Shown here: in pieces, positions 1 to 64,000 of the stretch | Numbering within the stretch: position 1 is the stretch's first letter | How the letters are laid out: each line of letters opens with the position of its first letter | DNA from: Dimorphilus gyrociliatus | Lineage: Eukaryota > Animalia > Annelida | Direction of reading: 5' to 3' | NCBI GenBank assembly: GCA_904063045.1 | Contig: CAJFCJ010000036.1 | Location: forward strand, 124,001 to 188,000 | DNA: 64,000 bases | Position numbers and translations under genes: made by a program | Notes under the pieces: model-generated | Databases searched by the model: none | What the model saw: the letters and a program-made list of their open reading frames with translations, nothing else | Told to the model about the DNA's origin: nothing

Positions 1-227
1 TTTTTTCTTTTTAATACAGTAACATCTCTGTTTGAAATGTGTTTAACAAAGTCAGTTTTCTTCTTTCTGAACTTGATTATCAATGTAGTTATGGTACAGC
101 TAATCCTCAGTAATGTCCAAATGGACTTTTTTTTATAATATAATATATTCCAATCAAATTATATGCACACTAAGAGTTCTGAAACAAATGACGTTGACTG
201 TCCTGGAGAAGTACTTTGAATTGTCAT

Positions 228-737
228 TGACTCATATTCAGCTGATGTCTTAGAATACATTACAGAAATCATGTGATAGCTGTAAAGTTAGTCAAAATGG
301 AAAATATCGTTCTATTTAGAAAATGTTAAATATTGATGAAATAGTACATTACGCAAACTCTTCTAAAAACAAAAATATCGCTACTTTTCATTGTTACTCT
401 GCTAATAATAAGAAATATAAATGCAAAATTCACAGAATGTTTTATTAAGATATTTTTCAAGACAAAATTACTAATAGAATTTATAAATCACGTGACTAAA
501 AGTTCAAAAGATATATCATTCAACGGAGATTTTTACGTCATAACTCTTATACATTTTCTAAATTGTTGCGGGCACGAATTTCTATAAAAGGAATATTTAG
601 CTATTCAAATATTCTTTCTATATAGAACGGTGTGCACAAACTTATGAGTCATTGAATGATCGTGACTAGTGTGGGAAAGCCCTCCCCCCCTCTCTCTCTC
701 TATTCATCTGACTCGTCAGAATAAGGCGTGTGAGTCA
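228..737 (+). promoter_or_regulatory. Putative promoter region of the Smaug gene with three AP-1-like sites and a TATA-like element
   Basis: TGACTCA at 228-234, TGAGTCA at 645-651 and 731-737, TATAAAA at 583-589, all upstream of a likely 5'UTR donor (GTAAGT at 797). Motif matches only. Confidence 0.3.
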
Positions 738-796
738 CATGAACGATTTTTATACAACTGACAAGTCGAAAACGAATCAAACTATAACAAGCGTTG

Positions 797-1167
797 GTAA
801 GTGAATGTTTATTATTCAAACTTCTCCAGTTAATTTATCTATTAATTAATTGATTAGTAAATTATTAAGAATAGAATATCTATCTTAATAGAACTAATAG
901 AATATATAATTCTAAATGTTTGAAATTTAATAGTAAAAGCAGGAAATTCGAATTTACATAGGAAAGACAACAAGGCTTTCTACACCATATTTTTAATAAA
1001 TTTAGAGATAATTTATTCTGATAACAGCGACTTCCGGTCAATACTGTTTTGAAATCTTTTTTTATACAACCAGAGGTGTTTTATTCAAAGTACTTTTTTT
1101 ACAGTATCTCTAACATTTTAAAACTAGAAATTCAACAATTAAATTTCTATTTTCAATTCTTTTACAG
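797..1167 (+). other. Probable 5'UTR intron of the Smaug gene
   Basis: Donor G|GTAAGT at 797 and pyrimidine-rich acceptor TTTCAATTCTTTTACAG ending at 1167, 10 nt before the ATG at 1178. Confidence 0.5.
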
Positions 1168-1177
1168 AGTGCCGACA

Positions 1178-2698
1178 ATGATGAACCACAGCGCAATTAA
1201 TTCGTTCTTGAAGACGCCCGACTACAGTTTGTATAGGGATCAAGTAAACAACGTTATGGCTCAGTTTAATATGTGGAACGATTGCGAACAAACTGTAGCA
1301 CTATTCAAGCTAGTCCATAGTATGAGGCCTACTCACGCACGCCTTCTATGCAGAACTCTTGAACAATCACTGAATAATGATGAGGCTTTAAAGAAAAGTG
1401 ACGAGGAGGCAAACGATTCCGCCTACTTGAGGCGACTTGCCCAGGAAACGGATACAGCAGGGGCTTTGAGAAATTTACTGGCTCATATTCCTCTTCTCCG
1501 TCCCGGTTTGAAAGAGGTCAAACAAGATTATATTTGTCTTATAAAACGCCTAATGCAATTGGCCGCTCACGAAGGACGTCAGACGGAAGAATGCCGCCAA
1601 TTGGCTATGTATCTTGTCTTGCACCCTGCTCTCACCCAGACCGAGATTCAAGAGTTTAAGACCTGGTATTCAGATCTGGAACAACAACAGCAGCTAATGT
1701 CGATTCGGGCCCCAAACGTGACATCTAACGACAAAGAAGAAAATACCAGCAGTTGGCCACCAAGCTCTCTAGGAGATTCCGGACTTGAATTAAATTACAT
1801 AGTTGATGATAATACATATGGCTCAGCTTGGACACAACATAGGCCCCTCGGCTATTCAGGCAGTATGGGCGTAACCAACAATGTTTCAACCACTCGTTTT
1901 AAGTTGCAAACTATTGATCCGACACCTCAGCCATGTTTTGAAAAATCCAAAGTTTGTTCAACTATATCGAGCCCACCTGGTCTATGTAACATTTATAATA
2001 ATAAACCTCATCGGCCGTTGCAAAGAACTGAATCTCTAATACCAAATACCCCACAATGGAAAACAAACTATCACCCTAAACTTTCACCTCAATCTTCTGG
2101 TTCTTCCTCGGACAGCAAAGAGTCGAGACATACGTCGTTCCTAGACCAACAATATCAAATTTGGTTAAGGCATTTGAGACTAAAAAAATACGAAAACATC
2201 TTTCAGGACATGACGTATGACGAGATGTTGAATACAAAGAGTGAATGGCTATTATCACAACGTGTTACAAACGGAGCTGCCAACAAGATACTTTCAAATA
2301 TTCAAAAACTTAAAGATAGATTAAATATATTGAATAAATTACAAAGTAAAACTATTGAAGAAGGAAGCATCAAGGATATTTTATCAGAATTGAAATCAAT
2401 TATATATTCACCAAGTAAACCATACGATGGAATGCCAGCATCTTCGTCGGATGAGGAGGATATAATCAGTCAGACTATTGCAGTTTTTGAAAAAGTCAGC
2501 TCATGGTTGCTCACGAATAATTCAGATGTAGAAAATTCTACTACTTTACAGCGACTTGTTGACCATATAAGCACATATAAAACCTTAACTGAACAACAGC
2601 AAAGCCAATTGATATGTTTGAAGGATAAAATGATAATATTAAAAAGACATAACTTGTTCAAAAAGTTTTCAAAACGTTCCCCATCTTACAATAAATAA
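1178..2698 (+). CDS. SAMD4/smg: Smaug/SAMD4-family SAM-domain RNA-binding protein, single coding exon
   Basis: N-terminal Smaug-similarity region YRDQVNNVMAQFNMWNDCEQTVALFKLV...LEQSL; SAM domain WLRHLRLKKYENIFQDMTYDEML...VTNGAANKILSNIQKLKDR followed by a PHAT-like helical region. The ORF-track extension 1049-1177 is intron-like, so the start is placed at 1178. Confidence 0.9.
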   Translation: MMNHSAINSFLKTPDYSLYRDQVNNVMAQFNMWNDCEQTVALFKLVHSMRPTHARLLCRTLEQSLNNDEALKKSDEEANDSAYLRRLAQETDTAGALRNLLAHIPLLRPGLKEVKQDYICLIKRLMQLAAHEGRQTEECRQLAMYLVLHPALTQTEIQEFKTWYSDLEQQQQLMSIRAPNVTSNDKEENTSSWPPSSLGDSGLELNYIVDDNTYGSAWTQHRPLGYSGSMGVTNNVSTTRFKLQTIDPTPQPCFEKSKVCSTISSPPGLCNIYNNKPHRPLQRTESLIPNTPQWKTNYHPKLSPQSSGSSSDSKESRHTSFLDQQYQIWLRHLRLKKYENIFQDMTYDEMLNTKSEWLLSQRVTNGAANKILSNIQKLKDRLNILNKLQSKTIEEGSIKDILSELKSIIYSPSKPYDGMPASSSDEEDIISQTIAVFEKVSSWLLTNNSDVENSTTLQRLVDHISTYKTLTEQQQSQLICLKDKMIILKRHNLFKKFSKRSPSYNK

Positions 2699-2959
2699 AA
2701 ACAGTCATCTAAATTATCAATAACATTGTATATTTTGTATATTTTTACTGTTTTGTCTTTATTTTTTGGCAATATTTTAATCATTAAATGGCAAAATTAC
2801 CGAATTTAATTATGTATCTTTATCTTCCAAATGAAAGAAAACTTTATCATTATCCATAGCTATCACACTATGTGTATCGTTGTAGAGAAAACTTACTTTA
2901 GCTATAGAATAAAATTTATCCTCTCTCTGTCCTATTTTTTCTCGTGCCCTCACTAAATA

Positions 2960-3123
2960 ATGACTAACACTTTGAGCAAGCACGAAGCACGTACTATGGT
3001 ATATAAAAGCTAAATGTGCTGCCAGCCGTAGGCTTTCGGTATAGGCTGATTGAACGCCTTCGGGAATACTTGAAAACTTATGAGAAAGGAATCTTATTGA
3101 AAAATGAGAAAACAAAGCACTAA
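2960..3123 (+). pseudogene. Small SAP-domain-like reading frame interrupted by a 1-nt frameshift
   Basis: MTNTLSKHEARTMVYK from 2960 joins KLNVLPAVGFRYRLIERLREYLKTYEKGILLKNEKTKH* (stop 3121-3123) if one A is added to the A4 run at 3005-3008. LPAVG..RLIERLREYL resembles the SAP consensus GLPTSG.KA.LIERL..YL. Confidence 0.35.
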
Positions 3124-3299
3124 TAAATTATTTTTAAGTCTTTCATTCTAGTGAATAAACTCTTCTGCTCAAGCAATTAAAGAAAGGGATGTCATCTTGA
3201 ATAGAGAGAAAAATGGACTTTTCACACTTTAAAACTAAATTATATAACTATTTATAAAAGATTCATAATTTCTAAGCCATTTTAAACTAATAAATATCT

Positions 3300-6200
3300 T
3301 TATTGAAATTGATGATAAAAATGTGATCTCTTCTGAAGGATCTTTTTTATAAAATTTCCACATAGAAGTATATCATTTGCTGTTGAATTTTCGTTTCCTT
3401 TCTTTAAATATTTCAATGATAAAAAGTATATTTGGCGATTTTTCAAATTTTTCTGTTTTTTAAACACAAAACAAAAGAGTTAATTGATGAATTGGAGTTT
3501 TTCAATATTATACTGTAACGTAAATGTTAGAGAAATCAATTGAATCGTTGTATGAAAACTCTAATCTATGAAGTAATTTCAACATTTGACAAATACTTCT
3601 ACACAGAACGCAAATATTTCTCATTGAATAGAAACTTTTCAACAGTTTTACATCTTGTAATGACGTCATAACTTTTCTTTTAGATAGAAATCTTTCATTT
3701 CCATCAATTAACTTGACGACTGGAGCAGGAAAAGGAAATGTCAATAAAAGGTTATATAATTTTAGGGTTGTGAAGGATGGATGGTTTAAAATAAGATTAG
3801 CGTACATTGTAAGAAGGTCAATTCAAGGGCATTATCAAGATTTTGTTGGCTAGGATAAGAAGGAAGGTATTGTTGAAATGAGATTTTAAAAAATTTAAAT
3901 CAATATGTCGTCATACATTTGCATTGAACGTTTGATCTTCACAGAACTATAATAGGCCTTAATATCTCTTAATGTGTACAATAGAGGATTGATAATTGAA
4001 TTTAGAGGTAAGATAACGATAACCAATGTAACATAGATATCTTTTTTGATATAGAATTCAAAGAAAACTGAATAAACTCCTAGAAAAAGATTGATTGAAA
4101 TGATTGAAAAAGATGAATAATTTAAAAACCTAAAATTGAAATTGGAAACCAACACAAGAGATTTGTAACAACAATTAAAAAGGCATTTAATATTAATTTT
4201 GTTTGTTGACGCTTAAAAACTTGTCTATCTATTAGACTTTTTGCTTTTAAACTTTCTTTCCATATACTTATATATAGAAATACAATTATTATACAAATTA
4301 TTGATATAAATAGGCCGAAAACTATAAATGAAAATATCCATCCAATTGTCTTTTCACTAGTTATTTGTAAAGTAAAACAAAGTGGACTTTTTGAATAGTA
4401 GCCATAATGAAATATGTATAAAGGTAGTAAAGATATACAACCGGAAGTAATAAATGTACAAATAGCGGCTATTGTTGAAGTGATTGGTGTGAATATTCTC
4501 TTAAAAGGATATGCTATAACTAGATATCTTTCAATTGATATTAATAAGAGACTGAAAGTCGAAAATAGAATGGAACAACTGCAAAACCAACCAACAAATT
4601 GACACATTTTACTCGTTCTCCATTCGTAATCATTCTCAATATAGCTCCCTCTATAGTAGATATCAAAACTGCCTATAGTTAGCATATATATGGACATGCA
4701 TAGATCGGAGAATGATAGGCCTAGATGGAAAGGATTCTTCTGCTTCTTTGTTACCATTCCCCTAAATAGTAGAGAAATACAATTTTCCATCAATGCTATT
4801 ATTGAAAAAATCCACAGAATTGAACGTATCATTTCCGATCCTAAAAGATCTGAACAAGAATTGAATAACGATTCGGTTGGTTGACAATTTTGAATATTCT
4901 TTGAAAATTTCCAAGCAAAACAACAAAATGAAAAATATTGACTATAAAGTGATTTCAACGACTTTAGCTGTCTAATTAGACGGCTTGCAAACTTTAAAGA
5001 TATAGAACTATGTTCAAGTGACAAATACTCTAATCCGCTTAAAGATTTAAAGACATTTATATGAAAATCTTGAATATTTGAATTTGCTATTATTAAAGTA
5101 CTAAGTGAATTTAAATCCTTAAATAAATAATTTGATAAATAATCAATGTTTGTATATGAAAATTCAATAATTTTTAATAACGTAAAATATTTCATTGTAA
5201 ACTTTTTTGGAAATTTTAATACTGTCTTTCTGATAAATAGTTTCTGTAACATTTTTAACGGATGTGGTAAGATTAATGTCCAATTTATTGGTTTTTGACA
5301 ATTGTCAATTTCCAGTTGAATTAGATTTGGAAATGATTTCGATACGGAAATCATATTGACAAAACCGGATATGTTCTTGAATGATAATGATAAAGTATTC
5401 AATGATTGATTTTTGCTCAATTCTTCTCTTTCTTTTATCCGCTCTTTAAAATTTGAAATTATTATTTCTTTATAATTCGAGAATAGAATATCTTTGAAAA
5501 GGATATATTCGTCTTTTGAATATCTTAATCTCATTATATCCGAAAATGAACATTGAATAATAAGAAATCGTTTACAATTGCAATTATCTGGACAAATTTC
5601 AATAGAATCGCAATACATTTCATCATTTCCTTCTTTACAATCAATAATTTCATTGCAGACGTCGCTTATTGGGATATAAGTCATTTGATCTTTGCATTTA
5701 AAATAGCCTTTAGGCCTAAAATTTCCTAATTGGTTAATAATAATTTTAGTTAATCAATTTTGTCCTCTGCGCCTAGAAGAAACCGGAAATAAGTAATAAG
5801 ATAAGTAAATTTTACCGCAATCGTTCTCATCGTCAAAATGAGTACAATGAACAATTCCATCGCAAACTTGCTTAATTGATATACAGTAATAACTCTGTTT
5901 ACATAAATATTCACCAATTGCGCATGTTGTTTTCGTACAATTTTTTAAAGCGTTGAATGGATAATGAACTTTTGTTAAAAGATTTCCCATTGAATCGTAA
6001 ACAATTTTACATTTAATTTCCAAATCTCTTTCCAACTTCAAACAATCTTTTAAATTAAATTTATCGTAATAGTCTGAACACATTTCACTTTCATCTTCTC
6101 CGTTCAAGCAATTCGTTTGTAGATCGCAAACTTTATCACGTGATATACAACTATCCTCGCATTGAAATTGGTTAAAACTCTCGCAATCTATAGACGTATA

Positions 6201-9200
6201 TGGATAAGAAAGACTAGTTTAGTTTAGGTTCCTATAGTATCTATTATAGTTTACCCATTTCCCCAATTGTTCCATTCCTAAGTAATCTACTATTGATACA
6301 ATTTTCATCGCTACTATCGAAGCAATTGCGTTCATTGTCACAAGCATATTTTTCATTTACGCACTGTCCATTATCACACCTATTAACAAATACATATAAT
6401 AGTTGTCAAGGGTTTAAACTGTCTATTCATTAGGCCTAATAGTTCATTTTAGTTTTAGACCCTTTAATAAACATGTTAGTTCTGTTTTTTACCCTATAAA
6501 ATTGAAAATCAATTACGTACGTAAAAGTATTCATTATACAGACTGGTCTTTCTGAAATTTGTTTGCAATTTTAAAACAATAGCAAAAATCGACAGCAATA
6601 CCGCAAATTTTACCGCAATATCTCTCGTCCAGATCATTTGGGCAGTCGTTTACATAATTACATACAAGTTGAAATGGAATTGTTAAATTTGAATCGCAAT
6701 GAAATTGTTGGATTTGGGAACAATTTCTTTCATCTTCATTTGAAAAACAATCGGTGTATCCATCGCAAACATTAATTGCATTTATACAAAAATCATCGTC
6801 AATGCAGCGAAAAGAATTTTTAGGACATTCGCTAAAATTCACATTTTTCAATTCATTAGATGTTGAAATATTAATTGAATCTTTTACAGAAAGAAATAAA
6901 CTGGTAATGAAGTTGAATAGTTTTTCTATTTTTTCATATTTAAATATTTACATTTAGCTCTACAGAAGTTTTTTGATATAAATCTTCTTTCGCAATCGTA
7001 AGGCGTGTTATAGTAGATTAATCCGCGAACATTCATCATATCGTCAGAGAGTAGATAACATAATTCCGGCGTATTCTTATTGAAAATGTTAGAGAAATAT
7101 CCTTTATTAGTATCCCCAAAACATGCTGAAACGTATCTGTTAAAAATGGAAAAAGTGCCTCATCATTTCAGAATATAAGCCGTTTTGTTCAAAATTTCAA
7201 TTATACTTATTGTTAAATGCTGTAGTAAAACCGTAGTAGTCGTAAGGTATTCCGTCGTCAAACGTAAATTTCTCTTCGTCTTTAATATCTCTAACAATTT
7301 TCAATCCTATTTTGTATTTTTTTAAAAAAAAATCCTCATTGTTCAAGTGTTTTGAACAAATTAATTTAATAATTCAATTACTTCCTCCAACTTGTACATT
7401 TTGATTACCAGGAGCTGAATTATCATCACCTTCGCCTTGTAGTAGAAATTTTGTAAATTTGTACTCGTCATTCGACATATAAAGTAAGGTGGAATTGAAT
7501 TTCTCGCATTCTTCCGCAGCTTCATTGATAGATTTCTTTTCTTTATGTTGAATATATAAATAGCAACCATCATTGAATATAAAAGCATTTGGATCTTGGC
7601 AAGTAATTTCTATTGAAAGGGAAAATTTATTAAACAAAAGAAGAAGATTGAATATGTTATAGGCTAAAAGACTAACTGTAATAATTTTTACATTCAATTA
7701 GAAATTGAGTTGATGAGAAGAGAAATTGTTTTTCTTTACTAGAATTTTTTCAAGAGATTTGAATTATTTTGGAAAAGCGTAACTTGAAAATATTTTAAAT
7801 GTGATTTTTTACTTAAAATATGTAGAATTAAAAAATATAAAATGACAACTAGAAAAGTTATTCTTCTGCGAACATTTGACGCTATTTGTCTTATAAAAAC
7901 TGATTGTTTGCAAAAATTTTCCAAGTTTAATTGTTCCAGTTTTATATCCAAAGTAATTGCAAATATTAATTATTTCAAAAGATTTGAAATAATGTGGTTG
8001 TGTTGAATACCAATAGTTTTTATAAAAGATATAAAACGTTCCAATATAACTGTCATTTGATTTAGATTTTCTATTGTTAAATGTTAAGATATCATTGATA
8101 TTATTATATAAAACTAAATCATTATCTATTTAAAGTAAGTTTTGTTTTGTTGGCGTTAAAGTCTCCTTTTAAAAATATTTTTCTCATTTAACCTTTAAAA
8201 GTTCCGTTATCAACGCAATACGCCGCCATTGCAAGACTTGTTTGAACTCCGTCATTTAATTGACAATCTTTTGATAAATTACCATTCAATTTACATGGAC
8301 CAAGAATAGGTGGTTTCTTATCGTCTAAATGATAATTTATTTCTGGACAAGAGTTTAGTTGAATCATCTATATAAAAATAGAAATAGAGCCATTAAATTG
8401 GTGTGATTTTCCGTATTAAAAGTTACTTATTACTCGATATCCGAAATACATTTTCTTTGGATTTTGTATTGGAAGTGGTATTCTATTGCTCAGTTGACAA
8501 ATCATTAAAGCAACTTCGTATACTTTTGTTGAACTATCAAATAATAATGGAATATGACCAAAAGTCTTTGACTGGATAATATATGATGTTCTATTAGGAT
8601 AATTTTCCTTGAAGAGTATTCTGTTGTAAAATTGCGGCGCCTCTTTTATAAAAAATATATCTACGAAATAAATTATTATTTTACTTTCGTATAGAAAGAA
8701 TAAAATTATTATTAAACCTTGTAATTCACTTTTTAGACAAAAAATCATTGTAAAAAGTGATACATTAGCTAATTTAAGAGAGTTTAATACAGCAATATTT
8801 TTATTATTGTCAATTGATATAAATTGATTTTGCAAATCAATATTTTTGGTTTTATTAAGGTAAAATTGAGTTGTATGGCATAGTTTGAAAGTCGTATCTT
8901 TCTTCTTTACAAGAGTATAACCTTTCCTTTTAAGTCTGAGGAAGAGCCGATAAGTTTGTGTATATATATCAAGAATAGCAAAAATGTCTAGATTTCAATT
9001 CAAAAACACAAATATTTTAGTAATTAAATTAGACAAAGGAAAATATTTCTCCATTTTACAAGCCGAGTTGGTTTTATAGCATTTCAGACAAAATGAAGCT
9101 AAATGTAGCAAAGATTCTTTTGTAACAACTTTCCTAGAAAAGGGAAGGAAGAGAAAGAAATTTTAAAAAAATGATATTAATTTAAATTCTCATAATTTAA

Positions 9201-9632
9201 AGAGTACAAAATATATTTTCCATTAAAATTAACTGGTACAAGCGATAAAATGTCTGTTTATTGAAATAAAGAAACTGTCACTATTGAAATTGATACATCT
9301 GTATCTTAAAGAAACTTTCCATCATTTGGATTGCAAGCTTCGGCTATAAAATGTAAATTGTCGTATCGGAGATAGGAGCAGAGAGTTTGATGATATTCTT
9401 CTTCTATCTTTGTTCCAAAAGCAATATATAAAGTTTCATTTGTATTTTTTACCTTTGCATAGATTTTTCCATAAACTGAAACTCTATCTTCAATTATTGG
9501 TTTTATAAAATAATTTAAGTCTTCGCCTTGTAAATAAGAATAAAAATTTTCGTTATTTTCCATTCCGCATTTACTTTTGCAGTCGATAGTAAGAAATACA
9601 GTAAAAAGAAGAAATAACACCATTATCTCCAT
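3300..9632 (-). CDS. GRL101-like receptor A (multi-exon): signal peptide, SRCR-like, C-type lectin, several LDLa repeats, LRRs, rhodopsin-class 7TM, C-terminal kinase-like tail
   Basis: Signal MEIMVLFLLFTVFLTIDC (ATG 9632); CTLD CQDPNAFIFNDGCYL..AAEECEKFNSTL and GL..FTFDDG..Y; LDLa CPKNSFRCIDDDFCINAINVCDGYTDCFSNEDERNC and others; LRRs in ORF 4122-5684; TM3 SIERY, TM6 TNLLCWFP, TM7 NPLLY; final exons 3806-3849, 3514-3719 and 3300-3452 with GT-AG borders in matching phase. Confidence 0.8.
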
Positions 9633-10159
9633 GTAGTTGTGTATACTCTCAATAAAACTTGTTATGTTCTTTTGTCGTTGACAAACACAATACAATTAAT
9701 AAGAGTTGTATTGCAAAAAAAAACACGGGTAATAATTAATTAACGCCTAATATTTCATTATACTGAAATATATTGATGATGTTACAATCCAGCATTTACC
9801 TTGATATTTTAAATTTTAGGATTCTTTTGTATTTGTATGAAACTTTCATTTGTTATAAAATCCTCTCAGCGCTTTCCATTTCCGGTTCATATATCTCTAG
9901 GTTGGGGTTAGCCATTTGCCCCCTCAGAATTTTTTTGACTAGAGCAGGAGAAAACGTCAATAGATAGTAAACTTTGGACCTAGATTAAGTTTAGGCAAAT
10001 GTCAAATTTATTATTTCCAGACTGTGTTGGGGTTAAACTAAGCTTTGTAAACTGGTAGATTAAGGTTGTGATGTTTCCTTCTCCATCCAGGTAATTGCAC
10101 GTATGTCTATTGTTTCTAGATGAAATCCTATGAACAAAATCATCATTTATAAATCAGAT

Positions 10160-10289
10160 GTCAGGATGGCCGAGTGGTCTAAGGCGCCAGACTCAAGCGT
10201 ACAGCTTACAGTTTAACGGATACGTTTGAACTGTGCAGGGGCGTTCTGGTCCGCGAATGCGGGCGTGGGTTCAAATCCCACTTCTGACA
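10160..10289 (+). tRNA. trnL-CAA: tRNA-Leu(CAA) with a 46-nt intron (10198-10243)
   Basis: GTCAGGATGGCCGAGTGGTCTAAGGCGCCAGACTCAAG-[intron]-TTCTGGTC...GGCGTGGGTTCAAATCCCACTTCTGACA; anticodon stem CCAGA/TCTGG; A and B boxes intact; Pol III T6 terminator at 10294-10299. Confidence 0.95.
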
Positions 10290-10780
10290 ATACTTTTTTC
10301 AAAGTAATTTCATTTCTCAACATCTTCAAAAGCTGTGTTTTTGCTTTCTATAAAAGAAAATTATGAAAATGTTTTCTTTTGAAAAACCAAGTGCCAAAAG
10401 ATTGAGATTCTTGAACAAAATAGAATAGCAACGTAGTCGAAAAATTCATTTATAGATGCTAAATGACAAATCCAGTTAAGTAGGAAAACTGTGTTTTTCA
10501 TTTCAAGAGGTCCTGCCCAAAGTTTAGTCCTAACCCAGTCCAAAGTCTTTCAAATTTCATTTTTCCTAATCAAAAAAATAATTTTAATCTAGAACTGGAT
10601 AATTCCTCTTTTCCTCAACTTTTTGATTATTTATGGTGATAACTTAATAGTTAAAATTCGTGAAAAGTTGCATATTAAAAAAAAATCCCTCTTTAACTCA
10701 GAAATTCTCCTGATCTAGGTGTCCTATTCTTTTTGTGTTAAACAGTAAAATATTTAAAATTACATTCTGAAAAAAAATAT

Positions 10781-10910
10781 TGTCAGAAGTGGGATTTGAA
10801 CCCACGCCCGCATTCGCGGACCAGAACGCCCCTGCACAGTTCAAACGTAACCGTTAAACTGTAAGCTGTACGCTTGAGTCTGGCGCCTTAGACCACTCGG
10901 CCATCCTGAC
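10781..10910 (-). tRNA. trnL-CAA: tRNA-Leu(CAA) with a 46-nt intron, inverted copy
   Basis: Reverse complement of 10160-10289 with a single difference, in the intron (CGGATACG vs CGGTTACG); followed by a T-run on the minus strand. Confidence 0.95.
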
Positions 10911-11081
10911 ATCTGATTTATAAATCAATTGTTCTTTTCATATCGTGTCTTATCGAAAGAATCTCTAGCTATAAAATCTTTACTGAGATAACAACTGTGG
11001 TTGTTAGTCATTGTTATGGTTTTATGGTTATAGAGCGATATCTAGTAAAATACCTGCTTTGGCTTGCAGTTTCTTTAAAAT

Positions 11082-12657
11082 ATGAAAAAGTATGGCTCAG
11101 AAATAGGGCCAAAGGCAAAAGATACTGATGGTGAAGAAAATCCGACTGAAACGTATTCACGAGAAGGAGAAAACAAAAAATTTGCGGTAATTGATCAATC
11201 GTTTGATTTCTCCCATAAATGTAACACAGAGAAAGAGAAAAATGATGTAATAGAAATTTTAAAAGAACACAATAATATAAAAACTATAGTATTGTCTCAA
11301 AACGGTAACTTGGAAATGTCATAGCGGATTTGTGCGACCAACTTGTCAAATCATCAAATACCCTTAAAGAAATACACTTAGAGAGTTGTAATCTAACTGA
11401 GAATGAATGTATACATCTTGGGAAAATGTTGGACAAATGTTCAAAACTGGAAGTAATAAATTTACATTGGAATAAAAGAATTAGAAATGGATTAGAAAAT
11501 ATATGCGATGGACTTGTTCAATCATCGCACACTTTAAAGTATATCAATTTTGGTAAATGTAATCTATCGTTGAATGATTGTAAACATATAGTAAATTTGT
11601 TGAATAAGTGCTATAAAATAGAACTTATTGATTTAAGCTGGAATCAAGAAATGAGAACTGGATTATCAGATATTTTTGACCATCTACTGCAATCGTCAGG
11701 GACTTTAAAACATATTAATCTATGTGGATGTAACCTGACTGAGAATCAATGTACTAGTATTGGAAATATTCTGAAAAATTACCAAATAGAAGTAATACAT
11801 TTAAGTTGGAATCAGGAAATGGGAAATGGATTATCAAAGATTTGCGATGGACTTTTCCAGTCGTCAAACACTTTGAAAGATATCTTCTTTGAGAGATGCA
11901 ATCTGACTGAGAGTCAATGTAAAAGTATTGCTAATATGCTTGAAAACTGTTCTAATTTAGAGACGTTAAATCTCAATTCAAATCAGTGTATGAAAAGTGG
12001 ATTATTAAAGATTCTGAATGGACTTTATAAATCTAGAAATTCTTTAAAATACATTAATTTTCAAAGCTGTAATCTAAATGAAAAAGACTGCAAAAATCTT
12101 GCAAAAATGATAAAGAATTGCTCTAATCTAGAAGTTGTATGTTTAAATAACAACAGTGAAGTGGAAAATGGATTATCCAAAGTTTGTGATGCACTTTCAC
12201 AATCATCAAATACATTAAAGCATTTGAAATTCGGAGGATGCAATCTGATTGTAGATATATCGGAAATTTATTGGAAAAGTGTTCAAACTTAGAAGCAATG
12301 GACTTATTCCTTAATATAAAGTTAGGAAGTGGACTATCTAAAATATGCGATGGACTTGTTCAATCGTCAAATACTTTAAAATATTTAAATTTTGGCTTTT
12401 GTAACCTGACTGAAAACAATTGTAAACATATTGGAAAAATGTTGGAAAATTGTTCAAAAATAGAAACTATAGTTCTAAGTAGCAATCGAGAAATGGGAAA
12501 TGGATTATCATATATTTGTGATGGATTGATTTCTTCATTAAACAATTTAAAAGAGATCCAAATACAAGATTGTGACCTTAATGCAAAACAACGTAAAGAT
12601 GTTCACGAGATGCTGAAACATTGTACCAAATTGAATGGAAAGCAAATGTCTCTTTAA
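11082..12657 (+). pseudogene. Intronless ribonuclease-inhibitor-type LRR-only gene with two frameshifts
   Basis: 57-aa (28+29) repeat SSNTLKxIxLxxCNLTExQCxxIGxxLxxCSKxExIxLSxNxEMGNGLSxICDGLVQ spread over three ORFs in different frames; frameshifts at ~11312 (GG where GGG is needed) and ~12245 (apparent 10-nt deletion). Confidence 0.8.
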
Positions 12658-12765
12658 TTGAGTAGGTTTTAATGAATTTTACTATGGAAATTTCTGTTAA
12701 TTATTAAATAAATAGTGTATTTTTTAAATAATTGATAAATAGTATACTTTGTATATAAGCATTGG

Positions 12766-15700
12766 TTACTTAATCAGATTTCTCTTACCGCTTTCTTTTA
12801 GTATCAATGCTGCAAATTTACCAAAAGCAAATATATCAACCTTGGCTTCAGTATTCTTTATATTTTCGTACTTTAAGTGATATAGAAAGTAAGTGCTGTT
12901 CTTTCCTATCTCTGTTACGTAAACATGATTTTTTAAATCTGCAACATTAGTATACAAGTTTTCTTTGTGCAGCATGCATAGACTTTCAGATATTTTTAAT
13001 ATACAACGAAAGTATTCCAACTGTTTAAAAAATTGAATATTTAGGTCAAGTTTTTTTGCAATAGTCATAGTAAAGATTTTCCTTTCGTAATTCATAATAG
13101 ATGTCACTAGGAATGAATGTTTGAATAAGAGTTTTTAGTGGATTTGAAGAGTGATATAAATAAAAATTATAGCTACTTTGTAACATTCTTCCTTCTATCA
13201 TTCTTTCTATGAAATTGTTTCTATTTGTTTGTTTAATTTTTCAAAAATTGATAATAGAAAGTTGAATGAATTCTAAAGAGAGAAAGTAGACATCATACGT
13301 ACTTCAGCAAGCGTTTCCTTGCCTTTGAAAAGTCCAGAATATTTTTTAATTCGTCAATTGTGTAAATATAAGGATTGGCTACTGGATTTATTGGAATAAT
13401 AATACCAACTACAATACTATAAAGAGTGTTATTTGCTTTAAAATTAGAGAAAACTGATACAAAAGCTGTTAAAGATAAGAAAATATGTAGAAAAGTATAA
13501 AAAATGAAAGAAGAAGGAGAAGAAAATAGACCTAAAATTGAAAATGGTGTCCAACAAATAACATTTGAAATTGAAAGAATGTAGATACTCCATGAAATAG
13601 ATCTTTTTGAAAGAGTATTCTTATCAATTCTCGTATTGGCCGACTGTTTAATAGTATAGAATACTCTAATGTATAGATATAGAATAAAAACACTGATTAG
13701 CAATAGAAATATTCCATAGATAATAAATGAATAAATCCATCCATCTGTTTTAGCATTTCCCATATAAATATTCAAGCAGATTGATGATTTAGAATAGAAA
13801 TTCTTTGAAAAATGTTTCAAGAGGAATATGGATTAATATGAAAAAGATGGAATGTAAAGTTTACCGGAAATAGTAATATTGGTAAACAGGCAATCGTTAG
13901 AGCCAAGAAAAAGAATACTGGACAAATAAATAGTCTATACTTTTTTGTAAAACTCTCTTTAAGCGGATTTAAAATCATTTCGTATCGTTCGCTTGAAATC
14001 GCCAATATATTTAAAGTCGAATAGACAAGTGAGAATGACATAACTACGCCCAAAGTTTTACAAATCATTCCGTGTCTCCATTTCTCTTCAATCTCTAAAT
14101 ATCTTTCATTTTCAAATAGAGCATCAACAATACATATTGAAAACAGGTAGATATTTGATAGTAAATCACTGGACAATAGGCCTAACCTATATAATCTGGA
14201 AGATTTTTTCTTTTTTGAAAATATAATAAGAAGAGCCAAAATATTTCCAATTAATCCAAAAATTGAAAATAGCCAAGCAAGTATTCTAACAAAGCGATTC
14301 GGAATGATATTATTGCATGTTATAAAAAATGAACGTTGCGGTCTACAAATCACATTCTTATCATAATAATATCTTGAAATAATACAGCAAATTTGAAAAT
14401 TTTCAGTAGAAATAATTCTTAAATTGATTAAATTCTTAAAAATATTTGATATAGATTTTAATGGAAAATTTGTCTTGTTTAGATATATGAATTTTAATTT
14501 AATTAATTTATTAAAAATATTATCTTCAACTGATTTTATTCTACTGTTTGAAATTATTAATAATTGTAAATTTTTGAAATTTTTCAATTCAATTTCTCTA
14601 AGAATTTCAATATTGCAGTAGGAAATATCTAAATTTAAAAGATTTACAGCATTAAATTTCTTTAAGCTGTTTAAAGTTGTAAATAGATTATTTGATAAAT
14701 TCAAATTTTGAAGTACTGATAAATTTTGTATTTTAGAAAAATTAAGGAATTTCAGTTGATTTTCTGTTAGAGAAAATGTTAATAAATTTGGTGGAATTTT
14801 ATTAAAATTTATCTCTTCAAGATAGAAATTTTTCTTTATTTTCAAAATGAAATTATTTCTTGAATTTGAAATTTCATTGAATGTAAAATTTCCTTCAAGT
14901 TCAATTTTTTTTATGTAATTTTTAAATTTTCCATTAAGATGAATGGCGGAAGCATTTTTATTTCTACATATCATTTCATATTGAATTATAAAAGTGCAGT
15001 TGTTAAACTCCTCTTCCATTGTAGAATCTTTTAAATTGCATAACATTTCATCAGAGTTCTCTTTGCAGTGAGAAACTCCATCGCATACTTTATGACTTGA
15101 GATATAATAGTCTTCTTTACGGCATTTAAAGAAACCTTTTCGGATGTAATCGCCTATGTAGATTTATTATATTTAGCAATCTTTCAAAATTGGTTAATGG
15201 ATATATTTCATTCCAGTTTTTGACAGATTAAAATGTTACATTTTTACATTTTTATAGCTAAGCTGGAACGAAATATTGCAGTGTAAGAGATGATTCAATC
15301 GTATACCGCAATTAATTTCGTCATCGCCGTGTAGACAATGACTTATTCCATCACAAATCTGCTCAACGTATATACAAGTACCCTCCAATTGACATTTATA
15401 CTGAGCTTTTAAGCATTTTCTACGCGGACTGGCACATTCCATATGATCCCTGAAAATTCAAGGAGAGTGAACGATAGCCCCAAACGATCAATTGAATATA
15501 TCTATACCGGATGTATGGAACATCCGGCCTATAGAGAAGATTTCCATAAGCATCAAAAACTAAGTAGCAAGTGCCCATTGAAACAAATTTACATATTTGA
15601 CTATACGATCGAGGTTTGCATTTCTCTTCATCGTTTGGCTGACGACAGTTTAAAATGCTATTACATTTGAATAGTAAAGATTTACATAGGCCGTCACAAG

Positions 15701-18700
15701 CAAATTGCATTCGAGTATTGCAATCTTGAAAATAATAAATTCAAAGAAAGAGTATAAAATAAAACTTTGTAAAACACTTTTCTCATATTGCTGTTTAATT
15801 GCATTCTGGTTTTTACAAATTTCGTCTGTTCTATCAAAACAGTTGGGCGAACCATCGCAAATATTTTTTTCATTTATGCATTGTTTGTTCTTACACATGG
15901 CTCTATTTTATTAAAGTTAAAATTTTTAATTCTACTGCAAAATTAACCTACTGGAAAAAAATATACCCTGTAACAGTGTCGCACGACTCTCTATCTGTAA
16001 AGACGATTTCATTTTGATTCCGAATGGTTTATTTAATTGAATCCTACCGCAAAACTTCTCATCCGAACTATCCGTACAATCGCTGTGAAAATCACAGAGA
16101 AGAGAATATCTAATTCTTTCTCTCTTATTAAAACATAAGAATTGATAACTTGAATCTTCGCTGTCTTCATCACAATCAATTTCATCTTCATTACTTAAAC
16201 AATCGTTTTCGCCATCGCACAAATATATAGAATTGATGCATACTTGACTAATTTTACAATAGAATCCATTGATTGGACAAAGTGTATTTGATTCTTGAAT
16301 TGGTTGGAGTAAATTACTATGATTTACTGAAAGATTTAGACAGGAAATATATTGAATTTGTTTAAAAATCACTAAACAAACAATGAATTTTCTGACATAA
16401 TAGAAAATCATTTTTTGCATTATCAGGTTTATTCTTTATTTGTGATTGTTTCGGATTTCTTTTTTAATAGAGAGAAGTGTTTATTTATTTTAAATCTTGG
16501 CTATTTTCATCAGATACCTTTGAAGGATAAAGGATAGAACTTTTGTATACAGTCTATCTGACATATAGTCATAAGCCAACTCTTTAAAACTATCAAATCC
16601 TTTGGCAAAACAATCGTCGCTGATGAAAAATTGAAAAGCATTTTCGTATAAATAATAAGAAGTTGGAAACAGTTCCACTAAATAGTTGCTGCTAGTCAAC
16701 ATTTTTGGAATTCCTTTTACAAGTTTTGTTTTAGTTTCTGAAAAGAAAAAATGATATAAAATGCTAAAACAAAGAAGAGAAAGTGTTTAAAACTACTTGT
16801 TAAAATTTCAATACTACCAGTTTTAGCTTGTTTTGCATGATATATTTTATAAAGTAAAAGGTAGGTTAATAAATATATTTGATTTTTTGTTGGTAAATCT
16901 GATAGTGTAAGATTTAAACTTTTACACTTTCTCTCCATCTCATCAACGCCTATAGGCTTATCCAATATGTATATATAATAGCATACACTTTCAAAGTAGA
17001 CCGAGTTGTTATCAATACAAGGAACGCCTAGAAAATTATGGAATAAATTGGAATTGGAATTGCAGTTAGTTTAGTTTTTCTACTTTTATTTGTGCATTTA
17101 ATTTCTAATAGTTCTGTAAATTTTTTCAATACTCTGTAGAGTTTGTTATACTGCAAATTATAATATTAAAAGTATAATATCTAGTAGTAGTATAAATGCC
17201 TTTTATCGTCAGCTTTGCAGTTTTCAATATCTGTTTCGTTAATTTCACAATCTATCTTTGAAATAAAGAGGTTATTCCTATACGGATTATAATGCATGAA
17301 ATTTGATGGAATCTTTAATTGTCCATATTTGAATTGATATCTTTTACAAATAAGCTGAATTTCTGGACTTTTTAATACTTCAATAAAGAAATTTATACCA
17401 TTTTTATAATAGAAAACATTTCCAAATATTTCTCCATTAGAATTTGATTCAATTCTTTCAAAAGTGAACTTGTTTCCTATTAAAAATTACAAGAAAAGTC
17501 TATTAATTCAACAATTGGTATCTTTGACTTTTGTCTAAATTAAATATAAGTAATAATCTACTTGGATAGCCTATTTTCTTCCTGCAAATGATTCTACTAA
17601 GGGAAAAACTTTGTCCACTTTTAACTCTCTTAAAGTAGCAATTCTTTACAGCGTAATTTTTTATTGAACAACCAGAAAGAAGGGGAAAATGTCTCTGAAA
17701 GTATAGGAAAGATGAATCATTAAAAGTTTATATTTCCTACTGTAGCCTTTCTCTCTCTCTCTCTCTCTCTCTTCATTTACATTGCCAAATGGGTTTACGA
17801 TTGATAAATTTGGTCCTGTATCCATATTTTGAGCTGAGCAGGTTAGCATTGAAAATTTTGTTTCTACCGCTCTAGTTTCGCCTAGAAGGGGAAAGAAGCC
17901 GTATATTTTTGATTTTATCCATACTTTGCAGAATCTCATGCTTCTTTCGCCGAAACGAGATAAAGAATCTGAAATTATCTTTTCTTCTGGTATAAACAGA
18001 CTAAAGTCTAAAGAAAACAGCAATTTCTTAGTTGGATTCTGAAGAAAACTGATATTGGTACAGACCATTCAACTGTTGGTAGGAACAGACGAAATTTTTG
18101 ACGTTATTCCTTTTACTTTCAATTTGAACAATTAAATCGGAATTACTTCTATTTGAATGATGATGAACATTGGCAAAGTATTTCTCTTCGTAATTGAATT
18201 CTTCTTCAACAAAATGTTGGTACTTTGTGCAAAGTTCTTTTGTATCTCCACCTAAAATAGGATAAATTTTACCTTTCCATTGAAGAAACAACTTAAAAGC
18301 GTTATTCGTAATAGATTGAAGAAAGATGTCTATAGTGATTCAGATAGTAATTATAATTATTAAATATACAAAATATGTTTACAAGATGAATTTCGTTTAA
18401 AGCAGATTATATGAATTCTCTCGTGGACTTTTATCTTTTCAATTTTGCTAGAAATGTTAAGAAAAGATTGGAAAAAGTGTATATTTATCAAATTTTCATT
18501 CAATCATTTTAAGATATTACTATTCACAACACGGATTTGTTGATAAGATTACCACTGATTTCATTTGAATATTACTTAAAATGTATTCAATTTTAGCATG
18601 ATCAGTGTTAAATGTTGTCCAATTTTTGCATAATAACAGTTTTGTCTCTCTAAACCATTTGTAAATGGTATAATTAATTTGCAGGGCGTATTCATTTCCT

Positions 18701-18834
18701 TCCAATGAAATAGAAATCTCGCCCTTTGAATAAATCTCAGAATTTTCAATAAGAGAATAATTAAATGGGAAACAGTGAAAATCCAGAAAGAAAGTATGGA
18801 AAATTACAAGATATAATAGACATTTTGATAACAT
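12766..18834 (-). CDS. GRL101-like receptor B (multi-exon): signal peptide, SRCR-like, CTLD-like, LDLa repeats, LRRs, 7TM, kinase-like tail
   Basis: Signal MLSKCLLYLVIFHTFFLDFHC; CTLD-like EMERKCKSLNLTLSDL; LDLa CPINGFYCKISQVCINSIYLCDGENDCLSNEDEIDC and others; LRRs NLQNLNLSNN/LLNLDISYCNI; TM3 SSERY, TM6 SNVICWTP, TM7 NPYIY; 44-nt exon 13177-13220; last exon 12766-13106. Confidence 0.8.
17750..17771. repeat. (TC)n microsatellite
   Basis: About 11 TC units, inside receptor B. Confidence 0.9.
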
Positions 18835-19339
18835 GTTCCTTTTTGTTGAAACTTGGAAAGAAAATTTGTTTAAAGGAAAAAAGAAATCAAATAAAATATC
18901 TATTTCAACGATATGAAAGTCAACTCTTTTAATTAATTTTTTACCTTTAAATCCGAACGAAATTTCGTCGATTGCGATGATTAAACTGGAAAATAAAAGG
19001 ATTGAACTTTAGGATAAGAATCCAAAATTTCAAATAGGTTTACTAACTTGTTAAGTCTTAAGTCTAGGGTTGAAGTCCAAAATTTGGAACATTTTATACA
19101 GCATCCTATATATATATATATTGGATATTGACTTTATCAATTAGAAAAGATGAATACGAAACAGAAACATAACACTTTTGACATTTTGTTAAAAGTATGA
19201 TAAGGAATTCAAGTAATTTCAGCATGATATCATCCTTTTAAAACCGCAACTTGTGACTATTCAGCCAGATAAAATCCTTTAAAATACGTTTTTTTCGATT
19301 TTTTTCTATATAGTCCATTTCCAACTGAATATAGTTTTC

Positions 19340-22300
19340 ATGATGAATAAAACATATCTTTTTTTTCTCTCTTTGAATTTCCTCTGTTTATGCATAACAA
19401 CAAAATCAGCCATGGTAGCAACTACTTATGAAATGTCTATACAAGATTCAAGAGATGAAAAGGTGTACGTTGAAGGAATTTTAAAAGGAAAGATGTTGAT
19501 GGAAGATAATTGGTTGATTGTGAAATATGAAATATATACAACTCAGCAAAATAATCTCCTGTGTGAGAAAATGGGCTACGAATCCATTCATTCAGTAGCC
19601 TTGCCCTGTAAATTGGACACTCTACAATCGGAAGCCATTGAAATATCACTAAAAACCGGAAGTTGTTGTAATTTGTAAGTAAAACTAGATGAATTTTTAA
19701 TAGTTTTCAATCGAAAATGGACATTTTTCTTATTTTTTTCTTTTTTTCAAAAAAGTTCAAAAGTTGAATATCATTCAGACAAAGCATTTTGTATTAAATG
19801 CTTCAAGAAACAGAGCCAATGTAAGAATATCATTCTATTATCGTTATTTTGAATGATTCAATTACCAGTTCATTGTATTTATACCATTCAGTTATTTTTG
19901 CTGTATTTACACAAAAAATGTATCGATTATTTTATAAAAATGATGATAGTTTTTATAAAATAATTGGCAACAGAATGCAAAATAGAGAACACTGCAAAAG
20001 ATCAGAGTTTTTTCTTAATGAATTTGAAAGAAATGTTACAAATTTCGTTAAAATGGGAGAATATTTTACAGATAAGTTAAAAGAAGATGAAAGTCATTCA
20101 AGATGTACTTTTCAATATTTAAAAGGTTCAAATAAGAGAATTAATAAAAGTTTTTTAATTAAAAAGTTCAATTATGCTCTAATTCAATCGCTAAACTTAA
20201 ACATTAAGAATGTTGAATTAGAGTTAGAAAAAAAAGTCAAATAAAGAAATGATAAAAGAAAAACTAATTTATGTTCAACTTTTTAGATGTTACAGTTGAC
20301 TATCTATGGAAAAATGAATCTAGAACATATTCATATATTAATAAATACAAAACATATTCAAATTATTTCTTTATTTCCAAAACACTTGGAGTTTCTCCTC
20401 CCTTCTTTTTTAATATAAAACGATATTCCCTTCTGTGTGTAAAGCTCTGTTGGTATATTCAATCTATTGCGGATGAGCACAGTTGCTTCAAATATTATAT
20501 TCAAAACAATGTAAAAGAAGCTTTTTTTTTACCGTGTGGGAGAGAACGTGACATTATTTTGGCTTTTTTTTTATTAAAAGCCTAACGCAATAATTAGCCA
20601 AAGTGGTCTTCCCTAATTCGGATTTATCTAAAACGTCCCTACATTGGCGAAAACTTTTGAATAGTCTTTAAGACGTTTTCTCCCAACTCCCTTCGTTTCT
20701 AAATATAAAATCAAAAACATTGTTTTCAGGAAGCATCGGCAATGGTTTGCGAAATGGATAGGGGTAAGTCTGTCAAAGTTGTTCGACACTGTCATCATAT
20801 GGCCGCCAAGGAGAGAGTTGCAGTTGTTGAACCAAGATGCCAAAAGTTGAATAAGACAAGTCAGTTAAGAGGATAAATCCTCTTTATATGACAAAAAAAC
20901 AAAATGATTAATATACCTCTTAAAAATCCATTTTAGAAGGTCTAACCTACAGACTTTTTTACAATAGAAGCCTTATTTTGCTACCAAATAGAGAGAACTC
21001 CTTTGAAGAATTCACCGGGCGTTTTCAAATAGTAAATGAGAAAAAGTGGATAGATTTCGACGATATATTTCTACAGGAACACAAGACTATATGCAAATCA
21101 TTTGATTTTAAATATGAATATTTGACTGGAAAATTTAATTCTATAGAATTTAACGATAGAAGAAGTTATTTGCATTGCGGTAAAACTATCAAAACATTAA
21201 GGGATTGCAGATTAAAATTCTATAAAAGTGCTGGGTAATTTAACATAATTTCAATATGAATAAATTAATAAATGTAAAAGAAAGATAATGAATTTTGATG
21301 CTAATTATTTCTTCAAAGATAGATATTCGTACAAAACTGCTCCACTTTTGAAATGTTCAAAGAATTTGATAATAGGTTTGGAACCAAATCATAAAGTGTA
21401 AATCTAATAGAAAATGATTTGAAACTAGATCCTCTATGCAAGGGAAAACTATCCTTTAACATAGATAGCGTCTGTTATAGTGGTTTTGTTGAAAGTAAGA
21501 AGGTATCAATAACAGAAATGGAAGAGAGATGTAGAAAGGAAAATTCGACATTAGCAGATTTCCCGGGAGGAAATATTGAAACCATGATGATATTGAAATC
21601 GTTTATCTTTTCATTTTTAACAAATAAATCCAAATTTCATCGCCTCTTTCATCTGTTTTACAGTTAAGTTCAAATTATATGTCATTCAAAATTCTATTAT
21701 AAAAAATGCAAAATAAACTTTCCTCTGTTTTTTAAAATTTAGAATTAAAAACTTTAACTAAAAATGAACAAAATATTTTCGTTACACCTTCAAACATGCC
21801 TTTTTCATTTATTTCAAGATTACAAATAGAGGAGAAATTGGTAAATTTTTCAATTTCATTTTGAACATTTTCCGTTCAATTCAAAAATAATTTGTACGTA
21901 AAATATATGTTTATCGTTTTTCTTAGCATCATGAAATTGATTCTGAAAAGAGATTATTCGATACAGACAATTTGATGGAGTTAAGTAAAATAATTCAAAA
22001 TTTAGAAAATTCTTTTGGAGATTGCGTTCAATTGAGTTATGTTAGTACTGTATACTTCAAAAAAGTCATTGTATTTTCATTCTGTAATACATTATAGTTG
22101 GTTGAAAGTTCATACACTTTCACTAGAATGATTAGAGGTATATACTTTGATAAAAGATCGACGTTTAAAATTCGTTTTAGACCTAATTGTCCTTCTCTTT
22201 TAGGTATTCATCTCTCAAATATTGATTGCTCCACAGGAAAAGCTAGATATTACTTCTGTCAGAAAATTTTATGTTGGCTTTTTTTAATTTTGGATGCAGA

Positions 22301-25300
22301 ACGAAACGTCCTCAATTTTACCCCAAACCTAACGTAACTCCCTCAGGGACGTTTTGTTCTAGTATCTCTTTAATTTCTTTGCAAATTACACTTAAAGCTA
22401 ATATGTTGCTATGAAATACAGATTCAGATTATCCTTCTCTTATCAGTTTGAGCACAAGCACTACAGCTCCATTTCAAAATAATACATATTTTTGTCAAAA
22501 AAGTGAAACTTACATAAATATTATATACGTTTGTGACAGGTATCCGGACTGTCCCCTTTCCGAAGACGAAGGTGGCCATTGCCAATATAGTGGGAAGGAA
22601 AAATTCCACTGTTTGCTTGAAAATTTCAGTGTATCTTATAAATTGCTGTGTAATTTTGTCAATGATTGTCCTGATGAATCTGATGAGAAATTTTGTGGTA
22701 AATCAAATTATATTCTCATTACAAAAACAATAAAAACGTTTTTATTCCCATAGAAAGAGCATCCTGTGAAACAAAGGAAAGGCATGTATATTTCTTTTCA
22801 TATTCATTATTACGCTAAAGACTAATTAAGCATCTTCGGAAATTATCTGATACTTTTGTATATAATAGTGCATGCAATAACAAACAATGCATTCAAACAA
22901 ACTACGTTTGCAATAACAACAAGAATTGCTTTGATTCAAGTGATGAAATATGCAATAACGTAAACGCTATTCATACTAAATTTAAAAAACGTAAAAATCA
23001 AAAACACTATTCAAATATTGATATTTTAAAATATTGATTTTAAAAATAAGACTGCCGACTTTCAACACAAGTTCCATGTCAGAAATCATGTATAACAAAG
23101 CAAAAAAAATGTAATCTCAGACCTGATTGTCCAAAGGGAGAAGATGAAGACACCTACCAATGTGAAAATTTCCTTTATCCTAATAGAAAACAATTATTTA
23201 ATAACTACAAATGCCAGCTTCAGTTTGACTCATTGGGAATCCTTTTAACAAATCCACAATTTCCCCATTATGATCTAATCAAATGCAATAAAACTACATG
23301 CCAACCAGGACAGTTCTTATGTACATTTTATAAATTTTGCATATCAATTGAACAAGTTTGCGATGGAATTAATCATTGCATTCATAATGAAGATGAAATG
23401 ATTTGTGGTAAGATCATAGATGACAACACAAAATATCTTTCTCATACCTTTCCCAGCATTAACAATATCTTTAAATTTATCGATTTCTATTACGACAAAT
23501 GTTTCATGGGGAGCATAAATTTTCATTAAACATGAATTTTTCTAGATGAAATCTACACAAAAGGATTCTTTAAATGCAGAAATGAAACAAAAGCAATTTT
23601 ACCCAGCAAAGTCTGTGATGGAATAGTAAACTGTTTCTATGGAAGTGATGAACTCTCCTGCAACCAAATCAACGTATCTAACTATTCTTTTTGCCGAACT
23701 ACTTTAGCAACAGAAATGTTCTGTCAAATGCAAATAAAAAACAAAAGAATTTCAGACAACCAAACTTTTCACATAGCAAATGTTCCACATATTAAAAAAC
23801 TTCAAATTTATGGATTGATGAATTTAAAAGTGAGTGAAAAACAGTTTCAGATTACTTCTTTGTCCATAGAAGACAATTTTCAAAGGAATATCTTTGTTCA
23901 TTTACAATTCTTTCCCAATCTGCTGGCTTTGACTTTAAAATCAAACAAACTAACATTTAGAAACGATTTCAGTAGAACATTACTTCTACTTCAATATCTC
24001 GATCTTTCCAGTAACAGATTTACAAACTTTTCTATCTTGGAGAAATTTCAAAGTCACGATTTGAGATATTTGGATTTTTCAAACAATCCACTTCAAAATT
24101 TCAATCATAACATGAAACATTTTCGGAAATTAAACATTTTGAAAATAACAAATTGTTATATTTCAAATATTCAACCAGTTTTCTTTAAATATTTCACCAA
24201 ACTGGAAAGGTTATACTTGAATGGAACTGAATTTCCTTCAAAGCAAAGTATGACGATTGTTCGACAGCTGCATCGAATAAAGATGATCTTTAACGAATTC
24301 TACAAACTGTGCTGTTTAACCTGGAAATTGTTTGGCAATCACATCATTTGTAAACCGTCTACATCATTGTACAACACTTGTTCTAGTCTCCTCAGTAGTT
24401 TGCCTATTCGTCTCTTGTATTGGATCAATGGACTTTTTGGGTTAATTGGAAATGTGTTTTCAATATTTCTGCTGTTCAAGTCGAAGAGTCAATCGACTGC
24501 ATTTAGATTATCATTAATTTTAAGTGATAGTCTTACATCACTGTATGTTGTTACAATAGCCATTGCAGACGCCTACTTTAAAGATAAATATTTGGAAAAT
24601 GATGAAAGATGGCGAAATAGTGTGCTTTGTCAAATTATTGGAACAAGCATGTCATTTTCCCTACTCTTGTCCACCCTGAGTTTGTTTCTTTTGACATTTG
24701 AGCGGTTCCAAGCAATAGTTGTGCCTTTTTCTTCATTGAAAATTCAACATTATAAAAGAGTGATCATTCCAATTTCATTTCTATTGTCGAGTATTTTGGC
24801 AACACTTCCATTTGGTTTTTATAAAGTATAAGTAAAAAACAGACATTCCTTTGACTGTAAAATGAAAATGAATGTTTCAGAATTTTCACAGAAAATCTCC
24901 AATTTGCTTTAATTTGCATATAACAAGTGAGAAAAGCGCAGGTTGGCTGTATTCATTTTTCGTTTTCGGTATTTTACTGTTTGTGTTGAGCGCCACAATT
25001 AGCGTTCTTTATATGATGATTGTGAAAACTGTCAAAAAGTCTTTTGTAAGGTTTAATAAGAGTAAAAGGGATAAGGATAAATTGGATAAGGTCATGAAGA
25101 CTGTATTTTTGATAATAATGACAAACTTGATATGTTGGTTTCCAATTTCACTTCTCGGTTTGTAGAATATTCATCATTGAAAATGCTAAAGCGTCACATT
25201 TTGAACAGGAATTTTGTCAGTCTTTGTCGAAATCCACATCAGTAGGAATATCTATTCAGTTATTGTTGCTGTGTTTCTGCCAATAAATGCTCTTCTCAAT

Positions 25301-26251
25301 CCTCTGATCTATTCTTACAGTGACATAAAACTTTTAATGCAAGTTAAGGCAGAAAAAAAAGAGGAAGAACAGTTAAGTGATAATTCATTCTATTTTAGTG
25401 TAACTATTGTATTTAACCAAGTTTTCCATGTGTCAACAGAAGAAATATAATTAGCAATGCAGCATATCAGATTCGACAGCAAAGTAAGATTAACTGGTGT
25501 TTTTTATTTGTAATTTGTTTGAGAATAAATGGTTTTTAGTGATACATTTTGTTGAAAATTCAAAAAAGAATAGAATTTATTTGAAAGAATTGAGTGGAAA
25601 TTGTGAAAAATTGACATTACATAAAAAGTTTTTCGAAAATTTGCTATATTTAAAGATCATCAAGGACGTAATTGAAGCTTTAAAGTTTTGTCATGATCAT
25701 AAAATGAAGTATATAGATGGATTTACCATACATGACATTTACTATGATGTAAGGAAAATAACAATTTTTTCTACATTCTTTTATTATAAAGGCAACTTTT
25801 CTTACTGTTCTTGAGAATTTCATCTTGATTATAGTAATTGTTGTATTGTGATATATTTTAATTTAAATGGTTTGTAAAAATTTTTGAGTTTGTAAATATG
25901 TTGTAGGTGGTATTTCTGTGGTTTTGAACTGTGTAAAAGAGAGGTAGTTGTGGGTTTAGAGAAAAATCTCTAATTGATTGATTTCTTCAGTCGGGTAGAA
26001 CTAAATTTTAGGTTGTGTCAGAAGGTTTTAAAAAGAAAATATTTGATTTTCTTCAATCATTGTCTTCTTTTCGTAATTTGCTTTTATCAAACCTTTTCTT
26101 TCAGATTGATAAAAATGTCTTTTTCCTAACTTGGAGAAAATTGTCGATTATGGAAGAAGGTAGAGAAAATAAAGATATATTTTCATTTGGACTGCTAACA
26201 AGAACCATTCTGCAAAAGAAACAATTGTATAAAAATGTGTTAGAGTCTTGA
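19340..26251 (+). CDS. GRL101-like receptor C (multi-exon): signal peptide, 2 SRCR-like, CTLD-like, LDLa repeats, LRRs, 7TM, kinase-like tail
   Basis: Signal MMNKTYLFFLSLNFLCLCIT; SRCR-like NLLCEKMGY and GRFQIVNEKKW..TICKSFDF; LDLa FCQKSETYINIIYVCDRYPDCPLSEDE; LRR/TM exon 23716-24831 with TFERF; TM6 TNLICWFP, TM7 NPLIY; tail exons 25440-25483, 25540-25748, 26105-26251. Confidence 0.85.
23303..25420 (+). repeat. ~2.1-kb near-identical direct duplicate (copy 1), offset 8600 bp from copy 2
   Basis: Colinear with 31903-34020 including introns; only scattered substitutions seen by eye (roughly 20). Confidence 0.95.
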
Positions 26252-26754
26252 TGCATAATCATAAACATTGTATTTTTTTTTATTAAAAATAGTACAAGAA
26301 AACTTTTACTCAGTTTTTTTTGTTTGCAATGAACATAACACTCTTAAATAATATGGTTGACAACTTTTTCATAAAGTGTTCTGTATAAGATAACGGACAA
26401 AATAATCCGGACACTGTAAATTCTGATATTCAGATAAGACGGGTCGGGCGCGAATGCACCTGTTAGTAAATATTTCCAACCCTGAAAACACTTTAGAAAA
26501 GGGTTAGTTTGAAAATTTGATTGGATTTATTGTTAGAGGTACTTCAATTTAGGCTTAGGGAATATAAATAACACAAATATTACACTCAATTTTAGATATA
26601 TTGAGGTAGGCTTCAACCCTCGAAATAAGACGTGTTTAAGCAACACAATTTTTTCAATCAATTTACTTTTTAAAGTTAAGTTTCTTAATTATTTCCTATA
26701 TTAATTATATAAGATAATATTTGTTCTATTGTTTAATTATAGCATAGAGTAAAG

Positions 26755-27880
26755 ATGTCAGGATTTCGTAATAAAGAAATTTACTAAGTGGGAAAGGTTA
26801 GGACAACAGCAAGAACTTTGGGAATGGCACCGTCAACAGTCAGAGATATTTAAACATATGAGCCACTAGAACAAGAGAGTAAGGCTCTTTACAGAAAGAG
26901 GCATAAACAGGATGAAAGACATTGTAAAGAAACTTAAAAGAAACGAGGAAAGGTGAAAGTAGCAAAGATATTAAAGGAATTAGAAGTAGATGTGAGCCTC
27001 AAAGCAATTCAGAATCAGCTGAAAAGACTAAATATGAAATATAAAAAAGGAAGAAAAAAAGCAAGAAAAAAAGTTGATTCCGTATCCGAGGATTGCAAAA
27101 GAAGAAAATATTGTGCACTTAGAAATATCAACATAATAATATTTAGACTTTAGATATTATAGAACTGTAGAAAGGCTTTTATTTCGTAGCAATTATAATG
27201 GTGAAAGTTTAGAAACACATTTATTTAGTAGAATTAGAGTCTAGAACTTTAAAAAGGCTTTTATTTCGTAGGAAACATATTCTTTGACCAAAACAGATGT
27301 TGCATTATGGAATTAACAATGGAACAAACAATATAGAAAAAATGCATGTCAAACTTCTTACATCTTATTCAAAACCAGATTCGGAAGAGGCAGGCTTATT
27401 TTTGCAGTGCCACATGTTAGCCAGAAGTGATGCAATAGTTTATCATGTCTTTGTTATATGTTCATTGTGAGACTGTTACATTTCAACTTCGTAATCTTTT
27501 GACCAAGTGAACCCAAGCTTTGGTAAATGTATAAAAGGAAATACATTTCCCCAGTTTGGCAGTTCAGTTCTTTAACCATGGATGAACTTGGAAGGTTCTA
27601 TTTGGACCAGTACTTTGGTAGATCGGTAAATGATTGGAAAGGACGAATACTTTTCAGAAGAAGCAGAAATTCCTACAATTATAATACAACAAAGTACACA
27701 TTTTATTGTCCTTAAAAGATCAGTGATAATCTATAATGGAGACTTCAGGGTCACAAAAAATATTGGTAGTGACTATATCTTCTAACAGAACAATGCAAAC
27801 TTCTCGGGAAGAGCCTGATCTCAGTCCTATTGAGAACATGTGGCCATCTGACTAAAAATTAGTCTATGATGGTACGCAAT
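26755..27880 (+). mobile_element. Degraded Tc1 relic of the same family as the 50.1-51.8 kb element, interrupted by ~600 bp of unrelated sequence
   Basis: 26760-27120 aligns to the transposase N-terminus (GGAATGGCACC, GCAAAGATATTAAAGGAATTAGAAGTAGATGTGAGC); GACTTCAGGGTCACAAAAAATAT at ~27741 and CTGATCTCAGTCCTATTGAGAACAT..GTCTATGATGGT at ~27815-27872 match the catalytic region; multiple stops and deletions. Confidence 0.85.
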
Positions 27881-28219
27881 TTGCATCGTCCGGATATTTT
27901 TGTCCATTACTTTATACTATTGCTTCAATTTCCACAAGCAGCATAAGATAATATAGAAAGTGTATATAGGCTTAAATTAAGAATTTAAACTCATTTTTTG
28001 ACATATCAATTAAAAGCAGCTAAAAATAGTAGAAACACAATGCTTTCGACATTTAAATCTCATTGTTTTTTTAAATACAACAATGAAATAAAAATTAAAT
28101 CTTGGGCATGATTTTACCCTTTTTTTATCATTTCGCCTAACATTTACATTATTTACACTAATTAATCTAAAAATTTGTATAAACATTTTAACAATTTCAA
28201 ACACAGTCCATTTTTAGAG

Positions 28220-31200
28220 ATGGACAAAAACAATGAAATATTTCTTCTTTTATCTGTTCATTTTATAGTAATGACAACAGCAAACAGAACATCCGAATAT
28301 GAATTATCTATACAAGATTCAAGCGATGGAAATGTGTATGTTGAAGGAATTTTAAAAGGAAAGATGTTGATAGAAGATGATTGGTTGATTGTGAAATATG
28401 AAATATTTACAACTCAACAGAATAATCTATTGTGTGAGAGAATGGGCTACGAGTCCATTCATTCAGTAGCCTTACCCTGTAAGTTGGACACTCTACAATC
28501 GGAAGCCATTCAACTATCACTAACAACCGAAAGTTGTTGTAATTTGTAAGTGAAATTCGATAAAATTTTAAATTGAATATAGACATTTATCTTGTTTTTT
28601 TTTCAAACAAGTTCAAAAATTGTTTATCATTCAGACAAAGCGTTTTGTATTAAATGCTTCAAGAAGCAGAGCCAATGTAAGAATATTCTATTATTTAAAT
28701 AGAGTTTGATGGAATTTTTAAATGAATTTGTAGTTATATTTGCTACTGGAAAATCATATAGACTAATTTTAAAGAGAAATAATACTTACTATAAACTCCG
28801 TGGTTATTCAACTCAATTCAATCATTTATGCAAAAAATCTCAATTTTTTCTACAAAAGTTTAAACAAAAAATAATAGTTTATGTTGAATACAAGATGGGC
28901 AAATTCAATGTCATATTGGATAAAATTCCTAGAGTTTACGTACATAAATCATGTAAATTTAGAGATTTAAAAGGTAAATATCTATTCATAAAATTTTTTG
29001 ATGAGATTACATTGTAATAGAGTTTAAATTTAAGATTCAATAAAATTTTTAATCAATATTTCAGATGTAAAATTTGAATATTTGGGAGAAAATAAATCCA
29101 GAACTTATTCATATTTAAATAAATATAAAAAATATACAAATTATTTTATAGTTTCAAAAACATTTGGAGTTTCTCCTCCAATTTTTTTTCAGCTGAAATC
29201 ACTAAAACGACTCTGTTTGCAATTGTGCTTTCACTTAAAATCTATTGCCGATCCATTCTCTTGTTTTGAAAAGCCATTTCAATACAAAGTACACGTCTTA
29301 TTCTGTATGCAAATTAGCACAAATATAAATTTATTAATCAGGAAACGACAGCAATTGCTTGTAAAGATGACATCTATATTAGAAGAAAACCTTCATTCGA
29401 AAATATTATTGACACTTGCTTTTATATTGAAGGAACACAGGAATCTGTTAGAGTTATTGAGCCACACTGTCAAAAACCAAGGAAATCGGGTAAGCATTGA
29501 GTTAAATTGATGAAAATTGAATAAATATACTCGAAAATGAACATTTTTGATATTGAAATTGGGTTTCAATACCATTTGTCCTATTCTACAATTCGAATAT
29601 ATAATTTTCTCTTTTTAGATGGCATTACCTATAGGTTTTTTCACAAGCCAAGCAACATATTGTTTACGCCAATAGCTAATCAATCATTTGATAGTTTTAC
29701 TGGCCGTTTTCAAATTATTTGGAAAAATGAATGGATTGATTTTGACCAGATTTTTGATCATGAACATAAAATTATTTGTCAAGAGTTTGGCTTTAAATAC
29801 GAATATTTTACAGGAAGGTTTATCACTAAAAGTTTGAAATTGAAGAAAAGTTATTTATTGTGTAATCGAAATATATCATCATTAAACCAATGTCAATACA
29901 GAGAATACAATAGTTTCGGGTAATTATTGATATTTATATATTTGGATTAATCAACTCATTTTTCAACATTTTTCAACAAAGATATGTAATTCGAAAAGGC
30001 CCAATACTAAAATGTTCAAATGAACTGATAACAGGTTGAATAATTGAATAATAAACGCTATCACGTGATGCAAAAACAGAATTTAAAAAATAGATACTCA
30101 GTGTAACGGAGAAAAGTCATTTTTAATTGATAACGTCTGCTACAAGTTAATAGTTGAAGATGAAGAGAAATCCCTATCAGAAATGGAGCTTAGATGTAAA
30201 AATGAAAATTTAACATTGGCAGATTTTCCAGGAAATGATTTCGAAACTCTACTTTTTTTTAAATCATATATTTCTTATATTTCGTCAAAAACAACAAAAT
30301 TAAAATTTCTATTTCAATTATTTTATAGTAAAAGAAAAATTTCAAAATGATAAAAATTATTTTGAATGTAAAACTATTTTTCATTTCAGAATTGGAAAGA
30401 AAAAAAACAAATAACAATGATATTACTGTAACACCTTCTAAAATACCATTTTCATTCTTTTCAAGGACTCAATTACCCCAAGAAATGGTAAACAATTGTT
30501 TCAAAAACTAAATAAATGCTACCAAATTTGACACAAATTCTTAACCCTAACTCTAACCCTAACCGTTATATTTATAATATTGATATATGTATATATTCTC
30601 AGTTTAAGGCATTTATCCCCAACCATCCAGATTTTGATGAAGGTGTAATGATGGACGTTAATAATATTATTAAAGGCTTTGAAAGTTCTAAAGGAGATTG
30701 TATTGAAAATCTCTATGTTTGTCTTAATATTCTCTAAGACTTTTTTCCATCACATCTTCTATTGTTCCTATAGGTAGTTGATATATCAGAAAATTTACAT
30801 CAGCCTATAAGAGGTATGTACTACTTTTAAATAAATATCTTCTACATAAACCAGCAGCGCCATCTATAAGTATATTTTTGAACTATTTGAATTCAGGAAT
30901 AGCTGCAAGAAATGTAGATTGCTCAATAGTAAGAAAAAACTATTACTTTTGCCAAAGAATCCTATGTTAGCCAATCAAATGATTTTCCGTAATTTATTTC
31001 TAAACAAAGTGACTTTGTTCATAATATTTTCAGATTCACTTAATCCTTCAATTTCGAATTTGAATAACAACACGCATATTCTCAAAAACGAGAACTTTTA
31101 CTTCTGTAAACAAACTGGTACATACATAAATATTCTATATGTTTGTGACAGACATCCCGACTGTCCCTCCTCTGAAGATGAACACGAAAATTGCCATTAC

Positions 31201-34200
31201 GGCATTGAACAAGTATTTAATTGTAAATTCTACAACTATACCATCCATTTCAATTTGCTATGCAACTATATAAAAGATTGTCCAGATGGTTCTGATGAGG
31301 AGTTTTGCGGTAAAAACAATAACAATCTTTTATACTCATCTCCTTCATTTATTCTACAAATTATTTGCCTGTAGAAAGATCGATCTGCAAAGAAACAGAA
31401 AGGTGAAAATGTTTACTTCACTCTATCTAAATCATAATATCTGCAAATACATTCATTTGAAGAACTTGCCAAAACAAACAATGTATTCCGAAAGAGCAAG
31501 TTTGTAACAACAAGAAAAATTGCTTTGATTCAACTGATGAATATTGTTTGAATGAAAATGCCATTGAGGACTATTTTAAACTTAGTAATAGCATATAACA
31601 GACTACAAAATTCAAATTCATTTCTATGTAAATTTTTCCCTCTTTTTTACTAGGATGTAGGCCTGGGATGCAAAAATCCTGCCTTACTGGCTGCATAAGA
31701 TATGAAAAAATGTGTAACTTTAGACAGGATTGTTCAAAAAGGGAAGATGAACAATATGAAATATGTTTTTTTGAATACAATATCTACCATTCACAATTAA
31801 AACACAATGAATGCGAGTTAAAATATGACTCATTGGGAATCCTGCTAACAGATCCACATTTTCCTTTTAAGGAGCTCTCTAACTGCAATAACTCTACTTG
31901 TGAACCAGGACAGTTCTTATGTACATTTTATAAATTTTGCATATCAATTGAACAAGTTTGCGATGGAATTAATCATTGCATTCATAATGAAGATGAAATG
32001 ATTTGTGGTAAGATCATAGATGACAACACAAAATATCTTTCTCATATCTTTCCCAGTATTAACAATATCTTTAAATTTATCGATTTCTATTACGACAAAT
32101 GTTTCATGGGGAGAATAAATTTTCATTAAACATGAATTTTTCTAGATGAAATCTACACAAAAGGATTCTTTAAATGCAGAAATGAAACAAAAGCAATTTT
32201 ACCCAGCAAAGTCTGTGATGGAATAGTAAACTGTTTCTATGGAAGTGATGAACTCTCCTGCAACCAAATCAACGTATCTAACTATTCTTTTTGCCAAACT
32301 ACTTTAGCAACAGAAATGTTTTGTCAAATGCAAATAAAAAACAAAAGAATTTCAGACAACCAAACTTTTCACATAGCAAATGTTCCACATATTAAAAAAC
32401 TTCAAATTTATGGATTGATGAATTTAAAAGTGAGTGAAAAACAGTTTCAGATTACTTCTTTGTCCATAGAAGACAATTTTCAAAGGAATATCTTTGTTCA
32501 TTTACAATTCTTTCCCAATTTGCTGGCTTTGACTTTAAAATCAAACAAACTAACATTTAGAAACGATTTCAGTAGAACATTACTTCTACTTCAATATCTC
32601 GATCTTTCCAGTAACAGATTTACAAACTTTTCCATCTTGGAGAAATTTCAAAGTCACGATTTGAGATATTTGGATTTTTCAAACAATCCACTTCAAAATT
32701 TCAATCATAACATGAAACATTTTCGGAAATTAAACATTTTGAAAATAACAAATTGTTATATTTCAAATATTCAACCAGTTTTCTTTAAATATTTCACCAA
32801 ACTGGAAAGATTATACTTGAATGGAACTGAATTTCCTTCAAAGCAAAGTATGACGATTGTTCGACAGCTGCATCGAATAAAGATGATCTTTAACGAATTC
32901 TACAAACTGTGCTGTTTAACCTGGAAATTGTTTGGCAATCACATCATTTGTAAACCGTCTACATCATTGTACAACACTTGTTCCAGTCTCCTCAGTAGTT
33001 TGCCTATTCGTCTCTTGTATTGGATCAATGGACTTTTTGGGTTAATTGGAAATGTGTTTTCAATATTTCTGCTGTTCAAGTCGAAGAGTCAATCGACTGC
33101 ATTTAGATTATCATTAATTTTAAGTGATAGCCTTACATCACTGTATGTTGTTACAATAGCCATTGCAGATGCCTACTTTAAAGATAAATATTTGGAAAAT
33201 GATGAAAGATGGCGAAATAGTGTGCTTTGTCAAATTATTGGAACAAGCATGTCATTTTCCCTACTCTTGTCTACCCTGAGTTTGTTTCTTTTGACATTTG
33301 AGCGGTTCCAAGCAATAGTTGTGCCTTTTTCTTCATTGAAAATTCAACATTATAAAAGAGTGACCATTCCAATTTCATTTCTATTGTCGAGTATTTTGGC
33401 AACACTTCCATTTGGTTTTTATAAAGTATAAGTAAAAAACAGACGTTCCTTTGACTGTAAAATGAAAATGAATGTTTCAGAATTTTCACAGAAAATCTCC
33501 AATTTGCTTTAATTTGCATATAACAAGTGAGAAAAGTGCAGGTTGGCTGTATTCATTTTTCGTTTTCGGTATTTTGCTGTTTGTGTTGAGCGCCACAATT
33601 AGCGTTCTTTATATGATAATTGTGAAAACTGTCAAAAAGTCTTTTGTAAGGTTTAATAAGAGTAAAAGGGATAAGGATAAATTGGATAAGGTCATGAAGA
33701 CTGTGTTTTTGATAATAATGACAAACTTGATATGTTGGTTTCCAATTTCACTTCTCGGTTTGTAGAATATTCATCATTGAAAATGCTAAAGCGTCACATT
33801 TTGAACAGGAATTTTGTCAGTCTTTGTCGAAATCCACATCAGTAGGAATATCTATTCAGTTATTGTTGCTGTGTTTCTGCCAATAAATGCTCTTCTCAAT
33901 CCTCTGATCTATTCTTACAGTGACATAAAACTTTTAATGCAAGTTAAGGCAGAAAAAAAAGAGGAAGAACAGTTAAGTGATAATTCATTCTATTTTAGTG
34001 TAACTATTGTATTTAACCAATTTTTTCCTATGTTATCAGAAGAAATATAATTAGCAATGCAGCATATCAGACTCGACTGCAAAGTAACGTTTTTGAAATA
34101 TCTTGTATTACTGATAAGTTCAATTAGTTATTGATGTGTTATTGAAAATTTTGCAGTGTTAAATTTTATCGAAGAATCAAGAGCCAATAAAATTTATCAA

Positions 34201-34561
34201 GACGAATTGACTGATTATTTTGAACCATTTCTCTTTAACATTGATTATTTTGAGAGAATGTACGATATGAAAGTTATTGCGGACATAATCTGTGGAATTC
34301 AATATTGTCATGAACATCAATTGTCATTTGGGAAAGAACTGACGTTGAATGACATATTTCATGATGTAAGAGTATTTATAAAGTCAAGTTTATAATATGA
34401 CTAATGCAAACGGCTTGTTTTTTTAGAGAAATAATGACGTAGTTTGTATAAAACCAAAAAATTTTGTCATATTAACCGTAGAAGTAGAAAAGAGGGATAT
34501 CTATTCATTTGGTAATATATTAAAGAAAATTTTACAAATGAAGCATATCCACAAATGTTGA
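28220..34561 (+). CDS. GRL101-like receptor D (multi-exon), tandem paralog of C, with kinase-like tail
   Basis: First exon close to that of C (VYVEGILKGKML..NNLLCERMGY); LDLa, LRR and 7TM exons nearly identical to C; tail exons 34040-34083, 34157-34365, 34427-34561 (stop TGA 34559-34561). The start codon is tentative. Confidence 0.85.
30542..30564. repeat. Short (CCCTAA)n-like tract
   Basis: TAACCCTAACTCTAACCCTAACC, about 3.5 imperfect units inside gene D. Confidence 0.4.
31903..34020 (+). repeat. ~2.1-kb near-identical direct duplicate (copy 2)
   Basis: See 23303-25420. The 371-aa ORFs differ at one residue that I can see (RVIIP vs RVTIP). Confidence 0.95.
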
Positions 34562-34689
34562 GTGTTTTATTATGTAAAATATGAATGGTTTACTGTTTAT
34601 CGAACTCATCCTTCTCCCTATTGTATTATCTCCAAATGAGAATATTTTTTTAATATATTTCGACTGTGTATAGATGAGCAACTGTCAAA

Positions 34690-35060
34690 TTGACCGGTTG
34701 ATGAATAACCAATTTCGCAGCATGTCTTTGATAATCCGTCCACCATTCCCTTATTTCTTATAGATTGTACTTTGAACAACTTGATAAGAATTTAAAATTG
34801 GTTTCTCAGTCAGATGACAAAACTTCAAATGAATAAAATTTAAACTGTCCGATGGTTGAATTAATCCATCAAAAGTCAATAATAATCCATTTCCCATTTC
34901 TTTATTCAGAATACATTGACTTTTTTAACAAGTTGACCGCAAATTTTCTATTTTGAGACTGAAACTAGTCCAGATTTGCAATGGTAGAAATTGATATATT
35001 TAGGCTGTTTGTTAATTGAACAAGTCCATTGCAAAATCTTGGATATTCCAGTTTTTTAGA
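34690..35060 (-). pseudogene. Decayed relic of the RI-type LRR gene family
   Basis: Minus strand contains AATAAAGAAATGGGAAATGGATTA (NKEMGNGL), GATGGATTAATTCAA (DGLIQ) and TGTCATCTGACTGAG (CHLTE) with frameshifts and stops. Confidence 0.7.
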
Positions 35061-35199
35061 AGGAAAAGAAGCCCAGTGTATATTTTTTATCCTCGTCCCA
35101 AATTTAGGCCTCAACTGTAAACTAATCAGTTATTTATTACTCATTGTTTTTTATCATTGAGACATCATCGTTTTGGTTATTGAAACAACTGTGAAATGA

Positions 35200-36912
35200 T
35201 CAGGAGATTATTAAGTACTCATAGTCAATTGTTAATTTGGTATTATATTTTAGCCAATGACTAATCTTTATATGTTGATCTTGGGTTAAATGACAATTGT
35301 GAATACCAATATACTTTAAAGAGTTTAAAGACTGAACGAGACCATTGCAGACTTGCGATAATCCATTTCCGGTTTCCTCATTATTACTTAGAAGTATGCT
35401 CTCTATTCTAGAACAATTTTTTAGCATATTTCCAATATTTATGCATTGTTTCTCATTTAGATTACAATTTGAAATGTTAATATATTTTAACGTATAGGAT
35501 GAATGATAGAGCTCATCACAAATCTTTGATAATCCTTTTCCCATTTCTCTATTTAAGCACAGTTCAATTTTTTCAATTTTTGAACAGTTTTTCAACAAAT
35601 TTCCGATAGTTATGCATTGATTTTCACTTAGGTTACAATCTCTAAGATGAATATGCCTTAAAGAATTCGATGATGGAACAAGTCCAGAACAGATTTCTGC
35701 TAATCCATTTCCCATTCCTTTATTCTCACTAAGATCAATTTTTTCTATATAAATACATCCGGTCAGCATATGACCAATTTGTCTACATAGAGTTTCAGTT
35801 AGGTTGCACTCCCTAAAGTTGAGAAATATTAGGGTTTTGAAAGAACTAGACAGTCCATTGCAAATATCTGACAATCCATTTCCCATGTTTGTATTACAAC
35901 TCAAGTTTATCATTTCTATTCTTGAACACTTTTTCAACAATTTTCCAATAGCTGCTGATTGACTTTCAGTTAGGTTACATTCTCTTAAAATGATGTCTTT
36001 TAATGTTTTTGACGAGTTGGTGAGTCCTTCAAACAGATTTAAAATTCCATTTCCCATTCCCTTATTTCCACTTAGATTGATTGTTTCTATTTTAGAGCAT
36101 TTTTTCAACATATTTCCAATGCTTATCGATTGATTTTCACTTAGATTACATTCTCTTAAATTGACGTTCTTTAAATTATTTGACGATTCAACAAGTCCAT
36201 CGCTAATCCTCAATAATCCATCTCCCATTTCCTTATTTTGAGCTAAATATATTGTTTCTATTTTAGGGCAATTTTGTAAGATTTCTCCAATGCTTGTAGC
36301 TTGATTTTCAGTTAGACAACACCATACGAAATAAATACGTTGTAGAGTGTTTGCGGATTGGACGAGTCCATTGCAAATTTGGGATAATCCACTTCTCATA
36401 TCTTTATTCAAACTTAAATCAATAGATTCTATATTAGTACAATTTTTTAACAAATTCCCTAAATATATAGACTGATCTTTGGTTAGAGAACACCAACTTA
36501 AATCGATATACTTTAAACTATTAGACGATTGAGCTAATCCGCAGCAAATTTGCGATAATCCATCTCCCATTTCTTCATTTTCACTCAAATTTATTGTTAC
36601 TATTTTATGGCAATTTTTGAGTAAATTTCCTATGTTTTTAGTATGGTTCTCATTCAAATGACAATAATAGAAGTTAATATGCTGTAAAGTACTGGACGAT
36701 TTAAGGAGTGCATCGCAAATCTTAGATAATCCACTCTTTCTGCAAACAGAGCAAACAGTCTCACAATCATCCGAACGTAATTCTTGTTTTCGACATTTTA
36801 GGCAATATTTATGTTGACATGGTAGTATTCTCGTATCCTTGGCAACTGCAGTCGCTAAACAATTTGAACATTTTAGGCCATTTTCATCAAAATAGTACAC
36901 TTTCTTAGACAT
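35200..36912 (-). CDS. Intronless RING finger (C3HC4) plus about nine 57-aa RI-type LRR double repeats; putative E3 ligase/LRR sensor
   Basis: CSNC-x13-CQHKYCLKC-x13-CSVC at residues ~14-57, fused directly to the same LRR repeat as 11082-12657; 570 aa open frame. Confidence 0.9.
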   Translation of the reverse strand: MSKKVYYFDENGLKCSNCLATAVAKDTRILPCQHKYCLKCRKQELRSDDCETVCSVCRKSGLSKICDALLKSSSTLQHINFYYCHLNENHTKNIGNLLKNCHKIVTINLSENEEMGDGLSQICCGLAQSSNSLKYIDLSWCSLTKDQSIYLGNLLKNCTNIESIDLSLNKDMRSGLSQICNGLVQSANTLQRIYFVWCCLTENQATSIGEILQNCPKIETIYLAQNKEMGDGLLRISDGLVESSNNLKNVNLRECNLSENQSISIGNMLKKCSKIETINLSGNKGMGNGILNLFEGLTNSSKTLKDIILRECNLTESQSAAIGKLLKKCSRIEMINLSCNTNMGNGLSDICNGLSSSFKTLIFLNFRECNLTETLCRQIGHMLTGCIYIEKIDLSENKGMGNGLAEICSGLVPSSNSLRHIHLRDCNLSENQCITIGNLLKNCSKIEKIELCLNREMGKGLSKICDELYHSSYTLKYINISNCNLNEKQCINIGNMLKNCSRIESILLSNNEETGNGLSQVCNGLVQSLNSLKYIGIHNCHLTQDQHIKISHWLKYNTKLTIDYEYLIIS

Positions 36913-37306
36913 GTTTTCATATATATACTTGTATATGTTTACTCGTTGAAAAGCGTCGACAAAATTTGATAGTTTAAACTACAATTACTGATAGAATGCT
37001 AAAACACTAAATCATAGTTATAACCACAACATTAAGGTTTTTCCATAGTTATAACCACCAGTTAAAAGCTTCTTCTTACAGTCTACTTTCATAGTGATGA
37101 TTATCAATATTATAATTGAAACAGTTTCTATGGTTACAGTGTTATTTTATCAAAACTTTATTCTTTCTAAAAGAAAATTATACGAATTTTATTCTTTTTA
37201 CTAATAGTAGTTAAAGCACAACTAGCGACTTCTGGTGTTTACTATCGATATTATCATTGTATATTTAGGCCTATGCTTTATTATGATAAAATTAATCTTA
37301 TCCTTG

Positions 37307-40300
37307 TCAATTGTCAGTTTTCTCATTCTCATTCTTCAAATACATGAGCATTGCTTCCCTCTCGTCCAATAGAAAAGTCTGTTCCAATTCAATGCCCCTA
37401 CTGCTTCTGCAATCCGGACATCTTATAGTACAGCAATACCATAATAAATGGATAACATTTAGAGGAGGTGGGAGAAAAGGTTTCCTAATATATTCATTTA
37501 TCAATTCAAATCTTTGATACTTGTAAATGATTTCAGATTCACTTTCAACTTTTTCATATGTACTCGAAAACATGGCAATTAGTAGATTCAGTAGTAGAAT
37601 ATTAACAATCACCATATATATGGCGAATAGGATGAGAGCTAGCCACGATTTTTCAGGGCAAGAATTATTACAATCTTGGTTATTTCCCTCAATATCGTCC
37701 AAGAAAAGTTCACCATACATTTGCCAATAGGGTTTATAGATAATATTCTTTAAGAGATTCCAATCTAATGATGCATTAGGATGCCTTAATCCTTGACTTA
37801 CTACGCCATACGACAGCATGAATATGGTGAGAATGACCATGAATTGAAATAGGTTTTTAAGCATTTTTTGAACCATAATCAGTTTCGGACCAGTTACCTC
37901 AGATACATAGCAAATTTGAAGTAGTCCTATATAGAAGCATCCTAATGACAGGCAGAAAAAATTCCTAACCCATGAAAATCGTTCCAACGGAAGAGAAATT
38001 CTAAGGATAAACGCCAATGTAAACATAAAGTAGGAAGAACAATCCAAAATATTCCAAGAATCTTTAAAATATTCCATTTTCATTGTTAAAACCTGAATAA
38101 CAAAGATTTGATTTAAAAATTACAATTGTTCTCTTTTTTACATTTTCGTCATACTTGATAAATTTCCTCTAAAATCAAGCTAAATACCCATATTGTGGTC
38201 AATATTTCCAATATACTAGGTCTACTCTTCTCTGTCCAAGGGTGAAGATCAGTTAATACAAAACAAGTGAAACATCCAATAAAAATCAAGTTAGTTATCT
38301 AATAATAAAAATAATATTAACAATAGATGAAAGAATTGTTTAAAAAGAAAAAGAAACAAACCATTCTTAACCAAAATTTAACTATTGGAGCATAGAAGAA
38401 GAGTAATAATTTACTGTTGTTAAAACAACAGCGTTTCAATCTACTACCATCTTGTTCTATGCCTTTGAATGATAGTAAATATTTTACAAAAATTGGAGAG
38501 AAAACTGGTAATAAGAGGCATAAGAGTAGTGTTAAAAGTATTTTAAATGTTGAATTATCATAATGAATCTTTCCAATCCACATTTCACTTAATAAAGTCT
38601 GACAAGCAGGATTTGAAATAAAAAATTTAGAATTTGTTGCCTTTGAAAGATCCAAAACTGATTGAGTACCCCATTGAAGTTTTGGAATTGCTAATAGGTT
38701 ATGAGCAGTTTCTCTACTAGTTTTATAAACTTGTTCCAATGTTCCATAAGACCTTTTTTCCCATATATCCGACCAATATTTTAAATTATCCGCCATGTTG
38801 ATTTCGTGATGTTTTCTTGCAGTTGTTGACAAACTTAGCAATATACCTTTTGATAGTAAACCCAACATTACAACGCTCTTTTTCCCTTCTCTCCACAAGA
38901 CGTAAGCAATATCTTGATGATTATACAAAATAGCCCAATTAAAGATGGCCAATGGTATATCAAGATGATTGAAGATGACGCACCGTTCAAAATTCAAAAA
39001 TTGATTTCTATCAATTATATATTTAGTGTACAAGCGTTTCAAATCTTGTTTAAGGAATTGTTGGCCCTGAAATTCCGTAGAAGATATTTCATTTGTAAAA
39101 TTTTTCAACAGAAATGAATGAGAAGATTTCTTCCTTGACATCATTTTATACAATTTAACAATGTCATCACAACTAGTGATTAGTTTATAAAAGTAACCGG
39201 ATGTTAGATATTCTTCAACAATTAGAGAATTATTCCCAATTAGGGAATATAAGAGAAGTTTCTTTTGTTTCTCTTCATTCGAAGTTGCTCGTATGTAGTT
39301 TTTAGCTTGTTCTCTATCCTTTATAAAATCAACTGTTTCAAATAATAAACATAAATTTAACTTTCTTTCTGTGGTTTCTATATCATTCATAAAGAAATGA
39401 TTATATAATGAATCTTTTAATTGAATTATGGAATAACTTTCGTTAAAATCAACTAAATATTCCTTTTTTGAAAGGATCCTTTTTAAATTGCTATAACATT
39501 CGTTCACCTTTTCGTCATTATTCCCTAAACTGGAAAATGTTTCCTTAATTCTATTTAACCAAAATTCTTTATCTAAATCCTCTTCCCTACTTTTCAAATT
39601 AGTTTGTTGGTCGAAACAAAACTGCGAAATTAGCTTAGCAGCGCCATCTAGTCCTGGAAATACTATAATTGTTTCATTTTTTTCCAACCTAAGTAATACG
39701 TCTTTGATATCATTTTCGTCTCCTTTAGTTAAAAAGTAAACTTTGGGTACTTTTTCCAAAGGATCTATCATATCAATTGAATTTCTGACTTCTTGGACAT
39801 TTTTAAGTGCAATAACATCCGGTCCTGTTACAAATTCGTGATGAAAATATCGAAGACAGTTCCTGGAGCTATCAATGCAAATTACTGCGGATGTATCAAA
39901 TTCACAGAAAGCATTATCCAGCGAGAGTTTATCAACCAAATATAAATTTGACTTATCTAAATTACTCTCCAAAATCCAAGGATCCAAAGGAAGGAAGATG
40001 TGTTTGAAAATTGCGAAAAAATGGTCATAGTAATCCAGATCCCTTGACAAATGGCTGAAAGATATCAATAACTTCGGTTTTGTTCTATTTATCATTGAGA
40101 GAAATTGATCATTATGACACAAGTAGTCAATATCGCTCTCTAAAAATAGACTCACCCTTTGGAAGTTATTTATAATTGCAAAACTAACTCTATAAATGAG
40201 ATCAAATATAGATTTTATTCTTAAATCTTCATCAAAGTGATACATCAGCAAAAAATCAGAGTTTTGTTCAATTTTTCTTAGAGTACTAGTCATATCATTC

Positions 40301-41010
40301 GAAAGATTATAATCTTCTATATTTCTACTTTTATATACACAATTTTGCAACAATTCTAAACCAAATTTGCAAGTATTTTCAAATAGAATGACTGGTTCTT
40401 TGTTATTTAACGCTGCTCCAATTGTTTGTAAAGTTTCTCTATTAGTTCCGATAACGAACCGTACTACGGGGATATTATTACCATAGAGGCGTTTTATCTC
40501 TTGAACGATATGACTTTGAAAGTCGGTAAGCGTCTCTTTTGACAGAGCATCGTGAAAAACGTAAAAATCTTGATAGCAATTGAGCAACGTCTCCCTAGAA
40601 ATATCATACTTAATAAAAGACTTATCAAGTTTGAAGTTTGAATTCCATTCAGTTAATCCTATGCAGAATATTCGTTGTTCTTCACTAATAGAATTATATT
40701 CATGAACAATATCAGTAATCAATTCTGTCACTTCTCCATTTAAACCATCAGTTATGATTATTGGATTAAAGAGGTTAAAAATTAATTTAACGTCCTTTTT
40801 CAAGCGATTTTTAACATCTTGTTCAAAAAATAAATTATGAATCGTATTATTCAATTTAATAATTAAATGAGGTTTGAATTTTTCAAAATGTGATAAATCC
40901 TCTTTGGAAAATTCTTGAAAATTTTCTTTTAATATTCTTTTAAACGGTATTGACTTGTCAATTTGTTGATCATTTTCAAAAAATTCCACTTGCCCTTCCA
41001 GTACAATTTG
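37307..41010 (-). CDS. Divergent TRPM-family cation channel (at least 3 coding exons; first exon not found)
   Basis: MHR/SLOG motifs, MHR4 LFNWAILYNH..LW and FISNPACQTLLSEMWIG, S1 FFYAPIVKFW, small exon ~38140-38290 (LEILTTIWVFSLILEEIYQ), YFKDSWNILD, GPKLIMVQKML, pore KPYWQMYGELFLD, S6 ILLLNLLIAMFS, TRP box YKYQRFELINEY, PFLPPPLNVI. Confidence 0.9.
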
Positions 41011-42911
41011 CTAGAAATAAATTCAATATTAGATAAATTATTTGTATTCAGTATCTATTTTCATAACTATGAAGGTAACAGATTGTTAATATCATTCTAA
41101 AAGTCAGCTTTTTGCTGATGGGGTCACGTGTTCATATTATTTTAACAACTATAATACAAAATTCATTAAATTTCTACTCTAATTCGTGACAAAGAAATTT
41201 AGTGATAACCAAATAAAATCATAGCTATACCCCTCTCCTGGCTATTACAGATACAGTCACAGACAAAATCTTTCGTGCTATCTCTTTAGGCATGTTTTAC
41301 TAATTTTATCCAATTCACAAAATTGTGAAGGAGAGGGTAGCAGAGTGGAGAACCTACAAGAGATCTCTGAATTATCCGAATCTGAGATGCAGCAGAGAGG
41401 TGAGTGGGGTATCCTCCATCAAAATACAAGCAGGGTTAAATAAATATTTGTAAATGGCCACTGCAAAGAACAATGAACAAAACTGGGTGCCAAAAAAATT
41501 AAAGAACACCTTCCATCATGCAGGAGAAGTAGGATGTTAACATGTGCTTCAATTGGATACAAGAGTGTACTAATTAGAAAATAGTTATACTCTCAAATGG
41601 ATGTAGGTTTTCCCTTACTGGGCCTGATAATATTCAGACCTGGAGAAACTGTAATGAATTTCCATTGTTTTTGTTTATGAAACATAGCTACTTTGATTAG
41701 TTAAGAGGATAAAATTAATAAAAAATGCCAAAAATAGGAATCGCACGAAAAATGTCCTCTGTGACAGTTTACATATATTACTCTATTATACTTGAATAGA
41801 GTGGTTACAAGCAAAACATAGCTATCAGTGTAGACTAAAAAAGAGACAGATTATTATTCCTATAATAAGAAATAAATAGAGAAAAAAGGAGTTTCGAATA
41901 CCTTTTTATCCTGCATTACGTCTAGGGATTGGGACTTTTACAATTTTTAATCGACTAGTTCACTATGACTGACAATTGATACAAGAACATGGCGGCGTAG
42001 TATGAAATATTTATAAATGGGAGAATATATCAGCCTACATGTAATAAATATGATAAATGTTTGTTAGCTTTGCTTATACAAGTGAAAGTATACATAATTT
42101 AATAATTGTACTCAATGCTCTGTTAATCTAACCTGATTAATAACAATGTAATATGTTTCTATAGGCTGAATTAACCATTTTAACCTTATAGACCAGAATA
42201 TAGTTAATCTGAACAATAATACAGACATAGACAGACATCTTTTATAATTCCAAGTATGTATGAAACATTGGCTTTGTTTAAAAAATCCCTTGAACAGCTT
42301 GAAACATTTTTTTTAATAGTTGACAATTCCGTTCTAGATTTTGTGATTTATTATTAATAGTTGATAAGACACCAGAATTTTGCAGACATAGTCTTAAAAG
42401 GTCGGAAAAAAAATTAAATATTTTGTTGTAAAAACATTAATTAGTCAAAAAAAATTCCTATGTAGTCAAGTCAAATTCATTATTGATTATAGAACTGATG
42501 ATTTTCTAAATAGATATATAAATAGAACTGTCAATTTGGATAATAGTTCATTATTATTCCTTGGGAAAGATAATATTCAAAATTGAAAATGTTATGTTTC
42601 TGTGATGAACTAGATGGGTTTTTTGGTTCATGATTCACGAATCAGTACACGGAATACGAATCTCTTGTTTTGTGTTCTTGTTCTGGTTTATGTCCTAATA
42701 ACGGGTTAAGAATATAAGAAAGCGGGTGAATAGATGAGTAGGGGATTTTATGCGTTGAGGTTACAATGGAAAAAAAATAAATTATGACGGATAGCTATTG
42801 CAGCATATCTGCAATATTTAATTCTAATAATCTTTAGGCCCAAGTCATGTTTTCTTGTAAAAGAAATATAAACTGGTACATATTTAAAAACTTATACTGT
42901 TGATTTGTTCA

Positions 42912-45900
42912 TTAGCTAACATGTATTCTTTTCAAAAACACAAACATCTCCCCCAGTAAATGAACCAATAAGATCCAGATCAGGAGATGTTGGTGAATTG
43001 AATAAACAGCAAGTTTTATTAAGGAAATTATAAGAGAATAGATCCATTGAAAGTTTTTTCCAGTTTGTTATGCAATCCTCTATAGTTTGTTTCTCAATGA
43101 TTTTATTACAAACTGATAAATTAGGAGTTTTATGTTTTTTTAAGATTCCAATTTTTTTAGAGCATTTTTTTTTATTTTTAAAAGTGTCTTCGCCTGAAAA
43201 GAATGTTTGAAAGTAGTCAAAAATATAATGAAAAAATTATTAATTTTACTTGGTTCGATTGGTGAAAATAATTGAATTTCACAAATGTCAACATCATTTA
43301 AAAAATCAACAATTTCAATGCGAACTAGATCTCCAATTATCGCTTGGAAACAATTGATTTCAATAAGATAATTAACAGCTACCAATGTTGTAAAATTTGC
43401 ACAATTTATCCAGTTTGATGAGTCATCGCTTTGATTACCAACAAATATATTTAAACTTTTAAAATCTGAGAAAAAAATCAATTAGAGGAAAAATGTTGAA
43501 ATATTTAAATTTTTGTTACTATTTATAGAATCCTGTCTTGGTTGAATAAGAATTTGTTGAACAGCAGAATATTTATGAAAAGTTATAGTTAAGGAATCCT
43601 GATTTGAAAATGATAATCTTACACATGAAGATTCTGATGCAAAATCTCCGTCAATAACTTTTAAAGGACTTCTACCTGGTTGAAAGATATTTTTTTCAAT
43701 TTCTTTATTAAAATAAACTTCATTTAATAGAATTTTGTAAAGCGATTTTTCGTTTTTAATTAATTTTCCAAAAGTATAAAATTCATAGATTTCAATTCGT
43801 TTATTTCTTGAATTTTTTACTAGAACAAATCGACCAATATTTTCTATTATTGAACAATTCCAAATAACAATTTTTCCATATTCCAAATGATATATTGATG
43901 TTATTTCTTCACAATCCGAAGCAGTTATTGAATCTTCTTCATTTATCTTCGATCTTTCTTGGAAAAATTTGTAATCATTAAAGTATCTTTCAACATCTGT
44001 AACTGTTTTTTTTTTTTAAGAAATTATTTTAGAAAATTGCTCTTGTATAGGCCTAAATTTACCATCATCTCTCGCTCTCATTTTCACACCAACGTACTCA
44101 ATTTTGTATATGGCTAACAGATCAAAAATCATCCATCCATCTGTTGTTGCTACAGATGCAAATGACGTTTTACTAAAACCGTCTGTTGCGTAATAAGGAT
44201 AATTTTGATCTTGAACCGACGATAACCATACCGGTTTTCGCTCTGCTAAATTCTTTATATCTGTAAAAAAAAATATGTTCTACCAAAGAAAAGTTGTCTT
44301 TGTGTGTGTGTGTTTTTTTTACCTGTAAAATTTTGATATAAACCAAAAACTTCAATTTGAGAAATTGGTAATTCAAAAGGTGATTTAAGAACAACAAACA
44401 TTGCAAGTAGAACTTGCTCACAAGGTACGAATAGACTATTTTTATTATAACTTGTAGTTTCCCTCAATTCTCGGCATTTCTCATTTGATTTAACGGTTTG
44501 CTCTACGTAAAAGTTTCTATTTACGGAGAAAATTTCAAGATCCCAGTATCCAATACCTGAGAAATCAAAACCGTATATTAAATACTTTGCTCCAAGAAAG
44601 ACAGAAGTCCATGTTGACTTTCCGTGTATTCCCTTAGAATTCGTGTCAGTTAATCCATCTACTGCGTAACCTCCGAAATGTCCATCGTTTTGAACGCTCG
44701 ACATAAGAACATCCGCTTGAATGGCTAAATTACCTTTTAATCAAAAAGGAAAAAGAAATGAGTTATTGGTATGTATGTGCGTATGTGTCTTTCTTTGTCT
44801 AAAATATTAATAATTTACTTGTATATATTTCCAATTCGCAAATTTTCAATAGATTTTCAGATTGTAGCGCAACGTAACGTCCGTGTAAAACGTGTTTTTC
44901 ACATTCAACTATTAGTTTCTTACTGGTTAAAACCATTTCAGTACCTTTAGAACAATAACTATAATCCGTAGGTGGAAGGATGACGTCATTTGGAGGTTGA
45001 GATAATACAAAGATATCAACTGTTTGACTTGATGCTAAAAATTATAAAATGAGAGAATAATTCATTCTTTATTACCCGTTTATTTTAATACAAACTTTGA
45101 TTATCAGACAAATAAATAATAGTTTTTCTTATGTGAAAATTCTGCGTTAATTCTACAGCAATCCAAACGACAGAATCGCCTAATGATGTATCAGATTTTA
45201 CAACTGTGCAACCTCCTAAATTCAAATTTGAATTTTTCACACCATCCACCAAATGCTTTTTGCTATGTATTAATGTATTTGTGATTTCTCCGCGAAACGT
45301 AATAGGCCTATTCAAGGCTACATTATGCTGTCCAGGAGATAAAGTACCATAGCATAAATTCCTGTACGATTGCGAATTTGGATTGAGGATAAATTTTTTA
45401 GATTTTGACCGTTCGCTAACAACTTTCATTGCATTTTCTATATTAGAAATTGACAAACTTTTCATCCAATCTTCCTGATTTTCAAGTAATCCGTATCCGG
45501 TTAATGGGCATTTTGTAGATGTTGTCCACAAGTATTCAATACACTGCAATATATGATTAGTTTGTTGGTTAGAACTTCCACAAACTGATTCTTTTTTATC
45601 TATTTTGAAACAAATTTTTTGGTGTTTTATTCTTTTTTTATAATTTAAGATTGAATTTAACCTTTAAATATAATAGTATAGTATGTTTTTTCAGTAGTAG
45701 AAACTGGTAGAATTGGATAAGCTATAGTTGTTTTACCAGAACAAGAGATAATAGTGTTGTCAATATTATCAAATTCTAATTCAAAAGCTTCACAAAAATT
45801 GTCATTTGTACAAGTATTCAAACAATTCAAAGAAGATGTAGGATTCACTGTATTAAAAACATCTGTTCCTGATAGTGTTCCATTTAGAACAAAATACTTT

Positions 45901-46180
45901 AAACCTACAAAGAAAAAGTTTGACATAAACAAGAAACGCATTTCTTTTAAATTCTATATCCAATCAAATTACCTTCATCACAAATTGAGTAATTAAATGG
46001 ACTTTGACAAACGCAGACGCCATTTTGGCAATTTCCAACGTTTAAACAATCCTTTTTAGTGGTACAACCAACTGTTTATTGAGTACTAATGAAAAAATTT
46101 AAATTAAAAAAAAATATTGTTTTACTTTTACCAGTTAATTGAAAAAATGAGAGGAAAATGTAAAGAATATAAATATTCAT
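42912..46180 (-). CDS. Secreted multidomain protein: signal peptide, EGF-like, PAN, Cys/helical module, at least 4 F-type-lectin/discoidin-like domains, C-terminal PAN-like
   Basis: Signal exon MNIYILYIFLSFFQLT (ATG 46180); GCTTKKDCLNVGNCQNGVCVC; PAN LNCLNTCTNDNFCEAFEL; FTP-like NVALNRP..LVDG..CT..WIAVEL, SSVQNDGHFGGYAVDG, KNLAERKPVWLSS..YATDG..GWMIFDL, PLKVIDGD; last exon ends KRIHVS* at 42912. Confidence 0.7.
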
Positions 46181-48333
46181 TTCAAATGTTATCTTTCTAT
46201 CTCTCTCTTTTCAGCAGTTAATAAACAAGATAGTGAGCAATATACAGTCAAATCTTCTAACTCTAAATGAATGATATACTATCAAATTTCCTTCATTAGC
46301 AATTCATAGATCATTAAGAATAGGGTGAAAGAAATCTATGATATGTTTATTGGATATTTTTTCCTTAGAAAAGAAAGTGAGAAGCTATTGGGAATTATTT
46401 ATAGATGCCAAAAAGATTTTTAAAATGTTCTTATGTTATGTTTCATTTCAAATAATAGAAAATAAATCGTTTTTGTATAAATATTAACTGCTTATTAATG
46501 AACAATGTATTTTGAAGGGTAGAAATTTTATTGAACAGTTTCTAGTTATTTAAAATACTCAACAGGTTTATTGAATTGAACTTATTTATAGAATATTATT
46601 TAAAGCCTATTTGGCCTAGCATTGGCCTACTATTACTGTTTTCATTTCTACACTTCCAAGGTAAATGGAATGGAGGAAAAAAAGGAAAAGGCAATTGTTT
46701 TGCACTTGCAATAATTCAAAGTTAATATTTTTTTCAAATATATTTGAGTGAATTTCATCTTAATTACAAAAAAAACAGATAAATATGAATTTTTTTTGCC
46801 TGATCGTTTATCAGGAGCAATATATAAGGCAGAAGACAAGAGAAAACTGGTAGGGATTATACTTAAACTGAATACATATCATATAAATAACTTATTGTTT
46901 GATGTGATAAAAAAAGCTATTGTTGCCAGATATATTGGATTTGAAATAAACAATAAGCAAATATCTTATTACAAATGATCTATCATCAACTTAATTGATC
47001 AATTATTGATTAATTTGCACTTGCAAAAGAGTTATCACCTTAATGTATTACAATTAATTAAATTGACACTAAGATCTCTTGTAGGCCTATAATAGCAATA
47101 ATAATAATAAGTTGAAAATTAATCCAATTGTAATCTCTTATTTTTGAAATACAAGTTATAAATAATGAAGAAAACTATTCAATTGAGATCTACTGACTCA
47201 ATAGAATAATGTTATTAATATCATTGAATTTATTAAATTAATTATTAAAGTATGTATATTATTATTCTTTGTTGGACTGCTTTCACTTAAACAAATTTAA
47301 AGAATTTGAGAAATAAACTTTTATAAAAAATTTGTTATATGAATATGATGGATTGTTTGTTTGTTTTTTTCTTGCGGCCATTTGAAGATATTTTTGCAGA
47401 GGATTTTTTACAAATTTGAAAAATAAATAAATTTATATTTTGCAGATTAAATAAATCAAAAATGAATTTAAATGCCAATGTTTTGGAAATTACTTTGAGA
47501 TAGAAACCTTTATTTGGAAATTGATCAATGTAGGACCTATTGTTATCATTTTCCAAAATGTAGCTTTTTCAAAACGAAAGTGAATGTTAATCTTTTGATA
47601 TTCTTATGAAAAATATGGCGACCATAAGGTAATTTTTGAAGATTCAGATACTAATTGAATTGTATTAGCTAAGAAGCCACTATAAACTAAGGGAATGGAA
47701 ATTTTCCATAATTTTTGAACGTATCTTAGCTAATTTCAATATAAGAAACTGAAAGATAAAGATGGTATAATTTGTACTAAAAAGATCAGAGACATAGAGA
47801 TATTTTCATTGATGATGAGCCTTTTATTATCTAATTTCATTGGTGAAATACAAGAAATTAATATAATTACAAATACGAAAATCACAACAAATATTTGAAT
47901 ATACAAATTACAATACTTACAAACTTTGAACCACAAAATAATTCATATGATATCACTAATTGCAAAAAGTGCTAAATTTGCTGTTGATCATGATTATTCA
48001 TAAGCCATGCCAGTCCTCTAAAAATAACACCGAGACTGAAAAGATTAACTATAAATCATTAAACAAAGTACTGTTTAAAANTTACCTATTCGAACATTTC
48101 ACCCTGTTTTAAAAATTGGAAAAATAATTTTAATCCTAATGATATTTGTTGTCATGTTTTTATTGCTTAGCACATGGTTTTTTTCCTAAAAATGTAATTC
48201 TCACATTTGTACAAACAATTAATTATTAGGATGATCTGAATGATGTTTTCATTAATGAGAATGATTATTGCAGATATGACAGAAAATGCTTAAAAAATTA
48301 ATGCTATATTTATTGAATATTTGGTACATACTA

Positions 48334-49233
48334 TTATTCGAATGTATATGCGATATCATCTGCTGATTTCATTGAATTTGACCATTTAAATGAATATATT
48401 TTACCATGAAAATCCTTTCCACCACAGTAACCGAGGCATGTTCCTAATTTCAAATCACGAACTACAAAATTATTTGTGTTGGGTATATTAAGAAAGCCAT
48501 AATTAACGCCATTCAAGTAGTAGTAAAGCTTCCGTGTGCTACTTTCATACACAAAAGCATAATAATCAAAAGGGTCTTCATTTAGAGGTTTTAATACAAG
48601 TCCATTCTTTACTAGTTCAGTATTTAAAAGAATTAAACCCTTTCCCTGCAAGGAAAATTTAGGTGCGCTATGACTATCCCTATACAGATATATCTCCTGG
48701 GTGCTTGCATAACTAACAGGTAACATATATTTAAACACAACTTCTATTGAAAAATCCCCAGTGTAACTGCCAAAATCATTATCATGAAGAACCTATATAT
48801 GAAAATGAAACATTTTCAAGTTAATTAGATTTGATTCTTTTTCTTTCTTAACGAAAATATGCTATCTATATGCTAAACTATTATTATTGAATAAGTTAAA
48901 AAACAACAAACTTTCAAATAATTGCCATTCCCAAAGTAAATTGAACCATCTGCATTGAATTTTGCGCCAGAGCCAATAATAGTACCTTTTTTGTTCTTTC
49001 CACCAATGTCAAATAGTTCTGTGTTTGCTGATAAGTGTTCACTACCTGTTTTATCATACCAATCATATAATAGAACAGTGTGTGAATCTTTGAATAGGAA
49101 TTGTCTTCTTGATTCATCTGTTGAATCAAAAAAAGGAATAAAAATATATTTTCTTAATAAAATAGATTAAAAAATATTTACAAATATAAAAGTTGAGGAT
49201 AAAAAAAAGATAAAAATGCAACACTTTTCTCAT
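48334..49233 (-). CDS. Small secreted LamG/pentraxin-like (concanavalin-fold) protein, about 3 exons
   Basis: Signal exon MRKVLHFYLFFILNFYI (ATG 49233) splices in phase to ..GSIYFGNGNYLK; then DFSIEVVFK, AFVYESSTRKLYYYLNG and FHGKIYSFKWSNSMKSADDI, a LamG3-type pattern; stop at 48334. Confidence 0.65.
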
Positions 49234-49874
49234 TGCTTTCAATTCCAGAATGCATATTTGCTAACCTGTTGCTCACCTTTGAATTATTAAAAAGAGCAAA
49301 AATATCACAATTACCAATAATCAATAGCTATATTCAGTTCTGAAACTCTAATATTCATTAAGAATGAATAGCTTTATCTATGAATTGATAGCTCCTTGTA
49401 AATGAATTATTTTATTATTCATGTTCTTCTTGTTTTTAAATAATCTCTAAAAATCTATAAATATCTAAATACAGGAAATTTATCAGCCTAATGCATGTGG
49501 TAAAAGTAAGTAGTATTATGTATGGAAAAAAAGTATTGATTTCCGTAAATGTCAACTAAACTGGTGGATCAAGAAAAGGGATAATTATTTAAGAATAATC
49601 TAATAAATATTTATGTAATATTGAAAAAATTAAGGAAATAACGATATTTATGAATATTATAAGCAAAATATTTTTTTGTGATTTTCATCAATTTTTTCTT
49701 TACTTGTCTCAGCTTCATAATTATTGGAACATTCATTTGACATCTGGTTTGGCATTTAAATACACAGCTTTCGAATAGATGTGTTTTTTGACATATAAAC
49801 ATAGGTAGAGTAATGGACTGGGGGCTGATAACATTTGATGGTATTTATGAAATATTAACTTAAAACAGATAATA

Positions 49875-50063
49875 ATAAGGGGTCAAGGTTGATAAGGGGT
49901 CAAGTCACGCGGGATGACAGCTCGGATGATCACTGAATAGTGTCTGACAGACTTGTATAAGAACATCGATAAGTACGCTATGATCTGATAAATTGCTAAT
50001 TTGTGTGTTGATAAATGAATACAAAATACAAAAGGAAAAGATATTTTATTGACCCCTTATCAA
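49875..50063. repeat. Short element bounded by a perfect 15-bp inverted repeat (possible MITE remnant)
   Basis: TTGATAAGGGGTCAA at 49889-49903 and its reverse complement at 50049-50063; extra direct copy ATAAGGGGTCAAG at ~49875. Confidence 0.45.
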
Positions 50064-50130
50064 GACATAAACAAACACTGTTTCATGAATCAAGGTTCAT
50101 GAAACGCCAATCTCGAATCACCCTCACATA

Positions 50131-51799
50131 TATAAAGTGGACGACATGTATATATGGACACAGTAAATTTTGATAGGCCAATTTTTAATTAATGGTTAAA
50201 ATTGTTTGTCCTCTGCAAATTAGTATTTTTTGTCTAAATTTATATAGAAAAAGAGTTAAATTGACATAATATTGAAAAAAATTTAAGAAAATGATAATAT
50301 TTTGTGAAGATTATTAGCAAATATTTTTAATAATTTTCATAAGTTTTTTCTTTATTTGGCTGCGTGACATGTTTATTGGAACATTGAGTAGACATCCAGT
50401 TTGACATTCAAATAAACATCTCAAACAAAAAATTTTTCAACTTTTTTCCTGTTTTAAGTTAAGTTAATTAGTTATTGAATATTCAAAATTACTGTACATA
50501 ATTTATATTGTATTTTTTTAATTATGGTTTGGAGTCAAGATATAAGGGATTTGGTAATCAAGAAATATAGTGAAATAGGCAAATTAAGGGCAACAGCAAG
50601 AGTTTTAGGAATGGCACCATCATCAATTAGTAACATACTAAAGTATAAGAAGCCAGAACAAGACAATAGGGGAGGTCTAAAGAAGCTTTCTGACAGAGAG
50701 ATAGTGAGGATGAAAAGAATTTTAAAGAAACTGAAAGATAACAAGCAAAGAGTGACAGCAGCAAAGATATTAAAAGAATTAGAAGTAGATGTAAGCATAA
50801 GAACAATACAGAGGGAGCTGAAAAGACAAAATTTCAAATATAAAAGAGTCAGACAAAGAACTGATCTCACCTCCAAAGACTGTAAATGCAGAAAAGCATA
50901 CTGCCTCAAAGTTATTAGTGAAAATCTAGACTGGTCTAGGGTTATTTTTACTGATAAGGCTAGGTTTTCGCTAAGTGGACCTGACAATTTTAGGACTTGG
51001 ACCAGTAATAGTGAAAAGGACTTCAGGGTCACAAAAAATATGGGGAGAGGTGGAGTATTGGTGTGGGGGTTGATAACCTCTGACGGCATATTTGAAGTCT
51101 GAAGGATAAGGAGCAAGCTGAATGCTGAAAACTATAGCTCCTTCATTGCGGAAGATGTTCTGCCTGTCATAGAAGAAATTGAGGCAAAAATGGGCAGGCA
51201 GTACATCTTCCAGCAAGACAATGCTGGCTGTCACACTGCAAGAAAAACAAAAAGGGCCTTTAAAAGCCATAATATCAAGCCCATTGATTGGCCAGCAAGG
51301 AGCTCTGATCTAAGTCCAATAGAGAACATATGGCATCTGACCAAGACAATGGTCTATGATGGTCCACAGTTTGAGACAGAGGATGAACTGTGGGAAAAGA
51401 TTAAGAAATGCTCCTATGAGGTTATCAACAGAAATCCACTCTTGTTGCCAGGCTTATATGGGGGAATGGGCTGTAGAAAAAGCAAATGTATAGAAAGAGA
51501 GGGTGGGCACATACAAAAGTAGACCAAAAATTTAACTATTGAACATTGTTCCAATAAACATGTCGCATGGCCAAATAAGAAAAAAAAATCAGAAAACTAT
51601 GGTAATTTCTATAAAAAAAAATATGTAAAAACGTAACTAACTGCTGTTTTAAAGAAATTTATATAAAATTGCAAGTTTAACCTATTATTAAACACTAAAA
51701 AAAATAAAAAAAATAATCTTTTTTCATCACAAAAAAGATTTTTAATATTTGGCCTATAAAAATTTGAGGTGTTCCAACACACCTGTTGTCCACTTTATA
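50131..51799 (+). mobile_element. Tc1-family (DD34E) DNA transposon, ~1.67 kb, with bipartite imperfect terminal inverted repeats
   Basis: Ends TATAAAGTGGACGACA (50131) / TGTTGTCCACTTTATA (51799) with TA at both ends; inner inverted repeat TTATTTGGC..GACATGTTTATTGGAAC (~50352-50381) vs GTTCCAATAAACATGTC..GCCAAATAA (~51548-51578). Confidence 0.9.
50524..51522 (+). pseudogene. Tc1 transposase with a single in-frame TGA (51100-51102)
   Basis: Paired-like HTH N-terminus; VIFTD, GGVLVWG, FQQDNA..H and WPARSSDLSPIENIW. Counted 34 residues between the second D and E. The two ORFs are in the same frame, giving 332 codons plus the stop. Confidence 0.9.
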
Positions 51800-52114
51800 T
51801 TTTCATTTTGGTAATTTTGTCTGTAATAGATGTATATGTTTGAAATTTTCATATTTCCAACCAAATTATTGGACACATATCAAAATATATAAATATATTT
51901 GGCTTTTTTGTAAGATGGAAATTCAATTATATCAGTTACAAAGAACTCTTTATAAGAATCCCACAAATCTTGGGAAAAAGTTGTTCTTTTCCCACCTGCA
52001 AGTAGCAACTTTGATGTAAGTAATATTTGTATCTTTTAAAAATACAAGTAAAAATGATGAATTAACTTGAAAAGAAAAGTTGGAAGAAAGAGAAAATGAA
52101 TGTTTTTAAAAAAC

Positions 52115-55100
52115 CTTGTTTCTCTGGTAAATCTAAAATCACTCTTTTAATTTCAAGAACATTTTTCAAATCAATTCCTATATAATTTATTGTTTTGCAG
52201 ATTCCGCCAGTCTCAATATAGGTGGAAAAGAATCCATCACTCAGTATAGAGATAGAGCTTGGCCTTAATTCACTTCCATAAAAAACTTCAGTATTTTCTA
52301 AAGCAAACAGTTGATTGTCTAGAAAATTTTGAAGTTTTAATTGAAAATTAAAGACAAGAATTTGAAGTTTCTACCAGTTTCTTTTAATAAATTTCCTCTT
52401 ATTTTAATATCTGTTATAGTCATGTAACTATCTTGAGTTTTCTGGAATCTGACAAACTGTCCCAGACAGTTGCATGCTTTACAAATATAACTGCTGTCCT
52501 CATGAAGAGTATACTGACTAACTTGACCAGTAAAATTAAGATATAGAGATTTATTGTCCAAGGGAGTCATTGAATTGCTAACAAAAACTTGAAAATTTCT
52601 CAAATGATCTGTATTTTATTTAGTCGTTTCAAAGATTTATAGATTTTTCTTTTCTATATCAAAGACTTACTAGAAATTCTGAAATTTCATAGTTACTCTG
52701 TAGGTCAATTAGTAAATATCCATTTACTATATTCTACTAGTAACAAAACACTGACATTGTTCAATAATGATAAAATTTAAAAGTATTAAAAAATAGAATT
52801 TTTCCAAAACAATCATTATTTTCTCAAAAAATGATTATTCCCTCTTCACTGGAACACTGTTTCTCAATAAATAACGTTCAACTACTGATTTTTATGAAGA
52901 TATTTGTCAACTTGTTATCGAATAGTTTAAATAAAGTAGTAGCAACTATTATAAGTGTTATAGTAAAAAAGAATGAGCTAATTGCCATTTATGAATATTA
53001 TTAGCCCTTGTTTTTGCCAAACCTTTTTGAATACCCCTAACCCTCCTGAGAACATATCAACAGTTATCTTATTCCTCCTAACCATTTCCCAGGCTGAAAT
53101 CTAACTTTCAAATATTTCATTTATGGCCGTTTTCGACTGCGAAAACTAATAAAGGGAAACATAAATTGTGAGAGTTTTGCTTTGCAAAGCTTTTTGTTGT
53201 TTGACAAAAATCTCATCAATAAGTTTTCTTTGTCAATTAATATTAGAAGTTGATTCTAAGAAAAGTAGCGGTACTCGCTTTTGAATTATTAGATCTTGCT
53301 AATTGGCTCATAAAATATCGACAATTTCCTATTCAATTCGCTACTTAGCTGCAATCATTAAATTACTTTACAGTAATTCATTAGAGGTTAGAAACTAGAG
53401 ACAAGTCGAATATATTTGAGATAAAAAAAAGATTTGTCACAATTTAAATGCCAAATGCCAACAGTTTTATGATTTTATACTAACTCTAATCGAGCTCTAG
53501 AACCCGCGATAAGTTTTTCTTTGTTTCTTAGCTTGGGCCAAGCTAATTACAAAAAAGTTTGTTTTTTGTTCTGAATCAGTGAAAACGTCATGATCTCTAT
53601 CTACAGGAAATATTGTAAATTATGCATATAGTTAGAACAAACTGAATTGCAAAATATTTACTTAACAACCATAGAGTATTTGAATGAGCCTATGACTTAA
53701 AGCTTACAGAACATTTCTAAACGGGTAGTATGACTATGAAAGAGTATATCACTATCAAATGAATAATATGATTTATGTAATATGTTTTTTATATTTAAAT
53801 ATTTTGAATGTGTAATGAAAAGATGTTCATCTTTCAGTATAAAAAATAAAAAGAAGAATGAAACTCTTTACCAACCTTTTAATGTTATTTGAATAAAATT
53901 TAGGATATTAGGAACATCATTTTTTATTGATAGCTTTGTTATTTCTAAAGAAATCGATGTTTGTAAACTTCCTAGTAAATTGCTGCCATAAACTTTTCCA
54001 GAGCCAAATTTTATTTTATTATTATTGAATTCAATCCAATATTCATTCCAAGAACTGCAACTTATTAGCGAAACTTCTTCGCTAAATTCAACTTCATCTA
54101 AAGTTGGATGAATGACAGTGATCATTGATATTCCACTATCATTACCTCCATCATCAAGAGTTAATATAAATTTTTTAGTAGTGTTACTCATAAAATTAAT
54201 AATTAGTGATGAACAGTCGTAAGATGAACCAGAATCAAAACCCTTGACCTTGAAATTCATTGCTTCTATTTTACCTTGAAGATATTCTGGTAAATGATAA
54301 TCTACATCATTAACACTTTGAATACTGTAGATATTTTCATCAGTTTCTGAAAAGGTTTCAAAGTTGAAAAATGAAGGTAAAGAAAAAGAAATTTATATTT
54401 ATTTTTACGTTTTGCAAAAACTTTAAAATAATTCAATCCATTTGAATTGTGATAATAAACATCTGTGATAACAACTTTGATACTAGATTCAATAGTTTGA
54501 GCATGATCATAGTTGAAATATTGATAGGCACTAGTTTGTGGTAAATTATTCTTCGTATCTATAAAACCTGAACTCCATTCTAAACGCATTCCTTTTATAT
54601 AAGCGTTAGTTGTTGAATAACTGTAGATTGAGTGAAAAATTATTGTAGGATATTTTATCAGAAAGCTGGCGGAGATTTTGTCCAACAATTCATTAAGACG
54701 ATATCTCTTAGGACAAAATCTCCAGATATATAATCTATTCACATATTAGCATAAGCATATATAACTGGCTGTGCAGGATATCCAAAAACTATATTAATAT
54801 ATTGTTCTAAACAATTTTGGGGTAAACCGCAATATGGTGTCCAATGTAGTGCAAAATATCTATCTAAGGCATTAGTACATGGTTTTGCAGCTTGTGAACT
54901 GGACGACGAACACGTAGCTCCAACATTTAAATCTGCTATATTAATATATTTCTCTTCTTCAATATCACTAGGATCTAAAAATTACATTTTAGTAGAACTA
55001 TAAGTATTAATTTAATGAAGATAATAAATAGAAAACGCCATATTACCATCACTGTACGCCATTATAAATACTGAATTGAAACCAGAATCTACTGAGGTAC

Positions 55101-55560
55101 TATCGCAGTTTATTGCCGTAAATTTCATACTAGAAATATCATTTCCAAGTCCTTCTTCGAGTAATAAACAAGTTGTTATTGATTTTAATTTGTATTCTTT
55201 TTCATTTATATTATTTCCATATTTTATCTTAACTTCTTTCAAAGGTCTATCAGGTTCTATAATTCTTTGGATAATACAGACTTCAACTACATCGTATGAG
55301 CTTTTAAAATGTACTGTCATTGATTTACCATTACAAGCAGTTGTACTGCAAGATGAAGCCCAATCGTCGTTTTTAAACCAGAGTGGTGTTAAAGCATTTT
55401 CACATTCAAAATTCAATATATAATGAGAATGGCGTTCGGAAGTTGCTGTACAAGAAGCTCCATTAACAGCCGACGCAACATTTACATATTTCTTGTTTGT
55501 TTGAATGGAAAAGTGAAATATTCCAAAAAATAACATCAAAACTATATAAAATGGTTTCAT
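52115..55560 (-). CDS. Secreted protein F2: signal peptide, 2 discoidin/F5-8C-like repeats, FAMeT (Methyltransf_FA)-like domain, further F-type-lectin-like domains (3' end uncertain)
   Basis: Signal MKPFYIVLMLFFGIFHFS; NVASAVNGASCTATS..CENAL..DWASSC; SCSSWNEYWIEFNNNKIKFGSG; SILSDGFFSTYIET..YIGIDLKNVLEIKRVIL. Confidence 0.65.
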
Positions 55561-56346
55561 TTTGTAGTTAAGGTCTAGTTAAAGGATAGAATAAGAATAA
55601 TCTTAATAAAGAATTATTTTATTTATTCCACGAATAATATTAATTATTAATTATTACTTAAACATCTACTCTAAAAGAGAAGAAGTTCTTGAATATATAT
55701 TTAATAATTCACTATGGTGACAATACAAAAAGTCTTTCCAAGATATTATACTCTTCCATTGATCTCTCTTTGTAATTTTCAGTAAATTCTTCTAATGTAT
55801 TCAATCAATAGAATTGGTAAATAAATATCCTAAAGAAGAACAAGAATATCCATTGTCTATCCATTGATTTAATGTTCTAAAACAGCAAAAACTATAATTT
55901 TTCTAATTGATATCTACGCATGATAAATTGATAAATTTAGAGGAAAAAAAATAAAGAACCTTTTTAAGCCAATATTCTTATTGACAAATAGAATTCAGTT
56001 GTTCACTTTTTTATATTTATTTATACAATTGACGTTTAAAGAAAATTCATTTTCTATAGGCCTATAGAAAAAAATGGCCACTTGAACAGACAGTTTTCTA
56101 AGCTAGATATCAGGAAGTTTACAAATTCTTTTAGAGAAGAGAAGAAAAATTTTTTATTTGATTCTTTTTTAAATGATTTCATTTAGATCTTTCAAAAATT
56201 GAAATAGTTTGTAATGTGTATTGTGTCAGTGTATTGATGATTCTTTGTTGTAAAATACTCTAAAATTTTTAAGTACAAAATCAGATTACACAGAAGATAT
56301 ACTGTTTGTAGATATGTTTATAATGACTAAGCCAGAACTTTTAGCA

Positions 56347-58499
56347 TTAATGACTTATATGACAAACTTTTACTTTATTAAAAAGTACATCTTCCAAGAC
56401 TATCTTATAGTAAAATTTTCTTATTGTCTCCGTAATTCCACTGCACGAAAATCTATATCTTTGATAAGAGTTATCACTCGTAAACGATTCTTTGAGTATA
56501 CAAGGACCATTGGGCTCTGCTTCTTTCAGATTCTCATAAAATAAGTTAACCATTAATTGATTTTTGTCATCTTTATCAAAATATAAAGTAATTTCTGGAT
56601 TGATATCTTCTGAATTGAAAGTTAAATTTCCCAACCTCCAACTTTCAATAACAGTTGATTTCTTTGATAAAACAAAACAGGTGGAATATAACTTATCATA
56701 AAGATATTCAGTGTAGTATTCTTCAGTGCATAGTCCGTTTTCTGTTACTCTCACAACTTTTCCCTCTGAATAGGAATAGAAAATTTGAATATTATTCAAA
56801 TAGAAATTATTATTTACCTAAATCGTTGACACGCAATAAATGATGATAGGATGTTTGAAAATTCCTAATTAAGAATTTATCAGTTGGCCCATGTGATACA
56901 ATTGGAGCAATAATTCTAGTATTTCTATTGTATATTAATCCTTTGCCAAGTTTAACTGTACCATCAAGAGTAGTTATCCAAAAATCATTCCATTGTCCAC
57001 AAGTAACATACTCTTGCAGTTTATCTTTAAAATAGACAGATGGTGATAGTTTTTCCAAATAACTTTCAACAGTATTGGATAGAACCATCTTAAATGATTT
57101 TTTGTTATTACGATAGAAGTTAAAAACAATTCCTCCACAAACATTTGAAGCAGTTTGACTGCCATATACACTGAATGTCATTGCTTGGAAATTGTTTTGA
57201 ATGTAAGGTGGAATTGTATATTGCATATGATCTTTTGTATGAATATCATAGTGTCTATCTTCTATATCTTTTAGAAATAAAAAATGTTGGCTAAAAAAAG
57301 AACAGTATTGAAAATAAACAAATATACAAAACCTTTAACAAACACCTGAACTAGGGACAAACCAATATTTCGAGTTGTAGATATCTCAACTACTTCAAGA
57401 TATACTTTAGTTTCAATAAAATTTTTAGAATACTTGAAACATTTTTGAAATATGTTTAAATTCAATTCAACTATTTCCATTAAACCTGAACTCCATTTAA
57501 CTTTCAATTTTGAAATAAATTGTAATCTAAAATGAACAATCATTGAAAAAATGAGTAATTTATTATGATTAAATAAATTCTGTTTAATTAACCTATTTGC
57601 TAGGCAAAAAATACTGGGAACACCATATACGCTGAATGAAACTTCCATGTGTTTTCCAATACAAGCCTGACCTGTGCATTTCGCAGCCCATTCATTTAAA
57701 CTTTGAAAAGCTCCATTTATAAAATCTAATGCGTATTGGCATTCATAAGAAGAGGAGTATACTGAGTTAGCCGTACAAGTTGCTCCTGTTCTTACATTAG
57801 CTATGTCTGTATAGTAATTACTATTTTCTACTTTTTCTCTTATACCTGAAAGTATGATTATTATAAAAGTGATGAGTTTTAATTGTTTTTGTTATGCTTT
57901 TCACAATACACAAAGTACAAACCATCTTCGTAAGCAAAAATCATAATTGAAGAAAATCCAACATCAGCGGTTACTTTTGTTTGGACAGGTATAAAAGTCA
58001 TACTTTTAACATTTTCTCCAAAAGTATATCTTGCTAAAAAGCATTCTACGTCTTTGTTTGTCGCATCAAGATTAAATTTATATTGATTTTTAGCATTAGA
58101 AGCAGTATTATAAATTACAGTCACTTCTTTAGCTTTATGGCTAATTGCCATAAAAGCATGCGATATGCAATATTCAACAATATCATAGACCTTCTGAAAT
58201 ACTATATTAACTTTATGATTGTTACAACGCCCATTACACTCAGTTAGATATGATTGCATGTTGATCCAATTAGGAGAAAGCATGCTTTTACAGTTGAAAT
58301 TATAATTCCTAATAATTACTTTTGTGGAGTCGGCAGAACAAGTTGAATTCCACGAAATATCAGCAACATTTATTAAAACTTTGCCTTTCAAAAAGGGAAA
58401 ATCAAAAATACAAAAAAAAGTTTCAAAAAGGAAATACTTACTTTCAACTTTTACTTGTAAAATTACAAGAAAACAAATAATATTCCTGTTTGCAATCAT
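56347..58499 (-). CDS. Secreted protein F1, tandem paralog of F2: signal peptide, 2 discoidin-like repeats, FAMeT-like domain (last exon uncertain)
   Basis: Signal MIANRNIICFLVILQ; NVADISWNSTCSADS and DIANVRTGATCTANSVYSSSYECQYAL..EWAAKC; TCGQWNDFWITTLDGTVKLGKG. Confidence 0.65.
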
Positions 58500-58699
58500 C
58501 CCTCTCTGTTTATTGAGTTATGTTTCTTTTACCTTCTATTCAACAAATATACATACTCTACTTATACTTAATAAAAGCAAATTCCAAATCTTTTAAAGTT
58601 TAAAATTTTAATATTTAATAAAAATTCTCTAAAACAACTGATATATAACTAATTAAGAAATTTTAATAGATTATTTATGGAATTTTAGAAATAAGTCTT

Positions 58700-61600
58700 T
58701 CTTTGTCTCTCTCTCTCTCTCTCTCTTCACTACGGCTTTCAATTAATACACAAGCAGATATGAATGGTTTATTTTGCATGTTGACTCAACAGATAAATTA
58801 TTGAATGATTTTTCCACAACATGCATTATAAACATCATCACGGAGAAAGGTTTTATAAATAATACTGGCGTTTTGTGATTGAATATAATAGAATTTACAA
58901 TTACAATCTGATCTCCATAGGACTATATCAGAGTTATAAATAAGCGTTAATACTGCAAAATGGATTGTCAATCGGCCGGTTAGGGTTAAGAAGAAAAATC
59001 TTTGACGTTTCTATGGATTTGACCAAGTTAGATGTCTCTTCCATTTCATTCCGGAATTTTTTCTACTATAGTTGTCTGATTTTGAATTTATCCATTTATT
59101 TCAATAACCAACTGCAAACACTACATTAAAATTCAAACTTGAAACACTCAAAACATTACAAATAAACATAAATACAAAATACAAAATTGAATATTCAAAA
59201 AGTTGTAAAAATTTGAAATATAAATTCAATGTTGTAGATTTTTGAGGATTGATAAGAGCGTCGAGTAAAGTTGAATTTGATAAGAGAGCTTCAACTTTTA
59301 GAAATTTTTTAAAGAAATATTTTTGAATTGCTGAAGATATAAAAACTGTATCAGAATTTTTACTAAAATCAGTCAAAGCTTGTAGGTTATATCTAAATAT
59401 TCCACTTTGAAACAATTTATCAGAAGGATTGTTGTATCTCTTCGTTACGTAATTCAGGTATTTATATATTATATCCGTATACGTATTATTATAATTTTCG
59501 AATTGACAACCGGAAGTTGTTGCCACTTCCGAAGAAGAATGACAACTTTTTAAACTTTTTATAGAATTTAAACAATTTGTAGAATTTACACGTTGGATCC
59601 TCTGCAAAATGATCTCCGTCGTCTATAAGAATCAGCAATTTTTTGCTGTGATTCGTTAAAAATTCCTTCAAATGTATCTTCATTTCCTGGTTCTCATGGT
59701 CACTATTACAGAGGAGATCATTGAGTAGCGTCTATATCAAAGATAGTGATGATGATGGTATTAATGGTTCGTCATGTGACAGTCTTAATAGTAGATAATT
59801 TTGTAAAATTTTCTTATTTACCCATAAATAGAGTAGTCTATTAAGAAGTTGGGTTTTACCAATTTGAGCTGATCCAACAATACAATTATCTAAGGTATAT
59901 TTAAAGTTGGATGTTAAATATTCAACGTCTTTTTGCCGTTTATCGTAAGGTTTCATTTGAAATAAATTCATTTGCATATATAATTTATCAAAAAACTTTT
60001 TACAATCAACATTCCTTACAATATCTTCACAGTTTGCTATGTTTGGTAGATATTTTAAAGAATTTAAATATTTCAAATGTCTTTTTCGTACCAGTTCTAC
60101 CAGTTTTCTACAAGTTCTATTTTTATTTAAATTAGGATCCATATTAAATTCGGGTTTTTCCGTTTTAACTGAAGAAAACATATTGGTGTTTGCCTTGTGA
60201 ATCCAAGGTAAAAATTTCAAGTCGTAGAAATTCTTTGTTGAAACTTTTTCAACAATCTTATTTTCAATCATAAATTTAATCTCTTTTTCAACTTCTAAAG
60301 TTAATGTTTTTAAATGTTTACATTCCATTAGAAAGCTTGCAATAGCGTCTATTTGTAATTGAGAAATCGAACCTGACAAATGAAATATCGTTAGATTTTC
60401 CGAACAGCTTTTCAAGTGTTCAAAAATCATTGATAATAGTTTTTGATCTTCCTCAATTAATTCTTCGTTTTCGTTCTCCATCAAGTGAAAAGTTAGACTA
60501 ATATCTTCGAGAAAGTGGCAATTTGCCAAAAGTTCGCTTAATTTTGACAATTCCTCTATAGTGATAATAGGGCAATTATACAAATTGAGAATTTTCAAAT
60601 TATGCGAAGATGTTTCTAAAGATTGAAAAATTTTTCCCAAACTATTACCAATATTTTTGTTATTACCAATGTCAATTTCCCTTAAATTTGGGCATTTTTC
60701 CAAAACATCAGCCAAACTATTACCATATCTTTCGTCTATATTGCAGGAGTTAAACTTCAATGATTGAATTGTCGAAGAAGACAATATCAGTTTCTGCAAA
60801 AAATCACTGTCATTTTCGTCATAAAGTCTTGTAAAACTGGTGAATAAGTTAGCATTATGACTGAATTTGTTCAAATCTGAACAATTCTCAAAATGAATTG
60901 TATAGAAAGTATTCATAAAATTTAAATCATTCAAGCAAAATTTCTCCATAAGAAATATTTGAAATTTTTTATATTGCGTAACGTTATCAGCTATAAAATA
61001 ATTTCTCATAGAACATTTTGAAATATTCAAATATTGTAGTTTGTATTGATTTGGTTGAATATCTTCGAAGAAGATATGTAAATTGTTACCAACATTTCCG
61101 TTTCCGCTAAGAATTATAGATTGAGGGTTTGTTAAACTTTTAAAAAGTTGCCAAAAACCTTTTACGCAATCGATTGAAAGATTACAACCCGAAAAATCCA
61201 AAGTACTTATTGTATTCGAATATAACGATTGTAAAGATTGAAATATTTCCATCATTCTTTCTTCCTTAATTGAATTATTATTGTTCAAAGTGAAAACGCA
61301 TAAACTTTGGCATTTTTCCAATAATTTTTTCAATCTATTACTACCATCAACTTTTAATTTACAATCGTTAATTCGTAAAATTTTTAAAGTTTTAGCAGAC
61401 GACAAAAGTGATTTGAATAGATATTGGGAAGTTACCTTCATGATTTGATTTCCACTTAGATTGACATTTTCCAAATAACAACATGCTTGAAAAAGTTTAG
61501 TTAAGTTTTGTAAACTGGTAGAATTCAAATAGCAATGGCTGAATGAGATTGCTTTAAGAGTTTTTGAACAATGCATTAGACTATTAACAATTTTTTTAAA

Positions 61601-63161
61601 TTGTCCACAAAATTTTGTGTTATAAGACAAATCAATTTCCGTTAAATTTTCCAACTTCAACAAAAATTTGACTAGGCCTTCATATTGGTAACTTTTGTCG
61701 AAATTACTACTGGAAAAATTGATATACTGCAATGTCTTATTAGATGGTAATTTCGCAATTCTGAAGACATTTAAAAATTCAAAATCAAAACAAACAATTT
61801 GTGATAAATGTAAATATTCCAATTTGCTTAAATGTTTAATTAAATAACCCAAAATAAAACAACTAGATTTATCCAAATAACAATTTTCAACTGAAAGTTC
61901 TTTAATTTCATTTTTTTTATTGAATAAAGACCGCAGTAAATATTTCTCATTGCAGTGCCAATAAATTTAATATTCTTCATTTTAAACGATTTCAAATCTT
62001 TTAACATTGAAAAACAAGATGAAAATATTGAACTTATCTTATCATCCCTTACTAAATTATTAATATGGAAATATTTCAATTCCTTCGCTGATTGGTTCAT
62101 AATATTTTCAAATTCTTTTAAAAATCTTCCAGTTTTGAAATTATCCATTGTAACTCTTTCTATACCTTTTCTTTTACTTAAATAGGTCATTATTCCATAG
62201 GATATTTCCCCATTTTCAAATTGGGTATCCAAATCAATTTCTTTTAATTTTTCATTCCACGACTCTAAGAAATCTGTAAAAAGTTTTTTTCGTTGCTCGA
62301 TAGATGGCGCTAAAAAGAATGGAATATCCGGAAATGAGATAAAATCCCTTTCCATTGCGTATTTGATATTTTTTATCGTGTCTTGAAATTTTCTATTTTC
62401 AAACAGCAAATTATAATCGTCGATTTCGGTTTGTTGATTTTGAGCATCTGAATTAAACATAACGACTGGTTGTTGACCTTTCTTGGGAACAATGGATACC
62501 ATGTTGAGTGCTTTGGTTCGTCTTAACATTTTCAATGGCATAACATGATTATAGCCATCTGGATAATCGTCATTATTCATCCAAGGACGTTTTATGCTAT
62601 TTGTACAAACTAAATTATAATTGGAAATGTAGTCTTTACATTTGTGAAAAAATTCTATATCCGGTTCAACAATTTCGCAATTAATAATACAAAAATTTGA
62701 ATTCTTGTTTGAATCTGATTAGTGCTTTGAATGAATTCAATATCAAATTCATATTCGTCGAATATCAATTTTTTCAATTTTTTCATTTTTTTAACAGACG
62801 ATAAAAATTCATAGAAATTTTTTTCCAAGTCAATTAAAAACTTGTTTTCCATTGTTTTAAACGTTAAAACTGTTAGTTGAGTACAAATTTTAATATTTTC
62901 AAAGAGAGCTGTCTCGTCTGAATCTGTTGGAAATTCACAATCGATTAACACTAATTCCGTTAAAGTTGCCTGAAATTTCTTAAGTATAGCCTCAATAATA
63001 TAATTCGTCAGAATTTCTTTTTCCAGAGTTACACTTGTAAGACTATCGTCACCATTTATTAAATCTATCAATGTTTTTGATAGAGAAAATTTTCTTTTTA
63101 ACTCCTCTACACACATCATTCGCTGGTAGACGTTGTTTGAGTATTTATTCAAAAAGTACAT
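58700..63161 (-). pseudogene. NLR-like gene with N-terminal LRRs and C-terminal NACHT-type NTPase, carrying several reading-frame lesions
   Basis: LRRs LTEIDLSYN, LENVNLSGN, LREIDIGNN and others; then FDKLYMQMNL, Walker A GSAQIGKT (59852-59875) plus LLYLW; Walker B LLILIDDGD; LLSNSTLLDALINP; possible winged-helix YIFNHKT near 58870. Lesions: A8 run at 61911-61918, in-frame TAG at 59732, frame change at ~59500-59600. Linkage of 62655-63161 and the 3' end are uncertain. Confidence 0.75.
58706..58726. repeat. (TC)n microsatellite
   Basis: About 10 TC units. Confidence 0.9.
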
Positions 63162-64000
63162 TAACTGATATACTTCCGTTTTCAGTCTTTTTCATCTTAT
63201 TATGACAATGAAAGACAAAAACAGGTCAATCTTACAACTTTCAAATTTGCCATGGGGGAGAAAATGGCAATTGAACAGAGTTGCTAAGTGTTAATATTAC
63301 AAAAAGTATTTTTTTGATATGTTCAGCTTTCAATCACTTCCGTTGAATTGGAGATAACATTCACAAAAAAGTGAAAAGAGTGTTTTGTTTTAGAAAATAT
63401 CTTACTTTCTTATTTGACAAAAAGAAATAGATACCAGTTGAAATAAGCCAATAAAATAGATCTATACCCTGGACTCTTATATAAACATTTTATCATTTAC
63501 TAATCCATTAACAATATTAAAGTAGAGAGTTCTGTGAATGTTTTTTGTATAAAAATATTGAACATCTGTTCAGAAGAATAATGGCTAATAAACTATTTCT
63601 AAACAAGTTTATTGCTATGTGTATTTTCACATACACATGAAGTGGCCTTATCTTAGATCATATTTCCTGTCCAAAGTTCAAAAGCTACTCAATTGAGAAC
63701 ATTAAATAAATATTGTTTTTATTTTTTTATAGCTAAAATTAGAAAGGAATATCTTTCATTTTATGTTTAAAAAACTGTGTTCAAAGTTGCAAACCGAATA
63801 GTATGGCGTCTAATTTTCAAGTTCCAGTTTCTTTCATTTCGGGATGAATGCTAAAAAAAGATGCTGAAATGTGGAAGTAGTTTTATATTAACTCGAATTT
63901 AAAGTTATATTGATATTGTACAACTTTAAGAGTTCGCAATGCCATAAATACACTCCTATCCACTAAAATAGCATATGCTACTCTGCGGATTGATATTGGA

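What the first reader, a model, noticed from the sequence alone, without database searches (positions are those of the whole stretch)
3300..34561. Four GRL101-like 7TM receptors each carry a C-terminal degenerate protein-kinase-like module
Seen: after TM7 all four paralogs continue into exons with kinase C-lobe-like motifs. A (3300-3719): VKLID...RSICQMLKLLHRLEFSYNDSIDFSNIYV...NDILLCGNFIKKIL. B (12766-13106): LKISESLCMLHKENLY...KVDIFAFGKFAALIL. C (25540-26251): KIIKDVIEALKFCHDH...DIYY...KDIFSFGLLTRTIL. D (34157-34561): KVIADIICGIQYCHEH...NDIFH...RDIYSFGNILKKIL. Established: these match kinase helix E (..QI..GL.YLH), the position of the catalytic loop and subdomain IX (D-x-[WY]-S-x-G, helix F). 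Gly-loop, VAIK, HRD and DFG are absent and the activation segment is shortened. LGR/GRL101 receptors normally end in a short tail. 7TM-kinase fusions are known from Dictyostelium and oomycetes (GPCR-PIPK), and kinase-homology domains from single-pass receptor guanylyl cyclases; I know of no animal 7TM-pseudokinase family. Inference: a lineage-specific receptor class in which a pseudokinase fragment acts as scaffold or allosteric module.
Basis: partly seen in the sequence, partly recalled or inferred. Interest (0 to 1): 0.9.

Follow-up and report, generated by a model that had tools for sequence, protein, structure and literature searches.

The report
Hormone-type receptors ending in kinase remnant
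Four neighbouring hormone-type receptor genes each carry, just after their last membrane helix, a short dead remnant of a protein-kinase domain; the same remnant also ends related receptors of molluscs, spiders, mites, ribbon worms, acorn worms and sea lilies, and I found no description of it.

Summary
All four LDLa-LRR-7TM (GRL101-like) genes have homologous open frames 160-210 bases after the TM7 exon, at the coordinates given. Taken alone these tails are too diverged to call kinase-like: the only Pfam hit is Pkinase at E 0.03-0.05, for C.

The link to kinases comes through relatives. GRL101-like receptors of molluscs, chelicerates, a nemertean, hemichordates and a crinoid end in the same 100-130 residue domain. 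A profile of that domain hits solved kinases (GCN2 1.8e-10, TYK2 3e-10). Three relatives' tails hit Pfam kinase models, two of them above the curated cut-off. AlphaFold models of the B tail and of a Glandiceps tail match almost only kinases.

The module runs from about strand beta5 and the hinge to helix F. It lacks the N-lobe, the catalytic motifs and helices G-I, so it cannot be an enzyme.

A, C and D have canonical phase-1 splice sites that join TM7 to the tail in frame. B has the acceptor but no compatible donor, and an RNA contig reads through its stop.

Function is untested. The scan noted this receptor type before on other DNA of this genome.

The parts
5757..6851 (-). Gene A, LDLa-repeat exons (frames 6537-6851 and 5757-6107)
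   Evidence: Pfam Ldl_recept_a, E 5.6e-13 and 3.8e-6
4122..5684 (-). Gene A, LRR region and TM1-TM5
   Evidence: Pfam 7tm_1 E 1.8e-19 and LRR_8 E 2.6e-7
3930..4155 (-). Gene A, TM6-TM7 exon (NPLLY). The proposed phase-1 donor starts the intron at 3929 (alternative 3947). The read-through stop is at 3895-3897.
   Evidence: Translation; splice enumeration
3520..3719 (-). Gene A, tail exon 1: hinge/alphaD-like stretch, alphaE (..LKLLH) and catalytic-loop position (YND..SN). Strong acceptor TTTCCTTTTCCTGCTCCAG|.
   Evidence: 20.7 bits, E 2e-5, to the relatives-only tail profile in the blind ORF scan. The spliced A tail scores 35.2 bits against a shuffle maximum of 10.5.
3300..3452 (-). Gene A, tail exon 2: short activation-segment remnant, alphaF (NDILLCGNFIKKIL) and stop
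13865..15046 (-). Gene B, LRR region and TM1-TM4 exon. It ends at the RNA-confirmed 62-base intron 13864-13803.
   Evidence: Run X1 contig joins 13865 to 13802, GT..AG on the minus strand
13289..13802 (-). Gene B, TM5-TM7 exons (13802-13532 and 13465 down to at least 13289). They are separated by the RNA-confirmed 66-base intron 13531-13466. The stop codon is TGA at 13295-13293.
   Evidence: X1 contigs. Contig 13289-13455 reads through the stop and past both GT donors.
12766..13106 (-). Gene B, single tail exon (113 codons, kinase-like, the most degenerate). It is transcribed, but has no phase-compatible canonical donor, so it is probably not translated as a fusion.
   Evidence: X1 contig 12690-13106 ends exactly at the AG acceptor. 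Splice enumeration. AlphaFold pLDDT 79 and kinase matches. Only 5.2 bits to the relatives-only profile.
23716..25376 (+). Gene C, LRR region and TM1-TM7 exons (frames 23716-24831, 24872-25165, 25214-25376). The phase-1 donor starts the intron at 25377.
   Evidence: Pfam 7tm_1 and LRR; splice enumeration
25540..25748 (+). Gene C, tail exon 1: beta5/hinge-like VIHFVEN, alphaE (KIIKDVIEALKFCH) and catalytic-loop position (YID..HD)
   Evidence: Pfam Pkinase E 0.033-0.051, profile positions 66-123. The spliced C tail scores 14.7 bits to the relatives-only profile against a shuffle maximum of 8.2.
26105..26251 (+). Gene C, tail exon 2: alphaF (KDIFSFGLLTRTIL) and stop. The intron is 25749-26104, GTAAGG..TTTCAG, phase 0.
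32316..33976 (+). Gene D, LRR region and TM1-TM7 exons. The core frame (371/371 residues) and the TM7 exon are identical to C. The phase-1 donor starts the intron at 33977.
34157..34365 (+). Gene D, tail exon 1: alphaE (KVIADIICGIQYCH) and catalytic-loop position
   Evidence: The spliced D tail scores 19.8 bits to the relatives-only profile against a shuffle maximum of 5.7. Splice sites.
34427..34561 (+). Gene D, tail exon 2: alphaF (RDIYSFGNILKKIL) and stop. The intron is 34366-34426, GTAAGA..TTTTAG, phase 0, at the same place as in C.

Best explanation
What it is (shown). A, B, C and D are LDLa-LRR-7TM receptors of the GRL101 / type C LGR kind. Their 110-120 residue tails are fast-evolving copies of a C-terminal domain shared by a large clade of GRL101-like receptors in protostomes and ambulacrarian deuterostomes.

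That domain is a truncated protein-kinase fold. It starts at about strand beta5 and the hinge. It continues through helices D and E, the strands that normally carry the catalytic loop and DFG, and a shortened activation segment. It ends 10-20 residues after helix F.

The N-lobe (Gly loop, VAIK lysine, helix C), a usable HRD/DFG and helices G-I are missing, so it cannot bind ATP canonically or catalyse. What stays conserved is the structural hub of the C-lobe, the helix E histidine and the helix F aspartate.

In A, C and D the tail is joined to TM7 by a phase-1 intron of 163-210 bases. It is split by a phase-0 intron after the catalytic-loop strands. In B the internal intron is lost and the TM7 donor is out of phase, so B's tail is probably a recently uncoupled 3' exon.

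How it works (inferred). The module is a non-catalytic docking or regulatory domain held under the receptor's cytoplasmic face. A lone C-lobe core exposes surfaces that the N-lobe and helices H/I normally cover. It therefore probably needs a partner: the receptor's own loops, a second receptor, or a cytosolic protein. This would modulate coupling, trafficking or a G-protein-independent output.

My confidence is about 0.85 in the identity of the domain and about 0.4 in this mode of action.
For: Receptor identity: Pfam Ldl_recept_a, LRR_8 and 7tm_1 hits.

Tails homologous to each other.

Tails homologous to other species' tails:
- A relatives-only HMM scores A 35.2, D 19.8 and C 14.7 bits, against shuffle maxima of 5.7-10.5.
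- A blind scan of all window frames ranks the tail exons first.

Relatives:
- A 7TM-based search found GRL101-like proteins with tails of 150-215 residues after NPxxY.
- They are named.
- The domain always sits at the extreme C-terminus, including in 20 or more proteins that were not used to build the profile.
- Single open frames from Logan, ENA and JGI contigs hold TM6-7 and the tail together (P0019, P0080, P0086, P0143).

Kinase homology:
- The family profile against the PDB gives 2056 sequences at E<=1. Every one of the 60 listed carries a protein-kinase or pseudokinase domain, including GCN2 1.8e-10, TYK2 3.2e-10, JAK, VRK3, BRAF, RNase L and PKR.
- The matches run collinearly from the hinge to the catalytic loop, and in some as far as helix F.
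- Pfam PK_Tyr_Ser-Thr scores 29.2 bits on P0082 and 24.3 bits on P0151 (cut-off 23.1). Pkinase is E 5.6e-6 on P0151.

Fold:
- AlphaFold of the B tail gives pLDDT 79 and pTM 0.73. AlphaFold of the P0082 tail gives a core at pLDDT 90-97.
- Nearly all of the top 50 Foldseek hits for the B tail, and all 50 for P0082, are kinases.
- VIA-align Z reaches 12.1. RNase L residues 436-534 align at rmsd 2.5.
- Language-model neighbours that carry a Pfam family are almost all Pkinase clusters.

Coding constraint: dN/dS of about 0.35-0.65 between tails, though dS is saturated.

Splice sites.

RNA: run X1 splices two B introns and covers the B tail exon up to its acceptor.
Against: - The window's tails alone do not reach significance against kinases. 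Pfam gives E 0.03-0.05 for C only. PDB profiles of the four tails give kinases at E 1.4-3, among unrelated hits. The kinase call for the window therefore rests on transitive homology.
- B scores only 5.2 bits to the relatives-only profile.
- No transcript shows the TM7-to-tail junction for any of the four genes.
- In B the stop after TM7 is present in RNA and no in-frame canonical donor exists.
- Foldseek E-values are modest (0.003-0.5), because the domain is short.
- A kinase fragment without helices G-I is not known to fold on its own, and the AlphaFold models are predictions.
- Function is entirely inferred.
Confidence: 0.75

Rival explanations
1. Decaying relic. The domain was functional in an ancestor, but in this genome the tails drift with little or no function. 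B shows the end state, an untranslated 3' exon.
For: - The window tails are the weakest family members: 5-35 bits, against 40-144 bits for other species.
- Paralogue tails are 14-31% identical, against 31-34% for the LRR/7TM core.
- B lacks an in-frame donor and its stop is transcribed.
Against: - All four frames are still open in DNA where about 8% of random codons would be stops.
- The helix E His and the helix F Asp..Gly are invariant in all four.
- dN/dS is below 1.
- A matches the family profile well, at 35 bits.
- The domain has been kept at the C-terminus in six or more phyla.
Confidence: 0.25
2. Not a fusion. The tail exons of A, C and D are untranslated 3' exons or a separate small gene, and the receptors end at the stops just after TM7.
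For: - No RNA junction was seen for any gene.
- In B, RNA reads through the stop and the only canonical splices break the frame.
- The proposed donors of A, C and D are weak matches to the consensus.
Against: - In relatives TM7 and the tail lie in one protein, and in several cases in one uninterrupted frame.
- A, C and D each have GT..AG pairs in the same phase (1) as the acceptor of all four genes.
- The two RNA-confirmed introns of B also have weak donors, GTAAAC and GTCTAT.
- A frame conserved under dN/dS below 1 is not expected of an untranslated region.
Confidence: 0.12
3. Chance resemblance. The tail is a conserved receptor tail of another fold, and the kinase motifs are coincidental.
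For: The window sequences alone give no significant kinase hit.
Against: - The family profile hits 2056 PDB sequences at E<=1; the 60 shown are all kinases or pseudokinases, down to E 1.8e-10.
- Pfam kinase models score above the curated cut-off on two relatives.
- Two independent AlphaFold models match almost only kinases, and the order of secondary-structure elements is the same.
Confidence: 0.03
4. Cryptic enzyme. The tail still binds nucleotide or phosphorylates, perhaps together with a partner that supplies an N-lobe.
For: - A and C have an Asp at the aligned HRD position (my reading of the alignments).
- One hemichordate member (P0151) keeps N-lobe-like sequence, Pfam Pkinase positions 43-135.
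Against: - There is no Gly loop, no VAIK lysine, no helix C, no catalytic-loop Lys/Asn context and no DFG Asp in the window tails.
- Only about 20-26 residues lie between NPxxY and the domain, which leaves no room for an N-lobe.
Confidence: 0.02

Closest known systems
GRL101 (Lymnaea stagnalis) and GRL101-like / type C leucine-rich-repeat GPCRs (arthropod 'LGR5' of Veenstra, PMC8286064)
   Same: The ectodomain has LDLa repeats and LRRs on a rhodopsin-type 7TM. The closest database relatives are annotated GRL101 or GRL101-like, and they carry the same C-terminal domain.
   Different: The papers I could search describe the ectodomain and the 7TM region, and treat GRL101 as an orphan receptor. 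I found none that mentions a kinase-like tail. The precomputed Pfam lists of these proteins hold no kinase family. The Biomphalaria GRL101 proteins, a Lytechinus hit and a Macrobrachium hit did not show the domain.
GPCR-TK and GPCR-TKL/K fusions of choanoflagellates, sponges, oomycetes and amoebozoans (eLife 2025, PMC12716839)
   Same: A 7TM receptor is followed by a C-terminal domain of the protein-kinase superfamily.
   Different: Those carry complete kinase domains that Pfam recognises, on unrelated 7TM types. That paper reports GPCR-TKs in sponges but in no other metazoan lineage. Here the 7TM is a bilaterian class A LGR, and the domain is a truncated, catalytically dead C-lobe core.
Kinase-homology (pseudokinase) domains of receptor guanylyl cyclases and JAK JH2 / RNase L pseudokinases
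   Same: These are non-catalytic kinase-fold modules inside receptors or signalling proteins that act by allostery or docking. JAK/TYK2 JH2 and RNase L are among the best sequence and structure matches.
   Different: Those are complete bilobal folds, and many still bind nucleotide. They sit in single-pass or soluble proteins. The tail here has no N-lobe and no helices G-I.
GPCR-PIPK (Dictyostelium RpkA, Phytophthora GK4)
   Same: A 7TM receptor fused to a C-terminal kinase-type domain.
   Different: That domain is a lipid-kinase (PIPK) fold, unrelated to the protein-kinase fold, and it occurs in protists only (cited in PMC12716839).

Membership tests
GRL101-like / type C LGR | LDL-receptor class A repeats in the ectodomain | tested here: met
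   Pfam Ldl_recept_a in upstream exons of A, B, C and D, E 1e-13 to 7e-5
GRL101-like / type C LGR | Leucine-rich repeats followed by a rhodopsin-type 7TM domain | tested here: met
   Pfam LRR_8 and 7tm_1. The closest relatives are annotated GRL101-like.
Protein-kinase superfamily (fold homology) | Significant profile similarity to kinases, collinear over the conserved subdomains | tested here: met
   Met at family level: profile A4 against the PDB gives E 1.8e-10, and the 60 hits shown are all kinases or pseudokinases. Pfam scores are above the cut-off on P0082 and P0151. For the window tails it is met only through homology to that family: A 35, D 20, C 15 and B 5 bits. The direct Pfam hit is E 0.03 for C only.
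Protein-kinase superfamily (fold homology) | Predicted structure superposes on kinase C-lobes | tested here: met
   AlphaFold of the B tail and the P0082 tail. Foldseek TM-score by query is 0.5-0.64 and the probability about 1, on kinases. VIA-align Z reaches 12.1.
Protein-kinase superfamily (fold homology) | Structural hub: helix E histidine (..LH) and helix F aspartate (D-x-x-x-x-G) | tested here: met
   His is invariant in A2. Asp, Ile and Gly are invariant in A3. Both are nearly invariant across the family. Their equivalence to PKA His158 and Asp220 is my reading, from established kinase knowledge.
Active protein kinase | N-lobe with Gly-rich loop, VAIK lysine and helix C glutamate | tested here: not met
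   The domain starts at about beta5 and the hinge. Only 20-26 residues separate NPxxY from it in the window genes. In the P0082 model the 45 residues before the domain are of low confidence.
Active protein kinase | HRD catalytic aspartate with the Lys/Asn of the catalytic loop, and the DFG aspartate | tested here: not met
   The aligned positions read YND/TNV/YID/FGK in A/B/C/D, and no tail has a DFG Asp. The family consensus there is 'lgg'.
Canonical pseudokinase (complete bilobal fold lacking catalytic motifs) | A complete kinase domain, including the N-lobe and helices G-I | tested here: not met
   All family members end 10-40 residues after helix F, and there is no N-lobe. P0151 alone keeps N-lobe-like sequence.
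GPCR-TK / GPCR-TKL/K of choanoflagellates, sponges and protists | A full kinase domain recognised by standard domain models at the C-terminus of a 7TM protein | tested here: not met
   The precomputed Pfam lists of 60 or more GRL101-like relatives hold no kinase family. The tails match only profile positions of about 66-165 out of 258-263.
GPCR-TK / GPCR-TKL/K of choanoflagellates, sponges and protists | Common descent of the 7TM or kinase part with those families | not tested
   I made no tree of the tail with sponge or choanoflagellate GPCR-TK kinase domains, because their sequences were not fetched.

The most novel reading that the evidence does not exclude
The GRL101 clade of LGRs is an ancient bilaterian GPCR-kinase fusion. 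An ancestor carried a complete kinase domain, of which Ptychodera P0151 keeps the most. The retained C-lobe core is an obligate docking site that couples ligand binding at an orphan, possibly insulin/IGF-type, receptor to a partner kinase or another G-protein-independent pathway. This would be a second signalling mode for a class A GPCR, overlooked because domain models miss the remnant.
Probability: 0.2. Interest if true: 0.85.

Novelty: new variant of a known kind. Interest (0 to 1): 0.66.

Why it matters
GPCR-kinase fusions have been reported from protists, choanoflagellates and sponges. The 2025 survey (PMC12716839) found GPCR-TKs in sponges but in no other metazoan lineage.

Here a bilaterian class A hormone-type receptor family ends in a conserved kinase-fold remnant in at least five phyla. 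GRL101-like LGRs are orphans and have been proposed as a second IGF receptor. Standard annotation does not flag the remnant.

The finding gives a concrete, testable handle on how these orphan receptors signal. It also gives an example of a kinase fold pared down to its helix E / helix F core.

For this window in particular, the tails are the degenerate end of that series, and one copy (B) is apparently being lost.

Tried and rejected
1. Direct Pfam scans of the tail exons gave only C exon 1 against Pkinase, at E 0.03-0.05. That is not enough alone.

2. PDB searches with profiles of the four window tails, split into an N part and a C part, gave no significant kinase. CaMK and titin kinase came up at E 1.4-3, and there was an unrelated WDR36 hit at 5e-4.

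3. One alignment of exon pieces with the whole B tail was misaligned by MAFFT. I therefore split the alignments and used concatenated sequences only in local scripts.

4. A word-indexed homologue search with A's LRR/7TM frame returned only distant vertebrate relaxin and FSH receptors. With the C/D TM7 exon it returned nothing. This genome's own proteins are not in that collection, so no spliced product could be recovered.

5. RNA was limited to one small run (X1), kept as contigs. It confirmed two B introns and transcription of the B tail exon, but held no contig across the TM7-tail junction. Reads were laid on B, so A, C and D were not examined.

6. I looked for a fifth tail or receptor at 57.8-62 kb. 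It is an NLR-like LRR gene, and the weak HMM hit there is noise.

7. In the Haliotis locus the domain is also split in the same loop, but in another phase. The introns after TM7 lie elsewhere, so there is no clean conservation of gene structure.

8. Literature searches for GRL101 together with kinase-like, pseudokinase or tail terms found no description of this domain.

Full report
**What is in the window.** The DNA is AT-rich (27-35% G+C) and carries four receptor genes. A and B lie on the minus strand, C and D on the plus strand.

Each gene has exons with LDL-receptor class A repeats (Pfam E 1e-13 to 7e-5). Each also has a long exon with leucine-rich repeats and the first transmembrane helices (7tm_1 E 1.8e-19 for A), followed by one or two small exons reaching TM7 with its NPxxY motif. 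This is the GRL101 / type C LGR architecture.

They form two exons in A, C and D, and one exon in B.

**Are the tails real and related to each other?** Yes.
- Frames of 70-113 codons without a stop are very unlikely in DNA of this composition. I estimate about 5e-5 for 113 codons.
- The four spliced tails align end to end.
- Five of the six pairwise Smith-Waterman scores exceed every one of 300 shuffles (z 4-27). B against D does not (z 1.9).
- A profile built from any three tails scores the fourth at 32-84 bits.
- The tails are very diverged: 14-31% identical, against 31-34% for the LRR/7TM core of A, B and C.
- C and D have identical cores but tails only 31% identical.
- dN/dS between tails is 0.35-0.65, with dS saturated. 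That fits coding sequence under moderate constraint.

**Are they kinase-like by themselves?** Not significantly.
- Pfam gives a single hit, Pkinase on C exon 1, at E 0.033-0.051. It covers profile positions 66-123, the hinge to just before HRD.
- Profiles of the four window tails against PDB sequences put CaM kinases and titin kinase at E 1.4-3, aligned on helix E. Unrelated proteins score as well.
- Language-model features of the B tail point to kinase fragments. That is only a lead.

**The decisive evidence comes from relatives.** I searched 1.8 billion representative proteins with B's TM5-TM7 exon. The best hit is only 33% identical, so close relatives of this animal are not in the library. 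Still, many hits are GRL101-like receptors whose sequence continues 150-215 residues beyond NPxxY.

Those tails share one pattern with each other and with the window tails:
- '..PP.GY..L..YL......L.......I';
- a helix ending in 'LH';
- a stretch '..hG.h..d.hfV';
- a variable loop, with 'DFN' or 'DFY' in chelicerates;
- 'D-[IM]-x-x-[FY]-G-x-L-[VI]-x-x-[ML]-L' near the C-terminus.

The source records name these species:
- mites: Leptotrombidium, Dinothrombium;
- spiders: Stegodyphus;
- molluscs: Haliotis, Patella, Mizuhopecten, Pecten, Argopecten, Ylistrum, Crassostrea, Ostrea, Saccostrea, Mercenaria, Ruditapes;
- a nemertean: Lineus;
- hemichordates: Ptychodera, Glandiceps;
- a crinoid: Antedon.

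A profile of 30 such tails finds the domain, always at the extreme C-terminus, in 20 or more further proteins that were not used to build it. Several hits are single uninterrupted frames that hold TM6-7 and the tail together (P0019, P0080, P0086, P0143). In those species the fusion is therefore physical.

Biomphalaria GRL101 proteins, a Lytechinus hit and a Macrobrachium hit did not show the domain. It marks a large subset of GRL101-like receptors, not all of them.

**Do the window tails belong to that family?** The profile built only from other species scores the spliced tails as follows:

| Tail | Bits | Best of 500 shuffles |
|---|---|---|
| A | 35.2 | 10.5 |
| D | 19.8 | 5.7 |
| C | 14.7 | 8.2 |
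| B | 5.2 | 5.6 |

I also scanned all 1308 stop-to-stop frames of the window with that profile. The top five are A exon 1 (E 2e-5), D exon 2, A exon 2, C exon 1 and D exon 1. A, C and D are thus members in their own right. B is tied to them through its similarity to C and A.

**Is the family domain a kinase fold?** Yes.
- A profile of 30 relatives' tails plus the B tail matches 2056 distinct PDB sequences at E<=1. All 60 shown are protein kinases or pseudokinases:

  | Protein | E-value |
  |---|---|
  | GCN2 | 1.8e-10 |
  | TYK2 | 3.2e-10 |
  | a JAK | 8.5e-9 |
  | VRK3 | 8.7e-9 |

  STK33, MNK1, BRAF, RNase L, PKR, PERK, SYK and titin kinase follow.
- The matches run collinearly from the hinge through helix E and the catalytic-loop region. 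In several cases they run on to helix F.
- Pfam on single relatives' tails gives PK_Tyr_Ser-Thr at 29.2 bits for Glandiceps P0082 and 24.3 bits for Ptychodera P0151, above the curated cut-off of 23.1. It also gives Pkinase at E 5.6e-6 for P0151 and PK_Tyr_Ser-Thr at E 1e-4 for P0041.
- AlphaFold2 of the B tail with this alignment gives pLDDT 79 and pTM 0.73. The element order is strand, short helix, long helix, two hairpin strands, long helix.
- The P0082 tail gives the same order, with pLDDT 90-97 in the core and a low-confidence linker of about 45 residues after TM7.
- Foldseek against the PDB returns kinases almost exclusively among the top 50 for the B tail, and only kinases for P0082. TM-score by query is 0.5-0.64 and the probability about 1, but E-values are modest at 0.003-0.5 because the query is short.
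- VIA-align gives Z up to 12.1 (CRAF). It gives Z 10.6-11.5 for the RNase L pseudokinase, and one RNase L entry (Z 10.8) aligns residues 436-534 contiguously at rmsd 2.5.

**What is kept and what is lost.** The module begins at about strand beta5 and the hinge. It runs through helices D and E, the strands that normally carry the catalytic loop and DFG, and a shortened activation segment. It ends 10-20 residues after helix F.

There is no Gly loop, VAIK lysine or helix C. There is no HRD: the aligned positions read YND, TNV, YID and FGK in A, B, C and D. There is no DFG aspartate and no APE. Helices G-I are absent.

The invariant residues are the histidine ending helix E and the Asp..Gly of helix F. 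From established kinase structure these form the hydrogen-bond hub of the C-lobe. What is conserved is therefore the scaffold, not the chemistry.

One hemichordate member, P0151, keeps more N-terminal kinase sequence (Pfam Pkinase positions 43-135). It matches JAK and MEK1 on its own. This hints at a more complete ancestral domain.

**Gene structure and RNA.** I listed every canonical GT..AG pair that keeps the frames open.
- The acceptors before the tails are all in phase 1: A 3719, B 13106, C 25540, D 34157. A's is a strong polypyrimidine acceptor.
- A, C and D have phase-1 donors after helix 8: 3929 or 3947, 25377 or 25398, and 33977 or 33998.
- The internal tail intron is in phase 0, just after the catalytic-loop strands: C 25749-26104, D 34366-34426, and A starting at 3519 or 3513 and ending at 3453. 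It is absent in B.

Public data gave one small run that behaves as RNA (X1). Its contigs remove two B introns with GT..AG on the gene's strand, 13864-13803 and 13531-13466. The second intron is open in frame, so the naive ORF overstates the protein by 22 residues.

One X1 contig covers 12690-13106 and stops exactly at the tail's AG acceptor. Its depth is 6.3, against 3.2-3.9 for the 7TM exons. The B tail exon therefore appears to be transcribed as a terminal exon. Contigs carry no strand, so a long 3' end of the convergent LRR gene is not excluded.

No contig bridges TM7 to the tail. A contig covering 13289-13455 reads through the TGA at 13295-13293 and past both GT dinucleotides of that region. 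The one at 13302 is in phase 2 and the one at 13298 in phase 0. Joined to the acceptor, these give a frameshift with 20 unrelated residues, or an immediate stop.

B's kinase-like frame is thus probably no longer translated as part of the receptor, although it is still open. I had one read-laying run and used it on B, so the A, C and D junctions remain predictions.

**How it most likely works.**
- Shown: the domain is a dead, truncated kinase fold at the C-terminus of an LGR, conserved across phyla.
- Inferred: it is a docking or regulatory module. A C-lobe core without its N-lobe and helices H/I exposes normally buried surfaces. It is therefore likely to pack against the receptor's cytoplasmic face, against a second receptor, or against a cytosolic partner.
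- Rival reading: in this genome the tails may be drifting relics. B and the low profile scores fit this. The open frames, the invariant hub residues and dN/dS below 1 argue against it for A, C and D.

**Comparison with what is known.** 7TM-kinase fusions are described for oomycetes, amoebozoans, choanoflagellates and sponges. [quoted passage not shown]

Papers on GRL101 treat it as an orphan LGR, and one proposes it as an IGF receptor. They describe the ectodomain and the 7TM region only (PMC8286064). My searches found no paper that links GRL101 with a kinase-like tail. The precomputed Pfam lists of more than 60 relatives hold no kinase family.

The nearest functional analogies are the kinase-homology domains of receptor guanylyl cyclases and the JAK JH2 and RNase L pseudokinases, but those are complete folds.

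I therefore file this as a new variant of a known kind. It is not a member of the GPCR-TK families, and not a canonical pseudokinase. Earlier notes of this scan describe the same receptor type on other pieces of this genome. One follow-up there reached a similar reading, also without RNA. I did not rely on it.

Noticed in passing
window 13466-13531 (-): A 66-base intron of gene B, removed in RNA contigs of run X1, is open in frame inside ORF 13293-13820. A plain ORF reading therefore adds 22 residues that are not in the protein.
   Followed up: yes
window 23716-25430 versus 32316-34030 (+): C and D are identical over the 371-residue LRR/TM core frame and over the TM7 exon, but their tails are only 31% identical. 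The homogenised tract ends just after the TM7 exon.
   Followed up: partly
window 11330-12717 (+): A convergent gene of RNI/NLR-type leucine-rich repeats is expressed at about 35x word depth in run X1. Its 3' end overlaps the 3' end of gene B at 12690-12717.
   Followed up: no
window 16221-16500, run X4: The contigs of run X4 differ from the window only by C>T changes, 20 of them in 280 bases. The run looks like a bisulfite-converted library.
   Followed up: no
window 35200-36912 (-) and 57879-62580 (-): Further LRR-solenoid genes lie here, one starting with a RING-like cysteine pattern. They are not receptors and have no kinase-like tail. A weak profile hit at 59492-59731 is noise.
   Followed up: partly
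L001 25909-27093 (Haliotis rufescens, protein P0138): In abalone the tail domain is also encoded by two exons split in the same loop, after '..FLAVSQE'. The split falls inside a codon, not in phase 0 as in the window. The introns after TM7 are placed differently.
   Followed up: partly
protein P0151 (Ptychodera flava GRL101-like), residues 1063-1367: This tail of 305 residues keeps N-lobe-like kinase sequence (Pfam Pkinase positions 43-135). The model ends abruptly at 'ILFDFAKPSTCL'. The gene model may be cut short, or this member may keep a nearly complete pseudokinase.
   Followed up: partly

Follow-up and report, generated by a model that had tools for sequence, protein, structure and literature searches.

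The minus-strand locus at positions 63191-59101 of the window, the whole 64,000-nucleotide stretch of Dimorphilus gyrociliatus DNA analysed here, is with a probability of roughly 0.8 a decayed paralog of a D. gyrociliatus two-module NLR gene (NACHT-LRR-NACHT-LRR). An earlier note had assigned it to a reversed NLR-like family, with the LRR sensor at the N-terminus and a NACHT NTPase behind it. That reading does not survive the comparison with intact members, in which a complete N-terminal domain and then NACHT1 precede these LRRs and NACHT2 is followed by LRR2; the LRR-to-NACHT order is thus the seam of a two-module NLR, and the window copy owes its LRR-first appearance to the loss of its 5' part. 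The LRR1-NACHT2 seam is ancestral to the double-NLR family. The most probable reading of the window locus is as a young pseudogene of this family.

The two structural observations of the earlier note, LRRs preceding a P-loop NTPase in one frame and a Walker B motif in the same frame beyond a stop codon, are both upheld. A 744-codon frame without a stop (61966-59735, minus strand) runs from ribonuclease-inhibitor-type LRRs through a linker to the P-loop, and the chance of such a run is ~1.6e-23 at the window stop frequency of 0.068 per codon. Over its first 605 residues it matches Pfam LRR_4 (29.4 bits) and, among PDB entries, ribonuclease inhibitor (E 8.6e-13). Walker B (LLILIDD, 59638-59618, minus strand) is reached in the frame of the LRRs and Walker A, beyond a single TAG at 59734-59732. 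Scored separately against Pfam NACHT (PF05729), which has a gathering cutoff of 26.7 bits, the two halves of the window domain give weak but collinear matches of 13.8 bits (profile positions 4-32) and 12.2 bits (54-97). A tblastn alignment to the intact paralog has 41.5% identity over 441 residues (E 1e-75) and extends through NACHT2, spanning the TAG and stopping just past Walker B. The P-loop and its flanks are the stretch of the locus best conserved relative to the paralog, with DNA identities of 79.7% over 118 nt around Walker A and 65.8% in the LRRs. At the level of sequence, there is a strong case that the window NTPase is homologous to a bona fide NACHT domain, with both Walker A and Walker B present. 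A complete NBD-helical-winged-helix NACHT core in an open frame is absent from the locus.

An exhaustive HMMER search with window positions 59735-60250 as query matches two proteins only, P0011 (2233 aa) at residues 1566-1722 and P0012 at residues 1706-1828. P0012 is the intact paralog, encoded in the D. gyrociliatus genome on contig CAJFCJ010000103.1 by a single uninterrupted 2447-codon, 7.3-kb ORF (L007:5983-13323), while the P0011 ORF comes from another organism and is identical in three Logan runs (SRR23372216, SRR23372228, and SRR23372229). The earlier note had proposed a search for intact paralogs, and the LRR-to-NACHT junction recurs in both of these ORFs. Both relatives are laid out as NACHT1-LRR1-linker-NACHT2-LRR2, and the linker and P-loop of the window match internal positions. 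In full, the order in intact members is an N-terminal domain, NACHT1, a helical region, LRR1, a pre-NACHT linker, NACHT2, a helical region, and a short LRR2, all within one intronless ORF. The paralog has two Pfam NACHT matches totalling 50.5 bits, and its C-terminus matches the LRRs of ribonuclease inhibitor and NLRP3 (E 2.5e-11). The N-terminal domain of the family has no significant Pfam match, the best being CARD_2 in one member (E 0.026). A word search with the junction region found no close paralogs among proteins of 393-1250 aa. The GenBank model of the intact paralog is cut to 1842 aa (CAD5126913.1).

The view that the NTPase is NACHT-like and not ROC-like is borne out by these relatives. 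NACHT2 alone scores 31.5 bits against Pfam NACHT in the paralog and 31.6 bits in P0011 (cutoff 26.7). An AF2 model of paralog module 2 has a pLDDT of around 80 across its first 300 residues, and a fold search with this module returns NOD2 (1.4e-12), NLRC4, NAIP5, and NLRP3 as top PDB matches. The 50 fold matches listed are all NLRs and related STAND proteins, with no Roco/LRRK protein among them. Pfam finds no Roc, Ras, or COR domain at E<=0.01 on the relatives or at E<=10 on the window pieces. In the tree, the N2 modules of the window and the paralog group together at 98/94 and are joined by the N2 module of P0011 at 100/100. The N1 modules cluster at 97/97 as a clade within the canonical NLR family, and the N2 modules form a separate clade.

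The following features make up the window locus:

62658..63191 (-), segment A: helical region that comes after NACHT1 in intact relatives, placed by family HMM and paralog alignment
61843..62718 (-), segment B: module 1 from the part preceding the LRRs into the first repeats, in a frame different from those of segments A and C
61911..61918 (-), A8 homopolymer: frame shift between segments B and C
60152..61966 (-), LRR1 array: ribonuclease-inhibitor type, inside the 744-codon frame
59893..60151 (-), the "linker" of the earlier note: pre-NACHT region of module 2
59852..59875 (-), Walker A of NACHT2 (GSAQIGKT): surrounding residues nearly identical to the paralog
59732..59734 (-), in-frame TAG: lies in NACHT2 after Walker A and before Walker B
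59537..59731 (-), segment D: NACHT2 through Walker B to approximately paralog residue 1975
59290..59505 (-), segment E: winged-helix fragment of module 2, in a frame other than that of segment D

Segment A matches positions 462-551 of the family HMM built here (29.7 bits, E 1.2e-11, Z=1) and is 31% identical to paralog residues 487-617; its homology begins at the first codon past a stop, which identifies this point as a 5' truncation. Segment B is 34% identical to paralog residues 744-1012. The HSPs on either side of the A8 run abut at window position 61915 (paralog residue 1012) without the loss of a residue. The LRR1 array is 45% identical to paralog residues 1012-1357, scores 108.8 and 59.4 bits against the family HMM, and matches the LRRs of NLRP1 in the PDB (E 5e-4). 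The linker aligns with the family HMM from position 70, in the pre-NACHT segment, to the P-loop, and also with the sequence between LRR1 and NACHT2 in both the paralog and P0011. Across the TAG, the family HMM passes codon for codon, the tblastn alignment to the paralog has a 4-residue gap nearby, and no intron is needed to match the Pfam NACHT spacing (21 profile positions versus 22 residues). Segments D and E match positions 2-45 (18.8 bits) and 152-220 (28.9 bits, E 2.3e-11) of the module-2 HMM, respectively, and segment E is 46% identical to paralog residues 2109-2147. Homology stops at 59290, and the frame of segment E terminates at 59103-59101.

A genuine LRR-first or "inverted" NLR family, with an LRR sensor at the start and NACHT at the end, would fit both the shared 744-codon frame of the LRRs and P-loop and the high conservation of the P-loop with its flanks. 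It is nonetheless highly improbable. In both intact relatives a full NACHT1 module precedes the LRRs and LRR2 follows NACHT2, segments A and B, upstream of the LRRs, correspond by homology to the region behind NACHT1, and the NACHT domain here contains a stop, lacks ~106 core codons, and is broken off in the winged helix.

The window locus corresponds to paralog residues 487 to ~2150 only, as four stop-free stretches in three reading frames with one stop codon. Approximately 105 paralog codons (roughly 632-740) are gone between segments A and B, with a frame change at ~62700, and ~106 NACHT2 codons are gone between segments D and E (59537 to 59505), with a frame change at ~59520, although the paralog is just 31-45% identical to the window locus and some of these "deletions" might be lineage differences relative to a closer intact relative. 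The gap between segments D and E takes out the FVR and HPL motifs present in NACHT2 of the relatives. A search of the 2.9 kb upstream of segment A turned up no trace of NACHT1, and neither LRR2 nor anything matching paralog residues 2151-2440 was found downstream of 59290. The LRRs of the locus are those of module 1, whose own NACHT is missing, and none lie C-terminal to NACHT2. LRR1 is in frame with the pre-NACHT2 region and NACHT2; the locus does not have all four blocks of a double NLR in one open frame. The frame changes at ~62700, 61915, and ~59520 and the incompleteness of both ends go beyond the observations of the earlier note.

Several candidate explanations of the individual breaks were rejected. 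Reading TAG as a sense codon under a ciliate-type code gave no clear signal in a count of TGA-only ORFs, and the host is an annelid. A short intron over the TAG (59821-59732, 90 nt, GTAAAT..ATATAG; or 59780-59703, 78 nt) would remove an interval to which both relatives and the family HMM align and which fits the spacing of the Pfam NACHT profile. For an intron joining segments D and E (64 nt, 59589-59526; or 103 or 106 nt), segment D matches module 2 as far as 59537, and segment E resumes ~106 profile positions further on. Segment E was also considered as a continuation of the NACHT core and is in fact a winged-helix fragment.

Logan contigs from run X1 show zero differences from window positions 58900-63400, including the A8 run, the TAG, and the other lesions, with the qualification that X1 may be the sample used for building or polishing the assembly, which makes its independence incomplete. 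The break between the X1 contigs coincides exactly with a 33-nt node (59853-59885). Its depth of 190, compared with 92 and 129 on its flanks, implies that another locus shares this 33-mer. Two contigs meet at this shared node, so short reads alone are no proof that the LRR and post-P-loop parts are contiguous. An assembly chimera, in which these parts derive from two family members joined at the common P-loop sequence, is still scarcely credible: the window sits in a 204-kb contig, CAJFCJ010000036.1 of the D. gyrociliatus assembly GCA_904063045.1, and both sides are collinear with the same paralog at similar identity. Even a wrong join would involve two double-NLR members with the same seam, and the conclusion on architecture would hold.

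The locus carries two annotated protein-coding genes in GenBank, one of 246 aa (62580-61840) and one of 569 aa (61441-59732), which counts against a pseudogene. The 744-codon frame could likewise owe its openness to ongoing selection for an LRR-only product and not to a recent death of the gene. A living, neofunctionalised truncated gene would encode either an LRR-only protein or LRRs followed by a P-loop stub that the TAG terminates, as in the 569-aa model. The length of the open frame, far beyond chance expectation, the existence of an annotated model, and the presence of LRR-only and RING-LRR genes with the same LRR type in the D. gyrociliatus genome all speak for this alternative. It is considered unlikely, as the open frame leads into a useless half NACHT and is flanked by frame breaks on both sides, a 5.8-billion-protein collection holds no matching assembled-transcript protein in the 393-1250 aa range searched, and run X3 (same organism, type unrecorded) contains none of the stretch.

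The pseudogene reading is preferred, and the few lesions and still-open 744-codon frame suggest that the window copy was inactivated recently. At most, it may now yield an LRR-only fragment. The earlier suggestion that such a gene was the source of the neighbouring LRR-only and RING-LRR genes finds no backing in special kinship. The LRRs of the locus are 24% identical to the RING-LRR gene (35287-36729), 24-30% to the LRR gene (11324-12624), and 25-27% to the adjacent canonical NLR. The latter is a single NLR just upstream (L001:458-5329) with a Pfam NACHT score of 43.3 bits. A check for segmental duplication found no paralogy for the flanking cysteine-rich genes.

The double gene may go back to an in-frame fusion that placed a second NLR unit, without an N-terminal domain, after another. 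The two ATPase modules of intact members may work as a sensor/helper NLR pair in one chain. On balance, the seam is probably the mark of a double-NLR family not yet described in animals, with NACHT-LRR-NACHT-LRR in a single chain and a highly divergent second ATPase module behind the first sensor. Such a family would be an animal counterpart of plant paired or fused NLRs. The window copy may have been disabled recently or may still be in use as an LRR fragment, and it could illustrate the breakdown of such fusions into LRR-only genes. As an ordinary decaying gene copy, it derives its value from pointing to the intact ORFs, intronless and 2233 and 2447 codons long, which, if expressed, would provide a natural model of NLR pairing within one chain. 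In GenBank the paralog model is cut short at 1842 aa and the window locus is divided between two small genes, so NLR censuses based on these models would miss the architecture.

Lineage-specific NLR expansions have been reported in the annelid Capitella (PMC3879445). Like the animal NLRs NOD2, NLRC4/NAIP, and NLRP3, the double-NLR family combines a NACHT P-loop NTPase bearing Walker A and Walker B motifs with ribonuclease-inhibitor-type LRRs, and the predicted fold of its second module resembles those of NOD2 and NLRC4. Unlike canonical animal NLRs, its intact members contain two NACHT-LRR units per chain, the second of which has no N-terminal effector domain and lies on a very long branch in the tree; this unit also lacks the winged-helix histidine of the canonical paralogs. 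The window copy further differs from canonical animal NLRs in being truncated and broken.

Roco proteins (LRR-Roc-COR, such as LRRK2) similarly place LRRs N-terminal to a P-loop NTPase; unlike them, the annelid family has no Roc/COR match, a Walker B motif of the hhhhDD type, and an NLR-like fold. In the literature searched, the double-NLR layout was found in plants only, with no animal case. Plant two-NLR fusions use NB-ARC rather than NACHT and are of independent origin. Like the annelid family, they place two STAND NTPase modules in one polypeptide, and a maize fusion shares the NTPase-LRR-NTPase-LRR alternation of the annelid double NLRs.

The window locus (minus strand, about 63191-59101) is most plausibly a young pseudogene from a double-NLR family whose architecture is NACHT1-LRR1-linker-NACHT2-LRR2. 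The protein of its ORF is recorded from contig CAJFCJ010000036.1 in assembly GCA_904063045.1, which a paper assigns to the miniature annelid Dimorphilus gyrociliatus. It contains a 744-codon frame without a stop, from 61966 to 59735 on the minus strand, in a window that is AT-rich overall (about 28% GC); with stops making up 6.8% of codons when the window's six frames are pooled, 744 open codons would arise by chance with a probability of about 1.6e-23. The first 605 residues are ribonuclease-inhibitor-type LRRs, which match ribonuclease inhibitor (E 8.6e-13) and the NLRP1 LRR (E 5e-4) in the PDB, and this part scores 29.4 bits against Pfam LRR_4. A linker of about 130 residues leads from the LRRs to Walker A, and the motifs read directly from the sequence are as follows.

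59875-59852, minus strand: Walker A, GSAQIGKT, downstream of the linker
59734-59732, minus strand: TAG, in frame with the LRRs, after Walker A
59638-59618, minus strand: Walker B, LLILIDD, in the same frame beyond the TAG

The earlier note had described this run of LRRs, linker, P-loop, single TAG and Walker B, and its description is accurate. Pfam NACHT matches the two halves weakly but collinearly, each scored separately (profile positions 4-32, 13.8 bits; 54-97, 12.2 bits). Between these matches, 21 profile positions are filled by 22 residues with the TAG counted, which fits the profile spacing and makes an intron unnecessary there.

Family HMMs were built from the neighbouring canonical NLR, four D. 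gyrociliatus NLRs, and two Logan-assembly proteins. With the TAG read as X, the linker and P-loop region aligns to family HMM positions 70-240 (17.6 bits), unbroken at the TAG itself, and spans the family's pre-NACHT segment and NACHT as far as Walker B. The first piece of the locus also matches, and its match begins at its very first codon. Together these matches give a locus order of post-NACHT helices, LRRs, pre-NACHT segment, and half a NACHT. The canonical NLR lies directly upstream as an unbroken 1624-codon ORF with an N-terminal domain-NACHT-LRR structure (Pfam NACHT 43.3 bits); its coordinates are those of L001, the locus fetched around the ORF, which reaches past the window end.

63191-62658, minus strand, another frame: segment A, helical region after NACHT, family HMM 29.7 bits
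L001:458-5329 (window-equivalent about 70984-66113), same strand, just past the window's high end: canonical single-module NLR with a long ribonuclease-inhibitor-type LRR array

This canonical NLR is absent from the called genes of L001. On the same strand, the NLR loci are bordered by cysteine-rich ORFs whose products are apparently secreted (window 56500-58517, minus; L001:6200-7201), with no paralogy detectable between the two.

An exhaustive HMMER search with window:59735-60250 against 1.84 billion representative proteins matched two proteins besides the window's own. P0011 (2233 aa) matches over residues 1566-1722, and its ORF is unbroken on AT-rich contigs of Logan SRR23372216, SRR23372228, and SRR23372229. 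P0012, the D. gyrociliatus paralog (CAD5126913.1, DgyrCDS14929), is annotated at 1842 aa and matches over residues 1706-1828. Its genomic locus, L007:5983-13323 (contig CAJFCJ010000103.1), is a single stop-free frame of 2447 codons; the GenBank model adds an intron and ends at the second P-loop, while the open frame also encodes NACHT2 and LRR2. A run of N of about 3.2 kb (gap or masked) lies directly downstream, at L007:13900-17130.

The paralog ORF contains two Pfam NACHT stretches (50.5 bits in total), with NACHT2 alone at 31.5 bits (cutoff 26.7 bits), and NACHT2 of P0011 scores 31.6 bits. At the C-terminus of the paralog, about 130 residues match the LRRs of ribonuclease inhibitor and NLRP3 (E 2.5e-11). 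In an AlphaFold model of the paralog's second module, pLDDT averages 64.6 overall and is about 80 across the first 300 residues; the best PDB fold matches of the model are NOD2 (1.4e-12), NLRC4, NAIP5, and NLRP3, and the 50 matches listed include no Roco protein. These two-NACHT ORFs, C-terminal LRRs, and NLR-like fold establish the family architecture. They also bear out the earlier assignment of the NTPase to NACHT rather than ROC, while the proposed inverted NLR, with its LRR array N-terminal to NACHT, is reinterpreted as a broken copy in which the join between the two units of a double NLR is visible.

The winged-helix histidine contacts ADP in known NLRs. The motif F-x-H-L-S-x-Q-E-F of canonical paralogs lacks this histidine in second modules, reading F-P-S-K-S-I-E in P0011 (~1940-1955) and F-I-L-S-S-I-E in the L007 ORF (~2110-2125). 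P0002 (997 aa; L002/L003, Logan SRR23372229 and SRR23372228), from the same AT-rich organism as P0011, joins a RING/B-box to LRRs of the kind seen in the window locus, a layout comparable to that of the RING-LRR gene at window 35200-36912. The annotated D. gyrociliatus NLR P0004 (DgyrCDS14643, 2396 aa) has precomputed Pfam matches to MULE transposase (PF10551) and FLYWCH (PF04500), and each of its LRR units, about 57 aa in length, contains a G-x4-G-K-S string resembling a P-loop. Either the fusion of gene models or an inserted transposon could account for this make-up.

The window locus maps onto the paralog in consecutive pieces.

63179-62793, minus strand: paralog 487-617, 31% identity
62688-61915, minus strand: paralog 744-1012, 34% identity
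61915-60863, minus strand: paralog 1012-1357, 45% identity
60862-59606, minus strand: paralog 1518-1950, 41.5% identity, E 1e-75, spanning the TAG
to 59537, minus strand: paralog to ~1975, continuing in the same frame
59505-59290, minus strand, another frame: paralog ~2082-2150, module-2 HMM 28.9 bits

Residues 1358-1517 seem to have been inserted in the paralog itself, since P0011 aligns to the window straight through that point (residues 978-1776, one alignment of 828 columns). In a maximum-likelihood tree of NTPase modules, the N2 modules of the window, paralog, and P0011 form a single clade (100/100), with window and paralog grouped at 98/94, and the pair of N1 modules is united at 97/97 within the canonical family. 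By this tree, the LRR1-NACHT2 seam predates the divergence of these genes.

The window copy carries several lesions. Paralog residues 1-486 have no counterpart upstream of it; about 105 codons are missing near 62700, with a frame change; a frameshift lies within an A8 run (61911-61918); NACHT2 is broken by the TAG; between 59537 and 59505 the NACHT2 core lacks about 106 codons, again with a frame change; and no match extends past paralog residue 2150, hence there is no LRR2. Logan contigs from sequencing run X1 cover 58900-59882 and 59856-63400 with zero mismatched letters and zero gaps, so the lesions are not long-read consensus errors, although X1 is from the same organism, possibly the same sample, and may not be independent of the assembly. 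These contigs join at a 33-nt node of P-loop codons (59853-59885) with a depth of 190 versus 92 and 129 on its flanks, so a second locus must hold the same 33-mer. The contig 103 paralog, which has no 25-mer in common with the window locus, is not that second locus, which may be a closer family member.

Alternatively, the window locus may survive as an LRR-only remnant. GenBank places two protein models there, one of 569 aa that stops at the TAG and one of 246 aa within the second piece (segment B); no transcript-derived protein of the window ORF sequence was found in the 393-1250 aa range of the protein collection. The suggestion that the locus seeded the neighbouring LRR genes is unsupported, as its LRRs are 24-30% identical to those genes versus 25-27% to the adjoining canonical NLR, making them about equally distant.

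The window locus is of modest interest by itself and points to the double-NLR family. NLR expansions are documented in the annelid Capitella (PMC3879445). Phrase searches of the literature turned up no paper about the NLRs of D. gyrociliatus, nor any account of an animal protein with the order NACHT-LRR-NACHT-LRR. Plants offer parallels with two NTPase domains per protein, such as wheat WTN1 (bioRxiv 10.1101/2024.08.30.610185); however, the tandem domains of WTN1 are NB-ARC, whereas those of the annelid family are NACHT.
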